From the NCBI GenBank assembly GCA_965199495.1, contig CBDASK010000003.1, positions 448,001-512,000 on the forward strand: a stretch of 64,000 bases of DNA. The letters are read 5' to 3'. The notes beneath the pieces were generated by a model. That model searched no databases, was not told the origin of the DNA, and was given only the letters and a program-made list of their open reading frames with translations. The DNA is from Abditibacterium sp. GTDB lineage: Bacteria; Armatimonadota; Abditibacteriia; Abditibacteriales; Abditibacteriaceae. Both the position numbers and the translations under genes were made by a program. This document shows positions 1 through 64,000 of the stretch, in pieces (position 1 is the stretch's first letter; each line of letters opens with the position of its first letter).

Positions 1-2
1 TA

Positions 3-689
3 ATGGCCATGCCACCCGAAGATCTAAAGAGTCTGTTATTTATGCTGACCTTCCTCTCGCCCAATGGTCACTGCACGGTGATGGTGCAGCAGTTGGCGAC
101 GGCCTTTCACCTCTCTCCGCACAAGGCGCGCGCACGCATGAACCGATTAGTTGATTTTCGCTGGTTGGAGCAGCCGATTATTCGTTACCACAAGACCGAA
201 AGCGGTGTAGAAACTTACGCGTTGATGCCAGGATTTCTACCGGTTGTGGAAGAGCGCCCTCAACCTCCCAAGACGCCGAAGCTGAAAGCGGTTCCGCGCG
301 AAGTGATTATCGAACACTCGCGCCGGAAGTATGCTCGCACACGAGCCGAAGTCGAAGCAGAAATCGCACAACTTAATAATTGGAAACCCATCGGCGATAA
401 AGCTGAAGTCAAACCCCTTGATCCACAGGTCGCCAAAGTGCGTGAGGAACTCATTAAAATCGGTCTTCTGACGCAGCAAGCGGATGATCTGCTGGATCGT
501 TACGATCTCCCGCGCATCAAGCGACAGTTAGAATGGCTCCCGCAACGAGAAGCGCGCAGTCCCGTCGGATTCCTGTTGTCGGCCATCAATAACGACTACG
601 AAGCGCCGCCTGGCTGGAAACCGGACGAACCACAAAAAGCGGTCGAACAGCCTCAAGAACTCTCCGAAGATGATGAATTCGACTGGTGA
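3..689 (+). CDS. Replication-initiator-like protein (wHTH plus C-terminal helical domain); probably 5'-truncated by the window edge
   Basis: HTH-like segment VQQLATAFHLSPHKARARMNRL. C-terminal LIKIGL...RQLEWLPQREARSPVGFLLSAINNDY resembles the tail of plasmid/phage Rep proteins. Adjacent to a phage-O-like gene. Confidence 0.45.
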   Translation: MAMPPEDLKSLLFMLTFLSPNGHCTVMVQQLATAFHLSPHKARARMNRLVDFRWLEQPIIRYHKTESGVETYALMPGFLPVVEERPQPPKTPKLKAVPREVIIEHSRRKYARTRAEVEAEIAQLNNWKPIGDKAEVKPLDPQVAKVREELIKIGLLTQQADDLLDRYDLPRIKRQLEWLPQREARSPVGFLLSAINNDYEAPPGWKPDEPQKAVEQPQELSEDDEFDW

Positions 690-699
690 GTCGTCGGGA

Positions 700-1203
700 A
701 TGCCAGCTCCTTTCACCGCCATTCCCAACGCTCTCATAGATAAAGTAATGCCCAAGCTCAAAGACACAGAGTGGCGTTTGCTGTGCGTAATCGCGCGGCA
801 AACTTTGGGTTGGGTTGAAAAAGGTGGAGGTCGCAAACAACGTGACTGGATGAGCCAAAGTCAACTCATCGCCAAAACCGGACGTAACAGCGCGGCCTTG
901 AGTGCCGCGCTCGATGTTTTGGTGCGTGAAAATCTGATCGAGTGTCAGGCTGAAAGCGGCGAATCATTAGCCACGCCAGAACAGCGTCGTAGACATCGCG
1001 GGCGCGTATATTTCAGCCTATTACCCCAGCAGATGCAATCCGCGAAAAGTGAACTTCAAAAAGCGAATAGGACAAAAGAAAGGGAAGACAAAAGAAACCT
1101 TTTATATATGGAAGAGCAAAAATCCGTTCGTCGTTATAGCGGTTGGACTCCTGCTGGAGACGTAGCAAGAAGTCGAGTTGCCAAGATCGAAACGTCTCAA
1201 TAA
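700..1203 (+). CDS. Phage replication protein O-like N-terminal domain protein
   Basis: FTAIPNALIDKVMPKLKDTEWRLLCVIARQTLGW...DWMSQSQL matches the lambda O N-terminal wHTH pattern. The ATG at 700 avoids overlap with the upstream gene. Confidence 0.65.
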   Translation: MPAPFTAIPNALIDKVMPKLKDTEWRLLCVIARQTLGWVEKGGGRKQRDWMSQSQLIAKTGRNSAALSAALDVLVRENLIECQAESGESLATPEQRRRHRGRVYFSLLPQQMQSAKSELQKANRTKEREDKRNLLYMEEQKSVRRYSGWTPAGDVARSRVAKIETSQ

Positions 1204-1217
1204 ATAGGAATTTTCGC

Positions 1218-2306
1218 CTATCCTTTAAGATCACGGAGCAGACGCTCAAATTGCTGATCGTAAGTCTTCTTTTTCCGCCATTGGTTAAAATCTGGAATAT
1301 GCAACGCTCTCACATATCTCACCCAGTCTTCGCGCCATTCTCCGCTTTCCAACTTCTGATCTGCCAGTTGAAGTATTTCTTCGCCGAGTATGAAGTCGTC
1401 TAAACGCACTGGAAACAACTTTTGTGAGCCAGTCTCTCGCCCTCGCTCAATCGCGTCGAAGATTTCCGAGACGACGTTTGGCCGAAGCAGAGATTGATTC
1501 GAACACACAAGAATCAGCTTTTTGTGCTTGCTGATTTCCGTGCTGATTTGCGCTCTCCAGGGTTTCCCGCCTTTGAGATCGTGCTTGTAATGCCAGCAGT
1601 TGATGTTGTGACTCAACAGATCTTCTCGCAGACGGTCAGCAAAGGCTCCATCCTTCTCGGCATGAGACAAAAAACAGGAATTATAAACGGCGGGGCCATG
1701 AATCCTACGAAGCTGGCGGAGTTCATCTTTTGAGTAGCCCATGCCCTCCAAAAACATATCGGGCAAACCATTTATGCTGTTGCGAAACGTAAATTGGTCT
1801 ATGGAAGATAAGCCAGGATGAAGCAGCGAATCCAAGCCGTTGGCTTTGTGCAAATCACTACAAAGTTGAAACTGAGTCGCCAGCAGACGCACGCGATCCA
1901 AGTTTGCGCCCGATAGATAAACATTAAGTAGCTTGGCATCCTCCAGGTTGGCTGCGGTTAGATTCGCATCCGTGAAATTAGCGTTATCCAAAACAGTATG
2001 CGACAGGTCTGCGCCACTCCATTGGCTTGCCTGACACTGCGCCCCCGTTAGAACTGCACCTGCGGCGCGCACATTGGTAAAATCCGCCCTCTGTAACTCT
2101 GCATTATAGAAGTCGCATCCTTCTAAATTAGCACCAGCGAAGCTGGCTTCTCGTGCATCTGCCAAGATGAATTGTGCCCGGCGCAAATCCGCGCCTTGGA
2201 AATTGGCGAATTGAAGATTCCTCCCCTCGAAGTTGGCGCCCTCCAACGAGGGCGCGTCGATTTCCATGAGCGCCTCTCCGGTGCTTCGATGACGAATAGA
2301 AATCAT
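1218..2306 (-). CDS. Pentapeptide-repeat protein with C-terminal TIR domain
   Basis: A[DN]Lxx repeats over about residues 20-145. TIR signature SCFLSHAEKDGAFADRL...LILVCSNQSLLRPNVVSEI, with the putative catalytic Glu retained. Confidence 0.85.
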   Translation of the reverse strand: MISIRHRSTGEALMEIDAPSLEGANFEGRNLQFANFQGADLRRAQFILADAREASFAGANLEGCDFYNAELQRADFTNVRAAGAVLTGAQCQASQWSGADLSHTVLDNANFTDANLTAANLEDAKLLNVYLSGANLDRVRLLATQFQLCSDLHKANGLDSLLHPGLSSIDQFTFRNSINGLPDMFLEGMGYSKDELRQLRRIHGPAVYNSCFLSHAEKDGAFADRLREDLLSHNINCWHYKHDLKGGKPWRAQISTEISKHKKLILVCSNQSLLRPNVVSEIFDAIERGRETGSQKLFPVRLDDFILGEEILQLADQKLESGEWREDWVRYVRALHIPDFNQWRKKKTYDQQFERLLRDLKG

Positions 2307-2389
2307 GAGGAATCTGAGTAGCCACTGACTGTTGACACAACTCCTTTTTTTCTGCTACGGTGCGCTTACCTTGAAGGAGGTAACGCAAC

Positions 2390-2710
2390 ATGAAAGAAAG
2401 TCTTCCAGAATACAAAGCGAATCTTCAGTCTACAGAACGTTCAGCCCATGAGCAGGAGCGTTTATCAGCCGATTGGAGCGAAAGTCAACGCAAAGCTGTT
2501 GTCATTGCGTTGGCATTACACATGAGAAAAGCCGCTGAGGGTGGCGGCGATCCTTATTACACGCTTTCCGCTTCGTCAGAAGTTATCTTACAGGTTTTGA
2601 CCGAGGACGCTGATTTCCTGCAATCGAACCGACAAGTTATTTTACAAGGACTGGACGAGTCCCAAATCCAACGATTCAGGGACGAACTCGAAGCATCGCC
2701 ATCGGATTGA
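2390..2710 (+). CDS. Hypothetical protein
   Basis: Strong SD AAGGAGGT before the ATG; followed by a terminator-like hairpin. Confidence 0.6.
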   Translation: MKESLPEYKANLQSTERSAHEQERLSADWSESQRKAVVIALALHMRKAAEGGGDPYYTLSASSEVILQVLTEDADFLQSNRQVILQGLDESQIQRFRDELEASPSD

Positions 2711-2743
2711 TTGCTCCGCCAGTAAACGCGATTGTCTGTCCTA

Positions 2744-2772
2744 AAGAGGAGTCTTTCTCCTCTTCTTTTTTC
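2744..2772 (+). terminator. Intrinsic terminator
   Basis: AAGAGGAG-tcttt-CTCCTCTT stem followed by a T run. Confidence 0.55.
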
Positions 2773-2896
2773 GTATAAATTTCGATGTTGTCTGCGCGCA
2801 ACACAACGAGATTTGAGCCTACTCATCTGTTACTTTGAGTGAGCAAAGAGAAGCCTGCACCGGCTAAATCACGCTCTTTGACAACAGGAGAAAGGA

Positions 2897-4081
2897 ATGT
2901 CTACACGAGCCGCACTCGCTCGACTCACCTGCGTCTCGCCCGTGAAATGGGCCGGACGCTACCACCATTGGGACGGCTATCCATCTGGATTAGGCGCGAC
3001 CCTGTGGGAAATGTATCACGGCCACTTCAAACACGACCTCGACCCGATGCTTAAGGTATTGCTCGATGATCATCCCGCCGGATGGTCGTCGCTCAATGCC
3101 GCCGACTTCGATCAAGAACCTGGCTTTGCCGATTCACTGGATTCGAGCAACCAATCCGCCGACCAACCGCAATGTTACTGTCACGGCGACCGCCAAGAAA
3201 CAGAATGGCTCGTCACTGATGAGAACGCTTCCGGCTCCGGTTGTGAATGGGCCTATGTCTTCACCTCGGCCAAGGCGAACGATGGCACTCAGCACAACAC
3301 CATGCTCGTGCTGTCGTCTTACTCGCCCTATGGCAAGATGATCGGAATGTTTGGCATGGGCGATGACGAAGCTATCTGGCCCGTCGTCGCTGTTGTGAAC
3401 TTGAAAGGTGAAGAGCCGAATTGGGAACAGATCGAAACGGCTACACCGCTCGATCCAATGTTCCCGCTCGATGATTACGCTCGCCGAGAATCCTCAAAAT
3501 CTCTTCATATCTGTCGAGATTGGGGACGACGTGGCATCTATCAAGTGTGCTTCAAAGGAGAAGTGTTGCACTACGTTCACGTCAGCACAGACGAGGTCGG
3601 AAATCGACAAATCTTCTGCACCTGTGCGACACCAGAAGACGCGGAGTCGCCCGACTGCGCTCACTCTCAAGCCGTTCTCGCACATTTGGAAACGCAACAC
3701 GCGAAGGCCAAGTCGCGCCAAGAGCGCGGATTGGAATATAGCGGTTCGCGTGTCCAGACAGGCGAAGAGCAGACGCAGGTCATGGCCATCGTCTGGGAAG
3801 CGGGTCAGCCACGGCTACTTGATCCCCGTCCCAGCCAACAACTGCACAACCATTCGCCTTCGGGATTTGAATGGGGTTATGACGGCAGCGGCCCAGCGCA
3901 ACTCGCGCTGGCAATGCTGCTCGACTTCTCCGGCGATGAAGAACTCGCTTTGAATAACTATCAAGCGTTTAAATCCCAGTTCATCGCGTCACTCTCGCAA
4001 GAAGATACGCAGTGGACGATCACCGGCAGCGACATCGCTGCTTTTCTGCACCAGCGTTCGATTCGGCATTCGCCCGATTGA
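2897..4081 (+). CDS. Multidomain protein: HWDGYP-motif domain, SWIM-like Zn finger and DUF6166-like domain
   Basis: YHHWDGYPSGLG; CTC-x10-CAH; NHSPSGFEWGYDGSGPAQLALAML. SD AAGGA. Confidence 0.7.
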   Translation: MSTRAALARLTCVSPVKWAGRYHHWDGYPSGLGATLWEMYHGHFKHDLDPMLKVLLDDHPAGWSSLNAADFDQEPGFADSLDSSNQSADQPQCYCHGDRQETEWLVTDENASGSGCEWAYVFTSAKANDGTQHNTMLVLSSYSPYGKMIGMFGMGDDEAIWPVVAVVNLKGEEPNWEQIETATPLDPMFPLDDYARRESSKSLHICRDWGRRGIYQVCFKGEVLHYVHVSTDEVGNRQIFCTCATPEDAESPDCAHSQAVLAHLETQHAKAKSRQERGLEYSGSRVQTGEEQTQVMAIVWEAGQPRLLDPRPSQQLHNHSPSGFEWGYDGSGPAQLALAMLLDFSGDEELALNNYQAFKSQFIASLSQEDTQWTITGSDIAAFLHQRSIRHSPD

Positions 4082-4094
4082 AACGCCTACTATC

Positions 4095-4127
4095 CAGCCC
4101 ACTCGTTATGCGAGTGGGCTGTTTTTT
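4095..4127 (+). terminator. Intrinsic terminator
   Basis: 11-bp stem CAGCCCACTCG/CGAGTGGGCTG plus T6. Confidence 0.85.
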
Positions 4128-4336
4128 GGCAGTCAATTCCACCCCAGCTTCAACTTGTTTACTTCGTGTTTATGTTCCCTTGAAAAGAAACGATTTTTCC
4201 TTACTTGGTGGGCGGATAATTTCCGAGTTACACCTTCCGCAAACGCCGATGCCCCGCCGTTGCAGTGGAGAAAGCTGCAACTACGGGGCACCGTGCGCTA
4301 AATATATTCAGCGTTTTAACGCCAAGTCTTCGGACA

Positions 4337-5011
4337 TTACTTCAGCAACAGTGGCACGTCGAGCAACGACGTGATGCGTTCGATACCGTTTGGCGCGCGC
4401 ATTATTCCAGTGCGGTCGAGCCACACGCCGCGCCATCCGACAGAGCGCGCGGCCAAGGCATCGTTTTCGATGTGATCGCCGATGTAAAGGCATTCGACCG
4501 CGCTCACGTTCGCCACCTTTTCGGCGAGGGCAAACGCCTGTGGCGACGGTTTGCGCGGGCCATTGGCGTCCAAACTCATGCGCACGGCAAAATATTCGTT
4601 CAGCCCCAAGCGTTCTAATTTGCGCTGCTGTTGATCGGCATCGCCGTTGGTCAGAACGCCCAGACGCTGACCGTGCAGCAGTTCCAACGCGGGTATAACG
4701 TCGGGAAAAAGTCGCCACTGTGCCTCGTAGAGCGGCAGATATAGCGCGAAGTATTCGTCGGCTTTGGCATCGGAGAGTTCGGGTTGCCCCAGAACTTCGC
4801 GGACGCGGCGGCGACGTTGCTCAGCGAAAGAAATCTCGCCGCGCTCGAACCGCTTCCAATGGCGTAGTGCGGCGGATTGCCAGATGCCAGGAAAATTGCT
4901 TTGATTCTGTGCCAACACGTCAGCGGCCAGAGTCACGCGCCAATCGAGCGCCGCCCGTTGCTGTGCGCCGCTATGATCGAGCAAGGTGTCGTCCAAGTCA
5001 AAGAAAATCAT
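4337..5011 (-). CDS. HAD-superfamily hydrolase (YjjG-like)
   Basis: Motifs FDLDDTL, LTNG, KP and YIGD...ND. Confidence 0.85.
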   Translation of the reverse strand: MIFFDLDDTLLDHSGAQQRAALDWRVTLAADVLAQNQSNFPGIWQSAALRHWKRFERGEISFAEQRRRRVREVLGQPELSDAKADEYFALYLPLYEAQWRLFPDVIPALELLHGQRLGVLTNGDADQQQRKLERLGLNEYFAVRMSLDANGPRKPSPQAFALAEKVANVSAVECLYIGDHIENDALAARSVGWRGVWLDRTGIMRAPNGIERITSLLDVPLLLK

Positions 5012-5058
5012 GAAAAATAGGCGGCGCCGAAATTGCTTTGGCACCGCCATTGAAGCGA

Positions 5059-5598
5059 TTAACTGAAGGTGCCGCTCGGATACAAACCTTTGATGGTGTC
5101 GAGCGTGTCGCTCAAACCGGCCTGATTATCCTGCGTCGCGCTCAGGTTATTGGAATCGCCCGCTTCGTCCAGCTTGCCCGCGAGTTGCTCGACGTTTTTG
5201 ACTTGCGTATTCAGCGTCGCCATTTTGTCAGCGGGCAAACCGCTCGACTCGGCGGGCAAAGTTTTCACGATGTCGCGCACTTTAAAAGCGGCTTCGTGAA
5301 CGGTTTTCAGGTTCTTGGAGGCGATGACTTTATCGAGGTCGGCTTTGGCCGCTTCGATTTTCGTCCAGGTCGCTTTGGCCGAGGTGAAATCGGCGTTGCT
5401 CGCCATAGCGTCCGGCGTGGCTGCATTACTCGACATTGCATCAGCGGGAGCCGCGTTAGCCATCGCGGGTGCGGCGGTGTCGGGCGCAGTCGTCGCGTCG
5501 GTCGCTTTGTTGGAGCCGCAGCCGACGAGGGCCACGCTCAGCAGAAAGGCGCTCAGGCCCAGGAGGGCGGCGCGCGGAGTGAAGATGTGGTGAATCAT
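5059..5598 (-). CDS. Lipoprotein with Ala/Met-rich linker and helical domain
   Basis: Lipobox LVGC; last gene of RND operon 1. Confidence 0.75.
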   Translation of the reverse strand: MIHHIFTPRAALLGLSAFLLSVALVGCGSNKATDATTAPDTAAPAMANAAPADAMSSNAATPDAMASNADFTSAKATWTKIEAAKADLDKVIASKNLKTVHEAAFKVRDIVKTLPAESSGLPADKMATLNTQVKNVEQLAGKLDEAGDSNNLSATQDNQAGLSDTLDTIKGLYPSGTFS

Positions 5599-5673
5599 GG
5601 TGTTAAAAGTGGGCGTTTCGAGAACGCCAAGTTAAAGGCGCGCGGAGTTTTTGCGCGCCGCGCGCGAGTTCGT

Positions 5674-8600
5674 TCAGTCGGAGTTTGGGGGCACCGTTTT
5701 GGTGGTCGGTGCTTCGGCGTGGCTGTTGATGCCGTCGCCATCGGTCGCCACTTCGTCAAGGGGCACGTGATCTATATCGTCGCTATCGCGCTTTTGCGCT
5801 TCGCTCGACTCGCCGTTTAGCGGCGCGCTGTCCAAATCCACGCCCGAAAGCAAGTCATCAAACAGATGGCGGTCGGGGTCTTCGGCGATTAAACCGCGCT
5901 CGACGGCGCGTTCATGCGCGTTGCGCTCGGCGATAATTTTGTCGCCAATCGGCTTGCCGAATCGCCAGAACAGCGCGGGCGTGACGACTTGATCCAAGAG
6001 CGTCGAAGTAATCAGGCCGCCCAAAACGACGACGGCCAAGGGCTGCAAAATCTCTTTGCCGGGCGCGCCTTTGGCCAAAGCCAACGGCACCAAAGCCAAA
6101 CCCGCCGTCAATGCCGTCATCAAGACAGGAACCAATCGTTCGAGCGAGCCGCGCACGATCATCTGTTTCGTCCAGCCCTCGCCTTCCTCGCGCATCAGAT
6201 GTTGGTAGTGCGAGATCATCATGATGCCGTTGCGACTGGTGATGCCGAACAGCGAAATGAAACCGACCAGCGAGGCGACCGACAAAACGCCGCCGGTGAG
6301 GTAAACCGCGATGATGCCGCCGATGATGGCCAAGGGAATGTTGACCATCACCTGAAGCGCCGCGCGTGGATGGCCCAGCGCCATTTGCAAGGTCAGGTAA
6401 ATCGCTACCAAAGAGAAGAGCGAGAGGAACAGAATCAGACGCGAAGCCGATTGCTGCGCCTCGAATTGGCCGCCGTATTCGACAAAGTAGCCGGGCGGCA
6501 TTTGGACGCTCGCGCCGACTTTACTTTCCACGTCCTGCACTACCGAACCCAAATCGCGGCCCGCAACGTTGGCGCTAATCACGATGCGGCGCTGCACGTT
6601 CTCGCGCATAATCGCGTTGGGGCCGAAACCTTCTTCGATGTCGGCCACGCTCGACAAGGGAATTTTGGCGCCGCCCGGAGTGTCAATAAGAACGCCTCGA
6701 ATCGCGTCCAAATTGCCCCGTGCGGCATCGTTGAAGCGCACCAGAACTTCGTAAGATCGCTGGCCTTCCAAAACGATTCCGGCGTTTTGGCCCAGCATCG
6801 CGGTTTCCAATGCTTCGCTCACTTCACCACTCTGCAAGCCGTAGCGCGCCAGAGCGTCGCGCTTCATGCGAATCTGAACCTGGGGAATCTCGACTAACTT
6901 CTCAACCTTCAAATCCACGATGCCCGGAACGCCCAACATCGCTTGCCGAATCTCTTCGGCTTTGGCGCGCAGTGTCGGCAAATCCGGCCCGAAGACTTTA
7001 ACCGCCAACTGCGAGTTGACGCCCGACAGCAAATGATCCAAACGGTGCGAAATCGGTTGGCCGATGTTGAGCGTCACGCCCGGCAAGGTGCCCAACTTCT
7101 GCCGCACATCGGCCAGAATAATTTCTTTGGGACGACCTGCTTTGAGTTCAACCTCGATCTCGCTGGAATGAACGCCCTCGGCGTGTTCGTCCAGTTCGGC
7201 GCGTCCCGTCCGGCGCCCTGTTTCGGTGACTTCGGGGATTTGCTTCAAGAGCAGTTCGGCGGCGGTGCCCAGACGATTACTCTCTTCCAGACTGGTGCCG
7301 GGTTGCGCCAACATATTGATGGTCAGCGAACCTTCGTTGAAGCCGGGCAAAAATTCCTTGCCCATGAATGGCGTCGTCGCCATCGCCACAACGAACAGTA
7401 GACCGGCGCCAATTAGAATCGGCATCGGACGGTTGAGCGTCCAGCCCAGCAAACGCGTGTCCACTTTCTTAAGCCAACGCACCAGGGCGCTGTCTTTTTC
7501 AACGTGCGTAATCGCCTTAGATTTGGGCAACAGATACGACGCTAAAACCGGCGTCACCGTGAGCGACACAAACAATGAAGCGAGGAGCGAGACGATGTAG
7601 GCGATGCCCAAGGGCGCGAAGAGTTTGCCTTCCATACCCGACAGCGCAAATAACGGGATGAAGACCAGCGCCACGATAATTGTGGCGAACACAATCGAGT
7701 TGCGAACTTCGCGGCTCGCCTCGTAGATCACTTGAAGCGGCGGACGTGGCTGCTGTTCGCGGGCGTTCTCGCGCAGACGCCGAAAGACGTTTTCCACGTC
7801 CACAATCGCGTCGTCCACCAATTCGCCAATCGCGACCGCCAAACCGCCCAGCGTCATGGTGTTGACGCCGACGCCGAACTGCTTGAACACAATCGCCGTG
7901 ACCAAAAACGAAAGCGGAATTGCAGTCAGGGTAATCGCCGTCGTGCGGAAGTTGAGCAGAAACAGGAACAAGACGATGGTGACCAGAATCGCCGCGTCGC
8001 GCAGAGCTTCCTCGACGTTGCCGACCGCCGATTCGATGAAGTTGGATTGTCGGAAAATCTGTTTGTTGATCTGCACATCGGCGGGCAAACTCTTTTGGAT
8101 GTCGTCTAAGGCCGCGTCTACTTTACCGGTCAGTTCGAGCGTGTTGGCGCCCGGCTGTTTTTCTATGTTGAGAATCACGGCGGGCGCGGCGTTGGCCGAG
8201 CCGTCGCCACGCTTGAGCTGCGCGCCCGCTACAACCTGCGCGACTTGGCCGACCGTAATCGGCACGCCCGCGTTGCTTTCGATGGCGGTATCCGCGATGT
8301 CTTGCGGCGTTTGGACGCGGCCCAAATTGCGAACCAGATACTCTTTGCCGCCCCGATCAATCCAGCCGCCAGTCGTGTTGACGTTGCTCTTTTCGACGGC
8401 GGCAGTGACTTCGTTCAAGGTCACGCCAAACTGCTTGAGCTTGGCCGGATCGATCAGAACTTGAAGCTGCTTGCGCCCGCCACCGATGTTGATGACCTGT
8501 GCCACGCCCGGCACAGAAAGCAATCGCGGACGCACCACCCAATCGGCTAAGGTTCGCAACTGAAGCGGGTCGGTCTTACCGTCTTTGGACGACATCGAGA

Positions 8601-9024
8601 TCAGCATGATGCTGCCCATGACCGACGAAATCGGCGCCAGTTGAGGAGCCACGTCGGGCGGCAACTGCTCGCGCGCCTGCGCCAGTTTCTCGTTGACGAT
8701 CTGGCGGTCGGTGTAAATATCGGTGCCCCAGGCGAAATCGACGTAAACGATGGACAAACCCGGCGCGCTCGACGAGCGCACGCGTTCGACGCCACTCGCG
8801 CCGTTCATCGAAGTTTCGATGGGCAACGTGACCAGAGTTTCGACTTCTTCGGGCGCCAGACCGTTGGCCTCGGTCATGATGGTGACGACGGGCCGATTGA
8901 GATCGGGCAGCACGTCAACTGGCAAGTTGGCTGTCACGATGCCGCCGTAGACCAGGATCATGGCGGCGAGCGCCATCACGATGGGCCGGTGCGCCAGCGA
9001 CCAAGCGATGATTTTGTTGAGCAT
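5674..9024 (-). CDS. czcA: Heavy-metal RND efflux permease (CusA/CzcA family), operon 1
   Basis: LPVDVLPD, TM4 IGELVDDAIVDVEN, ERLVPVLMT; 1116 aa. Confidence 0.92.
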   Translation of the reverse strand: MLNKIIAWSLAHRPIVMALAAMILVYGGIVTANLPVDVLPDLNRPVVTIMTEANGLAPEEVETLVTLPIETSMNGASGVERVRSSSAPGLSIVYVDFAWGTDIYTDRQIVNEKLAQAREQLPPDVAPQLAPISSVMGSIMLISMSSKDGKTDPLQLRTLADWVVRPRLLSVPGVAQVINIGGGRKQLQVLIDPAKLKQFGVTLNEVTAAVEKSNVNTTGGWIDRGGKEYLVRNLGRVQTPQDIADTAIESNAGVPITVGQVAQVVAGAQLKRGDGSANAAPAVILNIEKQPGANTLELTGKVDAALDDIQKSLPADVQINKQIFRQSNFIESAVGNVEEALRDAAILVTIVLFLFLLNFRTTAITLTAIPLSFLVTAIVFKQFGVGVNTMTLGGLAVAIGELVDDAIVDVENVFRRLRENAREQQPRPPLQVIYEASREVRNSIVFATIIVALVFIPLFALSGMEGKLFAPLGIAYIVSLLASLFVSLTVTPVLASYLLPKSKAITHVEKDSALVRWLKKVDTRLLGWTLNRPMPILIGAGLLFVVAMATTPFMGKEFLPGFNEGSLTINMLAQPGTSLEESNRLGTAAELLLKQIPEVTETGRRTGRAELDEHAEGVHSSEIEVELKAGRPKEIILADVRQKLGTLPGVTLNIGQPISHRLDHLLSGVNSQLAVKVFGPDLPTLRAKAEEIRQAMLGVPGIVDLKVEKLVEIPQVQIRMKRDALARYGLQSGEVSEALETAMLGQNAGIVLEGQRSYEVLVRFNDAARGNLDAIRGVLIDTPGGAKIPLSSVADIEEGFGPNAIMRENVQRRIVISANVAGRDLGSVVQDVESKVGASVQMPPGYFVEYGGQFEAQQSASRLILFLSLFSLVAIYLTLQMALGHPRAALQVMVNIPLAIIGGIIAVYLTGGVLSVASLVGFISLFGITSRNGIMMISHYQHLMREEGEGWTKQMIVRGSLERLVPVLMTALTAGLALVPLALAKGAPGKEILQPLAVVVLGGLITSTLLDQVVTPALFWRFGKPIGDKIIAERNAHERAVERGLIAEDPDRHLFDDLLSGVDLDSAPLNGESSEAQKRDSDDIDHVPLDEVATDGDGINSHAEAPTTKTVPPNSD

Positions 9025-9204
9025 GAAAATTCTTGGTCACCCGTAATCTTAGTGCTATGGGCAACACTCTAACCGTTAAATCTGGCTGCGCAAAAACAGG
9101 CATTCGCCCACGAAAAAGCGAATTTCGTAGCGCAGACGCAAGCCACATTCGAGATTGTTAATACCTATCCGGTCGTGAACCAATTCACGCGTTAAATGTG
9201 AACG

Positions 9205-9242
9205 CTGAATTCCGGCTCAAGGAGAGCCGGAATTCAGTTTTG
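9205..9242. terminator. Perfect 14-bp inverted repeat (terminator or mRNA-stabilising stem)
   Basis: CTGAATTCCGGCTC-aagga-GAGCCGGAATTCAG. The T5 tail lies on the + strand, antisense to the operon. Confidence 0.6.
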
Positions 9243-9249
9243 GGGCCGT

Positions 9250-9627
9250 TTACTTAGCGGTGATGGTGCCCTTGAACATCCTCATTTTACAGGCAAAGCC
9301 GATGATCTGGCCCTTTTTCGGGGTAAAGACGATCTCCTTTTTCTCGCCTTTTTTGAGGCTCACGTCCTGCTTGAGAGCTAGAATAGTGAAGCTATTGGCG
9401 CAACCTTCGCCTTTGGAAACGAAAGTCAAGCGGACTTCCTGTCCGGGCTTAACTTTGATGGCTGCCGGATGAAAGCCTTTGGCGTCAATCGAGACGGTGA
9501 CTTTCTGGTCTTTGTGGGTTTTGGTGTGGTCTTCGCCACCGTGAGCCGAGGCGATTTGCGGCGCCATCGAAGCGCCGAGTAATCCGGCGCCCAGCGCCAG
9601 TCCCGCGAGAATTTGTTTGCTGTTCAT
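9250..9627 (-). CDS. Exported cupredoxin-domain protein (CupA-like)
   Basis: Signal peptide ASA|HGGEDH; GCAN...FACKMRMFKG Cu motif; SD AAGGAG. Confidence 0.85.
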   Translation of the reverse strand: MNSKQILAGLALGAGLLGASMAPQIASAHGGEDHTKTHKDQKVTVSIDAKGFHPAAIKVKPGQEVRLTFVSKGEGCANSFTILALKQDVSLKKGEKKEIVFTPKKGQIIGFACKMRMFKGTITAK

Positions 9628-9699
9628 GTGTGTGTAACTCCTTGTGATTTTGTGTCCCGCGCCGTCGCATCGAAGTGCCTCGGCGCGGGACGGTCGGTG

Positions 9700-9951
9700 T
9701 TAGCCCAGAAAGCTGGTCATCATAGCGCGCAGTTCCACCGGATCAACGGCACAATCTTCCGTTGTCATCTGTTCGCTTATGTGTTCGAAGAGCAGATCAA
9801 AGAAAAGCGCGTTTAATTGCTCACGCAAATCGCACAAAACGGACAAGGCTACGGCGTTTTGCTGCGAATTCAACAGGGGTTGCAACTCGTTCAAGCGTGT
9901 TTCCAGTTGCCTCAATCGCTCTTTGGCCTCACTTCGCGTTAAGTCATTCAT
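9700..9951 (-). CDS. Small helical protein, divergent CsoR/RcnR-like
   Basis: ERLRQLE...LLFEHI...MTSFLG aligns by eye with the CsoR at 46168 (SRISRVS...LLTNHL...LQRFLK) but lacks the canonical Cys residues. Confidence 0.5.
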   Translation of the reverse strand: MNDLTRSEAKERLRQLETRLNELQPLLNSQQNAVALSVLCDLREQLNALFFDLLFEHISEQMTTEDCAVDPVELRAMMTSFLG

Positions 9952-9971
9952 AATGTTCCCTGATTAGAAGC

Positions 9972-11120
9972 TCAGTGCGAGTGCGGCTTGGCCTCGTCCC
10001 CACCGTGCGGCGCCGCTTCGCCCTGCGCGCCCGTGGTCGCAGCCACGTCCACCACAAACGCCGCCGTGATGATGCGATTCTGATGCTGGAACTGGCCCCA
10101 CACTTTGTAAAGCCCGGCCTTGGGGAAGTTGGTGTGAAACATCACGTCCGGCCCGCCGCTCATCGGTTTGTCGAGCTTAATCGCGCCAGTTTTGGCATCG
10201 GCACTTTTGGGCGCATCCATCTTCATATCGCCCATTTTGTCGTCGCCCATTTTCATGTCGCCCATCGAATGATCCATGCCCGCCATTTTGCCATCGGCTC
10301 CCATCGGGTGCGAGTGCAGATACAAATTGGTATCGTTGGACAGAATTACGCAATGGCCCATCGCGCCCAAATAGGGCTGCAAATCTTTGACGGGCACGCC
10401 TTTATCATTGCGAATCTGAAAATGTAGCATGGTGTCTTGGCCCGCGACAATCGGCGAGGGCATCGGCATCAGCGCGACTTCGTAAGGCTTGCCACCGGTC
10501 TCTTCCGGCTCGCCTTCGGGATGCGAGTTGAATTTGTTCACCAGCCACATTCCCTGCGGTTTGTCGGGCGTTAAAGTCACGTTGGCCGCTTTGACGGTTT
10601 CTCCGGCGGTGGCGAACTCGAACTGCGGAATTTCCTGTCCGATGCCCTTAACGGTATAATCGGCGTAGAGCTTGTAAGTGCCCGCAGTGGGCAACGCGGT
10701 CGTGACGACGAATTTGCCGTCGCCTTTAAATTCGGGATGGATGTGGTTGAACCACGACAGATCGTTTTTGACCACGATGAGGTGCATCTTTTTGGTCATC
10801 TCGATCTCGAAATCGTTGATGTTATCGCCGCTTTTGGCGTCGGTGATTTGCAGCGTCCAAGTCGCCGGTTTGCCGACCGGAATCGCGGCGGGCGCGCTGC
10901 TAAAAGCGAGTTTGGTGGCGTTGGTGGGCGGCTTCATTTCGCCCATCGCATCGTCACGACGCGCGCTGGCTTTAGCGTCGTCCGCAACGGCCACAACGTT
11001 CGCATCGCTGGTGTCAGCAACTTCGGTTGTCGTTGGTGCCGCGTTGTTGCAGCCCGCAATGAAGAGCGCGCCACTGAGAAGAGCAAGGCCCAGAACGGGC
11101 AGTTTGAGGTAAGTTTTCAT
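9972..11120 (-). CDS. Heavy-metal-binding lipoprotein with duplicated beta domains, Met/His-rich
   Basis: Lipobox IAGC; MHLIVVKNDLSWFNHIHP; PYLGAMGH...LHSHP; Met-rich GDMKM repeats. Confidence 0.8.
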   Translation of the reverse strand: MKTYLKLPVLGLALLSGALFIAGCNNAAPTTTEVADTSDANVVAVADDAKASARRDDAMGEMKPPTNATKLAFSSAPAAIPVGKPATWTLQITDAKSGDNINDFEIEMTKKMHLIVVKNDLSWFNHIHPEFKGDGKFVVTTALPTAGTYKLYADYTVKGIGQEIPQFEFATAGETVKAANVTLTPDKPQGMWLVNKFNSHPEGEPEETGGKPYEVALMPMPSPIVAGQDTMLHFQIRNDKGVPVKDLQPYLGAMGHCVILSNDTNLYLHSHPMGADGKMAGMDHSMGDMKMGDDKMGDMKMDAPKSADAKTGAIKLDKPMSGGPDVMFHTNFPKAGLYKVWGQFQHQNRIITAAFVVDVAATTGAQGEAAPHGGDEAKPHSH

Positions 11121-11160
11121 GTTGGTGTTTGGTTGGTTATTTTGGAGTTATGGAAGTGGT

Positions 11161-13860
11161 TTAGGCACCACGCGCCGCTTGAGCGCGCAACGCCGCCGCG
11201 CCCTCGGTCACCACGACATCGCTTTGTCCGATGCCGCTTTTGATTTCAGTGCGCCCGGCACTGGTGTTGCCGGTTGTGACTTCGCGGCGCTCGTAACGAG
11301 AGCCTTTAACGACGAACACGATTTTGGCGGCGCCGTCTTCCAGAACCGCGTCGGCAGGAACGGTCAGCGAGGGGTTGCCCACGCCGGTTTGGATTTGCCC
11401 GCGCACAAATACGCCGGGGCGCAGAGAGCCGGGGTTATCAATGGTGGCGCGCGCCGTCAAAGCGCGGGTTTGCGGGTCAACCTGCGAACCGATATAAGAG
11501 AGACGGCCCTCGAACCGCTTGCCGGGCGCGGCATCGCTGGTTAAAGTCACACTGTCACCGATATTCACGCGCGCAGCGTCGGCCTCGAACAAAGCCGCTT
11601 CGAGCGCGACGCTATCGAGATTGACGACCGTCATCAAAGGCGCGTCGGCTTGCACCAGTTCGCCCAAAGCCACGTCACGCGATTGCACGATGCCCGCGAT
11701 AGGCGCGCGAACCGGCATGTCCACACTGGAACCGGGCGAACTTTGCAGCAGCTTGAGAGCATTGCGCGCGGCGTCGGCATCGGCCTGGGCGCTCACCAGA
11801 GCGGCGCGCGCGGCCTGAATTTGCGCGGTGTTGTTGAGGCCCGCGTTGTAAACCTTGCGTTCGCGCCCCAGCGTCGAGTTGGCGACCTCGAGAGCGCGTT
11901 GCGCTTTATAAAGTCCAGCCTGGGCGCTCTGCACTCCGGCGCGGGCGTTGCCCAACTGACTACGATTGGCGATGTTCGCGCTAAAAATCTTCGATTCCCG
12001 ATCCAGTGCCGCCTTTGCCAAGCGCACGCCCGATTGAGCTTGCGCGACCTGCGCGGTGCGCGTGGCTGCATCGGCGCGCGCGCTCGCGAGGGCGCTTTGC
12101 GCCGCCGCGACTTCGGCGGTTCCGTTGACGTTGCTGGCCGCGATTTGCTTCTGGCGCGAGAGTTCTTGCTGAGCGGTTTTCTCGTCGGCTTGCGCGGTTT
12201 GCAGACGCGCGGTCGCGGTGTCGAAGGCTTGCTGCGCGGCTTCCAAATCGCGGCCCGAAACCAAACCCTCGCCGATTAAAGATTGAGCGCGCGATAGATT
12301 GGCGCGTGTCGTTGCCACTTCGCTCTGCGCCGCCGCGCGCGCCGATTGCGCCGCAACGAGGGAACGTTGCGCTTCCTGCGCGGGCCGCGAAACGTAAGCG
12401 CCCGACTGCGCGAGTTGCTGGCGCCTTTTCAGTTCGGCTTGTGCGCCTTTCACGCTGGCGTTGGCGTTGTTCAGCGCCGCTTGCGCAGTTTTGAGCGCCT
12501 CGGTCGCTTGCGATGCTTGAGCGCGCGCCGCTTCGAGCGCGGGATTGGCGTAACCTCCGGCACCTGCGGTTCGCGTCGCGGTGTCGAGGGCAACGCGCGC
12601 ACTTTGCAACGCGGCCTGTTGCACGCGCACATCTCCGGCGGCTTCGGCTTGCGCGCGCCGCGCGGCTTCCAGAGGAGCGCGCGAAAATACGCCCGCGTTG
12701 GCCTGAGCGTTGATAACTTTCAGATTGGACTGCGCGTTTTGCAAGCGCGCCTGAGCCTGAGTAAACGCCGATTGCGCTTCGCCGATGTCACGGCTTTCGA
12801 CGACCGCGACGACTTGGCCTTGTGTCACTTTGTCGCCCTGCTTCACGTTCAGGCTCGTGACCCGGCCCGGCACGAGCGACGACACGCGCACCGACGCACC
12901 TTGATCGGGCGCAATTTGTCCGTTGAAGGCAATGCCCGTTGCCAACTGTGCGACCTTAACCGGCGCGGTTTTGATGTTCAATAAACGCGCGGTTTCGTCA
13001 GGCAACTTGACTTCGCCGGGCGCCAGAACATTGGGCGTTGCCGTCGTAGTGCGCGCAATCAAAGTGATGCGCACGTTGCCCGCTTTCTGGGTTGCGCTCG
13101 TCTGGCCGAGTTGAATGTTGGGCGTCGCCGCTACCGCCGAAGCGGCGGGCGCGGGTTTCTCATCGTCTTCGCCGCCGTGCGCCCACACCGCTTGCGCGCC
13201 CAGGCCCAACAGCGCGACGCATAATAAGGCGGCAGTCACGGTTTCGGGCGCGGGTTTTTCGACTTTGGTGAGGCTCACGTCCGCATCTAAATCATGACGA
13301 GGACGCGATTTGCGCCTCTTGATGAGCCACGCGATGACCGCCAACGCCAGAGCGCCCAGAAGCCACGGCAACGCGCGGCGCCACAGAGTCACAGCGACGA
13401 CGGCTTTGGGCAAAACAAATGTCACGGTGGTGTCGAACGGCTCGCCGGTTTGAGGAGTAACGTGCAGTTCGAGCAGATAAGTTCCCGGCTCGGAAAACTG
13501 ATAAACCGGCGCATCCTCGGCGAAACGGACGATGTAATAACCGGGCGTTTTCTCCGGCTCGGCGGTCACGCGCGAGAGCAAATCGCCGTCGTCGTGCTTC
13601 AAAAAGCCGCGCACTTTGGCGTTCGCCAAAGGCGCTGAAGTGCCCGCCGCGCTTTGATTCAAATCTTCGAGATGAATTTCCAGTTCGGTTTGGGTGGCGC
13701 CACTCGGAGCGGTCGCGGCGGCGGGTTCGGACGCGGCGGCGTGATCTTCGTCGCCGTGCGCGCCCGCGCGAAGCGGCGCAGAAAGTGCCGCGATTACCAA
13801 GCACAGCGCCGTCCATTTTGCGAGAGTTTTTAAATGTTTCATTTCGGTTGGCAAAACCAT
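11161..13860 (-). CDS. RND periplasmic adaptor (CzcB-like) with extra N-terminal domain, two TM segments and a very long alpha-hairpin
   Basis: Lipoyl halves VSSLVPGRVT...GDKV and VRAPIAGIV; beta-barrel DPQTR, LRPG. ATG directly follows the tolC stop (alternative start 13842). Confidence 0.88.
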   Translation of the reverse strand: MVLPTEMKHLKTLAKWTALCLVIAALSAPLRAGAHGDEDHAAASEPAAATAPSGATQTELEIHLEDLNQSAAGTSAPLANAKVRGFLKHDDGDLLSRVTAEPEKTPGYYIVRFAEDAPVYQFSEPGTYLLELHVTPQTGEPFDTTVTFVLPKAVVAVTLWRRALPWLLGALALAVIAWLIKRRKSRPRHDLDADVSLTKVEKPAPETVTAALLCVALLGLGAQAVWAHGGEDDEKPAPAASAVAATPNIQLGQTSATQKAGNVRITLIARTTTATPNVLAPGEVKLPDETARLLNIKTAPVKVAQLATGIAFNGQIAPDQGASVRVSSLVPGRVTSLNVKQGDKVTQGQVVAVVESRDIGEAQSAFTQAQARLQNAQSNLKVINAQANAGVFSRAPLEAARRAQAEAAGDVRVQQAALQSARVALDTATRTAGAGGYANPALEAARAQASQATEALKTAQAALNNANASVKGAQAELKRRQQLAQSGAYVSRPAQEAQRSLVAAQSARAAAQSEVATTRANLSRAQSLIGEGLVSGRDLEAAQQAFDTATARLQTAQADEKTAQQELSRQKQIAASNVNGTAEVAAAQSALASARADAATRTAQVAQAQSGVRLAKAALDRESKIFSANIANRSQLGNARAGVQSAQAGLYKAQRALEVANSTLGRERKVYNAGLNNTAQIQAARAALVSAQADADAARNALKLLQSSPGSSVDMPVRAPIAGIVQSRDVALGELVQADAPLMTVVNLDSVALEAALFEADAARVNIGDSVTLTSDAAPGKRFEGRLSYIGSQVDPQTRALTARATIDNPGSLRPGVFVRGQIQTGVGNPSLTVPADAVLEDGAAKIVFVVKGSRYERREVTTGNTSAGRTEIKSGIGQSDVVVTEGAAALRAQAARGA

Positions 13861-15561
13861 TTATGGAGTCGCGGGCAGAGTTCCCGGCCCAATGCCGGTC
13901 ACGGGCAAATCGCTCGATGGCGGGTTAATCGGCGGCACGACGTTGGGCGGAATCGTGTCATCGGGAATCGTTCCGGGTGCAGCCACGCCGGGCGGCGCAT
14001 CAGCGCCCGTTGGATTTGAAATCGGGCCAAATAACGTGGCGGGAGGCGCGGCACCTAACGCACTTTCGAGCGCCGCTTCGCCCGTGCGCGTGCCGACTAA
14101 AGCTTGCAAATACTCGGTTTGGACTTGGCGCAGAGTGCGTTGCGCGTCCAAAACTTCGAGATAAGTCGAGGCGCCCGCCGCATAACCGATTTGAGTTTTG
14201 CGCAGCAAATCGAGCGTTTGCGGCACGATCTCGGTGCGATACCGCTCGACGGTTTGCCGTTGCTGCTGCAAGCGAATCAACGCCTGTTCGACTTGCGTTG
14301 TCGCCTGTTGACGCAGGGCTTCTAATTGCGCTTGTTGAGCACGCACTTCGGCCTGTGCCGCCTTTTTCTCGCGGCCAATGCTGCCAAAATCGAAAATCGG
14401 AAGCGTAACTACCGCGCGCAGTGCCGTGCCGCTGGAACCGTCGAAAAAGCTGCCGCGCCGCGCTTGTAATTCGACTTCAGGCAATCGCTGGCGACTGATA
14501 GCATTGACCTGCGCCTGACGCGCTTCCAAAGTCGCCTGTGCGCTCACGATGTCGGGCCGCACCAACGCGCCCGGCAATAAAGCGTCGCGTTGCGCCACTA
14601 AATCCGAGCCGACCTGCGACGAGGCCGGAAGCGGTGCGCCACCGTTTGTCGTGGCGTTCGCCGCACCAACTGGCGCTGGTGAAACTGACACGTTAGGTAA
14701 CGCTGTGCGCGGCACGTTACCTTCGAGCGAGCCGCCCGCCGCAGGAGAATTGGCGTTCGTTGAGCCGCGAACGGTTGCCGTTGAATTTAACGGCAAAGTG
14801 GCAACAGGCACTTGCAGCACCGACGCGAAATCGGTGGCGAGGGGTAGCGAAACGCGGAGCGGCGTCTGCGGCGCGCGTCCGACGAGTTGATTCAAAGCGG
14901 CGCGGCGCGCCAAACGTTCGGCGCGCGCGGCATCGAGTTCGTCTTCGACGCGCGCGAGTTCGAGAGCGGCGCGTTGCGCTTGAACGGCGGGCACATCGCC
15001 AACCGAAGCGCGGCGCGCGGCGGCCTCACGGAACAATTGCGCGACTTGAACTTGTGTTGCACCCAGATTTTCGGCTTCCTGCGCGGCGAACAAATCGGCG
15101 ACCGCGTTTTTGACCTGAACCACCAGACTGCGCTCGGCCAAGGTGTTTTGCGCCTGCGCGCCGCGCACGTTGGCGGCGAAGACTTTAGCACTCGCGCGTC
15201 GTCTGCCGAACAGATCGAGCGGCTGCGAAATAATGATTTCGGTGTCGGCGGCGCCTCGGTCGCCGATGATGCGCGGCACGGCTTGAATCGTCGGGTTGAG
15301 AACCACGCGCGCACCGGCGGCGCGTTCTTTCGCGGCGGTCAGATTTTCGCGGGCGATGGGCAACTGCGGGTTATTTTGCAGTGCCATCTGAATCAGTTCT
15401 TCGACGGAAATTTCGGGTTCCGCCGCCAATTCGGGCGCAAATGCGACGACGGGCGGCGTGTTGGGCGCGGGCGGCAACTCAGTTTCTACGGACTGCGCGT
15501 GCGCGGCGGAAACTAACGCCAGGGGCGCGATGACTAAACAAACTTTGGGGAAAACGGACAC
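13861..15561 (-). CDS. TolC/CzcC-family outer membrane factor, operon 1
   Basis: ALQNNPQL, GYAAGASTYLEVLDAQR. GTG start at 15561 with GGAGG 6 nt upstream. Confidence 0.88.
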   Translation of the reverse strand: MSVFPKVCLVIAPLALVSAAHAQSVETELPPAPNTPPVVAFAPELAAEPEISVEELIQMALQNNPQLPIARENLTAAKERAAGARVVLNPTIQAVPRIIGDRGAADTEIIISQPLDLFGRRRASAKVFAANVRGAQAQNTLAERSLVVQVKNAVADLFAAQEAENLGATQVQVAQLFREAAARRASVGDVPAVQAQRAALELARVEDELDAARAERLARRAALNQLVGRAPQTPLRVSLPLATDFASVLQVPVATLPLNSTATVRGSTNANSPAAGGSLEGNVPRTALPNVSVSPAPVGAANATTNGGAPLPASSQVGSDLVAQRDALLPGALVRPDIVSAQATLEARQAQVNAISRQRLPEVELQARRGSFFDGSSGTALRAVVTLPIFDFGSIGREKKAAQAEVRAQQAQLEALRQQATTQVEQALIRLQQQRQTVERYRTEIVPQTLDLLRKTQIGYAAGASTYLEVLDAQRTLRQVQTEYLQALVGTRTGEAALESALGAAPPATLFGPISNPTGADAPPGVAAPGTIPDDTIPPNVVPPINPPSSDLPVTGIGPGTLPATP

Positions 15562-15567
15562 AAAAAA

Positions 15568-15670
15568 CCTCCACATTTCGCTCTGAAACGGCTTTAGCAA
15601 CGCGCCACAAGACGCGCGAAAAGCGAGGTCAAACTTCGAGAGTCGACCTGATTCAGAGGGAAACGGGAGG
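15568..15670 (-). promoter_or_regulatory. mRNA helix pairing the leader Pro-Pro-Val-Ser-Leu-stop codons with the tolC SD
   Basis: mRNA CCUCCCGUUUCCCUCUGAA (15670-15652) pairs with UUCAGAGCGAAAUGUGGAGG (15587-15568): 18 bp including one GU, one mismatch and one bulge. Confidence 0.8.
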
Positions 15671-16204
15671 GGCACGCCCAATCAAGGACGCGAGCGAAAG
15701 CCGTTGAGGTTTGCCAATTGGTGGCCCGGCGCGCGAGTTCAAACCGCGCAACGCATCGAAGCGGTAAATCGGCAACGCGCTGGCGGCGGCATAAATAACC
15801 GCGTGCAAATCGGCTTTGTGTTGGTGCGGCGAACCGATGGCGACAACAGTCGCGTTGACCGGTTCGCTCGAACAGGAACAGCAGGTCGCCGGAGCCTGTA
15901 ACGTCGCGGCTTTAACGGCAACTTGCGCGTGATCGTGATACTCGCTGGCGTCATCGGAGTGATGGGACGCGCCAGAATCTTCATCTGCGTGAGAGTGAGA
16001 TTCGCTCACTTCGACGCCGTGCGAATGCCCGCCCGCTTCGAGCGAACAATCCATCGAAGCCGCGAAAGGAGTCGAAACGAAAAGCAAGAGCGCCATCAAC
16101 AGCGGCCACGCCGGACGACGCACGCCGATGCGCCACAGAGCGACCAATCCGCCCCATAGCGCGGCGGAGATGTTTCCGCGTGCGTCGTTAGTTGGCTTTC
16201 TCAT
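15653..16204 (-). CDS. RAPP leader peptide 1 (exported, His-rich, CCSC; DUF2946/CruR/CutF-like)
   Basis: Hydrophobic N-terminal segment, His/Asp-rich middle, CCSC, C-terminus RAGPP...ASLIGRAPPVSL*. Start uncertain. Confidence 0.75.
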   Translation of the reverse strand: MRKPTNDARGNISAALWGGLVALWRIGVRRPAWPLLMALLLFVSTPFAASMDCSLEAGGHSHGVEVSESHSHADEDSGASHHSDDASEYHDHAQVAVKAATLQAPATCCSCSSEPVNATVVAIGSPHQHKADLHAVIYAAASALPIYRFDALRGLNSRAGPPIGKPQRLSLASLIGRAPPVSL

Positions 16205-16269
16205 TTCGATTTTTGCCGTTGCGATTCGACCTGAGCAAAATTTTACGACAGTTGGACGCGTCCTGCAAT

Positions 16270-16286
16270 ATACGCCAGATGGGTAT
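16270..16286. promoter_or_regulatory. Putative CsoR-type operator
   Basis: ATACGCCAGATGGGTAT (ATAC-N9-GTAT), between leader 1 and the divergent DUF305 gene. Confidence 0.6.
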
Positions 16287-16451
16287 AACGCAAACAACAG
16301 AACTGGGTTCCTGTTTAGTGGATTCCGACTCAGCTATGGCGCCCGCGAAATCATAACTTTGAAGACAATTTCAAACGTGCATCAACATCTTTGCATTGAC
16401 CAAGGCAGCGATTTTCATTTATCATGGAGAAAATTTATAAGTTCATCTCAC

Positions 16452-16811
16452 ATGAAAAATATCCTGCCTTACACTCTTTCTTTCGCCCTGCTGGGAGCGG
16501 CATTGGGCGCCGGAAGCACTTACGCTTTAATCCGACAAAATGAGAAGCCGCTTTTGACGGTGGATCATAGCTCGATGCAAATGGCCTCTAATTCTATGGC
16601 AGACGGATTGAAAGGCAAAACCGGCGATGAGTTCGATAAAGCGTTTATTTCGCAGATGATCGAACACCACGAAGGCGCCGTCACAATGGCAGTGCAGGCG
16701 CACCAAAACGCGCGTCACGACGAAATCAAAGCGATGGCCGAAGATATTATCAGCGCGCAAACCCGCGAAATCGATCAGATGAGAAATTGGCAGAAGCAGT
16801 GGGGTTATTAA
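16452..16811 (+). CDS. DUF305 / CopM-like metal-binding protein
   Basis: FDKAFISQMIEHHEGAVTMA...AQTREIDQM; N-terminal signal or anchor. Confidence 0.85.
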   Translation: MKNILPYTLSFALLGAALGAGSTYALIRQNEKPLLTVDHSSMQMASNSMADGLKGKTGDEFDKAFISQMIEHHEGAVTMAVQAHQNARHDEIKAMAEDIISAQTREIDQMRNWQKQWGY

Positions 16812-16901
16812 TCGGCATCTTGCCTTGATAATAGCAGTGAAGATTTGGCCGACGCGCAAATCGCCGGGCCGCGTGGTGATTTACGCGTTGCCGTGAAACC
16901 A

Positions 16902-16937
16902 AAAACACCCGTTCGGCTCTCGCGGAACGGGTGTTTT
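16902..16937. terminator. Bidirectional terminator
   Basis: AAAACACCCGTTC...GAACGGGTGTTTT between convergent genes. Confidence 0.8.
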
Positions 16938-16952
16938 AATTGCGACTTTTCT

Positions 16953-17999
16953 CTACTGCACTACGTTGAACACGCGCGCCATGCCGACTGGCGAACCGTC
17001 GGGGCCGCTCATCATCGAGTTGCTGGTGTGATGCGGGACGTGGCAGTGAAACAGCCATTTGCCCGGTTTGTCGGGCGTGAACTCGGCCTCGAAGAAGTTG
17101 CCCGGCCCTTCGTCTTCGGTCGTGACCTGGAACTGTGCGGCGGCGGGGACTTCGTGGCCGTTGTTGGAGACGACGGTCATGTCGAAGTCGTGCTGGTGCA
17201 TCGAGTGGAACTGGTTGCTGGCGTTGTAGATGCGAATGCGAACCTTTTCGCCCACGCGCGCGGGCAGTTCCGAAGCGGCGTCGCGTGTTTTGCCGTTGAT
17301 GGTGTGGGTATTGAAGTCGCCTGTGCCCGGTGGAAATGGCATCACCGGCTGGCCCTCGCCCGGAATGAAGAACTGCTGAAGCACCATCGCGTAGTCGCGG
17401 TCAACGTGTTTGCTGACCGATTCTTTACGCGGCAACACCAGCAGAAATCCGTCCAAACCTTTCAACTCCTGCACCGCGCTATCGAAGTGAGAATGGTAGG
17501 CAAAAGTGCCGGTGTGTTGGGGCGTGAATTCGTAGGTGTAGGTTTCGCCGGGCGCAATGGGATTTAACTGGCTGATGCCAGCCACGCCGTCGTCTTCGTT
17601 GGGCGCGTGCGCGCCGTGAAAGTGAACCGTCGTAGGTTCGGGCAGTTCGTTTTTGACCACGAAACGCAATTTTTCGCCCTCGTAGGCGATGGCAGTCGGC
17701 CCTGGCGTTGAACCGTTGTAGCCCCACACTTCGGCGGTCTGATTAGGGAAAGTTTCGATCTTTTGCTTGAAGACCTGCGCGGTCAGATGAAACTCGCGCG
17801 CGCCATTGACCATCGTCGAGGCCAAATCCGGCACATCGGGCGTGATCGGCATCGTGGGCGCAACCTGTTGGGACGATCCCGATCCGGTCGAACCCGTGTT
17901 GCTGGTGAGGCCGCTTCCGCCGCCGCCACATCCGCTCAGGGCGGCCAGAATCATCGAACCGACCAGCACAAACTTCAAAGACTTCTCGAAATAGAACAA
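16953..17999 (-). CDS. Two-domain multicopper oxidase lipoprotein (type B, T1 site in domain 2)
   Basis: VHFHG, YHSH (no Cys), HSMHQH, FHCHVPHH...GM; lipobox LSGC. TTG 9 nt after AGGAG (ORF track start 18008). Confidence 0.85.
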   Translation of the reverse strand: MFYFEKSLKFVLVGSMILAALSGCGGGGSGLTSNTGSTGSGSSQQVAPTMPITPDVPDLASTMVNGAREFHLTAQVFKQKIETFPNQTAEVWGYNGSTPGPTAIAYEGEKLRFVVKNELPEPTTVHFHGAHAPNEDDGVAGISQLNPIAPGETYTYEFTPQHTGTFAYHSHFDSAVQELKGLDGFLLVLPRKESVSKHVDRDYAMVLQQFFIPGEGQPVMPFPPGTGDFNTHTINGKTRDAASELPARVGEKVRIRIYNASNQFHSMHQHDFDMTVVSNNGHEVPAAAQFQVTTEDEGPGNFFEAEFTPDKPGKWLFHCHVPHHTSNSMMSGPDGSPVGMARVFNVVQ

Positions 18000-18085
18000 T
18001 ACAATCAACTCCTCGCGTTTGGTAACGCACTGCGAAAAAGTCAGAGTTGGAGTCGAAAGAAGTCGGACAGCACCGCTATCGCCTC

Positions 18086-18102
18086 ATACCCTGCGGACGT
18101 AT
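18086..18102. promoter_or_regulatory. Putative CsoR-type operator
   Basis: ATACCCTGCGGACGTAT upstream of the multicopper oxidase gene. Confidence 0.6.
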
Positions 18103-18289
18103 TTTATAGAGAGAATGAAGGGCTGTCAAGGGAAATTTGAAGGTTATTTTTCAGGTGAACGCGCGGCCAACGGGAGTTGGCGCCCAGACTTGGAACAGCG
18201 ATGAATTTTAACTCGAAATCCACGCCGCGCGAACCTTTGCCGTAACCCTTGTGAAGCAGTAGGGTTTCCCCTCAATTGCTGTTTTTTAC

Positions 18290-18308
18290 GATACCCTGGC
18301 ATGGTATC
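18290..18308. promoter_or_regulatory. Putative CsoR-type operator
   Basis: GATACC-CTGGCAT-GGTATC upstream of csp. Confidence 0.7.
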
Positions 18309-18352
18309 CGCAATTATGCGTATATTACTCCAACCGGAGTAAAGGAAACACC

Positions 18353-18688
18353 ATGCAAACACTTTCTTCCGAGATGCAGACCTGCATCCAAAACTGCCTC
18401 GAATGTCATGCGACCTGCCTCAATATGCTTTCCAATCACTGTTTGGAAGCGGGCGGCAAGCACGTTGAGCCGAAGCACTTCAAGTTGATGATGGATTGCG
18501 CGCAAATCTGCATCACCAGCGCCGACTTCATGTTGCGCCAATCGGATCATCACCCGCATATCTGCGCCGAGTGCGCCGAAATCTGCACGGCGTGTGCCGA
18601 TTCGTGCGATGCCGTTGGCGATATGCAAGCGTGCGCCGACGCCTGTCGTAAGTGCGCCGCGAGTTGTGGCGCGATGGCCAAGAGCTAA
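18353..18688 (+). CDS. Four-helix-bundle copper storage protein (Csp3/DUF326-like)
   Basis: Dense CxxxCxxC repeats, no signal peptide, SD AAGGA. Confidence 0.92.
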   Translation: MQTLSSEMQTCIQNCLECHATCLNMLSNHCLEAGGKHVEPKHFKLMMDCAQICITSADFMLRQSDHHPHICAECAEICTACADSCDAVGDMQACADACRKCAASCGAMAKS

Positions 18689-18770
18689 CGCTCGCCGCCG
18701 ATCCAATGCGCCCGAAGCTCGCATCCGACTTCGGGCGCATTTTGCCGCCTTCCTCTCGGATGCTCACACC

Positions 18771-20378
18771 ATGTCTCACACACTTCTGAAAAAGTCTTTG
18801 ATCGCGCCCGCCTTCGGTCTGGGCGCCGCGCTCGTCCTCTCCGGCGCATCCGCACCCAACGCGGGGGCTGAACCGCGCGACGAAGTTTCGTATATGCGCG
18901 GGCCGCAAAACGCGGGCGGTCGCGCTTTCTTTCAACGTATGCCGGAATCGGAAAGTTACTCGGCGGGCTTCCACTATCATCACGGCAAAGAACACGATGT
19001 GCTGGCCAGGACGCCTTACGACGAGATGTCGAAAACCGATCACGACTTCAACGTTTCGGTGACCAACTTCATCTACGAGAAAAAGGCCAAGACCGGGCCT
19101 TCGATGGAGCTTTACGGGCCGTATACCGCGCGGCTGGCGTGGGATTTATTTCGCACCATCGACTGGACTCACGAACATCACGAACAGACCTACGATGTTA
19201 TGGCCTCCAGGAGCGTGCCCTACGCTCAGAAAAAGGCGATGACCGATAAAGCCGTGCGCTACTATCTGGAGAAGAACCCCGACGTGGCTCGTTCGATTGC
19301 GCCGCTCGACATTACCATGCGGCGCGCGGGCGTGATGATGAAGCCGTATTTCACCTTGTATCGCAACTACTCGCCCGAAAGCAATTCGGTGGCGTGGGTG
19401 GCGCACTGGTGGCATCCGGCGATTTACGAGGCGCAGATCATGGGCGGCAACGGCCCGCTTCAAGATCAGATGGTTGATCAGACCAACAAAACGATGTTCA
19501 ACCAGTTCTTCGCGGTGCGGCCCGAACGCATGATTTTGTCGCGCGAACTGATGCCGCGCTATTCGCGCATGAGTCCCGAAACCGCCAACATTTTCGACAA
19601 CCTGCATATGCTGCACGGCATCACCTACGACATCATGTTGTATAAGGGCTACACGCCGCAGCAAAAGCGCGACGAATTGTATCGCGTCATCAAGGCGATG
19701 GGTTATCAGCCGGGCGACGAGAAGTATGTCCGCAAATTCACCGAGCCGCATCCCGATGTTGACCCGCGCGTTTACGAGCCTTGGATGGGCACTTACGAGG
19801 GCGAGATGAGCCGCATCATGGGCGAAATGCTGGACGAGATGATGCCGATGATGATGCCGGGCATTTCGGACGAGGATAAGGCGCGCGTTATGGAACAGTT
19901 CAAGCTCAAGAATATGCAGGGCATTCAGTCGGGCGAGAAACCCGGCAGCTTGATGGACGCTTTGAAAGCGGTCTATCCGCAGATGAAGATGAACCCGGAA
20001 ACTATGAAAGCCGGAGTCGAGCCGACGATGATGGTGAACATGATGCTCAAGGGCTGGATGGAGAAATACGCCGATATGCCCGACATCCCCGCTTACGACA
20101 TGAGCGTGGAGCCAGCCACGGCGCCGGTCTTACCAGTTGAGTATCAGAAGTTGATGGATTCGTGGCCCAAAATTGGTGAACCGCAATACGGTCTGATCGC
20201 GCGTCAGGCGATGCCGACGGTCGAAAACACAACGCCCGAAGGCGTCGCCGCGCAGTTGGCGATGATCAACGCGCAGAACGGCGCCGCCGTCGCCGATACG
20301 CAAGGCAAAACCGGCATCGCGCGCCCGCAGTTCGATCCCAAAACCGCGCCGATGATGATGGCCAAAGCCAGCAAATAA
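18771..20378 (+). CDS. Exported His-motif, Met-rich protein of unknown function
   Basis: Signal peptide; FHYHHG, DWTHEHHEQTYD, AHWWHP, FDNLHMLH; Met-rich C-terminal half. Confidence 0.75.
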   Translation: MSHTLLKKSLIAPAFGLGAALVLSGASAPNAGAEPRDEVSYMRGPQNAGGRAFFQRMPESESYSAGFHYHHGKEHDVLARTPYDEMSKTDHDFNVSVTNFIYEKKAKTGPSMELYGPYTARLAWDLFRTIDWTHEHHEQTYDVMASRSVPYAQKKAMTDKAVRYYLEKNPDVARSIAPLDITMRRAGVMMKPYFTLYRNYSPESNSVAWVAHWWHPAIYEAQIMGGNGPLQDQMVDQTNKTMFNQFFAVRPERMILSRELMPRYSRMSPETANIFDNLHMLHGITYDIMLYKGYTPQQKRDELYRVIKAMGYQPGDEKYVRKFTEPHPDVDPRVYEPWMGTYEGEMSRIMGEMLDEMMPMMMPGISDEDKARVMEQFKLKNMQGIQSGEKPGSLMDALKAVYPQMKMNPETMKAGVEPTMMVNMMLKGWMEKYADMPDIPAYDMSVEPATAPVLPVEYQKLMDSWPKIGEPQYGLIARQAMPTVENTTPEGVAAQLAMINAQNGAAVADTQGKTGIARPQFDPKTAPMMMAKASK

Positions 20379-20443
20379 GTCTCGCGTGGGGCGGCTGATG
20401 TTCGAGCTAACTCAGCCACCGCGCCACGAATCCCCCTTCTAAC

Positions 20444-21199
20444 ATGAACAAATCTCACATTCTCTTCGGCGTGGCTGCATCGGTTGTGCTGGCATCAACG
20501 GCGCACGCCGACGATCACATTAACCTGGAGCCGGGTCTGCCGCTCGAAGTCGAAGACGCCTACGCGACCGGTTATCTCAACCGCGAGTTTCAATTGTCGG
20601 GCCGCTACGAGCGCACCGCCGAGGGCAAAAACCAATACACCGTTGATCCGCGTTTGGAATACGGTTTCGCGCGCAACTGGCAGGCGCGCATCCGCGTGCC
20701 GTTTATCTTGGGGAGCGGCGATAAGCGCGGTTCGGGCGACATCGGCGCCGAGGTTTTCTATAACTTCAACACCGAGAGTCTGAAACTTCCGGCATTCGCC
20801 GCTTCGGTCAACTTAACCGCTCCAACGGGCCGCGACTCGTCGGGCATTGACACCGAGTTCAAACTGATCGCCACCAAAAGTCTGGGCTATGCCGAGAAGT
20901 TGCAGCGCGTTCACCTGAATTTGACTTACTTCAACAACGCCAGCGCGCGCGCCGACGAGCGTTCCAACGGTTACGCGGCGGTCGTGGGTTACAGTCAGCG
21001 CGTCGGGCCGCAAACGATTTTCCTCGCCGATTATGTGCGCCAACAGCAGAAGGAACGCAGTGTAACCTACGATCTCCTCGAAGTCGGCCTGCGCTATCAA
21101 AAGACGCCACTGACAACTCTATCCCTCGGTTTGGGCACTGGCGTCAGCAAAGACTCTCCCGATTTTCGCGCGACATTGGGTCTGCAACGCTCGTTCTAA
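20444..21199 (+). CDS. Outer-membrane beta-barrel, putative channel
   Basis: Signal peptide AHA|DDH, amphipathic strands, C-terminal Phe. Confidence 0.75.
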   Translation: MNKSHILFGVAASVVLASTAHADDHINLEPGLPLEVEDAYATGYLNREFQLSGRYERTAEGKNQYTVDPRLEYGFARNWQARIRVPFILGSGDKRGSGDIGAEVFYNFNTESLKLPAFAASVNLTAPTGRDSSGIDTEFKLIATKSLGYAEKLQRVHLNLTYFNNASARADERSNGYAAVVGYSQRVGPQTIFLADYVRQQQKERSVTYDLLEVGLRYQKTPLTTLSLGLGTGVSKDSPDFRATLGLQRSF

Positions 21200-21266
21200 A
21201 TCGAACTCGTGACATCAAAAATCTGGCGAATTATTCGCCGGGCTTTGGTGTTTGTGGGATTAGGAG

Positions 21267-21982
21267 TTAGTCGCTCATGCCGAGCAGCAAAAACAGCAGA
21301 AAGCCGCCGAAAAATGCGGCGGTCAGCCAAGGCAATTCGGGTTCTTCGTGGGCTTCGACCAACAACTCTTCGGTGACCAAAAACAAAAGCGCGGCCAGGC
21401 CAAACGATAAGACCAGTTCGATCCATTCGTCGCTCAGGCTGGAAAGTAGCGTCGCGCCCGCTCCGGCGCCGACCAGAAACAGCAGTGCTAAACCCGAAAC
21501 GGTGCCGAGATTACGTGCGCGGCTCAAGCCCGCCTGTCCCAGCGCCGCCGCCGTTGCCAAGCCCAGTGATAACAGTTCGGTCGCCAGCGCCAGCGTCAGC
21601 AAAACGCCCTCTTTCTGGCCCGCCGCGAAACCGATGCCCAAAAGCAATCCGTCAACGGCGATGTCCACGCCCACGCCAAATAACAGCCCATTTGACGCGC
21701 CTCCGTCGTTTTCTTCGCCGCCCGCTTTGCGCTCGTTCCAAGCGCGCACTCCCAACGGCACAGCCACGCCCAGAGCGAAACCGATGGCGACTTCGAGCGG
21801 GCGATGGCGCGACACTACATCGGGCAACAGTTCGACGGCCACGACCGAAAACACCACGCCCGCCGCGAAGTGCAGGATCGCGCTGCGCCATTTGGAGTTG
21901 GGCGGGCGCCAGACCGCGACCGCGCCGCCGATGATCATGGTGGTGACCGGCAGTAAAGCGAAAAGAAAAATTTGCCAGAAGT

Positions 21983-21986
<4 letters not shown>
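21267..21986 (-). CDS. ZIP-family metal transporter
   Basis: HFAAGVVFSVVAVELLP, VDIAVDG, TEELLVEAHE. ATGA overlap with the ATPase stop. Confidence 0.85.
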
Positions 21987-24181
<2,195 letters not shown>

Positions 24182-24203
24182 GAGAAATTTGAATGTCGAG
24201 GGG

Positions 24204-24235
24204 TTGACCCTCAAGCAACTGGAGGCATTTATAAT
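24204..24235 (+). promoter_or_regulatory. MerR-type long-spacer promoter/operator
   Basis: TTGACC-20 nt-TATAAT with the dyad CCTCAAG-caa-CTGGAGG; faces the merR gene. Confidence 0.8.
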
Positions 24236-24258
24236 GCTTTTAGGAGGAAGGTTGAGCT

Positions 24259-24945
24259 ATGCAAATCGGAGAATTGGCCAGGCAAACGGGTAAAAGCGTG
24301 GCGGCGCTGCGCTACTACGAGCAGGTCGGCTTGCTTTTGCCATCGCAGCGCACCGAAGCGGGCTACCGGCGCTATGAGGCCGCAGCGGTGGAGCGCGTGC
24401 GCTTTATCGCCGAGGCCCAGGCGCGCGGCTTTTCGCTGCGGGAAATCAAGGCGCTGTTGTTCCTGAGTGACACAGGGCAGACACCTTGTCCAAGCGTCGC
24501 GCGAGCAGCTCGCAAAAAGGTCGAGCGTCTGGAACGACGCATCGAGCAGTTGCGCGAGCGGCGCGCTTTGCTGTTGGAAGCGGTTCGGCTGTGGGAGGCC
24601 GGATTGTTGCCCACCGCTCCGTTTTGCCCAATGCTCAACGTTCTCCCCAATTCCGATCAAAGGAGGTGTATAAGCATGAAACGATCAATAGAAGTGTTCA
24701 TCGCGGGCTGCCCGTTGTGCGACGAGGCCGTAAAGCTGGTCAAGTCAACGGCGTGCCCCAGTTGCGAAGTCAAGGTCTACGACCTACGCGAAGGCTGCGC
24801 GACCGATGAGTGCCGCGAGTTGGCGGCGCGCTACGGCGTCAAAACGGTTCCGAGCGTGGTGGTGGACGGCCAGATGGCTGACTGCTGCCAATCCGGTGGC
24901 GTGACCGAGGCCGGACTGCGCGCGGCGGGCGTCGGTGCCGGATAA
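24259..24945 (+). CDS. MerR-family regulator in frame with a thioredoxin/glutaredoxin-like domain
   Basis: MQIGELARQTG...LRYYEQVGLL...GYRRY, PCP, FCP; then EVFIAGCPLC...VPSVVVDG...CC. Confidence 0.85.
   Translation: MQIGELARQTGKSVAALRYYEQVGLLLPSQRTEAGYRRYEAAAVERVRFIAEAQARGFSLREIKALLFLSDTGQTPCPSVARAARKKVERLERRIEQLRERRALLLEAVRLWEAGLLPTAPFCPMLNVLPNSDQRRCISMKRSIEVFIAGCPLCDEAVKLVKSTACPSCEVKVYDLREGCATDECRELAARYGVKTVPSVVVDGQMADCCQSGGVTEAGLRAAGVGAG
24676..24945 (+). CDS. Thioredoxin/glutaredoxin-like Cys-rich protein (internal in-frame start)
   Basis: Perfect SD AAGGAGGT just upstream of ATG 24676; CPLC, CPSC, CC. Confidence 0.7.
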   Translation: MKRSIEVFIAGCPLCDEAVKLVKSTACPSCEVKVYDLREGCATDECRELAARYGVKTVPSVVVDGQMADCCQSGGVTEAGLRAAGVGAG

Positions 24946-24952
24946 GGCACCG

Positions 24953-24989
24953 CGAAAAGTTGGGATGGGTTGCTCATCCCAACTTTTCG
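24953..24989. terminator. Inverted repeat, likely terminator
   Basis: CGAAAAGTTGGGATG...CATCCCAACTTTTCG, 15-bp arms. Confidence 0.7.
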
Positions 24990-25023
24990 TGCGCGCAACT
25001 CTTGGGCAGCGTCGCCGTCCATA

Positions 25024-25119
25024 CGGCTCGACGCTTTCCATGCGCGCCAGCCGATTGCGGATAAGTTGCTCTTCGGTCGGGCAGTCCATGCCCGCGACAT
25101 AAAAGGTGGATTGTTTCAT
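25024..25119 (-). pseudogene. 5' stub of a second zntA-like ATPase
   Basis: MKQSTFYVAGMDCPTEEQLIRNRL is identical to the start of the ATPase at 24181, then similarity is lost. Confidence 0.85.
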
Positions 25120-25136
25120 GGGATTTAAAGTGACTT

Positions 25137-25724
25137 TTAGGTTTGCTCTGACGAGGCGTCGCGCCACGAATCGAAACCCGAATAGAGTGCCACGCCCGCA
25201 ATAGCCAACGCTACGACCGGATCGGCCCACCACCAGCCAAAGAGCGCGTTCAACCCCAATCCTATCAGAAGACTGAGCGAAAGGTAATTGGAAATGCGAG
25301 TTTCCTGGGCCTGAGCCAGCACGATTTTGTTGTTCGATGCGCGCCCGTAGCGATCCTGAGCGAGCGCAATGGGAACCATGAACAACAACGCCACCACGTT
25401 GAGGCCGATGCCCAACGGAGAAGGTTGTGGGTCGCTTGCGCCAAACAGCGTTCGCAGCGACTCAAAGGTGACATAAGCCGCCAGCAAAAAGAAGGTGGCC
25501 GCGATAAATCGCAAGGCTTTCTCTTGACGCGCCCCGCCGCGCAACTGCCAGATCACGATGCCAGCGGCCATCACTTCGATGGCCGAGTCCAACCCAAAAC
25601 CCACCAGAGCTACCGAACCCGCGCGCAGACCCGCCGTGACCGCAACGGTGCCCTCGATCACGTCCCACACCACGATAAACCACGCGAGAAACAAAGCCCG
25701 GCGCAGAGCGGTTTGCTCGTTCAT
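25137..25724 (-). CDS. CDF-like cation transporter (TM domain only)
   Basis: GSVALVGFGLDSAIE, GWWWADPV; no cytosolic CTD. ATGA overlap with the upstream small ORF. Confidence 0.8.
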   Translation of the reverse strand: MNEQTALRRALFLAWFIVVWDVIEGTVAVTAGLRAGSVALVGFGLDSAIEVMAAGIVIWQLRGGARQEKALRFIAATFFLLAAYVTFESLRTLFGASDPQPSPLGIGLNVVALLFMVPIALAQDRYGRASNNKIVLAQAQETRISNYLSLSLLIGLGLNALFGWWWADPVVALAIAGVALYSGFDSWRDASSEQT

Positions 25725-26029
25725 CGGCGGTGACTCCATGCTTTCGGATCATCGTCAAAGCCGTTGTCCCGGCAACACTTGGCCAAGCGGCGCGGCGCGC
25801 AAGCGTGCCCGTCGTGCGCCCGGTCTTTGGGCACGATTTTCGGCGCGAATGGAGCTTGCGGTTGGTCACTTGCTCCGGCAGGAAGTTCGTGGGCTACGGC
25901 TTTGATGGCGGGCGCGGCCAAGGCCGGTTGAGTCATCTGCGGTTCTTCGCCCACGCAACTCCAGGGCAACGTCATGGCGATTACGCTCACGGCGCCCAGG
26001 CGGGCGCATTTGAAAAGTGTGGAATTCAT
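25721..26029 (-). CDS. Small exported LPWSC-motif protein
   Basis: Signal-like RLGAVSVIAMTLPWSC; HDGH and KCC; translationally coupled to the CDF-like gene; paralog at 35639. Confidence 0.65.
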   Translation of the reverse strand: MNSTLFKCARLGAVSVIAMTLPWSCVGEEPQMTQPALAAPAIKAVAHELPAGASDQPQAPFAPKIVPKDRAHDGHACAPRRLAKCCRDNGFDDDPKAWSHRR

Positions 26030-26032
26030 GGT

Positions 26033-26617
26033 TTATTTTGTGGTCTGCGCCAGTTGTTCGACGGCGCGGTCAACGGATTTGCGGACGAACTTCAGCAGCA
26101 CTTCGTCCAGGGGGATATTGCGCTTGCGGATGCCGCCGTGGAGCCACCAGACATCGCCCCAGTCGAGCGTGACTGTCTTCTGTGCCAGAATCCTTCCGGC
26201 AGCATCAACCAAGCAAATTCTGGTGGTGACAAACGTGCCTTTGCGTGTTAGAGCACGCCAGCCTATCACGCCAGGCGGCAATGAAATCGGTAGCGAAACG
26301 GTGCCCCTCACAAACACAGGGGCGGTTGTCGCTTGTATCGAAGCGACTTGCTCGACAGTCGGGGCGACGTGTCGCTTAAGCAACAGGCGCTCGGCGCGCT
26401 TGCCAGCTTCGATGCTCAACTTTTTGAGAATGGCGTCTTGATCTGCGCGCTCCGGTGAGCCTTCGAGGATTTGCGGCTCGATTGTGAAAGGAAGGACGGC
26501 AATTTTTTGCCAGCGTTGGCCACTTTGCGTGTCTTCTTTCGCGCTGGCAAAAGAAGACAATAGCAGCAAGCAAAGCAGAGAAAGTCCGTAAAGATGAACG
26601 GATTTGAGAATTTTCAT
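26033..26617 (-). CDS. Exported hypothetical protein
   Basis: Signal peptide FASA; KIAVLPF alpha/beta start; operonic spacing. Confidence 0.65.
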   Translation of the reverse strand: MKILKSVHLYGLSLLCLLLLSSFASAKEDTQSGQRWQKIAVLPFTIEPQILEGSPERADQDAILKKLSIEAGKRAERLLLKRHVAPTVEQVASIQATTAPVFVRGTVSLPISLPPGVIGWRALTRKGTFVTTRICLVDAAGRILAQKTVTLDWGDVWWLHGGIRKRNIPLDEVLLKFVRKSVDRAVEQLAQTTK

Positions 26618-26642
26618 GAGATCGTTTTCCTGTTTGTCTACA

Positions 26643-26945
26643 TCAGTCTTCGTGTTCTCCGGTGCGGATTTTCACCGTGTCCTCGATGGGAATCACGAAC
26701 ATGCGCCCATCGCCCGACTTGCCGGTGTGAGCAGTTGCCTGAATCGCGCCCATCACGGCGCCGACGAGTTCGTCGGGCACCATAATTTCGAGCTTGGTTT
26801 TGGTGACCGTCTGGCGGTTGCCCGACTTCACGCTGATGCCCTGCACTTCGCCCACCGTCACGGCGGGCAAATCTCCGATTTGCTGCAACGCATCCAAAAC
26901 ATGGTTCAGCATGAACGGCTGAATGATGGCTTTGACTTCTTTCAT
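26643..26945 (-). CDS. PII-like protein with shortened T-loop (czc-associated type)
   Basis: MKEVKAIIQPFML, TGKSGDGRMFV; SD AAGGAG; directly after czcA. Confidence 0.88.
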   Translation of the reverse strand: MKEVKAIIQPFMLNHVLDALQQIGDLPAVTVGEVQGISVKSGNRQTVTKTKLEIMVPDELVGAVMGAIQATAHTGKSGDGRMFVIPIEDTVKIRTGEHED

Positions 26946-27023
26946 CTTGATTTCTCCTTTAAGGTAGTGCGCTCCAGCTTCGCGCAACGACGCTATTTGG
27001 CGTCGTTGCGCGAAGCTAAAAAT

Positions 27024-30000
27024 TTACACTTCGACATCCTGCGCTTCGTCGCGCTCGAACCAGTTGTAGAGCGTGGGCAACACGAACAGCGTCAAGATCG
27101 TGGACGTAATCAGCCCGCCGATGACCACCGTTGCGAGTGGCTTTTGCACTTCGCCGCCCGCGCCGTGTCCAAAGGCCATCGGGATGAAGCCAATCGAAGC
27201 GACGGTCGCCGTCATCAAAACCGGGCGCAATCGGGTTTCGCAGCCGCGCTGCACCGCTTCGCCCAGAGGCACGCCGCTTTGCCGCAGCTCATTGATGAAG
27301 GTCAGCAACACCACGCCGTTGAGAACGGCCACGCCGAACAGGGCGATAAAGCCGATGCCCGCCGAAAGCGAGAAATGCAACCCGCGCAGATAAAGCGCGA
27401 GGATGCCGCCCGTCACGGCGAAGGGAATACCGGTGAACACCAGAGCGGCTTGTTTGAGCGAGCCAAAGGTCGTGAAGAGCAACAAGAAGATGACCGCGAA
27501 GGTGATGGGCACCACGATCATCAAGCGCGCGCGGCCCGACTGCAACTTCTCGTAGGTGCCGCCGTATTCGACGCGATAGCCGGGCGGCAAAGCGACTCGC
27601 TGCGCGACGCGCTTTTGCAGCGCCTCCACGACCGTTCCCAGGTCGCTGCCGCGCACGTTCATTTGAACGACGGTGCGGCCTTCGCCGTTCTCGCGCGAGA
27701 GTTGAACCGGCCCATCGCTTTCCACGATGTCCGCGAGTTGGGCGAGCGGAACATCGGGGCCTGAGGGCGAGTGGATCAAAATGCGCCCGATGGACGCGGC
27801 ATCCGAGCGATACTGCGGCGCCAAACGCACCACGAGTGGAAAGCGGCGGTCGCCTTCGATGATGGTCGAAGCCTGTTTGCCGCCCAGGGCGCTTTCGACG
27901 ACGGAGTTCACATCAGAGATGCTCAGGCCGTGACGCGCCACCTCGTCGCGGTTGATTTTGATGTCGAGGAGCGGCAGACCGGCGGTGGTTTCGACCGACA
28001 CATCGACGGCGCCGGGAATTTTACGGGCGACATCGGCGATTTTGTCGGCAAATTTGGCGCGAACATCGCGGTCAGGGCCAAACAACTTGATGCCGACATC
28101 GCCCCGGATGCCCACGCCCTCGATGAGTTCGTTCATCCTCATCTCGATGGGCTGCGAGAACGTGGTGCCCACGCCGGGCAAGTCGCCCAGCACGCCCTCC
28201 ATCTTCTCTACGAGTTCGGCCTTGTCGTGCGCTCGCTTCCAGCCGCTCTGGGGTTTGAGAGAAATCAGCACGTCGCTTCCGCTGACCAGATCGGGGTCGG
28301 TCGCCAGTTCCGCCCGCCCGATGCGCGCGAACACAGTGTCGATCTCGTCGGGAAACTCGTCTTTGAGGTGACGGCTCAACACCGTTTGGCGCCACACCGC
28401 CTCTTCCAGAGAAATGCTCGCGGGATAGGTTGCCCGCACCGAAATCGAGCCTTCATCCAATTTGGGAATGAACTCCGAGCCGAGCAACGGAAACAGCGCC
28501 AAACAGCCGACCAGAAACAGGCTCGCCGCGCCGGTCGTGAGCCAGCGATGTTTGATGGTGCGCGCCAGAAGCGGCGCGTAACCGCGCCGCAACCGCTCCA
28601 ATACCGGGTTGTGCTTTTCAACTTTGACGTTGAGAAAAAAGGTGCAAAGCGCCGGAACAACGGTGAGCGAAATCACGACCGCGCCCAAGAGCGCGATGAT
28701 CACGGTTTGCCCCATCGGGCGGAACATCTTGCCTTCGATACCAACGAGCGTCAAAATCGGGATGTAGGCCGCGATGATGATGAACGTGCCGAAAACCGCA
28801 GGCTTGAGCACTTCGGTCGCCGCCTGCGCGATCACGCCTTCGCGCTCGCCTTGGGTGAGGTCGCGCCCCAGTTCGCCCCTTCGTTCGCTCAGCAAGCGGA
28901 TGGCGTTTTCGACGATGATGACCGCACCGTCCACGATGAGGCCAAAGTCCACTGCGCCCAGACTCATCAGGTTGGCCGAGATGCCGAAGTAGTTCATCCC
29001 GATGAGCGCAATGGCCATTGCGAGCGGAATCGCGCTCGACACAATCAACCCGGCCCGCAACTGAAGCAAGAACAGGAACAACACGGCGATGACCAGAACG
29101 CCGCCTTCGATGAGGTTGCGCGTCGCCGTCCCGATGGCGCGGCCAATCAGTTCGCTTCGGTCGAGAAAGCCGTTGAGCTTAAGTCCCGGTGGCAAGGTTT
29201 TCTGGATTTGCGCGACTTTGTGTTTCACGCGGTTCACCACGACGCGCCCGTTTTCGCCGAGCAAGAGCAGCGTGATGGCGTAGACCTGCTCGCCCTCGCC
29301 GTTGCGGATGGTGGCGCCCTGGCGCACCGCCGCGCCAAAACCGACCGTGCCGATGTCGCGGATTTTGACCGGCACGCCGTTTTCCGCCTTGATGACGATG
29401 TTGCCGATGTCGCTCACACTTCGCACCAAACCCGAACCGCGAATCAGTTCTTGTTCCGAGCCTTTGGTGATGTAGGCGCCGCCCGCGTTCCCGTTGCCAT
29501 TCTCCAGGGCCGTCAAAACTTCGCCCATATCCAGGCGCCGTGCCGCGAGTTTGGCCGGGTCAACTTGCACTTGATACTGCTTCGCCTCACCGCCCAGGGT
29601 GTTCACTTCGGCGAGGCCGGGAACGGTTCGTAGTTGAGGAGCGACCAGCCAGTCCATAATGGTGCGCCGCTCCATAAGCGAGTATTGTTTGGGCGATTTG
29701 GGGTCGTTGTCAAGCGAGATATAGTAGATTTCGCCCAGCCCCGTCGAAACCGGCGACAAGTCCACCGCCGAGCCTGTGGGAAGTTGTTCGCGCACCTCGT
29801 TCACCCGTTCATTGACGAGTTGGCGCGCGAAGTAGATGTCGGTCGCGTCGTCAAAAACGACCGTGACCTGCGACAAGCCGAACTGCGAAACCGAGCGCGT
29901 TTCCACCTGATGGGGCAGGCTGGACATGGCGATTTCAAGCGGAAAAGTGATCTGCCGCTCGATGTCTTCCGGGCCAAGCGAGGGCGACTTCACGTTGATT

Positions 30001-30143
30001 TGCACCTGCTTGTTGGTCACATCCGGCACGGCATCAATGGGCAGTTGCAGCGCCGAGTAGACGCCATAAGCTAACACCATGAAGGCAGCGATTAAGACGA
30101 ACACGCGCTGCTTGATGGAAAATTCGAGGATTTTTTGGATCAT
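27024..30143 (-). CDS. czcA: CzcA-family heavy-metal RND permease, operon 2
   Basis: LPIDAVPDVT, SLGAVDFGLIVDGAVIIVEN, RLRPVLMT. Confidence 0.95.
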   Translation of the reverse strand: MIQKILEFSIKQRVFVLIAAFMVLAYGVYSALQLPIDAVPDVTNKQVQINVKSPSLGPEDIERQITFPLEIAMSSLPHQVETRSVSQFGLSQVTVVFDDATDIYFARQLVNERVNEVREQLPTGSAVDLSPVSTGLGEIYYISLDNDPKSPKQYSLMERRTIMDWLVAPQLRTVPGLAEVNTLGGEAKQYQVQVDPAKLAARRLDMGEVLTALENGNGNAGGAYITKGSEQELIRGSGLVRSVSDIGNIVIKAENGVPVKIRDIGTVGFGAAVRQGATIRNGEGEQVYAITLLLLGENGRVVVNRVKHKVAQIQKTLPPGLKLNGFLDRSELIGRAIGTATRNLIEGGVLVIAVLFLFLLQLRAGLIVSSAIPLAMAIALIGMNYFGISANLMSLGAVDFGLIVDGAVIIVENAIRLLSERRGELGRDLTQGEREGVIAQAATEVLKPAVFGTFIIIAAYIPILTLVGIEGKMFRPMGQTVIIALLGAVVISLTVVPALCTFFLNVKVEKHNPVLERLRRGYAPLLARTIKHRWLTTGAASLFLVGCLALFPLLGSEFIPKLDEGSISVRATYPASISLEEAVWRQTVLSRHLKDEFPDEIDTVFARIGRAELATDPDLVSGSDVLISLKPQSGWKRAHDKAELVEKMEGVLGDLPGVGTTFSQPIEMRMNELIEGVGIRGDVGIKLFGPDRDVRAKFADKIADVARKIPGAVDVSVETTAGLPLLDIKINRDEVARHGLSISDVNSVVESALGGKQASTIIEGDRRFPLVVRLAPQYRSDAASIGRILIHSPSGPDVPLAQLADIVESDGPVQLSRENGEGRTVVQMNVRGSDLGTVVEALQKRVAQRVALPPGYRVEYGGTYEKLQSGRARLMIVVPITFAVIFLLLFTTFGSLKQAALVFTGIPFAVTGGILALYLRGLHFSLSAGIGFIALFGVAVLNGVVLLTFINELRQSGVPLGEAVQRGCETRLRPVLMTATVASIGFIPMAFGHGAGGEVQKPLATVVIGGLITSTILTLFVLPTLYNWFERDEAQDVEV

Positions 30144-30145
30144 GA

Positions 30146-32287
30146 TTAATCTTCGTCCGCGAGTTCTCCTTTCATGGCCTGCGACTTGACCACGAACGCG
30201 CCTTGGGTCACGATCTTTTCGCCGGGCCGCAGCCCGTTTTGGATCGCGGTCTGGCCGTTTACGCTCGCGCCGACCTTCACCGGACGCGCCTCAAATTCAT
30301 GGGCTTTGCCGGTCGCCACGAACACGACGGTTTTGTCGTTCATCGTCTGCACCGCGTCCGAGGGCACGCTCACGCCGAGTTTTCCGGCGGGCGTGGCAAT
30401 CTGGCCGCGCGCGAACATTCCGGGCCGCAGATCGCCGGGATTATCGAGGAGGGCGCGCGCGGTCAGGGTGCGCGTTTCCGCGTCGAGTTGCGCCCCGATA
30501 AACGAAATGCGCCCCCGAAAAGTGCGACCGGGAAACGCGTCCACGTTCGCCGTGACCGGCGCGCCGACGCGAATGCGCGCCACGTCTTTCTCGTAAATCG
30601 CCGCTTCGATGGCGACGTTTGCCAGACTCACCAGCGTCATCAACTGCTTGTCGGCCTCGATGGTCTCGCCCTGCGCCACGTCGCGGCTTTGCACCACACC
30701 GGCAATCGGCGCGCGAATCGGCACCGAGGCGGTGCCATTGGGCGAACTTTTGAGCAGCGACAGCGCGCTGCGCGCCGCCGTGAGATCGGCCTGCGCGCCG
30801 TTATAGGCGCTTTGCGCCGCCTGAACCTGGGCGATGTTGTTGAGGTTCTGTCCTTGAATCCGCCTTTCGCGTTCGTAGGCGGCATTGGCGACTTCGAGCG
30901 TTTGGCGCGCTTTGTTCGAAGCGGTGCGCGCGTTTTCCAAGGCGCTCTGCGCGCCCGAAACTTCGCGGCGGTTGGCGATGTTTTGCCCGACGGTCGCGCG
31001 TTCACGCGCCAGAGCGATGCCCGCCAAGCGCACGCTTTCGCGCGCGCGCCTGAGTTCGGCCTCGCGCGTGGCTGCATCGGCGCGCGCACTCGCCAGGGCG
31101 CTTTGGGCCGCGCCGACTTCGGCGGTTCCCGCGACGTTAGAAGACGCTAATTTCTGTTGCCTTTGCAGCTCCTGTTGCGCGGTGTTCTCGTCGGCCTGCG
31201 CGGTTTGCAGACGCGCGGTCGCGGTGTCGAAGGCTTGCTGGGCCGCTTCCAAATCGCGCTGCGAAACCAGACCTTCGGCGGCCAATGATTTGGCGCGCGC
31301 GAGATTGGCGCGCGTGGTGGCGACTTCGCTCCCAGCCGCCGCGCGCGCCGACTGTGCCGCGACCAGAGCGCGCCCCGCTTCCTGCACCGGGCGCGCGACG
31401 TAAGCGCCGCCCGCCGCCAGTTGGCGACGGCGTTCGAGTTCTTGCGCCGCGCTTTGCGCGCTCGCGCGGGCGTTGGCCAAAGCGGCCTCGGCGCTACGCT
31501 GGGCTTCAGATGCGGCGGCGGATTGGGCGCGGGCCGCTTCGAGTGCGGGATTGGCGAAACTGCCCAGCTTGGCCTGTCTTTGCACGTTGTCCAAAGTAAC
31601 GCTCGCCTGACGCACGGCGGTTTCTTGCGCGCGCACATCGGCCTGAGCTTCGACCTGAGCGCGTCGCGCCGCTTCGACCGGCGCGCGCGAAAACACGCCC
31701 GCGCGCGCCTGTTTGTTGACGACGCTTAAATTCGATTGCGCGTTGTTGAAGCGCGCCAGGGCTTGAGCGTAAGCCGACTGCGCCTCGCCGATGGCGCGGC
31801 TTTCCACGATGGCCAAAACCTGACCTTGCGTCACGCGGTCGCCCTGCGAGACATTGAGGCGCGTCACGCGCCCCGGCACGAGGGAAGCCACGCGCGCCAC
31901 GCCATTGGGATCGGGCGCGATTTGGCCGTTGAACGGCACGCCGCCCGTCAGTTGCGAGACCGCAACCGGACTGATTTTCAGCCCGGCCAGACGCGCCGAT
32001 TTTTCATCGAACTGCACGGTCTGAACGCCGCCTTCGGCGCCCGCTTCAGCGTCGGTTTCGGCGGGCGCGGCTTCGACCGCAACGCTGGCAGTTTCGGGCG
32101 GCGCGACTGGCGGCGCCGTGCGGCGACCGAGCAGAAAAGCGACGAGACCCAGCGCCAGCGCGCCAATAACGAGCGGAGCAACCGCGTTTTTGGAGCGCGG
32201 CGCGGGTTTTTCGGCGATTGAAATTTCGGAAGTGGAATCCGCCTGGGTTTGCGGATCGAGCGGAGTGGGATTGTGGGTGGAACTCAT
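30146..32287 (-). CDS. czcB: CzcB-like periplasmic adaptor with a very long alpha-hairpin
   Basis: TM anchor, lipoyl halves, LRPGMF; close paralog of the adaptor at 11161. Confidence 0.9.
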   Translation of the reverse strand: MSSTHNPTPLDPQTQADSTSEISIAEKPAPRSKNAVAPLVIGALALGLVAFLLGRRTAPPVAPPETASVAVEAAPAETDAEAGAEGGVQTVQFDEKSARLAGLKISPVAVSQLTGGVPFNGQIAPDPNGVARVASLVPGRVTRLNVSQGDRVTQGQVLAIVESRAIGEAQSAYAQALARFNNAQSNLSVVNKQARAGVFSRAPVEAARRAQVEAQADVRAQETAVRQASVTLDNVQRQAKLGSFANPALEAARAQSAAASEAQRSAEAALANARASAQSAAQELERRRQLAAGGAYVARPVQEAGRALVAAQSARAAAGSEVATTRANLARAKSLAAEGLVSQRDLEAAQQAFDTATARLQTAQADENTAQQELQRQQKLASSNVAGTAEVGAAQSALASARADAATREAELRRARESVRLAGIALARERATVGQNIANRREVSGAQSALENARTASNKARQTLEVANAAYERERRIQGQNLNNIAQVQAAQSAYNGAQADLTAARSALSLLKSSPNGTASVPIRAPIAGVVQSRDVAQGETIEADKQLMTLVSLANVAIEAAIYEKDVARIRVGAPVTANVDAFPGRTFRGRISFIGAQLDAETRTLTARALLDNPGDLRPGMFARGQIATPAGKLGVSVPSDAVQTMNDKTVVFVATGKAHEFEARPVKVGASVNGQTAIQNGLRPGEKIVTQGAFVVKSQAMKGELADED

Positions 32288-33855
32288 TGATTTTCGCCTC
32301 CCAGGGGAGCGCCGGGTAGCGTGTTGGTGGGCGGAGCGCCCGTCGGATCAAGGGGCGCGACGACGTTGGGCGGGATGGTGTTTTGGGGCACGGTGCCGGG
32401 CACAGCCACGCCGGGCGGCGCGTTCAAACCGTCGGGATTGTTGAGCGGGTCGAGCGCGCCGGTGTAAGTGGCGCCCAGCGCGCTTTCGAGCGCGGCCTCG
32501 CCGCTGCGAACGCCGACCAAGGCTTGCAGATATTCGGTTTGGATTTGGCGGGCGGCGCGTTGCGCTTCCAAAACTTCGAGGTAAGTCGAGGCGCCTTGGG
32601 CGTAGCCGAGTTGCGTTTTTCGCAGCAAGTCGAGCGTCTGGGGCACCAGCGATTCACGGTAGCGCGCCACCAGAGCACGATTTTGCTGGAGCGTCACCAG
32701 CGCGCTTTCGACCTGCGCGGCGACCTGCGAGCGCAACAGTTCGACCTGCTTTTCCTGCGCCTGCGCTTCAAACTCGGCGGCGCGCTGCTGGTTTTTGATG
32801 TTGCCCAGATCGAAGAGCGGCACGGTCAACACGGCGCGTAGCGAGGTCGAAGCGGAATCGAAAACGCCGCCGCGCCGCGCCTGAATTTCGAGTTGCGGGC
32901 GCCGCGTGCGCGCAATCGCCGTCACCTGAGCGCGCGCCGCTTCGAGCGAGGCTTGGGCCGACAAAACGTCGGGCCGCTGCAACGCGCCCGGCAACAAAGC
33001 CGCGCGCGAGGCGACCAAATCGGAGCCGATCTGCGACGACGCCGGAACGATTTGACTGGGCGATAAAGGCTGAATCGTCGGCGCCGTTGGTGAAAGCGGC
33101 GGCGCGGCATCGAGCGCAACGGCGGGCACGCCGGTGTTTGGCGCGGCGGACGAAAAGACGCCAAAAGCGCCACTTTCGGGTAGCGCCACGCGTAGGGGAG
33201 CTTCAGGCGCCTGTCCGATGAGTTGATTGAGCAACGCGCGCCGCGACAGACGCGCGGCGCGGGCGCGGTCGAGTTCAATGGCGGCGCGGTCGAATTCGAG
33301 TTGCGCGCGCTGGGTTTGCACCGGCGGCACATCGCCCAATTCGGCGCGGCGCGCGGCGGCATCGCGGAACTGCCCGGCGATGTCGAGTTGGGTTTGGCCC
33401 AGCGACTCGGCTTCCTGGGCGGCGAACAGATCGGCAGCGGCGTTTTTCACGCTCACGATGAGCGAACGCGTCGCCAGATCGCGCTCGGCCTCGGCACGGC
33501 GCACCTGCGCGTCGAAGATACGGCGCCCCGCGCGGCGCTGGCCGAACAGGTCTATCGGCTGCGAGAGAATGATCTCTTCGTCGCGCGAGTTGGCGTTACC
33601 AAAAACGCCGGGCACGATTTGAAGCGTCGGGCCGAGCGAAGCGCGCGCGGACTGGGCGCGGGCGCGCGCCGCCTCATAGTTGGCGGCGGCGATTTGCGGT
33701 TGCGGGTTGAGTTGCAGGGCGCGCGCGATCAGATCGTCAAGCGCAACTGCGGGTTCGGAAGGAATGGAATTGGCGGGAACGGCGGAAGCGACATCTTGCG
33801 CTCCGGCGGGCGCGGCTGCGACTAAAAGCAGCGCGATGAAAATGCGAGGGTTCAA
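32284..33855 (-). CDS. czcC: TolC/CzcC-family outer membrane factor, operon 2
   Basis: ALQLNPQ, GYAQGASTYLEVLEAQR. TTG start with AGGAG 8 nt upstream. Confidence 0.88.
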   Translation of the reverse strand: MNPRIFIALLLVAAAPAGAQDVASAVPANSIPSEPAVALDDLIARALQLNPQPQIAAANYEAARARAQSARASLGPTLQIVPGVFGNANSRDEEIILSQPIDLFGQRRAGRRIFDAQVRRAEAERDLATRSLIVSVKNAAADLFAAQEAESLGQTQLDIAGQFRDAAARRAELGDVPPVQTQRAQLEFDRAAIELDRARAARLSRRALLNQLIGQAPEAPLRVALPESGAFGVFSSAAPNTGVPAVALDAAPPLSPTAPTIQPLSPSQIVPASSQIGSDLVASRAALLPGALQRPDVLSAQASLEAARAQVTAIARTRRPQLEIQARRGGVFDSASTSLRAVLTVPLFDLGNIKNQQRAAEFEAQAQEKQVELLRSQVAAQVESALVTLQQNRALVARYRESLVPQTLDLLRKTQLGYAQGASTYLEVLEAQRAARQIQTEYLQALVGVRSGEAALESALGATYTGALDPLNNPDGLNAPPGVAVPGTVPQNTIPPNVVAPLDPTGAPPTNTLPGAPLGGENQ

Positions 33856-33859
33856 AAAA

Positions 33860-33899
33860 GGTTCTCCTGAGTTCGATGGGCGATCAAATCAGGGTAACC
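33860..33899 (-). promoter_or_regulatory. SD-sequestering hairpin starting at the last RAPP codon
   Basis: mRNA GGUUACCCUGAUUUGAU-cgccc-AUCGAACUCAGGAGAACC: 15 bp, enclosing the AGGAG of czcC. Confidence 0.8.
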
Positions 33900-34360
33900 G
33901 GCGGCGCGCGGTGCGGCAAAGAGGCGCGCACCAAACGGCCCACGAGCGGCGGCACGCTCACTGGCCCGTCACGCCCAAAGACCGCCGCGCGCTGCCACAG
34001 CGCGACCACAACTGATGCAGCCACAGCCACGACCCGGACCAGAGCGATCCAAAGCAACGCGGGCGCCACCACGAGCGGCGCAAACGCGCAGGGAAGGTTC
34101 ATGTTTTCGTCCACGCTCGCGCAAACGTCGGTGTCGGTGATGCCGGTGATCGAATGCGTAACGACCATCGCAACCGTCGCAATCGCGCGCGTGGCGGCGC
34201 TAAGCGCAGCGCCGGGCATGATGTCCGTCTGGCAATCGGAGCCAGCCAAGCCGCACCAGAACGTGTGAGTCGCCAGCAAAAACACCAGCCACAGCGCCAC
34301 GCCCGACGTTTGGAAAGAAACGGGGCGCGCCGGTTGGTAGGGTTGGCGGGTGCGACTCAT
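33884..34360 (-). CDS. RAPP leader peptide 2 (two hydrophobic segments, Cys/His)
   Basis: Ends RDGP...RASLPHRAPPVTLI*; first gene of operon 2. Confidence 0.7.
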   Translation of the reverse strand: MSRTRQPYQPARPVSFQTSGVALWLVFLLATHTFWCGLAGSDCQTDIMPGAALSAATRAIATVAMVVTHSITGITDTDVCASVDENMNLPCAFAPLVVAPALLWIALVRVVAVAASVVVALWQRAAVFGRDGPVSVPPLVGRLVRASLPHRAPPVTLI

Positions 34361-34393
34361 TAAGCTGCGTCTACGATTACATCGCGTGGACGG

Positions 34394-34410
34394 ATACAGT
34401 CAATCAGTAT
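34394..34410. promoter_or_regulatory. ATAC-N9-GTAT box, AT-rich core variant
   Basis: ATACAGTCAATCAGTAT 33 nt upstream of leader 2. Confidence 0.45.
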
Positions 34411-34671
34411 AATCACAGCGGGAGCGAAGGCCAGTTTTTAAAATCAAATAACAGTCGTTTTGGCGTTTAATTTAGGGAACTCCCCTTGCTGCGGCTCAAG
34501 TTGAGAGCTTTAACTATCGCGTTTTCTGGCGCGCTACCAACCAACGCCGTTGGCAGCAGCCCAACTCATTTATAAAAAGTTTCCACCCAAACTCCGCTTG
34601 CGAGTCCAACTCAGTTTTGGCAAAATATCATCTGTTCACCAAATCCGAGTGGTTTCGTAGGAATTGACGCA

Positions 34672-35646
34672 ATGACAACTTTTCGTTCTCCCCTCCGCCT
34701 GGCGCTGTTAGCTGTAGCGGCTCTTTCTGTTATCGGCGTAATCATCTGGCAAGCGGTCGCGGCTTACGGCGTGCCCGACCCGACGGCGGGCGATCTCAGC
34801 CCGACCGCCGTCGTTTTGAGCAGTGGCGTTCTGGTGTTTCGGGAAGGTCTGGAAGCCATTTTGGTGTTGGCGGCGGTCACGGCGGGCATGACGCGCACTC
34901 GCAGCGGTTACGGGCGCGCGGTGGCTTTTGGCGCGGGCTTGGCATTGGTGGCGACGGCAGTAACTTGGGTTTTGATGGTGGCTTCGCTCGCGGCGATTGA
35001 CGCGCCCGCGCTCGACATTCAGGCGGCGACCGGCTTGCTGGCGATTGTGGTTTTGTTGGTGATTATGAACTGGTTTTTCCACAAAGTCTATTGGACGGGC
35101 TGGATTTCTCATCATAACAAGCGCCGCCGCCGCTTGCTCGAAGACGCCGACCAAACCGGCTCAACCGCGTTTTGGGGTTTGGCTCTGATCGGCTTCACCG
35201 CGATTTACCGCGAGGGTTTTGAAATCGTGCTATTTTTGCAAAATCTGCGCTTGCGCGCCGGAAGCGAAATCGTGTTGACCGGCGCCGCTGTCGGTCTAAT
35301 CCTCACCGCGATGATCGGTGTTTTGACCTTTGTGGCGCACCGCCATTTGCCCTATAAAAAGATGCTGATTCTGACCGGCGCTCTGTTAGTGGGCGTGCTG
35401 ATCGTGATGGTGGGCGAGCAAGTTCAGGAAATGCAGCAAGCCGGTTGGCTGGCGGCAACCGGCTTGCCGTTGGCGTTGCCCGCTTGGTGGGGCACATGGT
35501 TCGCCATCTTTCCCAACGTGCAAGGCTTGTTCGCGCAGGGATTAGCGGCTACGCTTGTTTTCGGCTCGTATTTTTCGGCTCAGTATCTGCGCGTCTGGCG
35601 TCCGATCCGAGAAGCCAAAATCGCGCGCGAAAAAACCTATGCTTAA
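34672..35646 (+). CDS. FTR1/EfeU-family iron/lead permease
   Basis: Two REGxE motifs (FREGLE, YREGFE). Confidence 0.9.
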   Translation: MTTFRSPLRLALLAVAALSVIGVIIWQAVAAYGVPDPTAGDLSPTAVVLSSGVLVFREGLEAILVLAAVTAGMTRTRSGYGRAVAFGAGLALVATAVTWVLMVASLAAIDAPALDIQAATGLLAIVVLLVIMNWFFHKVYWTGWISHHNKRRRRLLEDADQTGSTAFWGLALIGFTAIYREGFEIVLFLQNLRLRAGSEIVLTGAAVGLILTAMIGVLTFVAHRHLPYKKMLILTGALLVGVLIVMVGEQVQEMQQAGWLAATGLPLALPAWWGTWFAIFPNVQGLFAQGLAATLVFGSYFSAQYLRVWRPIREAKIAREKTYA

Positions 35647-35893
35647 CCTATGGTCTGGTTCCCTAAAGTGGAAATGGTTGCGACTGGCGGCAGTGGCGCT
35701 ACCCGCGTCGCTGTTGCCGTGGAGTTGCAGCGACGAACAACCCAAGCTGATGCCGCCGCTCGTGGCTGCACGTCCGGCGTCTTCAGGACTTAAAGATGAA
35801 CCAACAATCAAAATGGCCCGCCAGCAATCGCGCAGCGTTAATCAAACGCGGGCGCAAACTCGAATACTTCACCATTGGCTACAACTGTCTTGA
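35639..35893 (+). CDS. Small LPWSC-motif protein, possibly frameshifted or degenerate
   Basis: RLAAVALPASLLPWSCSDEQPKLMPPLVAA; overlaps the FTR1 stop and runs 98 nt into the next gene. Confidence 0.5.
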   Translation: MLNLWSGSLKWKWLRLAAVALPASLLPWSCSDEQPKLMPPLVAARPASSGLKDEPTIKMARQQSRSVNQTRAQTRILHHWLQLS

Positions 35894-36425
35894 GGGTTTG
35901 GTTGCGGTCGGCGCGGGTTTGCTGGCGGGTAGCGTGGCGCTGTTGGGTTTCGGCGTGGATTCGTTCATCGAATCTTTGTCGGGCGGCGTTTTGTTGTGGC
36001 GATTGCATGACAGCGCCCAAGGCGAAGCGCGCGAAGCGTTGGCGCTGCGTCTGGTCGGTGTCAGCCTTTTGGTTTTGGCGGCCTACGTCGCCTTTGATGC
36101 CGGTCAATCGCTGTGGAGACGCGAGGAACCGCACGCGAGTTACTGGGGCATCGGGATTACTATTCTGTCGCTGTTCGTAATGCCGGTTTTGGCGCGCGCC
36201 AAACGTCGGGTCGGAGTGGAGTTGGACAGTCGCGCGCTGCAAGCCGATGCGCGACAAACCGATATTTGCGTCTATTTGTCTTATATTTTGCTGGCCGGAC
36301 TGGGACTGAACGCGCTCTTTGGCTGGTGGTGGGCCGATCCGGTCGCGGCTTTGGCGATGGTGCCGATTATCGCCAAAGAAGGTTTCGAGGCATTGCGTGG
36401 TGAAACGTGCGATTGCGGCGAATAA
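35796..36425 (+). CDS. CDF-like cation transporter (TM domain only)
   Basis: GSVALLGFGVDSFIE, ADARQT, GWWWADPV, C-terminal CDC. Confidence 0.82.
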   Translation: MNQQSKWPASNRAALIKRGRKLEYFTIGYNCLEGLVAVGAGLLAGSVALLGFGVDSFIESLSGGVLLWRLHDSAQGEAREALALRLVGVSLLVLAAYVAFDAGQSLWRREEPHASYWGIGITILSLFVMPVLARAKRRVGVELDSRALQADARQTDICVYLSYILLAGLGLNALFGWWWADPVAALAMVPIIAKEGFEALRGETCDCGE

Positions 36426-36447
36426 CAGTTCGGACGAGTTCCTCCGC

Positions 36448-36478
36448 AAAAATGCCCGCGAAATTCGCGGGCATTTTT
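36448..36478. terminator. Palindromic bidirectional terminator
   Basis: AAAAATGCCCGCGAA-A-TTCGCGGGCATTTTT. Confidence 0.8.
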
Positions 36479-36484
36479 GACTTC

Positions 36485-36695
36485 TCACGTTGTTTCAATT
36501 GGACAATGCCGCGCGCAAAATTCTCGCTCGATGTGGTTCTTGATCTGATCCCGAATGATGAGCGTGGCCGCTAACTTCTCTTCGCGCGTGCCGCCCAATG
36601 CGGATGGATCGGCAAAGCCCCAATGCAAACGCTCGGTTGGGCCGGGAAAAACCGGACAACGCTCGGCGCTGGTCTCGTCGCAAACCGTTACTACA
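36485..36695 (-). pseudogene. arsC: 3' fragment of an arsenate reductase
   Basis: TVCDETSAERCPVFPGPTERLHWGFADPS; the P-loop half is missing. Confidence 0.85.
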
Positions 36696-36770
36696 TTACG
36701 GGCATTTAATCTCGGCGCATAATCGTAGAAATGATTTCGGCGAGGGCGCCCCAAGCCGAACGGCATCCTC

Positions 36771-37379
36771 CTATATCTCGGTCGCCGTGTAGCCGGTGTT
36801 CTCAATTACGGCACGCAGTTTCGGCACGCCGACCCGCGCCGCATCATAGCGCACGACGGCACGTTTGGTTTTGAAATCCACCTCAGCATCATGGACACCG
36901 GGCGTTTTCTTGAGTGCATCGGCGATTTGCAAGCTGCACTCGGCACACGTCATTTTGCCGATAGAAAACACGGCTGTCTTAGTCGCTGTGGATACCGTGA
37001 TAGGCTGAACCGTCGAAGCAGAAGCGGCTTTGACTTCGGCGCGATAGGCGGCAAATTGCGGATAAGCCATCGCGCTAATGGTGAACAAAGTGATGCCCCA
37101 AAGCAAGGCTTTGTTGAAACGCTTGATACTCTCGGTTTTGTCAGTGGCGCAACTGCCGGATTCGCAAGCCTCAGCTTGGGTGGGACGATAAGTGAAGTAA
37201 AAAGCAGTGCCTAAGAGAAGCACGGTCAGCCCGATAAAGTAGGGGCGGTAGGGTGCCAGGGCCGCACTAAAGCCAAGCGTCCCCGCGCTGGCCGCACCCA
37301 AAAGGGCGGGCAAAATGCAGCACGACGAAGCCGCAACAGCGGCAAGGGCAGCACCAATTAAAGTGGGGGTTTGTTTCAT
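36771..37379 (-). CDS. MerT-MerP-like fused mercury transporter
   Basis: ASSCCILP, CESGSC loop, HMA domain MTCAEC. Confidence 0.88.
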   Translation of the reverse strand: MKQTPTLIGAALAAVAASSCCILPALLGAASAGTLGFSAALAPYRPYFIGLTVLLLGTAFYFTYRPTQAEACESGSCATDKTESIKRFNKALLWGITLFTISAMAYPQFAAYRAEVKAASASTVQPITVSTATKTAVFSIGKMTCAECSLQIADALKKTPGVHDAEVDFKTKRAVVRYDAARVGVPKLRAVIENTGYTATEI

Positions 37380-37391
37380 CGAAAGTTCTCC

Positions 37392-38846
37392 TTACTCAGC
37401 GCAACAGGAAAGTTTCGCCGGGTCTTTGTAACGCGAGATCGCCGCGATTTTAAGCGCCTCGGCCATTGTCGGGTAAACGTGGAGAAGGTCTATAAAGTCG
37501 TGCAATTTCGCACGGAAGCGGAGCGCCATTGCCGCCTCGTGAATCACTTCGCCCGCGCTGTTTCCCACCATTGAGACGCCTAATACTTCGTCTGTGTCGG
37601 CATCGGCCACCATCTTAATCATGCCTTTGGTGTCTAAAATTGCTCCTGCACGCGGCACTAACGACATGGGAACCGCATTACACCAGCAACGATGTCCGGC
37701 TTCAAGGGCTTCTTCTTCGGTCATGCCAACAACGGCAATTTGAGGATAGGTAAAGATGGTGCGGGGAATGACGCGGTGGTTCACCGGGCGCGGCTCTTCA
37801 CAGCACGCTAAAGCATTGTGCGCGGCTTTCCCCCCGTCCTGGCTTCCGACAGGGGTTGCCATCTGGCTGCCGGTTTCCCGTCCGATAACATCCCCGGCGG
37901 CAAATATATGGGGGACATTGGTTTGTAGAAGTTCGTTCACCTGGATTTGTCCCTGCTTACCAACGGTCACACCCGATTTTTCAAGGGCGATGTGGTCGGT
38001 ATTGGGACGGCGCCCGGTCGTGATCAAAAGCTTTTCAGCGCGGATTTCCTGCGTTTCATCTCCGACTTGCACGGTGGCAACGACTTCGTTTTCATCCCCG
38101 CGAACGGAGCGCATCGTGGCGCGGGTCACAACACGAATGCCTTCCGCTTCAAGCACCAGCTGGATGGCTTGTCCCACTTCTGGCTCGTAGCCGTTCGCTA
38201 AAAGCTGCTCGTTGCGGTCAAGTATCGTCACTTCGGCCCCAAAGCGGGAAAACATCTGCCCCAACTCCAAAGCGATATAGCCGCCGCCTAAAATGAGTAA
38301 AGAGCGGGGGCACTCGGTCAGCTCCATCACTTCGCCGTTGGTGAGTAGATCACTGGTTAGATAGGGCACGTCTTCTAAGCCTTCAATGCTCGGAATCACC
38401 GGGCGGGAGCCGGTAGCGATTAACACTTTATCGCCGGTCAATTGCTTGCCGCCGACCTCAACAGTGTGAGGATCAACGAATTGAACATGGCCTTCTTCAA
38501 TGTGGAACTGCCCGCCTACCAAGCTCTCATATTTTTTATTGCGGTAGCCATGAATCACTTCATCTTTTTGGGCAATGAGTTCGCGGAAATTTAGACCCAG
38601 CTCCACGCCAGTTAAACCAGAGTAGCGGGGAAAACGGGCATCGTGCAGGAGCTTCGCCGCTTCAATGAGATTCTTTGAGGGCAAACAGCCCCGGTTTACA
38701 CAAGTGCCGCCAATGGTGCGCTCTTCGGTCATGACTGATGTTTTGCCAAGCTCCTGGGCGCGCAGTGCTGCGGCAAAAGCGGTCGAGCCTGAGCCGAGAA
38801 TGAGAAGGTCGAAGTGGTTTTCGCTTTGCGTTGTGGTCTGCATCAT
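37392..38846 (-). CDS. merA: Mercuric reductase lacking the NmerA domain
   Basis: [26 protein letters not shown]-terminal LSCCAE. Confidence 0.93.
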
Positions 38847-38848
38847 GG

Positions 38849-39244
38849 TTAGTTCTCCTGGGCTTGATTGATGGTCTCGAAAAGCAGGGGCAGTGTCCCA
38901 TCCAAATGTTCGTCGCGCAGATAGTAGCAGGCAAATTTGCCCTCCTTGCGAATTTTGAGCAAGCCGGAAGCGGTCAGGATTTTAAGATGATGTGACACGG
39001 CAGGCATGGACACGTCCAGCAACTTTGCCAACTCGCACACGCAGAGCGGCTCGATGGTGAGAGCATAAAGAATACGGGCGCGCATCGGGTCAGCCATTGC
39101 TTTGAGCAAAATCCCGGCGCGGTCGAAGGAATCATCGGGCGGCATTTGCTTGGCGACTCGGCGCACGCGGGTTGGGTCGTCGTTGTAGGCATCGCAAGTG
39201 AGGTCTTCAAGATTTCGCGGCTTGCGTTCTAAAGTTGCTGGCAT
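38849..39244 (-). CDS. ArsR/SmtB-family repressor heading the mer operon
   Basis: [23 protein letters not shown]. Confidence 0.88.
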
Positions 39245-39259
39245 GGTGGTAACACCTGA

Positions 39260-39283
39260 ACGATTCAACGATTGTTTAATCGT
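39260..39283. promoter_or_regulatory. Imperfect palindrome, putative ArsR/SmtB operator
   Basis: ACGATTCAACGA/TTGTTTAATCGT, 10 of 12 pairs, overlapping a minus-strand TTGACG. Confidence 0.65.
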
Positions 39284-39417
39284 CAAAGTTCCCAAGAAAT
39301 CTTTTGCCCGTAAACTTTCTTCGCCTTGCCTCCTGAAACGTATCGCGCAGCGACCTAACGGCCAAGCTTGGTCGTTAGATCAGTGTTGGTCAGGTTGGTG
39401 TGCCTGACCATGCCGTT

Positions 39418-39861
39418 TCAGACAGCTTTGGCGAGACAATTTGAAACGCAGAACTTCTCAATTTCGGCTTCAATCAAGTCTCGCACTTGGCGCGTTTGCT
39501 CCAACTTCTCTTCGCGCGTGCCGCCCAATGCCGACGGATCGGCGAAGCCCCAATGCAAACGCTCGGTTGGGCCAGGAAAAACCGGACAACGCTCGGCGCT
39601 GGTCTCGTCACAAACTGTTATCGCATAGGCGAACTCTTGCCCACTGGCGATTACGTCGGCGACCGCGCGTGGCTGATGCGCCGAGACATCAATCCCGATT
39701 TCGGCCATCGCTTCGACGACCAACGGGTTGAGCGTGCCCGGCTCGATTCCGGCGCTCTGAGCTTGGTATTTGTCGCCACACAAGCGGTTGACGAACGCTT
39801 CGGCCATCACCGAACGCGCCGAATTGTGGATGCAAACGAACAGAATTTTGTTTGAGGTCAT
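39418..39861 (-). CDS. arsC: Thioredoxin-coupled arsenate reductase (LMW-PTP fold)
   Basis: CIHNSARS P-loop; TVCD...RCP; DP. Confidence 0.92.
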   Translation of the reverse strand: MTSNKILFVCIHNSARSVMAEAFVNRLCGDKYQAQSAGIEPGTLNPLVVEAMAEIGIDVSAHQPRAVADVIASGQEFAYAITVCDETSAERCPVFPGPTERLHWGFADPSALGGTREEKLEQTRQVRDLIEAEIEKFCVSNCLAKAV

Positions 39862-39885
39862 GGCATTGCTGCGAGCTGGTGCAGA

Positions 39886-40335
39886 TTAGGACGGACAGTT
39901 GACCGCGCAAAACTCCCGCGCGATTTGCTCTTTGATCTGGTTACGGATAACGCGCGTGGCCGCTAACTTTTCATCCCAAGTGCCTTGGAGCGCCGACGGA
40001 TCGGCGAAACCCCAGTGCAGACGTTGGGTGACGCCGGGGAAAATCGGGCAACGCTCGGCATTGGCGCCGTCGCACACCGCAATGACATGGGAAAACAGTT
40101 GCCCGCTCTTTATCACGTCGAATACATGGCGCGGCTGGTAATCCGACACGTCTATGTCGTCTTCGGCCAAAACCGCGATTGCCAGTGGGTTGACCCGCGT
40201 TGTGGCGTCGGTTTCCAAACCCGCGCTCTGCGCCGCGTATTTGTCGCCGCACAATTGATTGAGCATCGCTTCGGCAATTACAGAGCGCGCCGAATTGTGG
40301 ACGCACACGAACAAAACGTTGATTTTGCGTGACAT
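39886..40335 (-). CDS. arsC: Thioredoxin-coupled arsenate reductase, second copy
   Basis: CVHNSARS; AVCD...RCP; SD GGAGG. Confidence 0.92.
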   Translation of the reverse strand: MSRKINVLFVCVHNSARSVIAEAMLNQLCGDKYAAQSAGLETDATTRVNPLAIAVLAEDDIDVSDYQPRHVFDVIKSGQLFSHVIAVCDGANAERCPIFPGVTQRLHWGFADPSALQGTWDEKLAATRVIRNQIKEQIAREFCAVNCPS

Positions 40336-40358
40336 AATTGAGCCTCCAAAAACGGAAA

Positions 40359-40811
40359 TTAGCAGCAGCCTGACGCGGGCGCGCAACCGCCGCCAGAAGG
40401 CACGATGCACAGCTCTTTGGCCAGACAATCGGTGTGTTTGGTCGTCAAAACGAGTGTGACGGCTTCGTCCGAAACAATCGCTTCCGACACTGGATATTGC
40501 GAGATGATTTTGTCTTCATACTCGATTTCCAAGTCCAAAAAATCGCCCGACAAAATCGCCTCGGATTTTTGGAGAATGTCGGCCATCTTGCCCGCCTCAA
40601 TGCGATGATCCACGTCCGGCCCAATCCACGCTTGCAGTTGACAGGTCTGCACGCTGTGGACTTTGCCGCCGCAGTCGATAAAAGTCTTGCTGACCGCGCC
40701 GACTTCGGTGATGTGAAAGGCTTGCGGGACAGCTTGGCCGTCGGGCAGTTGCAGCAAAAATTGCTTGTCACGGTTGGCTTCTAAAAGAGCCTTGAATTGT
40801 GCGAGTTTCAT
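40359..40811 (-). CDS. DUF6428-like ars-associated protein
   Basis: FHITEVG, FIDCGG, EIEY, HTDCLAKELC, C-terminal CC. Confidence 0.75.
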   Translation of the reverse strand: MKLAQFKALLEANRDKQFLLQLPDGQAVPQAFHITEVGAVSKTFIDCGGKVHSVQTCQLQAWIGPDVDHRIEAGKMADILQKSEAILSGDFLDLEIEYEDKIISQYPVSEAIVSDEAVTLVLTTKHTDCLAKELCIVPSGGGCAPASGCC

Positions 40812-40825
40812 GTGTGTTTTTCCTT

Positions 40826-41929
40826 TTAGTTGGATGAAGTGGATACGGCAGCAGGAGCCACCGGAAAACCTTTTTGCAGTCGTGCCGCCACGCCGACGAG
40901 GGCGATCATTACCGGCACTTCGATGAGCGGGCCGATCACGGCGGCGAACGCTGCGCCGCTTTGGATGCCAAATACCGAGATGGCAACGGCAATCGCCAGC
41001 TCGAAGTTGTTCGAGGCCGCCGTAAACGCCAGCGTCACGTTTTTGGAGTAGTCGGCGCCGATGCGCTTGCCCATCGCAAACGAAACGAAGAACATCACCA
41101 GGAAATAAACGATGAGCGGCAACGCAATCAAAAGCACGTCGCCAGGGCGCGAGACAATTTTGTCGCCTTGCAGCGCGAACATCACCACAATAGTGAAGAG
41201 CAACGCCGCCAGCGTGAGCGGAGAGATTTTCGGAATGAAATCGGTTTCGTAGCGTTGGCGCCCCACGGTTTTTACACCGACAAAGCGCGTCACCATGCCC
41301 GCCAAGAACGGAATGCCCAAATAAATCGCCACGCTCTTGGCGACCTCGGCCATTGTGATTGAAACAGCCACGCCGTGCAGACCGACCAAAGGCGGCAAAA
41401 CGGAAAGGAAAAAGTAGGCGTAAACGGAAAAGAATAGCACTTGAAAGATCGAGTTAAAGGCGACTAGTCCCGCCGCATATTCGGTGTCGCCTTTCGCCAG
41501 TTGGTTCCACACGATCACCATCGCAATACAGCGCGCCAGCCCGATGAGCATCAGGCCGGTCATGTATTCGGGATAATTGTGCAGAAACAGCACCGCCAAA
41601 CCCCACATCAAAACCGGCCCGATAATCCAGTTCTGGATGAGCGAGAGCATCAAAACGCGGGTGTCGCGGAACACGCGGCCCAACTCTTCATATTTCACTT
41701 TGGCAAGGGGCGGATACATCATAATGATGAGGCCCGCCGCAATCGGTATTGACGTTGTGCCGACCGAAAGGCGCGTGAGGGCTTCGCCGAAGGACGGCAC
41801 CAAGCGCCCCAGAGCCACGCCCAATGCCATCGCCGCGAAAATCCACAGCGTCAAATAGCGGTCGAGAAAAGAGAGCCGCGCCCGCTCAACGGGCGAACAA
41901 GTGGCGGGGTTGGAAGTGGAAACATTCAT
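40826..41929 (-). CDS. acr3: Acr3 arsenite efflux transporter
   Basis: [41 protein letters not shown]. Confidence 0.95.
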
Positions 41930-41940
41930 GGTTTATTCTT

Positions 41941-41970
41941 CATCGTATATCGCTGTTAGACGATAGAACT
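41941..41970. promoter_or_regulatory. Putative ArsR operator, internal copy before acr3
   Basis: ATCG-N8-CGAT core; 22 of 30 nt identical to 42299-42328. Confidence 0.6.
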
Positions 41971-41983
41971 GTCGAACGAGCGA

Positions 41984-42301
41984 TTAGATTTCGCCCAACA
42001 AAACGCGCAAGCGTTCGAGCGCGGCGGGATTGAGGCAGTAACAGGAGCGCGGGCCGTCAATTTCGATTTGCACCAGTCCGGCTTCTTTGAGCGTTTTGAG
42101 ATGCTGAGAAACCGAGCTTTGCGAGAGCGGCAAAACGTCCACGATCTCGCCGCAGATGCAAACGCCTTTTTCTTTGAGGAAGCGCACAATCGCCACGCGC
42201 GCCGGATGCGCCAGCGCCCCGGCCAAGCGCGCCAATTCCGTGTCGCTCTCCTGCATCGCATTTTGCACGTTGTCGGCGGGACAACACTGAAGCTGTTTCA
42301 T
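41984..42301 (-). CDS. arsR: ArsR arsenic-responsive repressor
   Basis: ALAHPAR, CICGEI, VSQHLKTL, CYC; N-terminal CC. Confidence 0.9.
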   Translation of the reverse strand: MKQLQCCPADNVQNAMQESDTELARLAGALAHPARVAIVRFLKEKGVCICGEIVDVLPLSQSSVSQHLKTLKEAGLVQIEIDGPRSCYCLNPAALERLRVLLGEI

Positions 42302-42306
42302 CGTTC

Positions 42307-42341
42307 ATTGGTAATATACGATAGACCTAAAAGCGCGTCAA
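42307..42341 (-). promoter_or_regulatory. Sigma70 promoter of arsR with overlapping operator
   Basis: TTGACG (42341-42336), 17 nt, TATATT (42318-42313); ATTG-N8-CGAT overlaps the -10. Confidence 0.75.
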
Positions 42342-42408
42342 GGTGTTCGCGGCAAAATTTCAGGAGAAAGATCTGACCGGATGCGGTGAATTCAAGCTCC
42401 ATTCACAA

Positions 42409-42435
42409 AAAAGCCCGCGAAGTTCGCGGGCTTTT
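42409..42435. terminator. Palindromic terminator
   Basis: AAAAGCCCGCGAA-G-TTCGCGGGCTTTT; same core as 36448. Confidence 0.78.
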
Positions 42436-42552
42436 CTACTTGTCCGATTCCAAGTCTTTGATATATTCTTTCATCTCAGCGAGTTCGCGCTTCTGCGCTT
42501 CGATAATTTCGTCGGCCAACTTGCGGACGCGCGGATAAGGATTCTTATCCAT
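42436..42552 (-). pseudogene. C-terminal remnant of a DUF305-like gene (not in the ORF track)
   Basis: Translates as MDKNPYPRVRKLADEIIEAQKRELAEMKEYIKDLESDK*; compare EIKAMAEDIISAQTREIDQM in the 16452 protein. Confidence 0.75.
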
Positions 42553-42625
42553 TTTGTTTTCCAAGTGAATGTTTAAGTGAGCTACGGCTGGCCCGCGCAG
42601 TGCGGCGAGCCAGCCTGATTTGTTT

Positions 42626-43000
42626 CTAACCTTTCACGATGAGCTTGCCGCGCACCATGTTCATGCCGCAGTGAAAAGTGAACTCACCCGCTTTATCGGG
42701 CGTGAATTCGACCGGCACTTCCTCGTTTTGCGGCAGCATTTTGGAAACGCCGAAGTCGCCGAAGATGACTTGCTCGGTGCAACTGTTGCTTTCTTTTCGG
42801 GTGAACAACAGGCGCACCGGTTGGCCCTTTTTAACTTCGATGCGGTCGGGCGAGTAGCCACCTTGCACCGTGACTTTGATTTGCTGCACGCCTCCGGCAA
42901 CGGCGGCTTGCTCCGAGGCGCGCGGGCCGAAAAAGAACCACACCACGAAGAGGCTCAGTAAAATGCCGCCGCTGACAACCCAAATTTCTGCTGTGTCCAT
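42626..43000 (-). CDS. Membrane-anchored cupredoxin (CupA-like)
   Basis: N-terminal TM, GGYSPD, SCTE, FHCGMNMVRG. Confidence 0.9.
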   Translation of the reverse strand: MDTAEIWVVSGGILLSLFVVWFFFGPRASEQAAVAGGVQQIKVTVQGGYSPDRIEVKKGQPVRLLFTRKESNSCTEQVIFGDFGVSKMLPQNEEVPVEFTPDKAGEFTFHCGMNMVRGKLIVKG

Positions 43001-45372
43001 CAGGAACTCCTTTCGATTTTAAATCCGCGCAATCGCAGCGCGTTGAACACCACCGAAACACTCGACAGCGCCATCGCCAGACTCGCCAGAATCGGCGAGA
43101 GCAGCCAGCCGGTGAACGGATACAAAATGCCCGCCGCGATGGGAATGCCCAGCACGTTGTAAATAAAGGCGAAAAACAGGTTCTGCTTAATGTTTTTCAC
43201 CGTCGCCCGCGACAGCGCGATGGATGCAGCCACGCCGTGTAAGTCGCCTTTGACGAGCGTGATATCGGCGGCTTCCAAAGCCACGTCGGTGCCGGTTCCC
43301 ATCGCAATGCCGACATCGGCTTGGGCCAGCGCGGGCGCGTCGTTGATGCCGTCGCCGACCATCGCCACCTTTTTTCCTTCGGCCTGCAACTCTTTGATTT
43401 TGGCCGCTTTGCCGTCGGGCAGAACCTCGGCGAAAACGCGCTCGATGCCGACCTGTCGCGCGATGGCGTGAGCCGTCTTTTCGTTGTCGCCGGTCAGCAT
43501 GGCGACTTCCAAACCCAAATCGCGCAGCTTTTGGATGGCAGCGCGCGAACCGTCTTTAATCGGATCGGCGATGGCAATAACGCCCGCGAACTTACCGTCG
43601 AGCGCCACGAAAACCGGAGTTTTGCCATCTTCCGCGAGGGCGTCCGAGGTTTGCTCATCGGGCGCCAAACCGCGCTCGCGCATCAGTTTCGCGTTGCCAA
43701 TGAGGACTTGGTGCCCTTCGACTTTCGCCTCAATGCCGTGTCCGGCGACCGCCTCAAACGCTTCGACCGGCACCAACTTCAAGCCCTTGTCTTTGGCATC
43801 GCGCACCATCGCTTCGCCCAGAGGATGCTCGCTGCCGCTTTCGGCTGAGGCCGCTAAACGCAGCAGTTCGCCTTCATCAATGCCATGCGCCACGATGTCG
43901 GTCACACTCGGCTGGCCCTGCGTGATGGTGCCGGTTTTGTCCAAGACAATCGCGCTCAGTTGGTGCGCGGTTTCCAGCGCCTGCCCGCCTTTGATGAGAA
44001 TGCCGTTCTGCGCGCCGCGCCCCGTTCCGACCATAATCGCCGTCGGCGTGGCTAAGCCCAGCGCGCACGGGCAAGCGATCACCAAAATCGAAACGCTGGT
44101 TAAAAGTGCCAGCGTCAGGCGCGAATCCACCGGCGCCACCACGAACCAGATTACGAACGACGCAATCGCCAACAGAATCACGACCGGAACGAAGAAACCG
44201 GCAACGGTATCGGCCAACTTCTGAATCGGCGCTTTGCTGCCCTGCGCCTGTTGCACCAACCGCACGATGCCCTGCAAAACCGTGTCGCTGCCGACCTTGG
44301 TCGCCCGAAAGCGGAAACTGCCGGTCTTGTTGAGTGTCGCGCCGATCACGCTATCGCCCGCCGCTTTTTTCACCGGCAACGGTTCGCCGGTCAGCATGGA
44401 CTCGTCCACACTCGATTCGCCCCCGACGACTTCGCCGTCAACCGGAATTTTCTCGCCGGGCCGCACCGTCACGATGTCTCCGGCGCGCACCTCTGCGATA
44501 GGGATTTCCATTTCCTGCCCGTCGCGCTCGACGCGCGCGGTTTTGGCCTGCAAGCCCATCAAGGCGCGAATCGCGCTGCCGGTTTGGGCGCGCGCTTTGG
44601 CTTCCAACAAGCGCCCCATCAAAATCAGCGTGATTATAATGGCCGCGACTTCATAATAAACGCCGGTCGGCGCGTTGCCGTGCCCACCACTCCCGTGCGC
44701 CGTAACTGCTAAAAGTTCGGGCGCGAAGGTCACCACGATGCTATAAAGATAGGCCACCAAAGTGCCAATCGCCACCAAGGTGTTCATGTCGGCGGAGCGA
44801 TGGCGCGCCGCCGCCCACGCGCCGGTGAAGAACTCGCGGCCCGCCCAAAAAACTGGCGTGGTTAAAGCCAATTCAACATAAGCGCGTCCGGGAAAGTTGA
44901 AGAGCCGCTCCAACGCGGGCAAAAGGTGCCCGCCCATCGCCATGACCGCGACCGGAATCGTCAACACCAGCGCGATGATGAACTTGTTCTTCTGCTCGTT
45001 GAACTCGCGGTCGCGCGCCTCGACTTCGGCGTCGGCCAGCGACTGCACGGGCGCGGCGCCCTCGTTGCTCGGCTGCTGCACGATGGCGTCGTAGCCCACT
45101 TTTTGCACCGCCTCGCGCAGTTTGGCCGGGTCGGTTTGCGCGGGATCGTAAGTCACCGTCGCGCGCGTAGTCGCAAAATTGACGGTCGCGTTTTCCACGC
45201 CCTCGGCTTTATTAAGCGCCTTTTCGATGCGAACCGCGCACGCCGAACAGTGCATTCCCAACAGCGGCAAATCCGCGCTCTGGCTGGAGGTGCCCGCGTC
45301 TTCTAATTCCAACTCCGCGACGGCAGAGGGCGAGGCCGAATCGTGATCTTTATGATGATTTGTGTGATCCAT
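43000..45372 (-). CDS. copA: Cu(I)-translocating P1B-1 ATPase
   Basis: His-rich start, GMHCSAC, CPC, DKTGT, YN, MALSS; SD AGGAG. Confidence 0.95.
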
Positions 45373-45413
45373 ATCACTCCTTTTCCCGGTTAAGGTTTTT
45401 AGTTCGACACGCC

Positions 45414-45632
45414 TTAAATGGCCGATTTTACACGGAATCCCGCGCCTTCGACGGCAGAAATCAAGCTCGCAATGTTCAGGTTCTCTCCGCGCACTCGCGC
45501 CATTTTTTCCACCAGGTTGATCGAAACGCTGGACACGCCCGCCGTATTCGCCAGCGATTGCGTGATCTGGTTTTCGCAACCGCCACACTTCATACCCTCG
45601 ATCTCTATCACCACGTTTTGTTGATTATCCAT
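45414..45632 (-). CDS. copZ: CopZ-like HMA copper chaperone
   Basis: IEGMKCGGC...AGF; SD AAGGAG. Confidence 0.88.
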
Positions 45633-45644
45633 CTCTGCTCCTTT

Positions 45645-45661
45645 ATACCCCCAAAGGGTAT
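45645..45661. promoter_or_regulatory. CsoR-type operator
   Basis: ATACCC-CCAAA-GGGTAT upstream of copZ-copA. Confidence 0.8.
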
Positions 45662-45710
45662 TGAAAATCAAGACAGAGAATAAACTCTCGCGTTCCCTGC
45701 GGAGCGAGAT

Positions 45711-46157
45711 TTAGCGGGCGAACGGCTGAATTTTAGCGATTTTCGCGCCCAACAGCGGCAGCAGTGCCATCTGCAAAAGCGGCAACATTCCAAGATGGAC
45801 GCCTAAAATTTGAATCTGCGGCATAAGCGGCCCATAACGCCACCAACCGCCCAGCGACGCGAGAGTTTCGATGGCAACCGCAGCGATAAATCCCGCAGCA
45901 ATGAGCAGCCACGTCGGCGGCAAACGGGACTTTCGATTTCCCAAACAGAGCGCGCCTCCCACTAAAATTACGCTTAAAACAGCGTCGGCGACCGTCGCTC
46001 CCAGCATCCACAGCGCGCCCTTCCACACGCTAAATCCGCTCATATCATAAAAGAACAAGCACTGAAAGAATTCCCAGACGCCATGCAAGGTAAAGCTCCA
46101 CCACGCTAAGAGCGCGAGAGGAGCCAAAGTTTGAATATGGTGCGACAATCGGGACAT
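45711..46157 (-). CDS. Small integral membrane protein
   Basis: About four hydrophobic segments; HGVWE, WWRYGPLMP, PLLQM. Confidence 0.65.
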   Translation of the reverse strand: MSRLSHHIQTLAPLALLAWWSFTLHGVWEFFQCLFFYDMSGFSVWKGALWMLGATVADAVLSVILVGGALCLGNRKSRLPPTWLLIAAGFIAAVAIETLASLGGWWRYGPLMPQIQILGVHLGMLPLLQMALLPLLGAKIAKIQPFAR

Positions 46158-46167
46158 TACGACGAAT

Positions 46168-46458
46168 TTACTTGAGAAAACGCTGAAGCGAAACGCGAAC
46201 TTCTTCGATCAATTCCTCTTTACTGAGCGGCTTGGAATCAAGATGCGCGTCCTCGCTCCCGTGTCCCATGACGCAGGTTTCGAGATGGTTGGTCAGCAGT
46301 TCCACGCCCAACGAATCCAACGCGGCGCGAACAGCGGAAATTTGGTTGAGAATGTCGAGACAGTAGCGATCTTCGTCAATCATTTTACTGACGCCGTTGA
46401 TTTGCCCACTGACACGGCTGATGCGCGACTTGATGGCTTTGCGAGAAGTTTCTTTCAT
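46168..46458 (-). CDS. csoR: CsoR copper-sensing repressor
   Basis: RVSGQINGV, YCLDIL, NHLETC (C-H-C fingerprint). Confidence 0.92.
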   Translation of the reverse strand: MKETSRKAIKSRISRVSGQINGVSKMIDEDRYCLDILNQISAVRAALDSLGVELLTNHLETCVMGHGSEDAHLDSKPLSKEELIEEVRVSLQRFLK

Positions 46459-46472
46459 GATGCTTACACTGA

Positions 46473-46497
46473 ATACCCCATTAGGGTGTGATGTCAA
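46473..46497 (-). promoter_or_regulatory. CsoR autoregulatory operator and -35 element
   Basis: ATACCC-CATTA-GGGTGT, with a minus-strand TTGACA at 46497-46492. Confidence 0.7.
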
Positions 46498-46606
46498 GAC
46501 GATAGAGCAGGGTTCACGTTCAGAAAAACCGGCGAACACTTCCACCGCGTGTTAAGAGTTGTCGGTTCGCACGGGAAATTTGTGATGTCGCTAAAGCGTT
46601 GGTCAC

Positions 46607-46623
46607 ATACACTGGCGGAGTAT
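46607..46623. promoter_or_regulatory. Putative CsoR-type operator
   Basis: ATACACTGGCGGAGTAT upstream of leader 3. Confidence 0.6.
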
Positions 46624-46692
46624 AGAAATTGGAACGGTCACCAGAGAGACTCGTCCGGTTTTGAGCGTTTCGCTGGTAAACGCACTTTTATT

Positions 46693-47184
46693 ATGAGTCA
46701 GTGGCGTCGCCTCCCTTTCGTCTTGATGGCCCTGTTTGCGCTGTGTGCGCTGACGGTGCCTTCGTTGGCGTGGGCGTGCCCCATCACTGGGCGTAGCGGA
46801 GCCGCAACTCAGGTTTGTATCAATGCTCCGGCTTCTGGTCAGTCGAACCAGGCTGCCAACGTGATGGCGTGTTGTGCGCCCACGCATGGAAACGCCGCGA
46901 TGTCAGGCAACGGGTGCCTGGGGACGTGCTGCAAAGCCGTGCCACAGTTGCCAAACGGCGACCCCGCCAAAAATACTGCGCTTTCGCAAGCGCATTGGAA
47001 TATCGCCGGTCTGCTCGATCAATTGTCGCAGACCGCTCATACTGTTTTTATCCTCGCGCCTCCGGTCGCTCCACTCGTTATCGAGCCGCCGCGCGCACTT
47101 TTTCGGGGTGACGCTTCCGTTGCTCCTCTGCTCACCCAATTCGCGTTCTCTCTGTTCGCGGGTCGCGCTCCACCCATCGGTTAA
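46693..47184 (+). CDS. RAPP leader peptide 3 (exported, Cys-rich)
   Basis: Signal peptide AWA|C; CC, CLGTCC; ends FSLFAGRAPPIG*. Confidence 0.75.
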   Translation: MSQWRRLPFVLMALFALCALTVPSLAWACPITGRSGAATQVCINAPASGQSNQAANVMACCAPTHGNAAMSGNGCLGTCCKAVPQLPNGDPAKNTALSQAHWNIAGLLDQLSQTAHTVFILAPPVAPLVIEPPRALFRGDASVAPLLTQFAFSLFAGRAPPIG

Positions 47185-47470
47185 AAGTCGTTTTTAGCTC
47201 GGTTATTTAACGTTGCCTCCGCGCCGCGCACCTCAGGCGGCTCCTTCGGTAAAGACGTTTCCGCTTCGGCTCGCCTCTGCATTTCCCGCACGGGCGACCG
47301 GGCACGCTCAAACGACTTCTCTTTCCCCGTTCTTCTGTTTGTGCCGTCGCCTCGCGCCGCTTAAAGCCGCGATGCGATTCGCACTTGTTATCCGCTTCAA
47401 GCGGATTAAAGGCCGCGCGTAAGTCGCGTTGTGCCATCGGGGTCGCTGACCCAAAATCAAGAGAAACACC

Positions 47471-47782
47471 ATGAAATCCGAAATTCGCAACCGCCTCGCG
47501 GTTCTGGCGCTGGGCGCCGGTCTGCTGCTGGGTGCAACTGCGCCGCAAGCCGCGCACGCCGACACCAAAACTCCCGCCGATGTTAGCGGCACCGTGCTGG
47601 TGCCGCGTCTGGTCAAAGGCGCGCGCGCTGCCGAATTGCTGCGCGTGCCCGCCGGTCAATACAACGCCAACGGCTTTCGTATTGAGGCGCAAAGCCGCAA
47701 CTGCTCCGGCACCGTGTGCCCAAAAACCACCAACTGCTACGATATCAAAGGCGCCCTGGGCGCGCGCTGTATCACCCGCTAA
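47471..47782 (+). CDS. Small exported protein with four C-terminal Cys
   Basis: Signal peptide AHA|D; CSGTVCPKTTNC...C. Confidence 0.7.
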   Translation: MKSEIRNRLAVLALGAGLLLGATAPQAAHADTKTPADVSGTVLVPRLVKGARAAELLRVPAGQYNANGFRIEAQSRNCSGTVCPKTTNCYDIKGALGARCITR

Positions 47783-47921
47783 AACCAAACGAGAAGTCGT
47801 CACCATTTGCAAGCTCCGCCGAACGCGCAGACGCTTGACAAATTGTGATCACGTCTCAAGTTAATCCTTCTCGCAACGCCTCTATAAATGGGGGCGTTGC
47901 GAGATACCAACCCAAAAAAAC

Positions 47922-48554
47922 ATGAAACACAACATTCACTGGAAAACTGTGGCTGGCCTCGCTCTGGGCGCCAGCTTGACCGGAGGCGTGACCGCGTGGA
48001 GCGCCGTGCCCGACGACAACGCGCATGGCGACGCCGTGCCCTCAAAGATGTCCTGCCCGATGATGGGCGCTGGCATGATGAGCAACGCAATGATGGGCAT
48101 GATGGGCGACAAGCGCACCGCTCAAAGCGGCGCCACGAGAGGCGGTAAGGGCACTGGTCAAAGCAACGCCACGAAGGGCGTGATGCAAAACTGCCAGGAG
48201 ATGATGGGAGGCGGCGGCATGATGTCGTGCCCGATGATGGGCGGCAAAGATGCGGCGACGGAATCGGCTCAGGCAACGCAGGAAAAGGCGCGGCAACGCG
48301 CGGCCATCGCCGTTACCGCCCAAGGCTACACGCCCGCCGTCATCAAAGTGCAGGCCGGAAAGCCGCTGGAACTGACGTTCACACGCACTTCCGACGCGAC
48401 CTGCGCCACCGAGGTTGTGGTGCCCGATTACAAAATCAAAGCGGCTTTGCCGCTCAACAAACCCGTCACGGTGAAGTTCACGCCCAAAAAGAGCGGGGAC
48501 ATCGCGTTCATCTGCGGCATGGGAATGTTTCGCGGCAAGGTCGTCGCTCAGTAG
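47922..48554 (+). CDS. Exported Met-rich cupredoxin protein
   Basis: MSCPMMG repeated; TCATEV...FICGMGMFRG. Confidence 0.85.
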   Translation: MKHNIHWKTVAGLALGASLTGGVTAWSAVPDDNAHGDAVPSKMSCPMMGAGMMSNAMMGMMGDKRTAQSGATRGGKGTGQSNATKGVMQNCQEMMGGGGMMSCPMMGGKDAATESAQATQEKARQRAAIAVTAQGYTPAVIKVQAGKPLELTFTRTSDATCATEVVVPDYKIKAALPLNKPVTVKFTPKKSGDIAFICGMGMFRGKVVAQ

Positions 48555-48628
48555 GCGACACCAACGCGGGCACCGCGCGGTTTTTACCGGCGGTGCCCGC
48601 ACGCGGAAACCAACTTCAACTTAAGTCA

Positions 48629-49117
48629 ATGACAAATTTCCTGAAACTTCCCCTGCTCGCCGGTGCGCTGGCCTTGACCTGGACGTTGAGCGGTTGCGGC
48701 AACAACGCCGAACCGACCGCCCCAACTTCGCAAACCGAAACCGCGCCGATGAGCGGCAACATGGCCGCGTCAAACGCGGCAGTCCCGGCAGCAGCCACGC
48801 CGGGCACGGCGACGCAGGCCGGGCCGTTCGAGGTCACGCTTGCCCTTGATGCGCCCGAACCCAAAGTCGGTGACGCGCAGTTCAAAGCGACCGTGATGCG
48901 CGACGGCAAGCCGGTGACGGACGCGACGGTGAAGCTCGCGTTGACGATGCCGCAGATGAAAATGGACGGCCCCAACGCGACGCTCGCTCACACGCAGGGC
49001 GGTGTTTACGCGGGCAAAGCCAACCTGAGCATGGGCGGCAGTTATAGCGCCAAAGTCAGCGTGAACGCGAGCGGCGCGAGTGGCGATGCGCTTTACGATT
49101 TCCGCGCGGTTCAGTAA
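48629..49117 (+). CDS. YtkA/FixH-like lipoprotein
   Basis: Lipobox LSGC; PVTDATV, TMPQMKM, LSMGG. Confidence 0.8.
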   Translation: MTNFLKLPLLAGALALTWTLSGCGNNAEPTAPTSQTETAPMSGNMAASNAAVPAAATPGTATQAGPFEVTLALDAPEPKVGDAQFKATVMRDGKPVTDATVKLALTMPQMKMDGPNATLAHTQGGVYAGKANLSMGGSYSAKVSVNASGASGDALYDFRAVQ

Positions 49118-49136
49118 GGCGCGGAGACGCCAAACC

Positions 49137-51848
49137 ATGAAACGATTCTTTTTTGTGTTCGCGCTGCTTTTGGGTTGCGCGACCGCGATTTGGGCCGAGC
49201 CAACCAGCCAAATCGGGCCTTATACCGTTGAAGTCACGACCGATCCGGGTGTGGTTCCGGTCGGCAAAGCGCAACTCCAACTCAAAGTCACCGCCAACGG
49301 CCAACCGGTCGAGGGCGCGCAAATTACCACGCTCACCAAAATGCCTTCGATGGACATGGGCGAGCGCGAGCAACCGGCGCGACCGCTGGAAACGCCCGGT
49401 TTGTATCAGGCGCCCGCCGCGTTTTCGATGGGCGGCGCTTACGATCTTAATCTCAAAATCGTCGGGCCGCAGGGCGAAGCGAACGGGAAAATATCGCTCT
49501 CGACCGGGCAAAACACCGCCAGTTCGAGCGGCAACGGCGTTCCGCTCTGGCAGTGGCTCGCCGGTTTAACCGTCATCCTGGCGGCGGCATTCACTTTTTA
49601 TCGGATGCGGCGAACAGGCCAGCACTTCAACGCGCGCGCAGTTTTCAACCGGCAGGTTCTGGGCGGATTGGCGCTGCTCGGCGCGATGTTTATGATCGCG
49701 GTTTACGCGGTCAACCATTTCCGGCGCGCGGGCGCGATGTCGCCCATCGAAGCGCAAGCGATGGAGATGAATATGCCCGCGCCCGAAGGCGCTCTGCCCG
49801 TCGAATTGGCCAGCGTCAAACGTGGCGAAGTGAGTGACACCGTCCGTTACACCGGTCAGGCGGTTGGCTTTTTGGAGCAGGACGTGTATCCGCGCGTGCA
49901 GGGAACCTTAGAAACGATGCCGTTTTATGCGGGCGACAAAGTGAAAAAAGGCCAGATTCTGGCGCGTCTCGACACTTCGCAGATCGCACCGCAAGCCGCC
50001 GAGAAAGAAGCGGCAGTCGGCGTGGCTGCAAGCAACGCGACGGTCGCGCAGTCGGAGGCGCAGGGTGCGCAAAGCGCGGTCGGTCAGGCCCAGGCGCAGT
50101 TGAACGCCAAAACCAGCGCCGTCGCCGAAGCGCGCAGCGACGAGCAGAAAGCGCGCGCGATGTTGAACCAAAAGCGTGGCGCCTTCGCCGAAGCGCAGCA
50201 GATGACGACACGTTCGCGCGCCGCCGTAACTCAGGCGCAGGGCGAACTGCGCGGTGCGCGCGCGCAACTGAGCGAAGCCCAATCCGACGCCGATGCTGCG
50301 CGCGCCGAACAAGCGAGCGCGCAATCGGACGTTTCGAGCGCTGGGGCCCAAATTGTCGAGGCGCGCGCCGCAGTGACGGCAACTCAAGCGGATTTGGATT
50401 ACTGGACGAGCGAAATCGCGCGCATGAAAGTTCTGGTGCGCGAAGGCGCCGTCTCGCGCGAAGAGTTCCAACGCGAACAGGCGCAGTTCGAGAACGCTCA
50501 GGCCAAACTCAAACAAGCGCAAGCGCGCGTGACGCAAGTTCAGGCGACTGTAAATGGCGCCAATGCCAAAGTCAGTCGCGCCACCGCGATGATTCGCAGC
50601 GCAAACGCCAAAGCGCGCGGCGCACAGGCGGCGATTGATGCCAATCAAGCGCGCATCGAAGCCGCCCGTGCCGATCAGGGCGCCGCCAACGCGCGCGTAG
50701 ACCAAGCGCGCGCGGATGTCGAATCGGCGCGCGCCGATATTGGCAGTGCCGACGCGCGCATCGGGCGCGCCCAGGCCGACGTGGCTGCTCAAAACTCGCA
50801 GATCAAACAAACCCAATCGCAAGCCGACGCCGCGCGCGAACGCATCGCGCAAGCTCAGGCTGGAACCAAACAGGCGCAGGCCGCCGCCAACAGCGCGAGC
50901 GCAACGTTGGGTTACGCCGAAATCCGCGCGCAACTCGATGGAGTCGTGACGCAGCGCGTTATCAGTCCTGGCACTTTGGTGACGCCAGGCCAGATGATTT
51001 TGAAAATCGCCCAAATCAATCCGATTCGCCTGCAGGCCAACGTCGCCGAAAGCGATCTGGCGCGCATCGAAGTCGGCTCGCCGGTCGCGGTGACAACCAA
51101 AAACAAGAAGAGCCTCCAAGCACGCGTCAGTTCGGTCGCGCCCGCTGTCGATCCGCAAAGTCGCACCGGATTGGTCGAAGTTATCGTGGACAATCCCGAC
51201 GCCACGTTTTTGCCTGGCCAATATGTGAATATGCAAATCACGACGGGTCAGGTTTTCGGCGCGCTGACGGTGCCCTCGCGCGCCATTCGCTACCGCACGG
51301 CGCCCAGTGGAGGCGCGGTTTCAACGAGCGACGACGCTTATATCTGGGTCGCGCAAGCCGTGACCGGAACCGAGCAAATGACCGCGCAACGCGTACCGGT
51401 CGTGGTGAAAAGCGACAACGGCGCGCAAGCCGCCATCGTCGGCGACGTGAAAGCGGACGCGCAAGTCGTGGTCTCGCCAGCGCAAAATCTGAGCAACGGC
51501 ATGACGATTATGGCGGCGAATATGGCGCCGGACGGCGACAAAATGACGATGGCGTCCGATGCAGCCACATCGTCCGACGAGGTTCAGAAAATCGCGGTCG
51601 CGCTGACCGAAAAGGGTTATCAACCGGCGACTTTGAACCTCAAAGCGAACGTGCCCGCGCAACTGACTTTCACGCGTAAGACCGACGCGACTTGCGGAAC
51701 CGAAGTGCAGTTTCCCGATTTCGACATTCGCAAAAAGCTGCCGCTTAACCAGCCGGTAACGATCAGTTTCACGCCCAAAAAGAGCGGCACTTTAGCGTTT
51801 GGCTGCGGCATGGACATGATGATTCGCGGCAAGTTGGTGGTGAAATGA
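49137..51848 (+). CDS. RND adaptor fused to an N-terminal YtkA-like domain and a C-terminal cupredoxin
   Basis: MPSMDM...FSMGG; two TM segments; lipoyl halves; long coiled coil; TCGTEV...FGCGMDMMIRG. Confidence 0.88.
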   Translation: MKRFFFVFALLLGCATAIWAEPTSQIGPYTVEVTTDPGVVPVGKAQLQLKVTANGQPVEGAQITTLTKMPSMDMGEREQPARPLETPGLYQAPAAFSMGGAYDLNLKIVGPQGEANGKISLSTGQNTASSSGNGVPLWQWLAGLTVILAAAFTFYRMRRTGQHFNARAVFNRQVLGGLALLGAMFMIAVYAVNHFRRAGAMSPIEAQAMEMNMPAPEGALPVELASVKRGEVSDTVRYTGQAVGFLEQDVYPRVQGTLETMPFYAGDKVKKGQILARLDTSQIAPQAAEKEAAVGVAASNATVAQSEAQGAQSAVGQAQAQLNAKTSAVAEARSDEQKARAMLNQKRGAFAEAQQMTTRSRAAVTQAQGELRGARAQLSEAQSDADAARAEQASAQSDVSSAGAQIVEARAAVTATQADLDYWTSEIARMKVLVREGAVSREEFQREQAQFENAQAKLKQAQARVTQVQATVNGANAKVSRATAMIRSANAKARGAQAAIDANQARIEAARADQGAANARVDQARADVESARADIGSADARIGRAQADVAAQNSQIKQTQSQADAARERIAQAQAGTKQAQAAANSASATLGYAEIRAQLDGVVTQRVISPGTLVTPGQMILKIAQINPIRLQANVAESDLARIEVGSPVAVTTKNKKSLQARVSSVAPAVDPQSRTGLVEVIVDNPDATFLPGQYVNMQITTGQVFGALTVPSRAIRYRTAPSGGAVSTSDDAYIWVAQAVTGTEQMTAQRVPVVVKSDNGAQAAIVGDVKADAQVVVSPAQNLSNGMTIMAANMAPDGDKMTMASDAATSSDEVQKIAVALTEKGYQPATLNLKANVPAQLTFTRKTDATCGTEVQFPDFDIRKKLPLNQPVTISFTPKKSGTLAFGCGMDMMIRGKLVVK

Positions 51849-54800
51849 GCAGCAATAAAACGCCCAAATTTACCACGCACCGGCCCAACCCGCTGCACAT
51901 GATTCATCGGTGGAGCATCGAGCATCCGCCGATTGTGATCGCGCTTTTCATCGCGATTATGGCAATGGCGTTCATCGCGATTCGCACCATGCCGCGCCGC
52001 TTCGCGCCCTACGTCGAAAGCCCGCTCATTGGCGTCGTCACCATGCAGCCGGGGTTGTCGGCGCAGGAGATGGAACTCTACATTTCCAAGCCCATCGAAG
52101 AGCAACTCATCAACGTCAAGGGGCTGCGATTCATCCGTTCCAACTCGCAAAGCGGCTTCTCGATTGTGACTTTGGAATTCCCCTACGGCACCAATATGCA
52201 GCGCGCTTTGACGGATGTGCAATCGCTGATGAACGTGACGCAATCGAATTTGCCGGTCACGGGCGCCAATCTCAAGCCGTCGTTCGTGGTGCCGATTGAC
52301 CCACTCAATTTGCCGGTCGTTTCGCTCAGTCTGCGCGGCGACGCCAGCAAAGGCTGGGACGAAACGCGCATCCGCGAATTCGCCGACAACACCGTTATCA
52401 ATCGCCTCAAAGCCGTGCCCAACGTCTATTCGGTCGTACCGTTTGGCGGCTATCGTCGGCAGATGCAAGTGACGGTTGACCGCGAGAAATTGGCGTCTTA
52501 CAAGTTGTCGATTATAGACGTGAAAGACGCGATTGATCGTTTCAACGTCTCGCGTCCTGGCGGCACTTTGACCGACGGCCCCAGCGAAGCCATCGTGCGC
52601 GTGGACAGCCGCGTTCAATCGCTGCAGGACATTCTCAACACGCCGATAAAAACCGTTGATGGCAGCGCGATGAGCAACACCAACAGCGCCTCGAACGCCG
52701 CGCCGCGCGTGGTTTATGTGCGCGACGTGGCTGCTGTTGCCGATACGCATTTCGAGCGCCGTAGCGCCTATCATTTCCTGAAAAACGAGCCGGACAAAGA
52801 GGGCGAAATCATTCCCTCGATTGAGGTTTCGGTCATCCAAAATCCTGGCGCGAGTTCGGCTCAGGTCGTGCCCGCCGTGATGGAAGTCGTGCGCCAACTC
52901 GAACGCGAAAATCCTGGCCTCACTTTCGAGGCCGCCTACGATAACGCCGATTTCGTGACGATTCTCTTCGAGAACGTCTGGCACGAATTGGGATTGGCAG
53001 TTTTGCTGACCGGCATCGCGGTTCTGCTGTTTCTGGGCGAATGGCGCGGAACTCTCATCGCCATGATTACGCTGCCGACGAGTCTGGCCTTCGCAGTTTT
53101 GATGATGGTGCCGTTCGGCATGACCTTCAATTCGGGCACTTTGATTGGCCTCTTGCTTTCTATCGGGCGATTGGTGGACGATTCGATTATCGACATTCAC
53201 GCGGTCGAGAGGCATTTGCGCATGGGCAAAGACCCGAAAACCGCCACCATTGACGGCATCGCCGAAGTGCGCGTTGCCGTCATCGCCTCGACCGCGATGA
53301 TCGTGTTGGCGCTTCTGCCGCTACTCTTATCGGGCGGCATCGTCGGCCTGATGTTCGTCGAATTGGTGTGGCCGATTATCTTCGGTTTGGTCGCCTCGAT
53401 GCTGGTTTCGTTTACGCTCACGGCGCTGTTGTGCGCCAAATTGTTGCGCCCCGAAAGCGCGCGTGAAGCCGACCGCAAGGTGCCAGTTTTGAAGTGGCTT
53501 TATCTGATTCTCGACCCGATTCAAAACGGCTTGGATCGCATGGAACGGGGCTACGGACGCGTTATCGCGTGGATGTTGAAGCATCGGTTCGCTAACCTCG
53601 CGCGCGTCGGCGCGACGGTGATTCTGGGCTTTACTTTCTACTATTTCATCGGTAGCGAAATGATGCCACTCGCCGATGTCGGGCAGGCCAACGGTTTCAT
53701 GGAAATGCAGCCGGGGACTTCGTTCGAGCAAACCGAAAAAGCTGTCGGCCAACTTGAAAAAATTATGCTGAAGCATCCCGAATTGGAGAAAGCCAGCATT
53801 GAAATCGGGGCAGAATCAATGTTCGAGAGCTTCACGCCATTTTACACCGGCTACCAGATGCCGCAGGTCAATGGCGCCTCGATGATGCTGACGTTCTCGG
53901 ATAAAGACGCGCGCGACAAAACGATCTGGCAGGTTTTAGACGCGGTTCACGCCGAGGCCGTGGCGACGATTCCGGGTTTGCGGCGCTTGCAAATCAAGGA
54001 AATGGGCAGCGACGTGATGGCGACCGCCGCCGCGCCGATTCACGTTAATATCTACGGGCCGGATTTGAACCAACTCGACCAAATCGCGGGTGAAACGCTG
54101 GCAACCGCCAAGAAAATGCCCGACCTATTTCAGCCGGCGACGACTTCAATCATGGGTTTGCCCGACTACGAAGTGCGCGTTGACCCGCAGCGCGCCGCCG
54201 AAGTCGGGTTGTCGCCCGAAAACATTTCGCAGCAAGCCTATTACGCCTTACGCGGCGGCCTGACTAACGAGTTCTATCGCCAGCCCAATCTGCGCCAGAA
54301 CACGATTTTGGTGCGTTACGCCGCCAAAGCTCGCGCGACTTTTGGCGACTTAGAAAACCTTTATATCGCGGCGGCCAACGGCACGCAGATTCCGCTCAAA
54401 TCGGTGGCGACAATCGAGCGTAGCGTGGCGCCGACTGTTATCGAACACGATATGTTGCAGCGCGTCGTCGGCGTGACCGGTTACTATCGCCCTCATCATC
54501 TGCCTTCGATGGACGTGGTGATGCAATTGGTCGCCAACGCTTACGGCGGCAACGCCAAATTGGGCGCCCAGCCGGTCAATTTTCCGCCTGGCTACGGCAT
54601 GGAAATGCGCGGCGACATGACGCAGATGATGGAGAGTTTCCGCCGCCTGATGAACGGTTTGTGGCTCGCCCTCGCGTTCATGTATCTGGTTCTGGTGATC
54701 CAGTTTCGCGGCTTCTTGCAGCCGCTTCAGATGATCGCCAGTCTGCCGCTCGAACTCGCCGGAGTTTTTATCGCGTTGTGGCTCGCGGGCCAGGCGTTTT

Positions 54801-55318
54801 CGACGGTGTCGCTGCTGGGCATTATCATCCTGACAGGCATGGACATCACGACGGCGGTTTTGCTGATCGATTTGATCATGAAATACCGCGACCGAGGCGT
54901 GCCGCGCGACCAAGCGATTATCGAGGCGTGCCCGCAGCGCTTGCGCCCGATTCTGATGACGGCGGGCATCGCGGTTATCGTCTTGCTACCCATCGCCATC
55001 GCGCCGCGCACCGGCCTCGATGCCTACCAACCGCTCGCGACGGCGGTCGTCGGCGGCCTCATCGTCGGCACGATTTTGAGCCTGTTCGACCTGCCGATTA
55101 TGCACACCTACGTGGACGATTTGACGCGCTGGCTGCACCGCACATTTCTGGGCCGCGAGTGGAGTTGGCCAGTCACGGAAAGCGATGAGAACGCCGAAGT
55201 GTTGGCCACCGATGCCGAAAGCGGTTTCGACGGGCCGCATTTCCCAGGGCCAAACGGCAATGGAAACGGCGTGAATGGATCGAAAGCAACGGTCGGGAGC
55301 GAGCGTGATGCCTTTTGA
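51845..55318 (+). CDS. RND efflux permease, operon 3, with atypical TM4/TM10 residues
   Basis: 1157 aa; IGRLVDDSIIDIH, RLRPILMT; ATGA overlap with the adaptor gene. Confidence 0.9.
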   Translation: MSSNKTPKFTTHRPNPLHMIHRWSIEHPPIVIALFIAIMAMAFIAIRTMPRRFAPYVESPLIGVVTMQPGLSAQEMELYISKPIEEQLINVKGLRFIRSNSQSGFSIVTLEFPYGTNMQRALTDVQSLMNVTQSNLPVTGANLKPSFVVPIDPLNLPVVSLSLRGDASKGWDETRIREFADNTVINRLKAVPNVYSVVPFGGYRRQMQVTVDREKLASYKLSIIDVKDAIDRFNVSRPGGTLTDGPSEAIVRVDSRVQSLQDILNTPIKTVDGSAMSNTNSASNAAPRVVYVRDVAAVADTHFERRSAYHFLKNEPDKEGEIIPSIEVSVIQNPGASSAQVVPAVMEVVRQLERENPGLTFEAAYDNADFVTILFENVWHELGLAVLLTGIAVLLFLGEWRGTLIAMITLPTSLAFAVLMMVPFGMTFNSGTLIGLLLSIGRLVDDSIIDIHAVERHLRMGKDPKTATIDGIAEVRVAVIASTAMIVLALLPLLLSGGIVGLMFVELVWPIIFGLVASMLVSFTLTALLCAKLLRPESAREADRKVPVLKWLYLILDPIQNGLDRMERGYGRVIAWMLKHRFANLARVGATVILGFTFYYFIGSEMMPLADVGQANGFMEMQPGTSFEQTEKAVGQLEKIMLKHPELEKASIEIGAESMFESFTPFYTGYQMPQVNGASMMLTFSDKDARDKTIWQVLDAVHAEAVATIPGLRRLQIKEMGSDVMATAAAPIHVNIYGPDLNQLDQIAGETLATAKKMPDLFQPATTSIMGLPDYEVRVDPQRAAEVGLSPENISQQAYYALRGGLTNEFYRQPNLRQNTILVRYAAKARATFGDLENLYIAAANGTQIPLKSVATIERSVAPTVIEHDMLQRVVGVTGYYRPHHLPSMDVVMQLVANAYGGNAKLGAQPVNFPPGYGMEMRGDMTQMMESFRRLMNGLWLALAFMYLVLVIQFRGFLQPLQMIASLPLELAGVFIALWLAGQAFSTVSLLGIIILTGMDITTAVLLIDLIMKYRDRGVPRDQAIIEACPQRLRPILMTAGIAVIVLLPIAIAPRTGLDAYQPLATAVVGGLIVGTILSLFDLPIMHTYVDDLTRWLHRTFLGREWSWPVTESDENAEVLATDAESGFDGPHFPGPNGNGNGVNGSKATVGSERDAF

Positions 55319-55836
55319 AAACCGCGCCCTCAAACCAGCAGCCACGTCGCCGTTGGCTGCGCATCGGGCCAGGCGTTTTGCTCGCCTTAACCGCTATCGC
55401 GTGGAGCTGGCCAACTCTGTTTCCGCCCGACAAACCGCCGGTCGCCCTACGCACATTAACCGCGACGAAAAACGCGCCGCCTTCGGCGCCCGACCCGACG
55501 TGGCTGCTGTCGAAGCGCAGCGAACTCCAAATGACCGACGCGCAATTCCAGAAGTTAAGCGCGCTTCAACAACGATTTGCGCGCGACACGCGCGAATTGC
55601 AAACCTCAATTGACGCCGCCACGAGCGACTTCGGTGGCGCCATGAACGCCGGTAACGCCGCGACGATGGAACAATTGCAAACGCGCGCGGCACCTTTATC
55701 GGAATTGTCGAGCCAGATGGCGAGCGCGCGCCGCGCCTGGTGGAGCGAGGCGTCGCTGGCGCTTGATGCGGCCCAGCGCAAAAACGCGCAAGCCGCGTGG
55801 AGTCGGCATTTAGCGAGACGCGCCCGAACTCGATAG
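55315..55836 (+). CDS. Membrane-anchored helical periplasmic protein (Spy/CpxP/ZraP-like)
   Basis: TM segment, ELQMTDAQ and LDAAQR (LTxxQ-like) motifs; TTGA overlap. Confidence 0.6.
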   Translation: MKTAPSNQQPRRRWLRIGPGVLLALTAIAWSWPTLFPPDKPPVALRTLTATKNAPPSAPDPTWLLSKRSELQMTDAQFQKLSALQQRFARDTRELQTSIDAATSDFGGAMNAGNAATMEQLQTRAAPLSELSSQMASARRAWWSEASLALDAAQRKNAQAAWSRHLARRARTR

Positions 55837-55888
55837 AAACGGCAAACCAGAAAGCAATGCCGCTCTAAAACTCACGACATTCAAATCC

Positions 55889-57232
55889 ATGAAAAACCTA
55901 CTTCTAACCCTGCTGCTCGCCGCGCCCGCGCTGGCCCAAACGCCCGACGTGTTGCCCAGCGACGCGGTTGTGCCCGCGACGTTACGAGAACGTCCCTCTG
56001 TTGAGGGCGCGCTCACGCTGCAAGAGGCGACGCGGTTCGCCTTAGACAACAGCCCGATCACGCGCGGTGGTGTGGCCGAACTCGACATCGCGCAGGCGCG
56101 CATTCGGTCGGCTCAAGCGGAGCGTAAGTTCAGCGTTTCGGCCACGACGTTCCTCACGGCGGGCAACGAAAATGGCCCGATTTATAACTCGCCCCTGGGC
56201 GTGACGCCGCAGAATCTGTTCACCGTGCCAAGCGGCGGATTCGCCGATCAAAACGTGATGTTCATGTTGCCGCTTTTGACCGGCGGGCGCTTGCAGGCTC
56301 TGACGCGCCAAGCGCAGTTAGCACGCGACGCTTCGGCCTTCGATTTGGAAGGGTTGCGGCTCGATGTGACGCTGGAAACGCACCGCGCCTACCTTGCGGC
56401 GCTGTTGGCGCTCGAAACCCAAAATGTGGCCAGCGCGCGCGAAAAGGCGACGCTGGAAACCCTGGAAAATGACCGCGTGGCGCTACGCGTGGGCCGCGTG
56501 CCCCAACTCTACGTGTTGCGCGACGAGGCCGAGTATGCCGACGCCCAGCAGAGCGCGACCGACAGCGCGCGCGACGTGGAAATCGCCTTAATTTCTCTGC
56601 GCGCGGTCATGGGCGCCGCCGCCGACTCAACGTTTACGCTGCCAGATGCGCTCGCCGCTCCACCCGCGCCCGCGCCTTTAGCCCAAGCGGTGGCGCTCGC
56701 CCTGGCCCAACGCCCCGAAATTCTGGGCGCGCGCAAACGGCTCGAAAGCTCGCGTCAGGGCGAAGTCGCCGCCAAAGGCGCTTCTAAATTGCAGGCGTCG
56801 CTAATGGGAATGGGCGACCTGAGCCGTTCGCGCCGCAGTTCGGCCAGCGGCGTTTCGGTCGGCCTGATTTTGGGCATTCCGCTTTTCGATGGCGGACTGC
56901 GCCGCGCCGACCGCGAAGTGGCCAGCGGTGAGACCGCGCGCGCGCAGGCCGAACTCGAACGCCTGGAAATCACTGTCGAAAGCGAAGTCGCCAGCACGCA
57001 GGTCACGCTTGGGGCCGCACTCAAAAACGTCGGCACCGCCCAAAGCGCGCTCGAAGCGGCCCAGGAATCCTATCGTTTGGCGTTGCTGCGTTACCAGAGC
57101 GGTCGCTCGACTAACGCCGAAGCCCTCGACTCGTTGGCCGCGCTGACCAGAGCGCGCACCAACGTGGCGCGCGCGCTCTATCAAGCGCAAATCGCCGCCG
57201 ACCAACTCGCACGCGCCAGCGGCTCTCTGTAA
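55889..57232 (+). CDS. TolC-family outer membrane factor, operon 3
   Basis: LTLQEATRFALDNSP, PLFDGG, RYQSGRST. Confidence 0.9.
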   Translation: MKNLLLTLLLAAPALAQTPDVLPSDAVVPATLRERPSVEGALTLQEATRFALDNSPITRGGVAELDIAQARIRSAQAERKFSVSATTFLTAGNENGPIYNSPLGVTPQNLFTVPSGGFADQNVMFMLPLLTGGRLQALTRQAQLARDASAFDLEGLRLDVTLETHRAYLAALLALETQNVASAREKATLETLENDRVALRVGRVPQLYVLRDEAEYADAQQSATDSARDVEIALISLRAVMGAAADSTFTLPDALAAPPAPAPLAQAVALALAQRPEILGARKRLESSRQGEVAAKGASKLQASLMGMGDLSRSRRSSASGVSVGLILGIPLFDGGLRRADREVASGETARAQAELERLEITVESEVASTQVTLGAALKNVGTAQSALEAAQESYRLALLRYQSGRSTNAEALDSLAALTRARTNVARALYQAQIAADQLARASGSL

Positions 57233-57274
57233 TCAACGGGCCAAGTCGCACCCGACTCGGCTTCGATACTCAAA

Positions 57275-57655
57275 ATGAGTTCGGCAGCACCGGACACCGC
57301 CGCGCCCGGCACGACTTTTGGTTTGGTCGCCTCGATTCCGGTTTTTACCGGCGGCAGAAAACGTGAGCAGTTGGCGCTCGAAATTGCGCAGAGCGTGCAG
57401 GCCGCCTACCTCAACTTGAACGCCGCCGAGCAGAACGTGACGACGGCGCGTGTCGCTTTGACTTCGGCGCGCGAAGATTACCGCGTCGCACAAATCCGCT
57501 ATCAATCGGGCCGCAGCACAATCGTGGACGCGCTCGACGCCCTCGCTTCGCGCACGCGCGCACAAAGTAATCTGGTGCAAGCGTTGTTCGCCTACAACGT
57601 CGGGCGCGATACTCTGCTGCGCGCGGTCGGCGAATTGGTGCCGCCTGGCGGCTGA
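57275..57655 (+). pseudogene. C-terminal fragment of another TolC
   Basis: IPVFTGG...RYQSGRSTIVDALDA; N-terminal part absent and an internal deletion relative to the intact TolC. Confidence 0.75.
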
Positions 57656-57665
57656 AGATCGAATT

Positions 57666-58535
57666 ATGAACCCACATTCATTTCATCAGAAAACTCTAAC
57701 GGCGCTTAGCGTTCTCATCTGTGGCGCGGGAGGCATAGGCATCGGGCGGGCGTTAGATGGAGCGCAAGAGTTTTTTTCCTTTGCCGGTTTCGATTGCCCA
57801 ATTACCCACAGAGGAGTATTTCCTCAAGATTGGGCGGAGGCTCGATTGATCGAACTCAATCACAATTTTGCTGACATCGAAAAAGCTATTCTTCAAATCG
57901 TTAGCTGGCGATACTTTTTAGATAAGCCCGAACTATTCGAGCCGACACTCAATCGTCTGCAACTCATTTTGGCGCCAGCCGGTTGGACGGTAGAAATGGA
58001 CGGAATCTCGCCTTACTTGCGTCAACTGCCTCCATCGTTCCAGTTGCAAAAAGCGACGGTATTACCGATGCAACCGACGCCGGAGTTTGGTAAGATTTGC
58101 GGCGATGAAACTTGGATCAAAGTTCTGCGCGCCCGCTGGGACGAAGCGGAAAGATGTATCGCCGCCGATGCTCCGGTGATGGCGATTGTCGCGTTGGGCA
58201 GCATTTTGGAAGGCGCGCTCAAAGCGACTGCCGACCGCTTTCCCAGCGCAGCCAATCAAGCCAACAAAGCGCCCAAAGATGCGGCGAGTGGCAAAGCCAA
58301 ACCTTTCCGAGATTGGACGTTTTTCGATTTCATTCAGGTTGCCCAAGAGTTAGGCTGGATTGGCAACGACACAACGCGCCTGGGACAAGCAGTGCGCGAA
58401 TACCGCAATTTGGTTCATCCCGCAGAGCAAGTGAAGGCTGGGGAGTTTCCGACGCAAGGCTCGGCGCGCGCTTGCCGCGAAGCCGTGTTAGCCAGCTTAG
58501 AAAATCTCATTGGTTGGCTCGAAACTCAATCTTGA
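57666..58535 (+). CDS. Protein with C-terminal HEPN-like (DUF4145-like) domain
   Basis: ALGSILEGAL...IQVAQELGWI...REYRNLVHP. Confidence 0.6.
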   Translation: MNPHSFHQKTLTALSVLICGAGGIGIGRALDGAQEFFSFAGFDCPITHRGVFPQDWAEARLIELNHNFADIEKAILQIVSWRYFLDKPELFEPTLNRLQLILAPAGWTVEMDGISPYLRQLPPSFQLQKATVLPMQPTPEFGKICGDETWIKVLRARWDEAERCIAADAPVMAIVALGSILEGALKATADRFPSAANQANKAPKDAASGKAKPFRDWTFFDFIQVAQELGWIGNDTTRLGQAVREYRNLVHPAEQVKAGEFPTQGSARACREAVLASLENLIGWLETQS

Positions 58536-59341
58536 ATCGGACGCGACGCGGTTTGTTTTACGAACTGCCACAACAGAATCAACCCGCAAACGCCGATGAA
58601 TAAGCTCGCCCATTGGCCCGAACTGAGCGGGCCAAAATAGGTTTCGTCGGCGCGGAAGAAATCGGTTGCAAAGCGCGCGAATCCGTAAAACGCCAGAAAT
58701 ATCGCCGATAACCGTCCCTCTCGCGCTTCTCGCCACGCGACGTGGCTGCGTGCCACGTAGAGTAGCAATCCCCACAGCAACAGGTGCGAGACGGCCTCAT
58801 ACAACTGCGACGGATGGCGCGGTAAGCCGTCCACTTGCGGGAAAATCACGCCCCATTTGCCGCTCGTCGGTGCGCCGACTAATTCGCCGTTGATGAAGTT
58901 GGCGATTCTGCCGATACCCAAACCCAACGCCGAAGGAAAGGTCAGCGCGTCGGTGACTTGCCAGAAGCTCAAGCGAAACTTCCACACACCCCACACGACG
59001 GCCAGCAACACGCCCGCCAATCCGCCGAAGAACGCCATGCCGCCGTTCCAGATTTGAAGGGGAAACCAGATGTTCGCGCGCCAGACATCCAGGTTTTGCA
59101 GCACATAACCGATGCGCCCACCCAAAACCACGCCCGCGACTAACGCCATAATCAGCGCGTCCAGCTTGCGGGGATTGAGATTGGCAATGCGCCCATTGAC
59201 CGCCACACGCCGCAGGGTGAGGTAAGCCAGCGCGAAACTCAAAACATAAGCGAAACCATACCAGCGTAAGCCGACGGTTTGGCCGTGCCACCGCAAGCTG
59301 ACGATAAACGGCGATAAGTTGTGGGTGTAAATCCAGGGCAT
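58526..59341 (-). CDS. lgt: Prolipoprotein diacylglyceryl transferase paralog
   Basis: RWYG, GGRIGY, GGMAFFGG, GRIANFINGE, HPSQLYE. Confidence 0.9.
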   Translation of the reverse strand: MPWIYTHNLSPFIVSLRWHGQTVGLRWYGFAYVLSFALAYLTLRRVAVNGRIANLNPRKLDALIMALVAGVVLGGRIGYVLQNLDVWRANIWFPLQIWNGGMAFFGGLAGVLLAVVWGVWKFRLSFWQVTDALTFPSALGLGIGRIANFINGELVGAPTSGKWGVIFPQVDGLPRHPSQLYEAVSHLLLWGLLLYVARSHVAWREAREGRLSAIFLAFYGFARFATDFFRADETYFGPLSSGQWASLFIGVCGLILLWQFVKQTASRPIQD

Positions 59342-59418
59342 CGGCAGGGCATTAGATTTTAGCGCATCATACCTCCTACCACTATAAAAAGTGCAAAGTA
59401 TCTGCGACCAGCTACAGG

Positions 59419-59685
59419 CTAAAATTCTCCTTCTTTGCGCCGTTTCCAGCGCAGTCGCTGCGATTCGGCGATTTTGGCTTTGGCGGCATCGCTCGTTAGA
59501 ACGCCTTTGCGTCGTCCGGTGCGCTCTCTGGGTGTCCAATTTTGGGCATCAATCCGGTGAATAGCCACGCGGCCCACCAACGTAGTCGCGGCCAGGCGCC
59601 CGTCGTGGACAGCTTTATAAACGGCGTTACGAGAAACACCTTTGACAGTTGCGACCTGATTGACTGTGAGAAACTCGTCTTGCAT
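59419..59685 (-). CDS. Excisionase-like HTH with NUMOD3-like tail
   Basis: FLTVNQVATVKGVSRNAVYKAVHDGRL; RKGVLTSDAAKAKIAESQR. Confidence 0.7.
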   Translation of the reverse strand: MQDEFLTVNQVATVKGVSRNAVYKAVHDGRLAATTLVGRVAIHRIDAQNWTPRERTGRRKGVLTSDAAKAKIAESQRLRWKRRKEGEF

Positions 59686-59847
59686 AAATTTTACTTTGCT
59701 TCACTTTAGCAGAAAATCACTTTTTTGGCCTTCCTCAATTCGGAAAATCAAAAGACTGCCGGCATAACACGGAGGTAAACTTTTGGATTCCGAGCGATCA
59801 CAGAATTTTTGCAGGTTGCAATCCAAAGGAATCGGAAGCCAAATACA

Positions 59848-60612
59848 ATGAACAAAGATCAGAATCAGGATTACTCCGTTGTCGAACGCGCACTCGAAGA
59901 ATTGGAATTTTTGAACGCGACGGATGAACAGATTCGACAACTCCAAGAACAGCAAAAGCAGCGCAAAGCCGATATGATCGTGGAACTAAGCCAAAAGTTG
60001 AAGCAAGTTCCTCTGGAACAGGCCAATGTTGTAGCGTCGAACGCATACTGGGCCGACCCAAAACTAGCGGATGCGGTGAGAAAAGCCTATCTTTCTGGAA
60101 CAAATCGTGGATTTGTTCCACTCTCGATGCCCACAGAAATTGCTTGTGAGCGTTGCGGTAACTTGATCACGGCGACGAGTTGGACAAATTATAAAGACAT
60201 CGTGAGTCGTGCCGAACACCGTGAGAAAGAAGCAGCGTATCGTTGGGGCGAACAACTTTGTCTGTCTTGCGCCGAAGCGAAACGCGCTAAAAGAGACGAA
60301 GAAAGCGCAGCTTACTTTGATTGTTGGGAGGAAGAATGCGAAGCCGCCGAACGCGAACGAGAGCAGAGAGAAGCCGAACTCCAACAAATGTCCGGCGATG
60401 AGTATTTTCAAACCGAACACTGGCAACTTCTCGCCCAGGCGGTCGTGAAAAAAGCGGGATACCGTTGCCAATTGTGCAATACAGGCGGAATTCTCAACGT
60501 TCACCTCCACACTCAAGAAGTCCGTGGTCGTGAGTCGCTGGCGGACTTAGTTGTCTTGTGCCAACAATGCTCCGGCTCTTATCAGTTGATCGAGGAAATA
60601 CGAAAATCTTAG
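59848..60612 (+). CDS. Zn-finger protein with degenerate HNH domain
   Basis: CERC, CLSC; YFQTEHW...YRCQLC...LNVHLH...E...DLVVLCQQCS. Confidence 0.7.
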   Translation: MNKDQNQDYSVVERALEELEFLNATDEQIRQLQEQQKQRKADMIVELSQKLKQVPLEQANVVASNAYWADPKLADAVRKAYLSGTNRGFVPLSMPTEIACERCGNLITATSWTNYKDIVSRAEHREKEAAYRWGEQLCLSCAEAKRAKRDEESAAYFDCWEEECEAAEREREQREAELQQMSGDEYFQTEHWQLLAQAVVKKAGYRCQLCNTGGILNVHLHTQEVRGRESLADLVVLCQQCSGSYQLIEEIRKS

Positions 60613-60726
60613 CTGAGAAAACTGAAGATAATTGGAACAATTTCGACCGCTTGCACATGGAATTAGTCTTTAGGAAAATATCACGGCAGTAAAATTCCAT
60701 TACAATGAGACAGAGCACCTTTCTTT

Positions 60727-63312
60727 ATGCCAAGTTGGAAATCTTCATCGCAGTTCAGAACAGTATTCAACGAGTTACAAGCGTTGGAGGGATATGATTT
60801 CGTCCAAAAAATTCAACCACTGCTTATTCTGGTGCAGTCACAAGTAAATTCTGAAAGTAGTTTCGAGACTAAGACAGTTCCTGTTGAAAAATCAGGTGCC
60901 TTCGTTTTGTTTGGCCAAGCTGATGACTTAATGTTATCCTCGTCTGCTCTGAAGCAGACAGCGAGGAATGTCCCAGGAGACAAAAGCATTCACTCTGAAC
61001 CTTTGTTTCAGTTGGTTCAATGTCACGGTTTCATATCAGGTAACACTCAAGTCGGCGATGCTCAATCCCTTGAATGTCAACGTGCCACAGAAATTTTTTT
61101 GCAAAGCGGACTGCATGTTCAAAACTATGTTTTTGTTTACAATCGGCGAGAAAAGAATTCCACTTTCCGAGAATCAATAGAAAGTATTGGCAACTCGTTA
61201 GTTGAATCAGGTCGAGTCGATACGTTTCAGATTTGGAATTTGACTGATTTACTGGAACGATTGTGCGATGTATTTTTGTCTCGTTTATCAGAATTTGCAC
61301 AAAAATATGCGCCATCAACTTTGGCAGCCGATACGATACACGCTTATGAACCGTTGAAGAGAGTGCCTTTATCTGTATCAACCATATCTGTTGATGCTCA
61401 CTCGTTGCACTCTGACTCAGAAAAATTTGTTCACCAAGGTCTACTTGATCCAGTAGAAGAATTACTCAAAGGCAGAATTACGAATTACTCTGTGCTTCTT
61501 GGTGAGTTTGGTTTTGGTAAAACAACGGCAGCACTTCGTGCAAGCGCGCAACAGGAAACCCCTGTCTTCTTCGTATCAGGCGCCAGCCTAAATCTGAATG
61601 AGGTAAGCTCCAAAAATTTACTGTTACAGTGTGTCAATGAAGATGCATTAGCAGAAGAGTTTATTGACATCGATCAATCGCTTTTAAAACCTCTTTTGAA
61701 AGTTGTCGTCGAAAAATACTTTATCGCAGAGAAATGCCACGCTGTCCTGTTGTTCGATGCCATTGATGAAGCTCCACTACTCAACCGTAAAGGAGGGCTT
61801 CAAACTTTCTTTCAGCTACTGGCTCAAGTTCGGTGCCGCATACTTATGACGGTGCGAAGCGAGTTTTGGGATGTTCATAGAGCAGACTTTGAAATAGCCT
61901 TTGGTTCGGCCTCTGTTTCGGGACGAGGAACCCATAATCTTAAGCATCATAGTCTCATCCGTCTATTGCCGTGGTCGAACGTCGAAATTGCCCGACTTAT
62001 AAAGCGTCACCGAGATTCCTTAGAGGCTGAAGACGAAAAGGCACGTCTTCAAACGTTGCTTGAACTGGTAGAAAAAGGGCAATACGAGCAATTTTACGGC
62101 GATATTCCTCGGCGCCCATTGTTTCTTCAATGTATTTTGCAATCGGTGGAAGCACAAGGGGTTCAGCTAACTGGGCGGGTGCGTCTATTGGACAGATGGT
62201 GCCGCTTAAAAATACTGCGAGATACTCGTAATCCACAACGTTTCAATTCTACAGAAAGAATTCCGCTTTCTGATGACATCACAACTATGGAGGAAACAAT
62301 CAGCCTTGCTCTACTTGTGATGGAAAAAGCAGCACATTTAATGACACAAGAGAAAGATGGTGAAGTCGAGCTTCTTCCATTCTGCGATGCGAGAGAATTA
62401 CGTTCAATTGAACCTCAGTTCGACCGAATTACTAATTCTGGCTTAGTGCTAAACAGTTTGCTTTTACCGGTATCTCCCCGACTGCCAGGGACACCGCTCC
62501 GTCTACGGTTCGCACATCGCGCCTTCCAAGAATTCTTCCTTGCACGATTTCTCCTTAACGAGGGATACTCCCTCAACACGCCACTTCCGACAACAGTGCA
62601 AGAGTGGATGGAAGATTTGCGAACTTTGAATGAAGAAAATTTCGAGTTCTCAACGAATAAAGCCCGAATCGTTAAACCGATGTCTTTAACATCAACATTG
62701 GCAACTCAGAACATGGTTACAATTTTATTTCTTGCTTCCAATCCCGATGATGGTTCTGGAGGAGCATTAAAATTAGATGCAGAGTGCCGCTCAATAGACC
62801 AGCGTTTGCGCGCCAGCAAACATAGGGAAAGATTTGACTTGCGCTCTCAGTGGGCGGTGCGGGTAAATGATTTACAGAATGCACTTCTTGAGTATTCTCC
62901 AACTATCGTGCATTTTAGTGGGCACGGAAATTCGTCCGGTCAAATTATTTTGCAAGACGATACCGAAAGGTCTTTTCCAGTTTCGCAGCAATCGCTCAGT
63001 GAACTTTTCCAAATTCTTTCCCAAGAAGTGCGTTGCGTCGTCCTCAACGCCTGTTACTCTGAAGACCAAGCTCGCGCAATTGCTGATCATATCGACTGCG
63101 TCGTAGGTGTTCCTAACGAAATTGATGACACTGCGGCCATTAGCTTTTCTGCTGCTTTCTACCAAGCTCTCGGATATGGGTGCAGCGTTCAACAGGCTTT
63201 TGAATTGGGATGTAACTCTATTGGCCTTAGCGGACACGATGCCTCCCAAAGTCCTAAATTACTTACCCGTCGCGGCGTAGATGCTTCTAAAGTAGTTTTG
63301 ATTGACAATTGA
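60727..63312 (+). CDS. NACHT/STAND-like NTPase with C-terminal CHAT (caspase-like) protease
   Basis: Walker A GEFGFGKT, Walker B LLFDAIDE, PLFL, FAHRAFQEFFLA; CHAT ILFLASNP, HFSGHG, VLNACYS. Confidence 0.85.
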   Translation: MPSWKSSSQFRTVFNELQALEGYDFVQKIQPLLILVQSQVNSESSFETKTVPVEKSGAFVLFGQADDLMLSSSALKQTARNVPGDKSIHSEPLFQLVQCHGFISGNTQVGDAQSLECQRATEIFLQSGLHVQNYVFVYNRREKNSTFRESIESIGNSLVESGRVDTFQIWNLTDLLERLCDVFLSRLSEFAQKYAPSTLAADTIHAYEPLKRVPLSVSTISVDAHSLHSDSEKFVHQGLLDPVEELLKGRITNYSVLLGEFGFGKTTAALRASAQQETPVFFVSGASLNLNEVSSKNLLLQCVNEDALAEEFIDIDQSLLKPLLKVVVEKYFIAEKCHAVLLFDAIDEAPLLNRKGGLQTFFQLLAQVRCRILMTVRSEFWDVHRADFEIAFGSASVSGRGTHNLKHHSLIRLLPWSNVEIARLIKRHRDSLEAEDEKARLQTLLELVEKGQYEQFYGDIPRRPLFLQCILQSVEAQGVQLTGRVRLLDRWCRLKILRDTRNPQRFNSTERIPLSDDITTMEETISLALLVMEKAAHLMTQEKDGEVELLPFCDARELRSIEPQFDRITNSGLVLNSLLLPVSPRLPGTPLRLRFAHRAFQEFFLARFLLNEGYSLNTPLPTTVQEWMEDLRTLNEENFEFSTNKARIVKPMSLTSTLATQNMVTILFLASNPDDGSGGALKLDAECRSIDQRLRASKHRERFDLRSQWAVRVNDLQNALLEYSPTIVHFSGHGNSSGQIILQDDTERSFPVSQQSLSELFQILSQEVRCVVLNACYSEDQARAIADHIDCVVGVPNEIDDTAAISFSAAFYQALGYGCSVQQAFELGCNSIGLSGHDASQSPKLLTRRGVDASKVVLIDN

Positions 63313-63337
63313 ACCAATGACATAATAGATGACATCA

Positions 63338-63364
63338 AAAAAGCCGAGCTAATGCTCGACTTTT
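63338..63364. terminator. Bidirectional terminator
   Basis: AAAAG-CCGAGC-taat-GCTCGA-CTTTT between convergent genes. Confidence 0.65.
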
Positions 63365-63392
63365 GAATTTCGTGCCTTGAATCAACGTCAGC

Positions 63393-64000
63393 TTATCGGT
63401 AGCTTGTTAGTCCCAGACAGTCCAGGTTTTGAGCCACCTCATCATTTTCAATGAGAGAGGGATCACATTGAAACATATCCACCCAATTTTTGAGTTCGGC
63501 TGGATGCCAGTGACTGTTTTTCTCAGTCGGCTCTTCAGCTAACTTATTGACAAGCTGAATGCCATCTTTACAAACGGCCATATACCCCAATTCTATACCG
63601 AAGAGGAGAGCCAGTAACCCTAACAGCATTTGCTTCCAAGTGACCTCAGAATGCAAGTAATATGTTCCGAAATAGAACAGGTCTATACCATGTGCTTTCC
63701 CCCATGCCCTCAAGTGACGAGTTGCTGGACTGGAGACATCCGCAACAGCCCAAACTACAGGTAGGGAGCCATCTAAGCACTCACGAGCTAACTGTAAGCC
63801 TCCTGCGTAGCCGCTTTCTTGAAAAAAGTGTTCTTCCAAGCTGGGAAATCGCACATCCATGAGAACGCCTTGCACAAAGGGTAATTGCGAACGCGCATCC
63901 TGAATCGTCGATGCGTAGCGGAAACGAATGCCTTTGGGCCATGTATCTGAACCAAACGCAAGTTGAGCATCGCTAAGTGGATGCAAAGCGGGGTTTTGAA
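63393..64000 (-). CDS. Partial protein with a receiver-like segment; runs off the window edge
   Basis: VLMDVRFP...GGLQLAR...LPVVW; frame open to the end of the window. Confidence 0.45.
   Translation of the reverse strand, partial: QNPALHPLSDAQLAFGSDTWPKGIRFRYASTIQDARSQLPFVQGVLMDVRFPSLEEHFFQESGYAGGLQLARECLDGSLPVVWAVADVSSPATRHLRAWGKAHGIDLFYFGTYYLHSEVTWKQMLLGLLALLFGIELGYMAVCKDGIQLVNKLAEEPTEKNSHWHPAELKNWVDMFQCDPSLIENDEVAQNLDCLGLTSYR

Follow-up and report, generated by a model that had tools for sequence, protein, structure and literature searches.

A candidate metal-sensing arrest-peptide leader upstream of a copper-type RND efflux operon in Abditibacterium sp.

The window analysed here, a stretch of 64,000 nucleotides from Abditibacterium sp. 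(contig CBDASK010000003.1), carries on its minus strand a leader ORF (leader 1) which is followed, after a spacer of 91 nt, by the OEP gene of an RND efflux operon. The leader, its protein features and the genes of the operon are, in window coordinates:

15653..16204, minus: leader 1 ORF, 183 aa plus stop, ATG at 16204, MRKPTND...GRAPPVSL* (ORF list and translation)
16046..16114, minus: candidate hydrophobic export signal or N-terminal anchor, with RRP before it (hydrophobic 19-mers, KD>=1.6)
15929..16027, minus: variable His-rich stretch, presumed metal-binding, GGHSH...HDH (alignments)
15872..15883, minus: CCSC, a CxxC-type cysteine motif (codons TGC TGT TCC TGT)
15722..15733, minus: RAGP, first arrest-like motif, with P as the next residue; distance from CCSC 46 residues
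15665..15676, minus: RAPP, terminal arrest motif (CGU GCC CCU CCC), 65 residues after CCSC, followed by V-S-L-stop and hence 3 residues before the stop
13861..15561, minus: outer-membrane efflux factor (OMF), CusC/CzcC/TolC type, GUG start at 15561-15559, 566 aa (Pfam OEP PF02321, E 3.5e-46)
5674..13860, minus: remainder of the operon after the OMF, consisting of the three genes below (Pfam)
11161-13860, minus: membrane-fusion protein (MFP), start abutting the OMF stop (Pfam HlyD_D23)
9972-11120, minus: YtkA-like protein (Pfam YtkA)
5674-9024, minus: RND pump (Pfam ACR_tran)

An earlier sequence-only reading of this DNA had called the downstream gene tolC. It does encode an OEP outer-membrane factor, but rather than TolC proper this is a CusC/CzcC-type factor from a heavy-metal RND operon; every NCBIfam match of the OMF stayed below its cut-off. 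A multicopper oxidase, a P1B ATPase and a CsoR-type repressor are also encoded near the leader 1 operon.

Leader 1 shares its start Met with 16 homologues in the alignment. Its hydrophobic segment, which was recognised by 19-mers with KD>=1.6, comprises ORF residues 62-84 and lies after RRP. Among the close homologues, H61 and H63 hardly vary, and 14 of these 16 proteins have a CxxC motif (CCSC or CCCC). In the wide family (35 sequences) the nearly invariant positions include H93 and a single Cys column, which corresponds to C109. With a mean column identity of 23%, these 35 family members have as their only invariant columns the R, G and P of R(A/D)GP (R159, G161 and P162 of this first motif) and both P of RAPP. 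R(A/D)GP is found in all 33 full-length representatives, and the alignments thus indicate that this motif of leader 1 is not incidental. RAGP had been noted before as a SecM-type motif situated 15 residues upstream of RAPP; the distance from its end (15733-15722) to RAPP is indeed 15 residues, and the conservation bears out its importance, but the rest of the SecM motif is absent. The terminal motif of the 33 full-length representatives is RAPP in 30 cases and RSPP, LSPP or PAPP in one case each, and the 16 close orthologues carry RAPP (nine) or PAPP (seven). The Arg of RAPP-type arrest motifs is reported to be irreplaceable (PMC12992588), and the seven PAPP orthologues count, given this need, against an arrest reading.

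Both motifs are rare in long ORFs of this genome, with ratios of observed to expected occurrences of 0.26 for RAPP, 0.05 for RGPP, 0.31 for RAGP and 0.18 for RDGP; the comparison tetrapeptides AAPP and LAPP gave 1.35 and 1.04. Seven leaders of the RAPP/RGPP type exist in this genome, in which the motif is located 1 to 4 residues before the stop and RAPP is retained through different codons, and the genes they head encode efflux, cupredoxin and thiol-oxidoreductase functions. Leader 2 comprises 158 aa, and leader 3, also located in the window, is separated by a gap of 286 nt from the next plus-strand ORF, which has a signal-like start.

The end of leader 1 is predicted to pair with the ribosome-binding site of the OMF gene, and the elements of the fold are:

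15652..15670, minus: 5' arm of the helix, the anti-SD, consisting of the Pro-Pro-Val-Ser-Leu-stop codons plus A (MFE stems)
15653..15655, minus: leader stop codon UGA, within the 5' arm (sequence)
15568..15587, minus: 3' arm of the helix, with the SD GGAGG (15572-15568) and an in-frame AUG (15576-15574) (MFE stems)
15670-15666 with 15572-15568, minus: stem 1 (5 bp), CCUCC/GGAGG (MFE fold)
15665-15660 with 15579-15574, minus: stem 2 (6 bp), CGUUUC/GAAAUG (MFE fold)
15658-15652 with 15587-15581, minus: stem 3 (7 bp), CUCUGAA/UUCAGAG (MFE fold)
15626..15649, minus: sub-hairpin P2, AGGUCGA/UUGACCU (15649-15643 with 15632-15626; MFE fold)
15591..15624, minus: sub-hairpin P3, outer stem GCUUU/AAAGC (15624-15620 with 15595-15591; MFE fold)
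15617-15611 with 15606-15600, minus: sub-hairpin P3, inner stem GCGCGUC/GGCGCGU (MFE fold)

The helix of 18 bp between CCU CCC GUU UCC CUC UGA A and the SD region, which the sequence-only reading had postulated, is part of both the MFE and the centroid fold of 15540-15700 on the minus strand (-58.4 kcal/mol, z -4.65), and none of 200 dinucleotide shuffles of this region folds as stably. Its three stems are interrupted by a single bulged U and a 1x1 internal loop, and the arms are 64 nt apart. GGAGG is buried as had been described, 6 nt before the OMF GUG, these six nucleotides being UUUUUU. Likewise, the enclosed sub-hairpins were recovered as they had been drawn, including the pairing of GCUUU with AAAGC around CGCGC/GCGCG, and the proposed multi-way junction is a three-way architecture which is common to the folds of all five orthologues for which DNA is available. 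P3 carries a shared 13-mer motif, UUUUCGCGCGUCU. We considered this 13-mer as a leader-linked element and rejected it, as its other three genomic copies lie within long ORFs unrelated to leaders. Rfam covariance models gave no match at E<=1 in 15300-16500, and an attenuator was discarded as well: the terminator scan returned two sites, equal to the shuffle mean of 2.0, both of them in the leader ORF and none in the spacer.

CCU is the rarest Pro codon of this genome (6.2% of Pro codons), yet 9 of the 12 leaders with DNA have it as their first Pro codon, and the native codons for PPVSL are tied for maximum masking among 2304 synonymous sets. When synonymous recodings were weighted by usage, only a fraction of 0.0023 (0.23%) masked as well. 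A swap to CCG CCG, which had been suggested as a derepressing mutation, lowers the predicted masking from 13.45 to 7.67 kcal/mol, as expected. The codon choice of leader 1 is thus predicted to maximise masking of the SD.

All elements of the sequence-only interpretation that were accessible to computation behaved as had been suggested. We modelled a ribosome with its P site on the first Pro codon and a footprint of -12..+15; with it in place, the SD downstream of leader 1 is predicted to cost 3.7 instead of 12.4 kcal/mol to expose. The same model yields 11.5-13.9 kcal/mol for free and 3.2-4.7 kcal/mol for ribosome-occupied RNA at all five type-1 junctions, and 10.8-16.7 versus 0.9-4.0 kcal/mol at all three type-2 junctions. 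For control junctions of the same genome, which were built on crude ORF calls, the median opening cost is 5.2 kcal/mol and a value of 12.4 is reached by 2 out of 86. The suggestion that a ribosome stalled on RAPP frees the SD is therefore backed by the model for leader 1 and for 5/5 orthologues; however, a ribosome terminating at UGA is predicted to free the SD equally well (3.7 vs 3.7 kcal/mol stalled). This indicates that a stall would alter the dwell time and not the principle.

DNA of orthologous loci was obtained from genome contigs (one locus), metagenome contigs (two) and 27 family genomes, which contributed three more genomes. Contigs of four sequencing runs yielded fragments of relatives, none of the listed ones covering the full 261 bases compared. 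P2 is present in the folds of 5/5 orthologues with altered sequence. In the commoner orthologue variant, U replaces G15581, which breaks one pair and is not compensated. The PAPP orthologue L005 retains the helix in its own fold, with a UAA stop and an altered partner strand. In the MAFFT alignment of the five orthologues, 13 of the 19 helix 1 pairs are constant and double changes occur in none; the 3' arm of L005 is placed wrongly by this alignment, which takes no account of structure. For type 2, one compensatory pair among 11 was seen in the alignment, and 169 of 500 shuffles perform equally well. Covariation in homologues, which the sequence-only reading had recommended looking for, is accordingly not significant for either helix (type-1, type-2).

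At least nine MFE pairs between the leader end, taken as the last 24 nt plus 3 nt past the stop, and the ribosome-binding site of the next gene were found at 4 of 6 RAPP/RGPP leader junctions of this genome and at 4 of 86 controls. In another genus, two leaders have CCUCCU paired with AAGGAG, in helices of 12 bp (L036) and 8+6 bp (L038). For leader 7, no masking helix was found by the fold and the opening model, and for an orthologue of leader 4 (L035), whose downstream start is ambiguous, masking is not predicted (5.9 vs 6.0 kcal/mol). Taken together, the pairing design is predicted to recur in unrelated sequence, including independent paralogous junctions.

Leader 1 matches no Pfam family at E<=0.01, and it does not reach the gathering cut-off of 23.7 bits of DUF2946 (PF11162). 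Sub-threshold matches to DUF2946 occur in 4 of 17 aligned members of the leader family (best E 0.19), a search of the whole genome gave E 2.91 as its best match, and none of 12 genomes of the genus has a match at E<=0.001. In the phylum, DUF2946 exceeds its cut-off in 14 of 401 genomes. When the 35 family members were compared with 10 DUF2946 proteins of the phylum by hhalign, only 18 C-terminal columns (LxS...RAPP) were aligned, with a probability of 11% and E 0.0027. Leader 1 has RAPP near its C-terminus, as DUF2946 proteins do, but not their spacing of about 45 residues between CXXC and RAPP (PMC9426467), which is 65 in leader 1. NCBIfam CopL_fam (NF033807) scored 14.6 bits (E 0.039; cut-off 40 bits), the ESM Atlas returned only unnamed clusters for the leader family, one of them with DUF6769 in 33% of its members, and the search with leader 6 gave a single match, which has no Pfam family. 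As judged from these sequence comparisons, leader 1 represents a separate family which is not captured by Pfam DUF2946. We also rejected membership in SecM: only RAGP is common to both, the preceding residues are ...RGLNS, FxxxxWIxxxxGI is absent and the downstream gene is OEP.

Starting from the helix, its conservation, the codon choice, the invariant motifs and the depletion of these motifs in long ORFs, all of which were computed here, and taking from published work that RAPP arrests ribosomes and at which position, we consider it probable that leader 1 is a metal-sensing arrest-peptide uORF of a copper-type RND efflux operon that works like CutF and CruR. The locus would then most likely be a translational on-switch of the type already known from these two leaders. 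The export of the chain, its sensing of metal and the direction in which the operon responds are inferred as follows. The nascent leader chain would be exported via its N-terminal signal, so that the His-rich and CCSC segment could meet metal outside the cytoplasm, and metal would prolong arrest on the C-terminal RAPP, with CCU and CCC occupying the P site and the A site, respectively. The arrested ribosome would cover CCUCCCGUUUCCCUCU, the strand otherwise paired with GGAGG and the OMF start region, and the freed ribosome-binding site would allow translation of the pump genes, the later ones by coupling. With no ribosome on the RAPP codons, the helix would keep the site closed. R(A/D)GP, about 19 residues upstream, might either contact the tunnel as part of this same arrest peptide or serve as a first site of pausing.

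Plain translational coupling, in which any passing or terminating ribosome opens the helix, RAPP causes at most a short pause, the nascent chain senses no metal and metal control is transcriptional, would fit the equal opening of the SD by terminating and stalled ribosomes in the model, the occurrence of PAPP in 7/16 close orthologues (one of which, L005, keeps the helix), and the CsoR-type repressor in the island. We nevertheless regard it as rather unlikely. It leaves unexplained that two arrest-like motifs hold the only invariant residues of 35 diverged sequences, that motifs depleted 3- to 20-fold in long ORFs are nevertheless found 1-4 residues before the stop in seven paralogous leaders, and that the leaders retained candidate export signals and Cys/His motifs.

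Control at the level of transcription is conceivable too, since CruR employs RAPP in this way (PMC9426467): an arrested ribosome would block Rho-dependent termination before the pump genes, and the helix would be secondary. The gap of 286 nt after leader 3 would suit such a mode, but the spacer of leader 1 is much less suited, being only 91 nt long and almost wholly paired, which leaves little free RNA for Rho, and having no terminator-like site; moreover, the choice of anti-SD codons would have no role. We therefore judge this explanation improbable for leader 1. It is very improbable, in our view, that leader 1 encodes a stable accessory protein of the CopL/CzcI type which binds metal in the periplasm or the membrane, in which case the C-terminal motifs would act in the mature protein and the pairing would be a by-product of GC-rich sequence. 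The weak CopL_fam match (E 0.039, 14.6 bits vs a cut-off of 40), a length of 183 aa, which exceeds the CutF-like limit of <150 aa, and the resemblance of the His-rich stretch to metal chaperones would agree with such a function. However, the body of the protein is free to diverge (mean column identity 23%), in contrast to its fixed extreme C-terminus, the helix has a z of -4.65 with a codon choice at the masking maximum, and the same pairing design is seen in non-homologous junctions.

An extension of the arrest-peptide account, which we put forward as a speculation with a small chance of being correct, is that the module R(A/D)GP, about 15 residues, RAPP, 3 residues and stop forms a two-step switch. 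The first motif, whose distance of 46 residues from the Cys motif corresponds to the spacing in CruR, would pause the ribosome and read metal, the metal site then being at the translocon, the second would park the ribosome on the anti-SD codons, and the seven such leaders would represent a translation-level metal regulon. If true, this would be a tandem-checkpoint arrest peptide, which is not described for SecM, CutF, CruR or ApdA/ApdP. To our knowledge, descriptions of metal-sensing stalling leaders (CutF, CruR) began in 2022 and are confined to Pseudomonadota. The locus described here would show the same logic in an Abditibacteriales-type bacterium, in a family missed by the DUF2946 model. 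As this family is also discarded by the <150 aa filter, surveys that use these criteria probably undercount such switches. In addition, leader 1 offers a clean test case, in which the stall codons are the anti-SD nucleotides, the only invariant residues belong to two arrest-type motifs and one genome provides seven leaders.

Among known systems, the sequence-only reading had drawn the parallel to secM-secA. The logic of helix opening is shared, but the closest precedents are CutF (PMC9973294) and CruR (PMC9426467), and with these at hand the idea appears right but not new. SecM of Escherichia coli is likewise an exported leader whose arrest disrupts a helix and exposes the SD of the next gene (PMC9973294; PMC12992588), and the RAGP tetrapeptide is present in both; however, SecM precedes secA and senses Sec activity, whereas leader 1 precedes an OEP gene and presumably responds to metal. 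ApdA/ApdP and other RAPP/RGPP peptides resemble leader 1 in that they are small proteins (<300 aa) with an R-A-P-P or R-G-P-P core close to the C-terminus, a localisation signal, which is a candidate in leader 1, and a regulated gene downstream; the motif is likewise avoided elsewhere in the proteome (PMC12992588, PMC10951233 and PMC7897499). Such peptides monitor Sec or YidC, unlike what we propose for leader 1, and arrest by RAPP and RGPP occurs in varied contexts (PMC12992588). The metal-related uORF classes that PMC12992588 names are TonB-dependent receptors, YcnI, PCu(A)C and PepSY, and the word 'efflux' is absent from the main text of that paper.

CruR (Bp2923 of Bordetella pertussis, a DUF2946 protein) shares with leader 1 a CxxC-type motif, an export signal, which is a candidate in leader 1, and its position as the first gene of a copper operon. 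Regulation by CruR requires RAPP and CXXC (PMC9426467), and toeprinting shows the P and A sites to be occupied by its Pro codons (PMC12992588). The distance of 45 residues between CXXC and RAPP in CruR is close to the 46 residues between CCSC and RAGP in leader 1, and not to the 65 between CCSC and terminal RAPP. In contrast to our proposal, control by CruR relies on Rho-dependent termination, and an uptake gene is turned off when copper relieves arrest (PMC9426467); its spacer is 162 nt long, compared to 91 nt. CutF of Rhodobacter capsulatus (cutFOG) is an exported Cu-binding leader which has a metal motif of Cys residues, is rich in Pro at its C-terminus and hides the SD of the next gene in a stem-loop that is opened by a ribosome lingering at the leader end (PMC9973294). 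Leader 1 resembles it in the Cys motif and the C-terminal Pro residues, and would do so in its export and in the opening of the predicted RNA helix. Leader 1 has PP within its last 15 residues (...GRAPPVSL), a stem-loop predicted to shield the downstream SD, and as its neighbour an OEP gene, which is reported as the commonest neighbour of CutF-like genes (PMC9973294). CutF acts only in cis (PMC9973294; bioRxiv 10.1101/2025.02.05.636593), and leader 1 would be a predicted counterpart; more metal leads to more of the detoxifying protein in CutF and, as we presume, in leader 1. The differences are that the gene downstream of CutF encodes a multicopper oxidase and that of leader 1 an efflux channel, that leader 1 has no DUF2946 match over the cut-off, and that leaders 1 and 2, with 183 and 158 aa, are both longer than the <150 aa admitted by the CutF-like rule set (PMC9973294). 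Furthermore, CutF has a PPP repeat where leader 1 has RAPP together with the invariant R(A/D)GP, and the anti-SD of CutF (CTTC) is located in an intergenic stem-loop, while that of leader 1 consists of the Pro-Pro stall codons inside the ORF itself.

The leader 1 ORF encodes, from N- to C-terminus, a basic N-terminus, a hydrophobic segment, a His-rich stretch, CCSC, RAGPP and a terminal GRAPPVSL. The gene opened by GUG 15561 codes for an outer-membrane efflux protein of 566 aa (Pfam OEP, E 3.5e-46). Directly adjoining its stop is the start of the gene for an 899-aa membrane-fusion protein (MFP), and genes for a YtkA-like protein and an RND pump come next.

16204 (ATG) to 15655-15653 (UGA), minus strand: leader 1 ORF, 183 residues
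15561 (GUG), minus strand: start of the OEP gene, 91 nt past leader 1, GGAGG-UUUUUU-GUG

The window is a metal-resistance island with two further RND systems, a multicopper oxidase, a P1B ATPase with an HMA domain, cupredoxins, DUF305 and DUF326 proteins and a CsoR-type repressor. Of the MFPs at 11161-13860 (minus strand) and 49080-51848 (plus strand), both of unusual length (899 and 922 aa), one carries a long N-terminal extension that includes His-rich stretches and the other an N-terminal YtkA and a C-terminal cupredoxin domain.

The sequence-only reading had proposed that the last codons of leader 1 pair over 18 bp with the Shine-Dalgarno (SD) region of the tolC-type gene, enclosing two sub-hairpins. 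Folding of 15540-15700 (minus strand) bears this out: the minimum free energy (MFE) structure, which agrees with the centroid structure (-58.4 kcal/mol, z -4.65; none of 200 shuffled sequences as stable), contains the helix in three stems totalling 18 bp, with both sub-hairpins inside its loop.

Stem 1, minus strand: CCUCC/GGAGG
Stem 2, minus strand: CGUUUC/GAAAUG
Stem 3, minus strand: CUCUGAA/UUCAGAG

The 5' arm (the anti-SD) runs from the two RAPP proline codons through those for Val, Ser and Leu and the stop to one further base; the 3' arm spans the SD and an in-frame AUG five codons upstream of the GUG, and therefore either possible start is masked. All three OEP genes behind RAPP leaders apparently have non-AUG starts (GUG 15559-15561 and UUG 33853-33855 in the window, UUG at G000:C3 4052973 elsewhere in this genome) 5-7 nt after a strong SD, so that initiation would depend heavily on SD access. 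CGUUUC is present twice (15585-15590 and 15660-15665, minus strand). Once a ribosome holds the 5' arm and with it the first copy, the second, which lies immediately 5' to the 3' arm, is able to form a local hairpin with GAAAUG (CGUUUC-AGAGC-GAAAUG), a predicted 'on' form that leaves GGAGG single-stranded.

R[AG]PP within the last 12 residues was found in 19 of 32,104 ORFs of at least 50 aa. Seven ORFs of the genome are leader-like (leaders 1-7); three precede OEP genes, two of them in the window, and three others precede genes for a redoxin/AhpC-type protein, a 641-aa rusticyanin-like cupredoxin protein and, behind an RGPP leader, a CarboxypepD_reg-like protein. RAPP codons differ between these leaders, and a helix linking the leader end to the next ribosome-binding site (RBS) is predicted for three of the four outside the window.

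33884-34360, junction to 33855, minus strand: leader 2, 158 aa, several hydrophobic segments, ...RDGP...HRAPPVTLI and stop
46549-47184, plus strand: leader 3, Cys-rich ORF ending GRAPPIG and stop
G000:C3 4052456-4052887, plus strand: leader-like ORF before an OEP gene
G000:C3 4605494-4606042, plus strand: leader-like ORF before a redoxin/AhpC-type gene
G000:C3 4312360-4312791, minus strand: leader-like ORF before the 641-aa rusticyanin-like gene
G000:C3 2055458-2055937, minus strand: leader-like ORF before a CarboxypepD_reg-like gene

Leader 2 stands 28 nt before the second OEP gene (UUG start); its codons directly after RAPP (GGUUACCCUGA) pair with UCAGGAGAACC, covering the SD, and this helix is kept in two orthologues, with one C-G to U-A double change. 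Leader 3 is divergent from a CsoR-type metal repressor (46168-46545, minus strand; PF02583, E 2.3e-25) and is followed, after a 286-nt gap, by a plus-strand 103-aa ORF with a signal-like N-terminus, a Met-rich cupredoxin protein, a YtkA protein, the 922-aa MFP with its cupredoxin end and an RND pump; neither an OEP gene nor an obvious masking helix was found in its surroundings. The spacers of leaders 1 (15610-15622, minus strand) and 4 (G000:C3 4052915, plus strand) share the 13-mer UUUUCGCGCGUCU, which has five genomic copies, the other three within long ORFs. Leader 6 (G000:C3 4312315, minus strand) has the 11-mer UUCGCGCGUCU of the same motif (22 copies in the genome), and in all three leaders the motif is placed at the base of a GC-hairpin within the masked loop.

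Among 2,747 ORFs of at least 300 codons, the observed/expected ratios of RAPP (0.26), RGPP (0.05), RAGP (0.31) and RDGP (0.18) are 3- to 20-fold below expectation, whereas AAPP (1.35), KAPP (1.13) and LAPP (1.04) are not depleted. The organism therefore avoids exactly the motifs kept by its own leaders, which suggests that these four impede translation in this phylum too. The present genome agrees with the avoidance of RAPP-type motifs reported for bacteria in general in PMC12992588. There, RAPP and RGPP are described as arresting ribosomes in varied sequence contexts, with an irreplaceable arginine, and CruR, a copper-sensing leader peptide of Bordetella, as stalling with its two Pro codons occupying the P and A sites.

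Conservation of the protein is concentrated at its C-terminus. A word-based search returned 16 homologues of leader 1 (54-100% identity), and an HMM search of 1.84 billion representatives gave 34 matches (E<=0.001), of which a 107-aa fragment was left out of the motif counts. The remaining 33 end in RAPP (30), RSPP, LSPP or PAPP (one each), always followed by 3 or 4 residues, and all have R(A/D)GP about 19 residues upstream. Aligning 35 sequences (mean column identity 23%) leaves as invariant columns only R, G and P of R(A/D)GP and the two prolines of RAPP; near-invariance extends to the R and A of RAPP and to one Cys, one His and one Leu. The R and A codons vary synonymously among orthologues (CGU GCC versus CGC GCA), and thus selection acts on the peptide. 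RAGP follows CCSC by 46 residues and RAPP by 65; the spacing of 45 between CXXC and RAPP in CruR (PMC9426467) is thus matched here by CCSC and RAGP. A ribosome positioned on RAGP still has 57 nt to travel before the anti-SD and could not open the helix on its own. R(A/D)GP can be read either as the upper, tunnel-contacting end of a single arrest peptide of about 23 residues or as a separate first pause.

With a ribosome footprint taken as -12 to +15, a ribosome stalled with its P site on CCU 15670-15668 would cover 16 of the 19 bases in the 5' arm. Placing this footprint on RAPP in the model lowers the SD opening energy of leader 1 from 12.4 to 3.7 kcal/mol, those of the other four type-1 orthologues from 11.5-13.9 to 3.2-4.7, of three junctions of the leader-2 kind (type-2) from 10.8-16.7 to 0.9-4.0, and of leaders 4, 5 and 6 from 7.8-9.7 to 2.2-5.0; at leader 7 it is unchanged.

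Selection on the pairing itself was assessed with the DNA sequences of five type-1 and three type-2 leaders. The long helix with two sub-hairpins recurs at all five type-1 loci (the window, L004, L005, L012 and L013), in L005 with a UAA stop and an altered 3' arm. Although CCU is the least used Pro codon (6.2%), it encodes the first Pro of the motif in all five, in leader 4 and in three relatives of leader 4; CCUCCU/AAGGAG pairing is present in two of those relatives, which come from another genus (L036, 12 bp; L038, 8+6 bp). In the three type-2 leaders CCG or CCC is used instead, and the helix begins just past the Pro codons. Among 2,304 synonymous recodings of PPVSL, the native one shares the top SD opening energy, 13.45 kcal/mol (11th as listed, among near-equal top values); the usage-weighted fraction masking as well is 0.0023, and CCU CCC ranks first among the 16 Pro-Pro codon pairs. 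The CCG CCG swap, expected to derepress, indeed weakens masking in the model (7.67 versus 13.45 kcal/mol). Across 86 crude control junctions from this genome, built on ORF calls rather than gene annotation, opening energies have a median of 5.2 kcal/mol, with two junctions reaching 12.4; at least 9 MFE pairs between leader end (last 24 nt plus 3 nt beyond the stop) and next RBS occur at 4 of 6 leader junctions and 4 of 86 controls. Covariation, suggested earlier as a check on the helix, proved weak: in the MAFFT alignment 13 of 19 main-helix pairs are invariable and none shows a double change, and a common variant (U for G15581) breaks one pair without compensation. The type-2 alignment has one compensatory pair among 11, a result equalled or bettered by 169 of 500 shuffles.

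The main rival to a stall-dependent switch is plain translational coupling, by which any translating ribosome opens the helix. A ribosome modelled at termination exposes the SD as well as a stalled one, and 7 of the 16 close type-1 proteins have PAPP (9 have RAPP; RAGP is present in all 16). Coupling leaves the invariant, genome-depleted motifs unexplained. Rho-dependent control in the style of CruR fits poorly at leader 1, whose spacer is short and fully paired; it might apply at leader 3, which, having neither an OEP gene nor an obvious masking helix, may operate in this CruR/Rho mode. That leader 1 acts as a stable accessory protein is unlikely because all but its C-terminus diverges freely.

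Leader 1 is most likely a stall-dependent switch. By analogy with CutF of Rhodobacter (PMC9973294; bioRxiv 10.1101/2025.02.05.636593), metal on its exported His/Cys segment would make the stall last longer and thereby raise pump translation. More pump translation with metal makes sense for an efflux system; that the segment is exported, that it binds metal and that the response runs this way we infer.

CutF is the closest described system by function, and OEP genes are the commonest neighbours of CutF-like genes (PMC9973294); CruR is the closest by motif. Leader 1 is longer than the <150 aa that define the CutF-like set, and it has no match to Pfam DUF2946, the family of CruR, at E<=0.01. The best DUF2946 value among 17 family members is E 0.19, and a comparison by hhalign with 10 true DUF2946 proteins from this phylum aligned the last 18 columns only, at 11% probability. 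The locus is most likely a leader switch of the known CutF/CruR type. In contrast to the described systems, the anti-SD here consists of the stall codons themselves, R(A/D)GP-RAPP forms an invariant tandem, and leader 1 forms part of a distinct sequence family, in a phylum outside those studied; because of these three differences we regard the locus as a new variant.

Follow-up and report, generated by a model that had tools for sequence, protein, structure and literature searches.

Leader genes and pump operons

The window, meaning the whole 64,000-nt stretch of Abditibacterium sp. DNA that was analysed, contains three RND operons, each associated with a leader ORF that ends in RAPP.

15653..16204, minus strand: leader 1 (183 aa), with a signal segment, a His-rich stretch, CCSC, a RAGP site and the terminal RAPP
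15665..15676, minus strand: terminal RAPP of leader 1 (R177); the anti-SD begins at its first Pro codon, CCT
33884..34360, minus strand: leader 2 (158 aa), with a signal segment, sparse Cys/His, a second hydrophobic segment, an RDGP site and the terminal RAPP
33899..33910, minus strand: terminal RAPP of leader 2
46693..47184, plus strand: leader 3 (163 aa), Cys-rich, with a single RAPP and its last Cys 77 residues before it
47164..47175, plus strand: RAPP of leader 3, which is RGPP in the ortholog L098

The translated C-termini read ASLIG-RAPP-VSL, ASLPH-RAPP-VTLI and FSLFAG-RAPP-IG, leaving three, four and two residues between RAPP and the stop in leaders 1, 2 and 3, respectively. All three have an N-terminal hydrophobic segment. 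The structure model of leader 1 has a helix at 33-50, and AlphaFold predicted no fold beyond the signal helix for the leader-1 family (pLDDT 60, pTM 0.23). Comparison with orthologs gave dN/dS values of 0.28-0.45 in four valid pairs, a fifth, mis-framed pair having been left out. The translations and these values confirm three real uORFs ending in RAPP, as the preliminary description had proposed for exported ORFs at these positions. Of 14,778 ORFs of 80-300 aa from all six frames of the genome, five combined a RAPP end with an upstream hydrophobic segment, whereas the remaining 11 permutations of these four letters together gave two, so the RAPP ends are not due to chance. RAPP was also depleted in the proteome, with none observed versus 14 expected in 845 ORFs of at least 500 aa.

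The preliminary description saw little obvious similarity among the leaders, but leaders 1 and 2 proved to be related over about the last 80 aa (hhalign probability 95%, E 2.7e-8). Searches of Pfam, NCBIfam and the Atlas returned no family for the leaders; a CopL match was far under the cut-off (14.6 vs 40), and the Atlas matches were unnamed clusters only. The suggested connection to DUF2946 was not borne out at the PF11162 cut-off (23.7 bits), above which none of the three leaders, nor anything in genome G000, gave a match. The best leader-1 relative scored 18.3 bits, and one TonB leader in a relative passed with 25.1 bits. No riboswitch was found by Rfam within the window, and scanning the three leader regions for promoters and terminators gave nothing informative. 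Cys/His density climbs just past 60 residues from RAPP, from 0.31 to 1.75 per 10 residues, a hydrophobic stretch lies at -31 to -40 relative to RAPP, and 54 of 68 leaders have a CC pair.

Operons 1 and 2 contain the following genes, and no adjacent regulator was seen for either.

13861..15561, minus strand: tolC1 (OEP), with an inferred GTG start at 15561
11161..13860, minus strand: MFP of operon 1
9972..11120, minus strand: YtkA-like exported protein of operon 1 (weak Pfam match)
9250..9627, minus strand: cupredoxin-like protein of operon 1
5674..9024, minus strand: RND1, CusA/CzcA family, whose HAEGVH and HRLDH motifs are those of the NieA-type HME5 clade (putative Ni)
32284..33855, minus strand: tolC2 (OEP), with a TTG start 28 nt past the leader 2 stop
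30146..32287, minus strand: MFP of operon 2
27024..30143, minus strand: RND2, CusA/CzcA family, with a DFG-type TM4 motif

The pumps had all been described as metal RND pumps with a leader at the head of each operon. RND1 (858 bits) and RND2 (1221 bits) passed the TIGR00914 cut-off of 701 bits, but RND3 scored 340 bits, under it. Likewise, leaders 1 and 2 lie directly before tolC, whereas leader 3 is followed by 286 nt and a 103-aa ORF, with the OEP gene last.

Distribution among relatives

RAPP-type ORFs upstream of homologous operons, which the preliminary description would lead one to expect, were widespread. An exported ORF ending in RxPP stood just upstream in 20 of 25 non-self tolC loci and in 21 of 40 czcA loci. 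RND3-type loci had one in 33 of 54 cases (30/41 where more than 5 kb was available upstream), and a relaxed look added four more. In G000, all four metal-type RNDs were preceded by a leader and none of the three other RNDs was. The sole intact leaderless tolC among loci with upstream DNA was L014, where a sensor-kinase-like gene precedes it.

The preliminary description suggested that the ligand set of each leader may match the metal of its pump. Leaders with 11-15 His preceded six of 12 RND1-type pumps (leader 1 counted) and none of 12 RND2/CzcA-type pumps, which agrees with this idea, but the remaining RND1-type pumps had Cys-rich leaders. Nor did leader type always follow the pump: one with 82% identity to RND2 is preceded by another type of leader, and a leader-2 homolog precedes a pump with identity of only 62%.

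A helix at the tolC ribosome-binding site

The end of the leader gene pairs with the tolC SD in operons 1 and 2, a feature absent from the preliminary description, as was the upstream RAGP/RDGP site described below.

15652..15670, minus strand: 5' arm of the leader 1 helix, from the Pro-Pro codons to the stop (fold z -4.41, 0/200 shuffles)
15568..15587, minus strand: 3' arm of the leader 1 helix, containing the tolC1 SD GGAGG
33860..33899, minus strand: leader 2 hairpin, in which 33883-33899 (last Pro codon to stop) pairs with 33860-33877 (tolC2 SD AGGAG)

Taken alone, the leader 2 helix was weak (z -1.37, 20/200 shuffles); L001 and L003 retain this hairpin, with compensation. When RNAalifold was applied to a MAFFT alignment, it missed the helix because the register of the pairing shifts between loci, and we therefore compared cognate with non-cognate duplexes. 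In 18 short-spacer tolC loci, the cognate duplex between leader tail and RBS reached -20.9 kcal/mol, versus -13.5 +/- 0.9 kcal/mol for permuted pairs (0/20000 permutations). The test left out L012, L014, L024 and L025, which have no leader. Cognate pairing was likewise reached in 0/20000 permutations in 34 RND3-type loci (five of 39 being left out because no start was picked) and in 17 czcA loci (after removal of three loci without a start and one duplicate). Seven long-spacer loci showed no cognate pairing (5605/20000). Among the TonB loci, three of 18 were dropped, as was L127, a spurious TonB match.

The first Pro codon of the motif was CCT in 14 of 25 cases, versus 5.7% genome-wide, and tolC started with TTG or GTG in 22 of 24. 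A ribosome-sized block placed at RAPP reduced the cost of opening the RBS by 6.6 kcal/mol for leader 1 and 3.3 kcal/mol for leader 2; the median was 6.25 kcal/mol, with a reduction of at least 3 in 16 of 18 loci. The same block at the upstream site (site 1) gave 0.2 and -3.1 kcal/mol, respectively. Since the codons for Pro-Pro and stop base-pair with the tolC SD, stalling should switch tolC on behind leaders 1 and 2. An SD shielded within the stalled ribosome's reach, the stem-loop arrangement used in the CutF survey, was present for leaders 1 and 2 and not for leader 3.

A ResA-like thioredoxin gene is preceded by a single-site leader that has this helix too. Because thioredoxin-like leaders of this kind combine the helix with just one site, site 1 is not required for the helix.

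A second motif upstream of RAPP

Leaders 1 and 2 have a second, arrest-like motif (site 1) 19-21 residues before the terminal RAPP.

15719..15733, minus strand: site 1 of leader 1, RAGPP (R158), with R and G invariant in 49/49 aligned family members
33962..33973, minus strand: site 1 of leader 2, RDGP (R130), which lies 50 residues past the conserved C80, with RAPP 21 residues further on
15872..15883, minus strand: C108-C109-S-C111 of leader 1, 46 residues before RAGP and 65 before RAPP

Site 1 was found in 27 of 46 efflux leaders (tolC- and czcA-anchored) versus none of 18 TonB-importer leaders. Among tolC-anchored leaders, 15 of 25 had a published RAPP-like motif 5-28 residues upstream (shuffle maximum 4); among the czcA-anchored leaders, which were gathered after the idea of site 1 had been noted, 12 of 21 did (shuffle maximum 5), nine of these motifs being RGPP or RAPP. 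None of 10 thioredoxin-like leaders had site 1, and it was missing from leader 3, from L098 and from the fourth RND leader of G000. Only seven of about 40 RND3-type leaders had a published motif at this position; most had RIRPP, DSSPP or NSPP. TonB-type and efflux-type leaders showed no significant homology (hhalign probability at most 9%).

In the Bordetella uORF CruR, the CXXC motif lies 45 residues from the arrest motif, and five added residues strongly weaken the copper effect (PMC9426467, section 9). The CXXC lies 65 residues from the terminal RAPP in leader 1 and 77 in leader 3, and leader 2 has no CXXC, so that none of the three has the CruR spacing (45 +/- 2) at its end; leader 1 has it at site 1 (46). 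The distance from Cys to site 1 was 44-46 residues in 37 of 43 members of the leader-1 family, counts that are partly circular, as the search profile contained both motifs. The related loci are not independent of one another. The TonB leaders had CxxC 43-45 residues ahead of their single motif in 16 of 18 cases. Across the efflux families, most distances from Cys were 44-53 to site 1 and 56-68 to RAPP, each with outliers, so that the spacing of 60-65 to RAPP could be the one under selection.

RAGP (4 vs 21 expected) and RDGP (3 vs 10) were only modestly depleted in the proteome, where the controls AAGP (11 vs 36) and ADGP (8 vs 18) were also below expectation; site 1 may therefore not stall. 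RDGP and RAGP appear as terminal motifs in the available parts of PMC10987492 and PMC12992588, where only the most C-terminal di-proline motif is considered. Pairing of site 1 with the GRAPP codons in an RNA hairpin was ruled out (mean z 0.02, n=51); in this genome, GGG ahead of Pro is ordinary (51%).

Leader 3 and operon 3

Operon 3 runs in the order leader 3, 286-nt spacer, 103-aa ORF, cupredoxin, YtkA, MFP, RND, hypothetical gene and OEP.

46168..46458, minus strand: CsoR/RcnR-family repressor, divergent from leader 3
47185..47470, plus strand: spacer of 286 nt, moderately C-rich, with a helix (47185-47193 with 47310-47318) kept in L098
47471..47782, plus strand: exported, Cys-containing ORF of 103 aa, the first gene after leader 3
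47922..48554, plus strand: Met-rich cupredoxin-like protein
48227..49117, plus strand: YtkA-like lipoprotein, whose true start is probably later than the ORF start
49080..51848, plus strand: MFP with YtkA and cupredoxin domains
51845..55318, plus strand: RND3, below the CusA/CzcA cut-off, with a putative copper role suggested by its neighbours only
55889..57232, plus strand: OEP of operon 3, the last gene

No pairing between tail and SD was found in the leader 3 spacer, and a direct switch of this kind was rejected for leader 3 (ddG -0.9, the ortholog being slightly opposite). Within 78-nt stretches of the spacer, C exceeded G by as many as 13, a level reached by the top ~2% of coding windows, and the genome encodes Rho. 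Leader 3 is most likely also a uORF that turns its operon on by stalling, with a different output from leaders 1 and 2; by analogy with CruR, this output is probably of the Rho type.

Comparison with known systems

CruR (Bordetella pertussis Bp2923, DUF2946/PF11162; PMC9426467) resembles the leaders in being an exported uORF with a Cys motif and RAPP 2-4 residues from the stop. Its stalling, for which PMC12992588 gives evidence in Fig EV5, keeps the downstream genes on, and its CXXC-RAPP spacing of 45 is close to the Cys-to-site-1 spacing of leaders 1 and 2. However, CruR carries a single motif, works by way of Rho across a spacer of 162 nt and controls an importer, whereas leaders 1 and 2 have two motifs and an SD helix and precede efflux pumps. 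The CruR look-alikes of this phylum are the TonB-receptor leaders.

CutF of Rhodobacter capsulatus (PMC9973294; bioRxiv 10.1101/2025.02.05.636593) is likewise an exported, Cys-containing uORF, and its stalling is described as melting an SD-shielding stem-loop to turn on a metal-detoxification gene (PMC9973294). It stalls at PPP and depends on EF-P, whereas RAPP is reported to be EF-P-refractory (PMC12992588). The available text of PMC9973294 describes no second site, in contrast to leaders 1 and 2. The survey in that paper sought a signal peptide, PP in the last 15 residues and a same-strand gene within 1000 nt, all of which the leaders have, but its length rule (<150 aa) is exceeded by leaders of 183, 158 and 163 aa. 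The CutF-like uORFs listed there before OEP/RND genes (SilD, CusD, CzcI) share the genomic position and anatomy of our leaders.

SecM, ApdA and ApdP share with the leaders the RAPP/RAGP core, the export signal and a stalled ribosome that frees an SD (PMC10987492, PMC12992588); their targets are sec/yidC genes and they respond to pulling force, whereas the leaders head metal pumps. According to PMC12992588 (section 14), RAPP arrest can be ribosome-specific. The Fig 4B source data of that paper give RAPP versus AAPP uORF counts of 530/380 for TolC, 620/148 for adaptors and 50/7 for CusA/CzcA. The concept is thus not new: RAPP and CutF-like uORFs before TolC/CzcA are catalogued in PMC9973294 and the PMC12992588 source data, the latter listing those before TolC, RND adaptor and CusA/CzcA genes without mechanism, helix or second site in its available parts. 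The loci of the window may already be listed in the supplements of these papers, although the searched parts contained no Armatimonadota or Abditibacterium names. Our additions are the co-varying SD helix of leaders 1 and 2 and the second upstream motif. The literature searched, which lay mostly outside subscription journals, contained no study of RAPP-like sites in tandem and none in which an RND leader had been tested. By eye, about seven of 29 TolC-associated rows in the PMC12992588 source table had an upstream RAGP, RGPP, AGPP or TGPP-like site. The second site may extend to other phyla.

Proposed mechanism and alternatives

We propose that leaders 1 and 2 act in cis as exported arrest peptides. 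A helix would hold the tolC RBS closed, its 5' arm being formed by the leader's terminal Pro-Pro and stop codons, and a ribosome stalled at the terminal RAPP would unlock tolC translation. Without metal, the ribosome would wait at RAGP/RDGP, about 46 residues past the Cys pair; because this site is too far upstream to touch the helix, the pump would stay off. Metal on the Cys/His region would free site 1, as in CruR, and the ribosome would advance 19-21 codons to RAPP. There the Cys pair would be about 65 residues away, outside the release window, so that the stall would persist and the pump be made.

The helix is supported by covariation, and we infer the stall from published RAPP biochemistry and the proteome depletion. 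Conservation, this depletion and the SD helix together lend good sequence support to the earlier suggestion that arrest-peptide uORFs may gate the pumps. We are highly confident that the leaders are real uORFs that stall at RAPP, and the opening of the tolC RBS by this stall in leaders 1 and 2 is probable. Metal is fairly likely to be the signal. The whole account, a helix-locked tolC with two-step arrest in leaders 1 and 2, is tentative and falls somewhat short of an even chance, and inversion by two sites is a shade more doubtful. The wider proposal, that Armatimonadota efflux leaders are tandem arrest peptides acting as a logic inverter (a metal-released CruR-type stall, then RAPP on the anti-SD), is more tentative still. 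The preliminary description had worried that efflux control would need inverted logic. This is partly answered: the helix makes a stall an on signal for leaders 1 and 2, CutF offers a precedent, and the upstream motif could invert CruR.

The same helix evidence would fit a switch like that of CutF, in which only the terminal RAPP stalls and site 1 is a tunnel-contact or pause element. Periplasmic metal, with ligands 60-120 residues out, would weaken the export or folding pull, prolong the stall and open the SD. The rise in Cys/His density beyond 60 residues and the hydrophobic stretch at -31 to -40 speak for it, as does CutF itself, where copper-induced stalling is described as opening the cutO SD (PMC9973294; bioRxiv 2025.02.05.636593), and leaders without site 1 would be covered. 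However, the R-x-G-P/RGPP at CruR spacing (49/49 in the leader-1 family) and the absence of site 1 from 18/18 importer leaders would go unexplained, and we consider this switch rather unlikely. If the stall instead reported Sec capacity or periplasmic oxidative folding, as a SecM-like monitor, it would match the production of a large envelope complex to the capacity for export. The export signals of all leaders, the frequent CC pair (54/68) and the thioredoxin-gene leader would suit such a role, but the restriction of leaders to metal-type RNDs in G000 (4/4 vs 0/3), the His-rich leader-1 family and the L014 tolC, whose sensor-kinase-like neighbour looks as if a leader replaces a sensor, make it distinctly unlikely.

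The stall might also be constant and do no more than set tolC output near the translocon, with regulation being transcriptional. The divergent CsoR-family repressor fits this at operon 3, but operons 1 and 2 showed no regulator next to them, and the conserved Cys pair with its fixed distance to the motif would have no explanation; constitutive coupling is therefore improbable. Least probable of all is that the leaders work in trans as periplasmic metal-binding modulators with an incidental RAPP. CzcI, encoded upstream of czcCBA, does quench its pump (PMC10127602), and the mature leader is predicted to be disordered and is His/Cys-rich. The conservation of RAPP, the CCT codon bias and the co-varying SD helix would nevertheless be left unexplained, and CzcI, as presented in the available parts of PMC9973294, has no C-terminal Pro motif. 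A role of this kind may at most be a second one for the leaders.

Implications

The available parts of the CruR, CutF and RAPP papers leave open how exported Cys/His uORFs give opposite metal responses. Here the output can be read from the mRNA, a stall meaning on, and within a single phylum it is one additional arrest-like motif that sets exporter leaders apart from those of importers. If our two-step proposal is true, sequential stalls with different outputs would be a new design of nascent-peptide regulation, and metal efflux would be controlled without a transcription factor. One added motif would then let the same sensor family shut importers and open exporters for the same metal.

Leader genes and their operons

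The three ORFs that the preliminary description had placed at the head of RND efflux operons do end in RAPP, which translation put 3, 4 and 2 residues ahead of the stop in leaders 1, 2 and 3, respectively. They are real genes, because dN/dS was 0.28-0.45 across four ortholog pairs of leaders. A RAPP end combined with a hydrophobic segment occurred in 5 of 14,778 short genome ORFs, against 2 for 11 permuted motifs together; in 845 long ORFs, RAPP was observed 0 times with 14 expected. The operons, and four further such leaders elsewhere in the genome (G000, contig C3), were arranged as follows.

15653-16204, minus strand: leader 1 (183 aa), then tolC, MFP, YtkA-like, cupredoxin, RND1
33884-34360, minus strand: leader 2 (158 aa), then tolC, MFP, RND2
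46693-47184, plus strand: leader 3 (163 aa), then a 286-nt spacer, an exported ORF of 103 aa, cupredoxin, YtkA, MFP, RND3, a hypothetical gene, OEP
G000:C3:4052456-4052887: leader ahead of a fourth tolC-MFP-czcA (czcCBA-type pump), RAPP/RGPP class
G000:C3:4605494-4606042: leader ahead of a ResA-like thioredoxin, RAPP/RGPP class
G000:C3:4312360-4312791: leader ahead of a rusticyanin-like protein, two sites, HGPP plus RAPP
G000:C3:2055458-2055937: leader ahead of a TonB receptor with ExbBD-TonB, RAPP/RGPP class

The TonB receptor (G000:C3:2052722-2055360) is split into ORFs of 250 and 737 aa that overlap, owing to either a frameshift or an assembly error. A leader was present at 4/4 metal-type RNDs of the genome and at 0/3 other RNDs. 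RND1 and RND2 passed the TIGR00914 (CusA/CzcA) cut-off; RND3 scored below it in this search, and its closest named kin belong to Abditibacteriales/Abditibacteriaceae and other Armatimonadota, which makes that family the probable origin of the window. A CsoR-family repressor gene is divergent from operon 3, and two imperfect inverted repeats between it and leader 3 (46474-46488 and 46607-46623), presumably similar to CsoR boxes, are possible operators. The HAEGVH and HRLDH motifs of RND1 are those of the NieA-type HME5 clade, proposed to be nickel exporters (PMC7060636, section 18).

The surrounding heavy-metal island (5000-58000) also holds a multicopper oxidase, two P1B ATPases, a short CDF (200 aa), an FTR1-like gene, a MerT-HMA fusion with reductase, ArsR, two ArsC-like genes, an SBF/Acr3-type transporter and a stray OEP fragment (57275-57655). 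It is flanked (670-2306, 60727-63312) by a phage replication O-like ORF, a pentapeptide-TIR protein and a CHAT-domain protein.

Conservation in relatives

RAPP ORFs upstream of homologous tolC (czcC) genes, for which the preliminary description had proposed a survey, were indeed found: an exported RAPP/RGPP/RSPP ORF lay directly 5' of tolC in 20 of 25 non-self loci, one more match at a contig end being left out. The other five comprise one locus without upstream DNA, two partial tolC genes, one tolC behind a sensor-kinase-like gene, and L019, whose intact leader has an Arg-to-Pro change. This leader-1 ortholog (L019:878-1410) differs at the terminal Arg by one base and retains RAGP and the helix; either it has lost arrest naturally or its sequence is in error. 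In the leaderless locus (L014), tolC has an ATG start and lies 10 nt past a 467-aa gene that by eye is sensor-kinase-like, and a two-component system may stand in place of the leader. RND3-type operons had a leader at 33/54 loci examined (30/41 where upstream DNA exceeded 5 kb), with 4 more under a relaxed look, and czcA operons at 21/40, 37 of these 40 loci being from other families. Three RND3-type operons (L060, L073, L075) have Cys-rich exported leaders ending in LPPP, IQPP or LSPP, not RAPP.

The proposal that each leader's ligand set matches its pump's metal stood only in part: leaders with 11-15 His were confined to RND1-type pumps (6/12, against 0 of 12 CzcA-type pumps), but leader types were also swapped between pumps.

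Pairing of the leader tail with the tolC ribosome-binding site

The helix of leader 1 has 19 bp and joins its final codons, first Pro through stop (15652-15670), to the tolC SD region (15568-15587; z -4.41, 0/200 shuffles). Leader 2 has a shorter hairpin across the tolC SD (z -1.37), retained through compensating changes in two relatives (L001, L003). Across 18 short-spacer loci, with RBS anchors picked by eye via SD and reading frame, the duplex of each tail with its own RBS scored -20.9 kcal/mol vs -13.5 with other loci's RBS (0/20000 permutations). This cognate preference also appeared in 34 RND3-type and 17 czcA loci, where a fixed rule set the anchors, and was absent from 7 long-spacer loci in the same permutation test. 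Among the 34 rule-picked RND3-type starts, 17 were ATC/ATT, two of them (L044, L056) ahead of a canonical start. The gene after the leader apparently starts with ATC or ATT behind a GAGG SD in L035, L036, L038, L057-L059, L061, L065, L069, L072, L081, L084, L086, L088 and L090, and in-frame ATG is often absent from such genes.

The rare codon CCT encoded the first Pro in 14/25 leaders vs 5.7% genome-wide. When a ribosome-sized stretch was blocked at RAPP so that the P site held the first Pro, as in the CruR toeprint (PMC12992588, section 14), the RBS-opening cost fell by a median of 6.25 kcal/mol; the gain was 6.6 for leader 1, 3.3 for leader 2 and -0.9 for leader 3. Since the block cheapens RBS opening in leaders 1 and 2, a stall there is expected to turn the output ON, as in SecM and CutF. 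In six spacers of 200-240 nt (L006, L008, L009, L020-L022), the pairing partner of the RAPP tail is a segment just past the stop, which has an alternative partner downstream beside an anti-SD. This could be a four-segment attenuator-type switch; its computed effect was small (0.7-3.8 kcal/mol).

A second motif upstream of RAPP

Leader 1 carries RAGP 19 residues ahead of RAPP, and leader 2 carries RDGP 21 residues ahead (site 1); the published set of RAPP-like motifs includes both (PMC10987492, methods). A search with the leader-1 family gave 62 matches, 49 with a RAPP/RSPP end, and 45 of the 49 had site 1 at 18-22 residues (RAGP 22, RDGP 22, HGPP 1), counts that are partly circular. In pump-anchored sets, a published motif stood at this position in 15/25 tolC and 12/21 czcA leaders (shuffle maxima 4 and 5), and none occurred in windows farther upstream in these leaders. 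RNA structure does not explain the motif and was rejected as its reason; a ribosome modelled at site 1 did not open the RBS. A Cys pair lay 44-46 residues ahead of site 1 in 37/43 leader-1 family members, about 65 ahead of the terminal RAPP. CruR spaces its CXXC and RAPP by 45 residues, and its control by copper drops strongly when five more are inserted (PMC9426467, section 9). Three family members (P0006, P0031, P0045) keep site 1 and lack the terminal RAPP. Site 1 was found in 27/46 efflux leaders vs 0/28 non-efflux leaders, a difference that Fisher's test overstates because kin are not independent.

Importer and thioredoxin-like leaders of the phylum

TonB-receptor loci had a leader in 18 of 30 cases. 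These leaders resemble CruR because CxxC lies 43-45 residues ahead of a single motif (16/18), spacers are mostly long and C-rich, and the SD helix is absent; an upstream site was found in 0/18. They showed no significant profile homology to efflux-type leaders. Thioredoxin-like loci had a leader at 10/15, with a single site and a helix.

Possible mechanism

According to published work, RAPP stalls ribosomes, stalling holds the CruR and CutF targets ON, and metal releases CruR. Efflux leaders might combine these features in tandem. Without metal, the ribosome would rest at site 1 and tolC would remain locked; metal would free site 1, and the ribosome would next stall at RAPP, past the release window, unlocking tolC. 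This tandem arrest inverter is a tentative candidate for a new variant, somewhat under an even chance. Its main rival is a CutF-like switch, in which metal prolongs the terminal stall. Several observations argue against the inverter: leader 3 has no site 1, the site is degenerate in most leaders of RND3 type, the proteome shows only weak depletion of RAGP and RDGP, spacing ranges from about 44 to 53 between families, and no significant profile homology links TonB-type with efflux-type leaders.

CutF-like uORFs are most often upstream of RND-associated OEPs, with SilD, CusD and CzcI named (PMC9973294). The source data of PMC12992588 list RAPP uORFs as enriched ahead of TolC, RND adaptors and CusA/CzcA; the words RND, efflux and TolC are absent from its main text. 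Our literature search returned no account of tandem sites or of any experimentally tested RND leader. By score and spacing, the leaders are not members of DUF2946 (PF11162), the family against which the preliminary description had proposed an HMM search, but they would function like CruR and CutF. The sequences support coding uORFs with a conserved RAPP, an SD helix and a second motif with its spacing. The observation is real: the class is already known, the lineage is new to it, and the output can be read.
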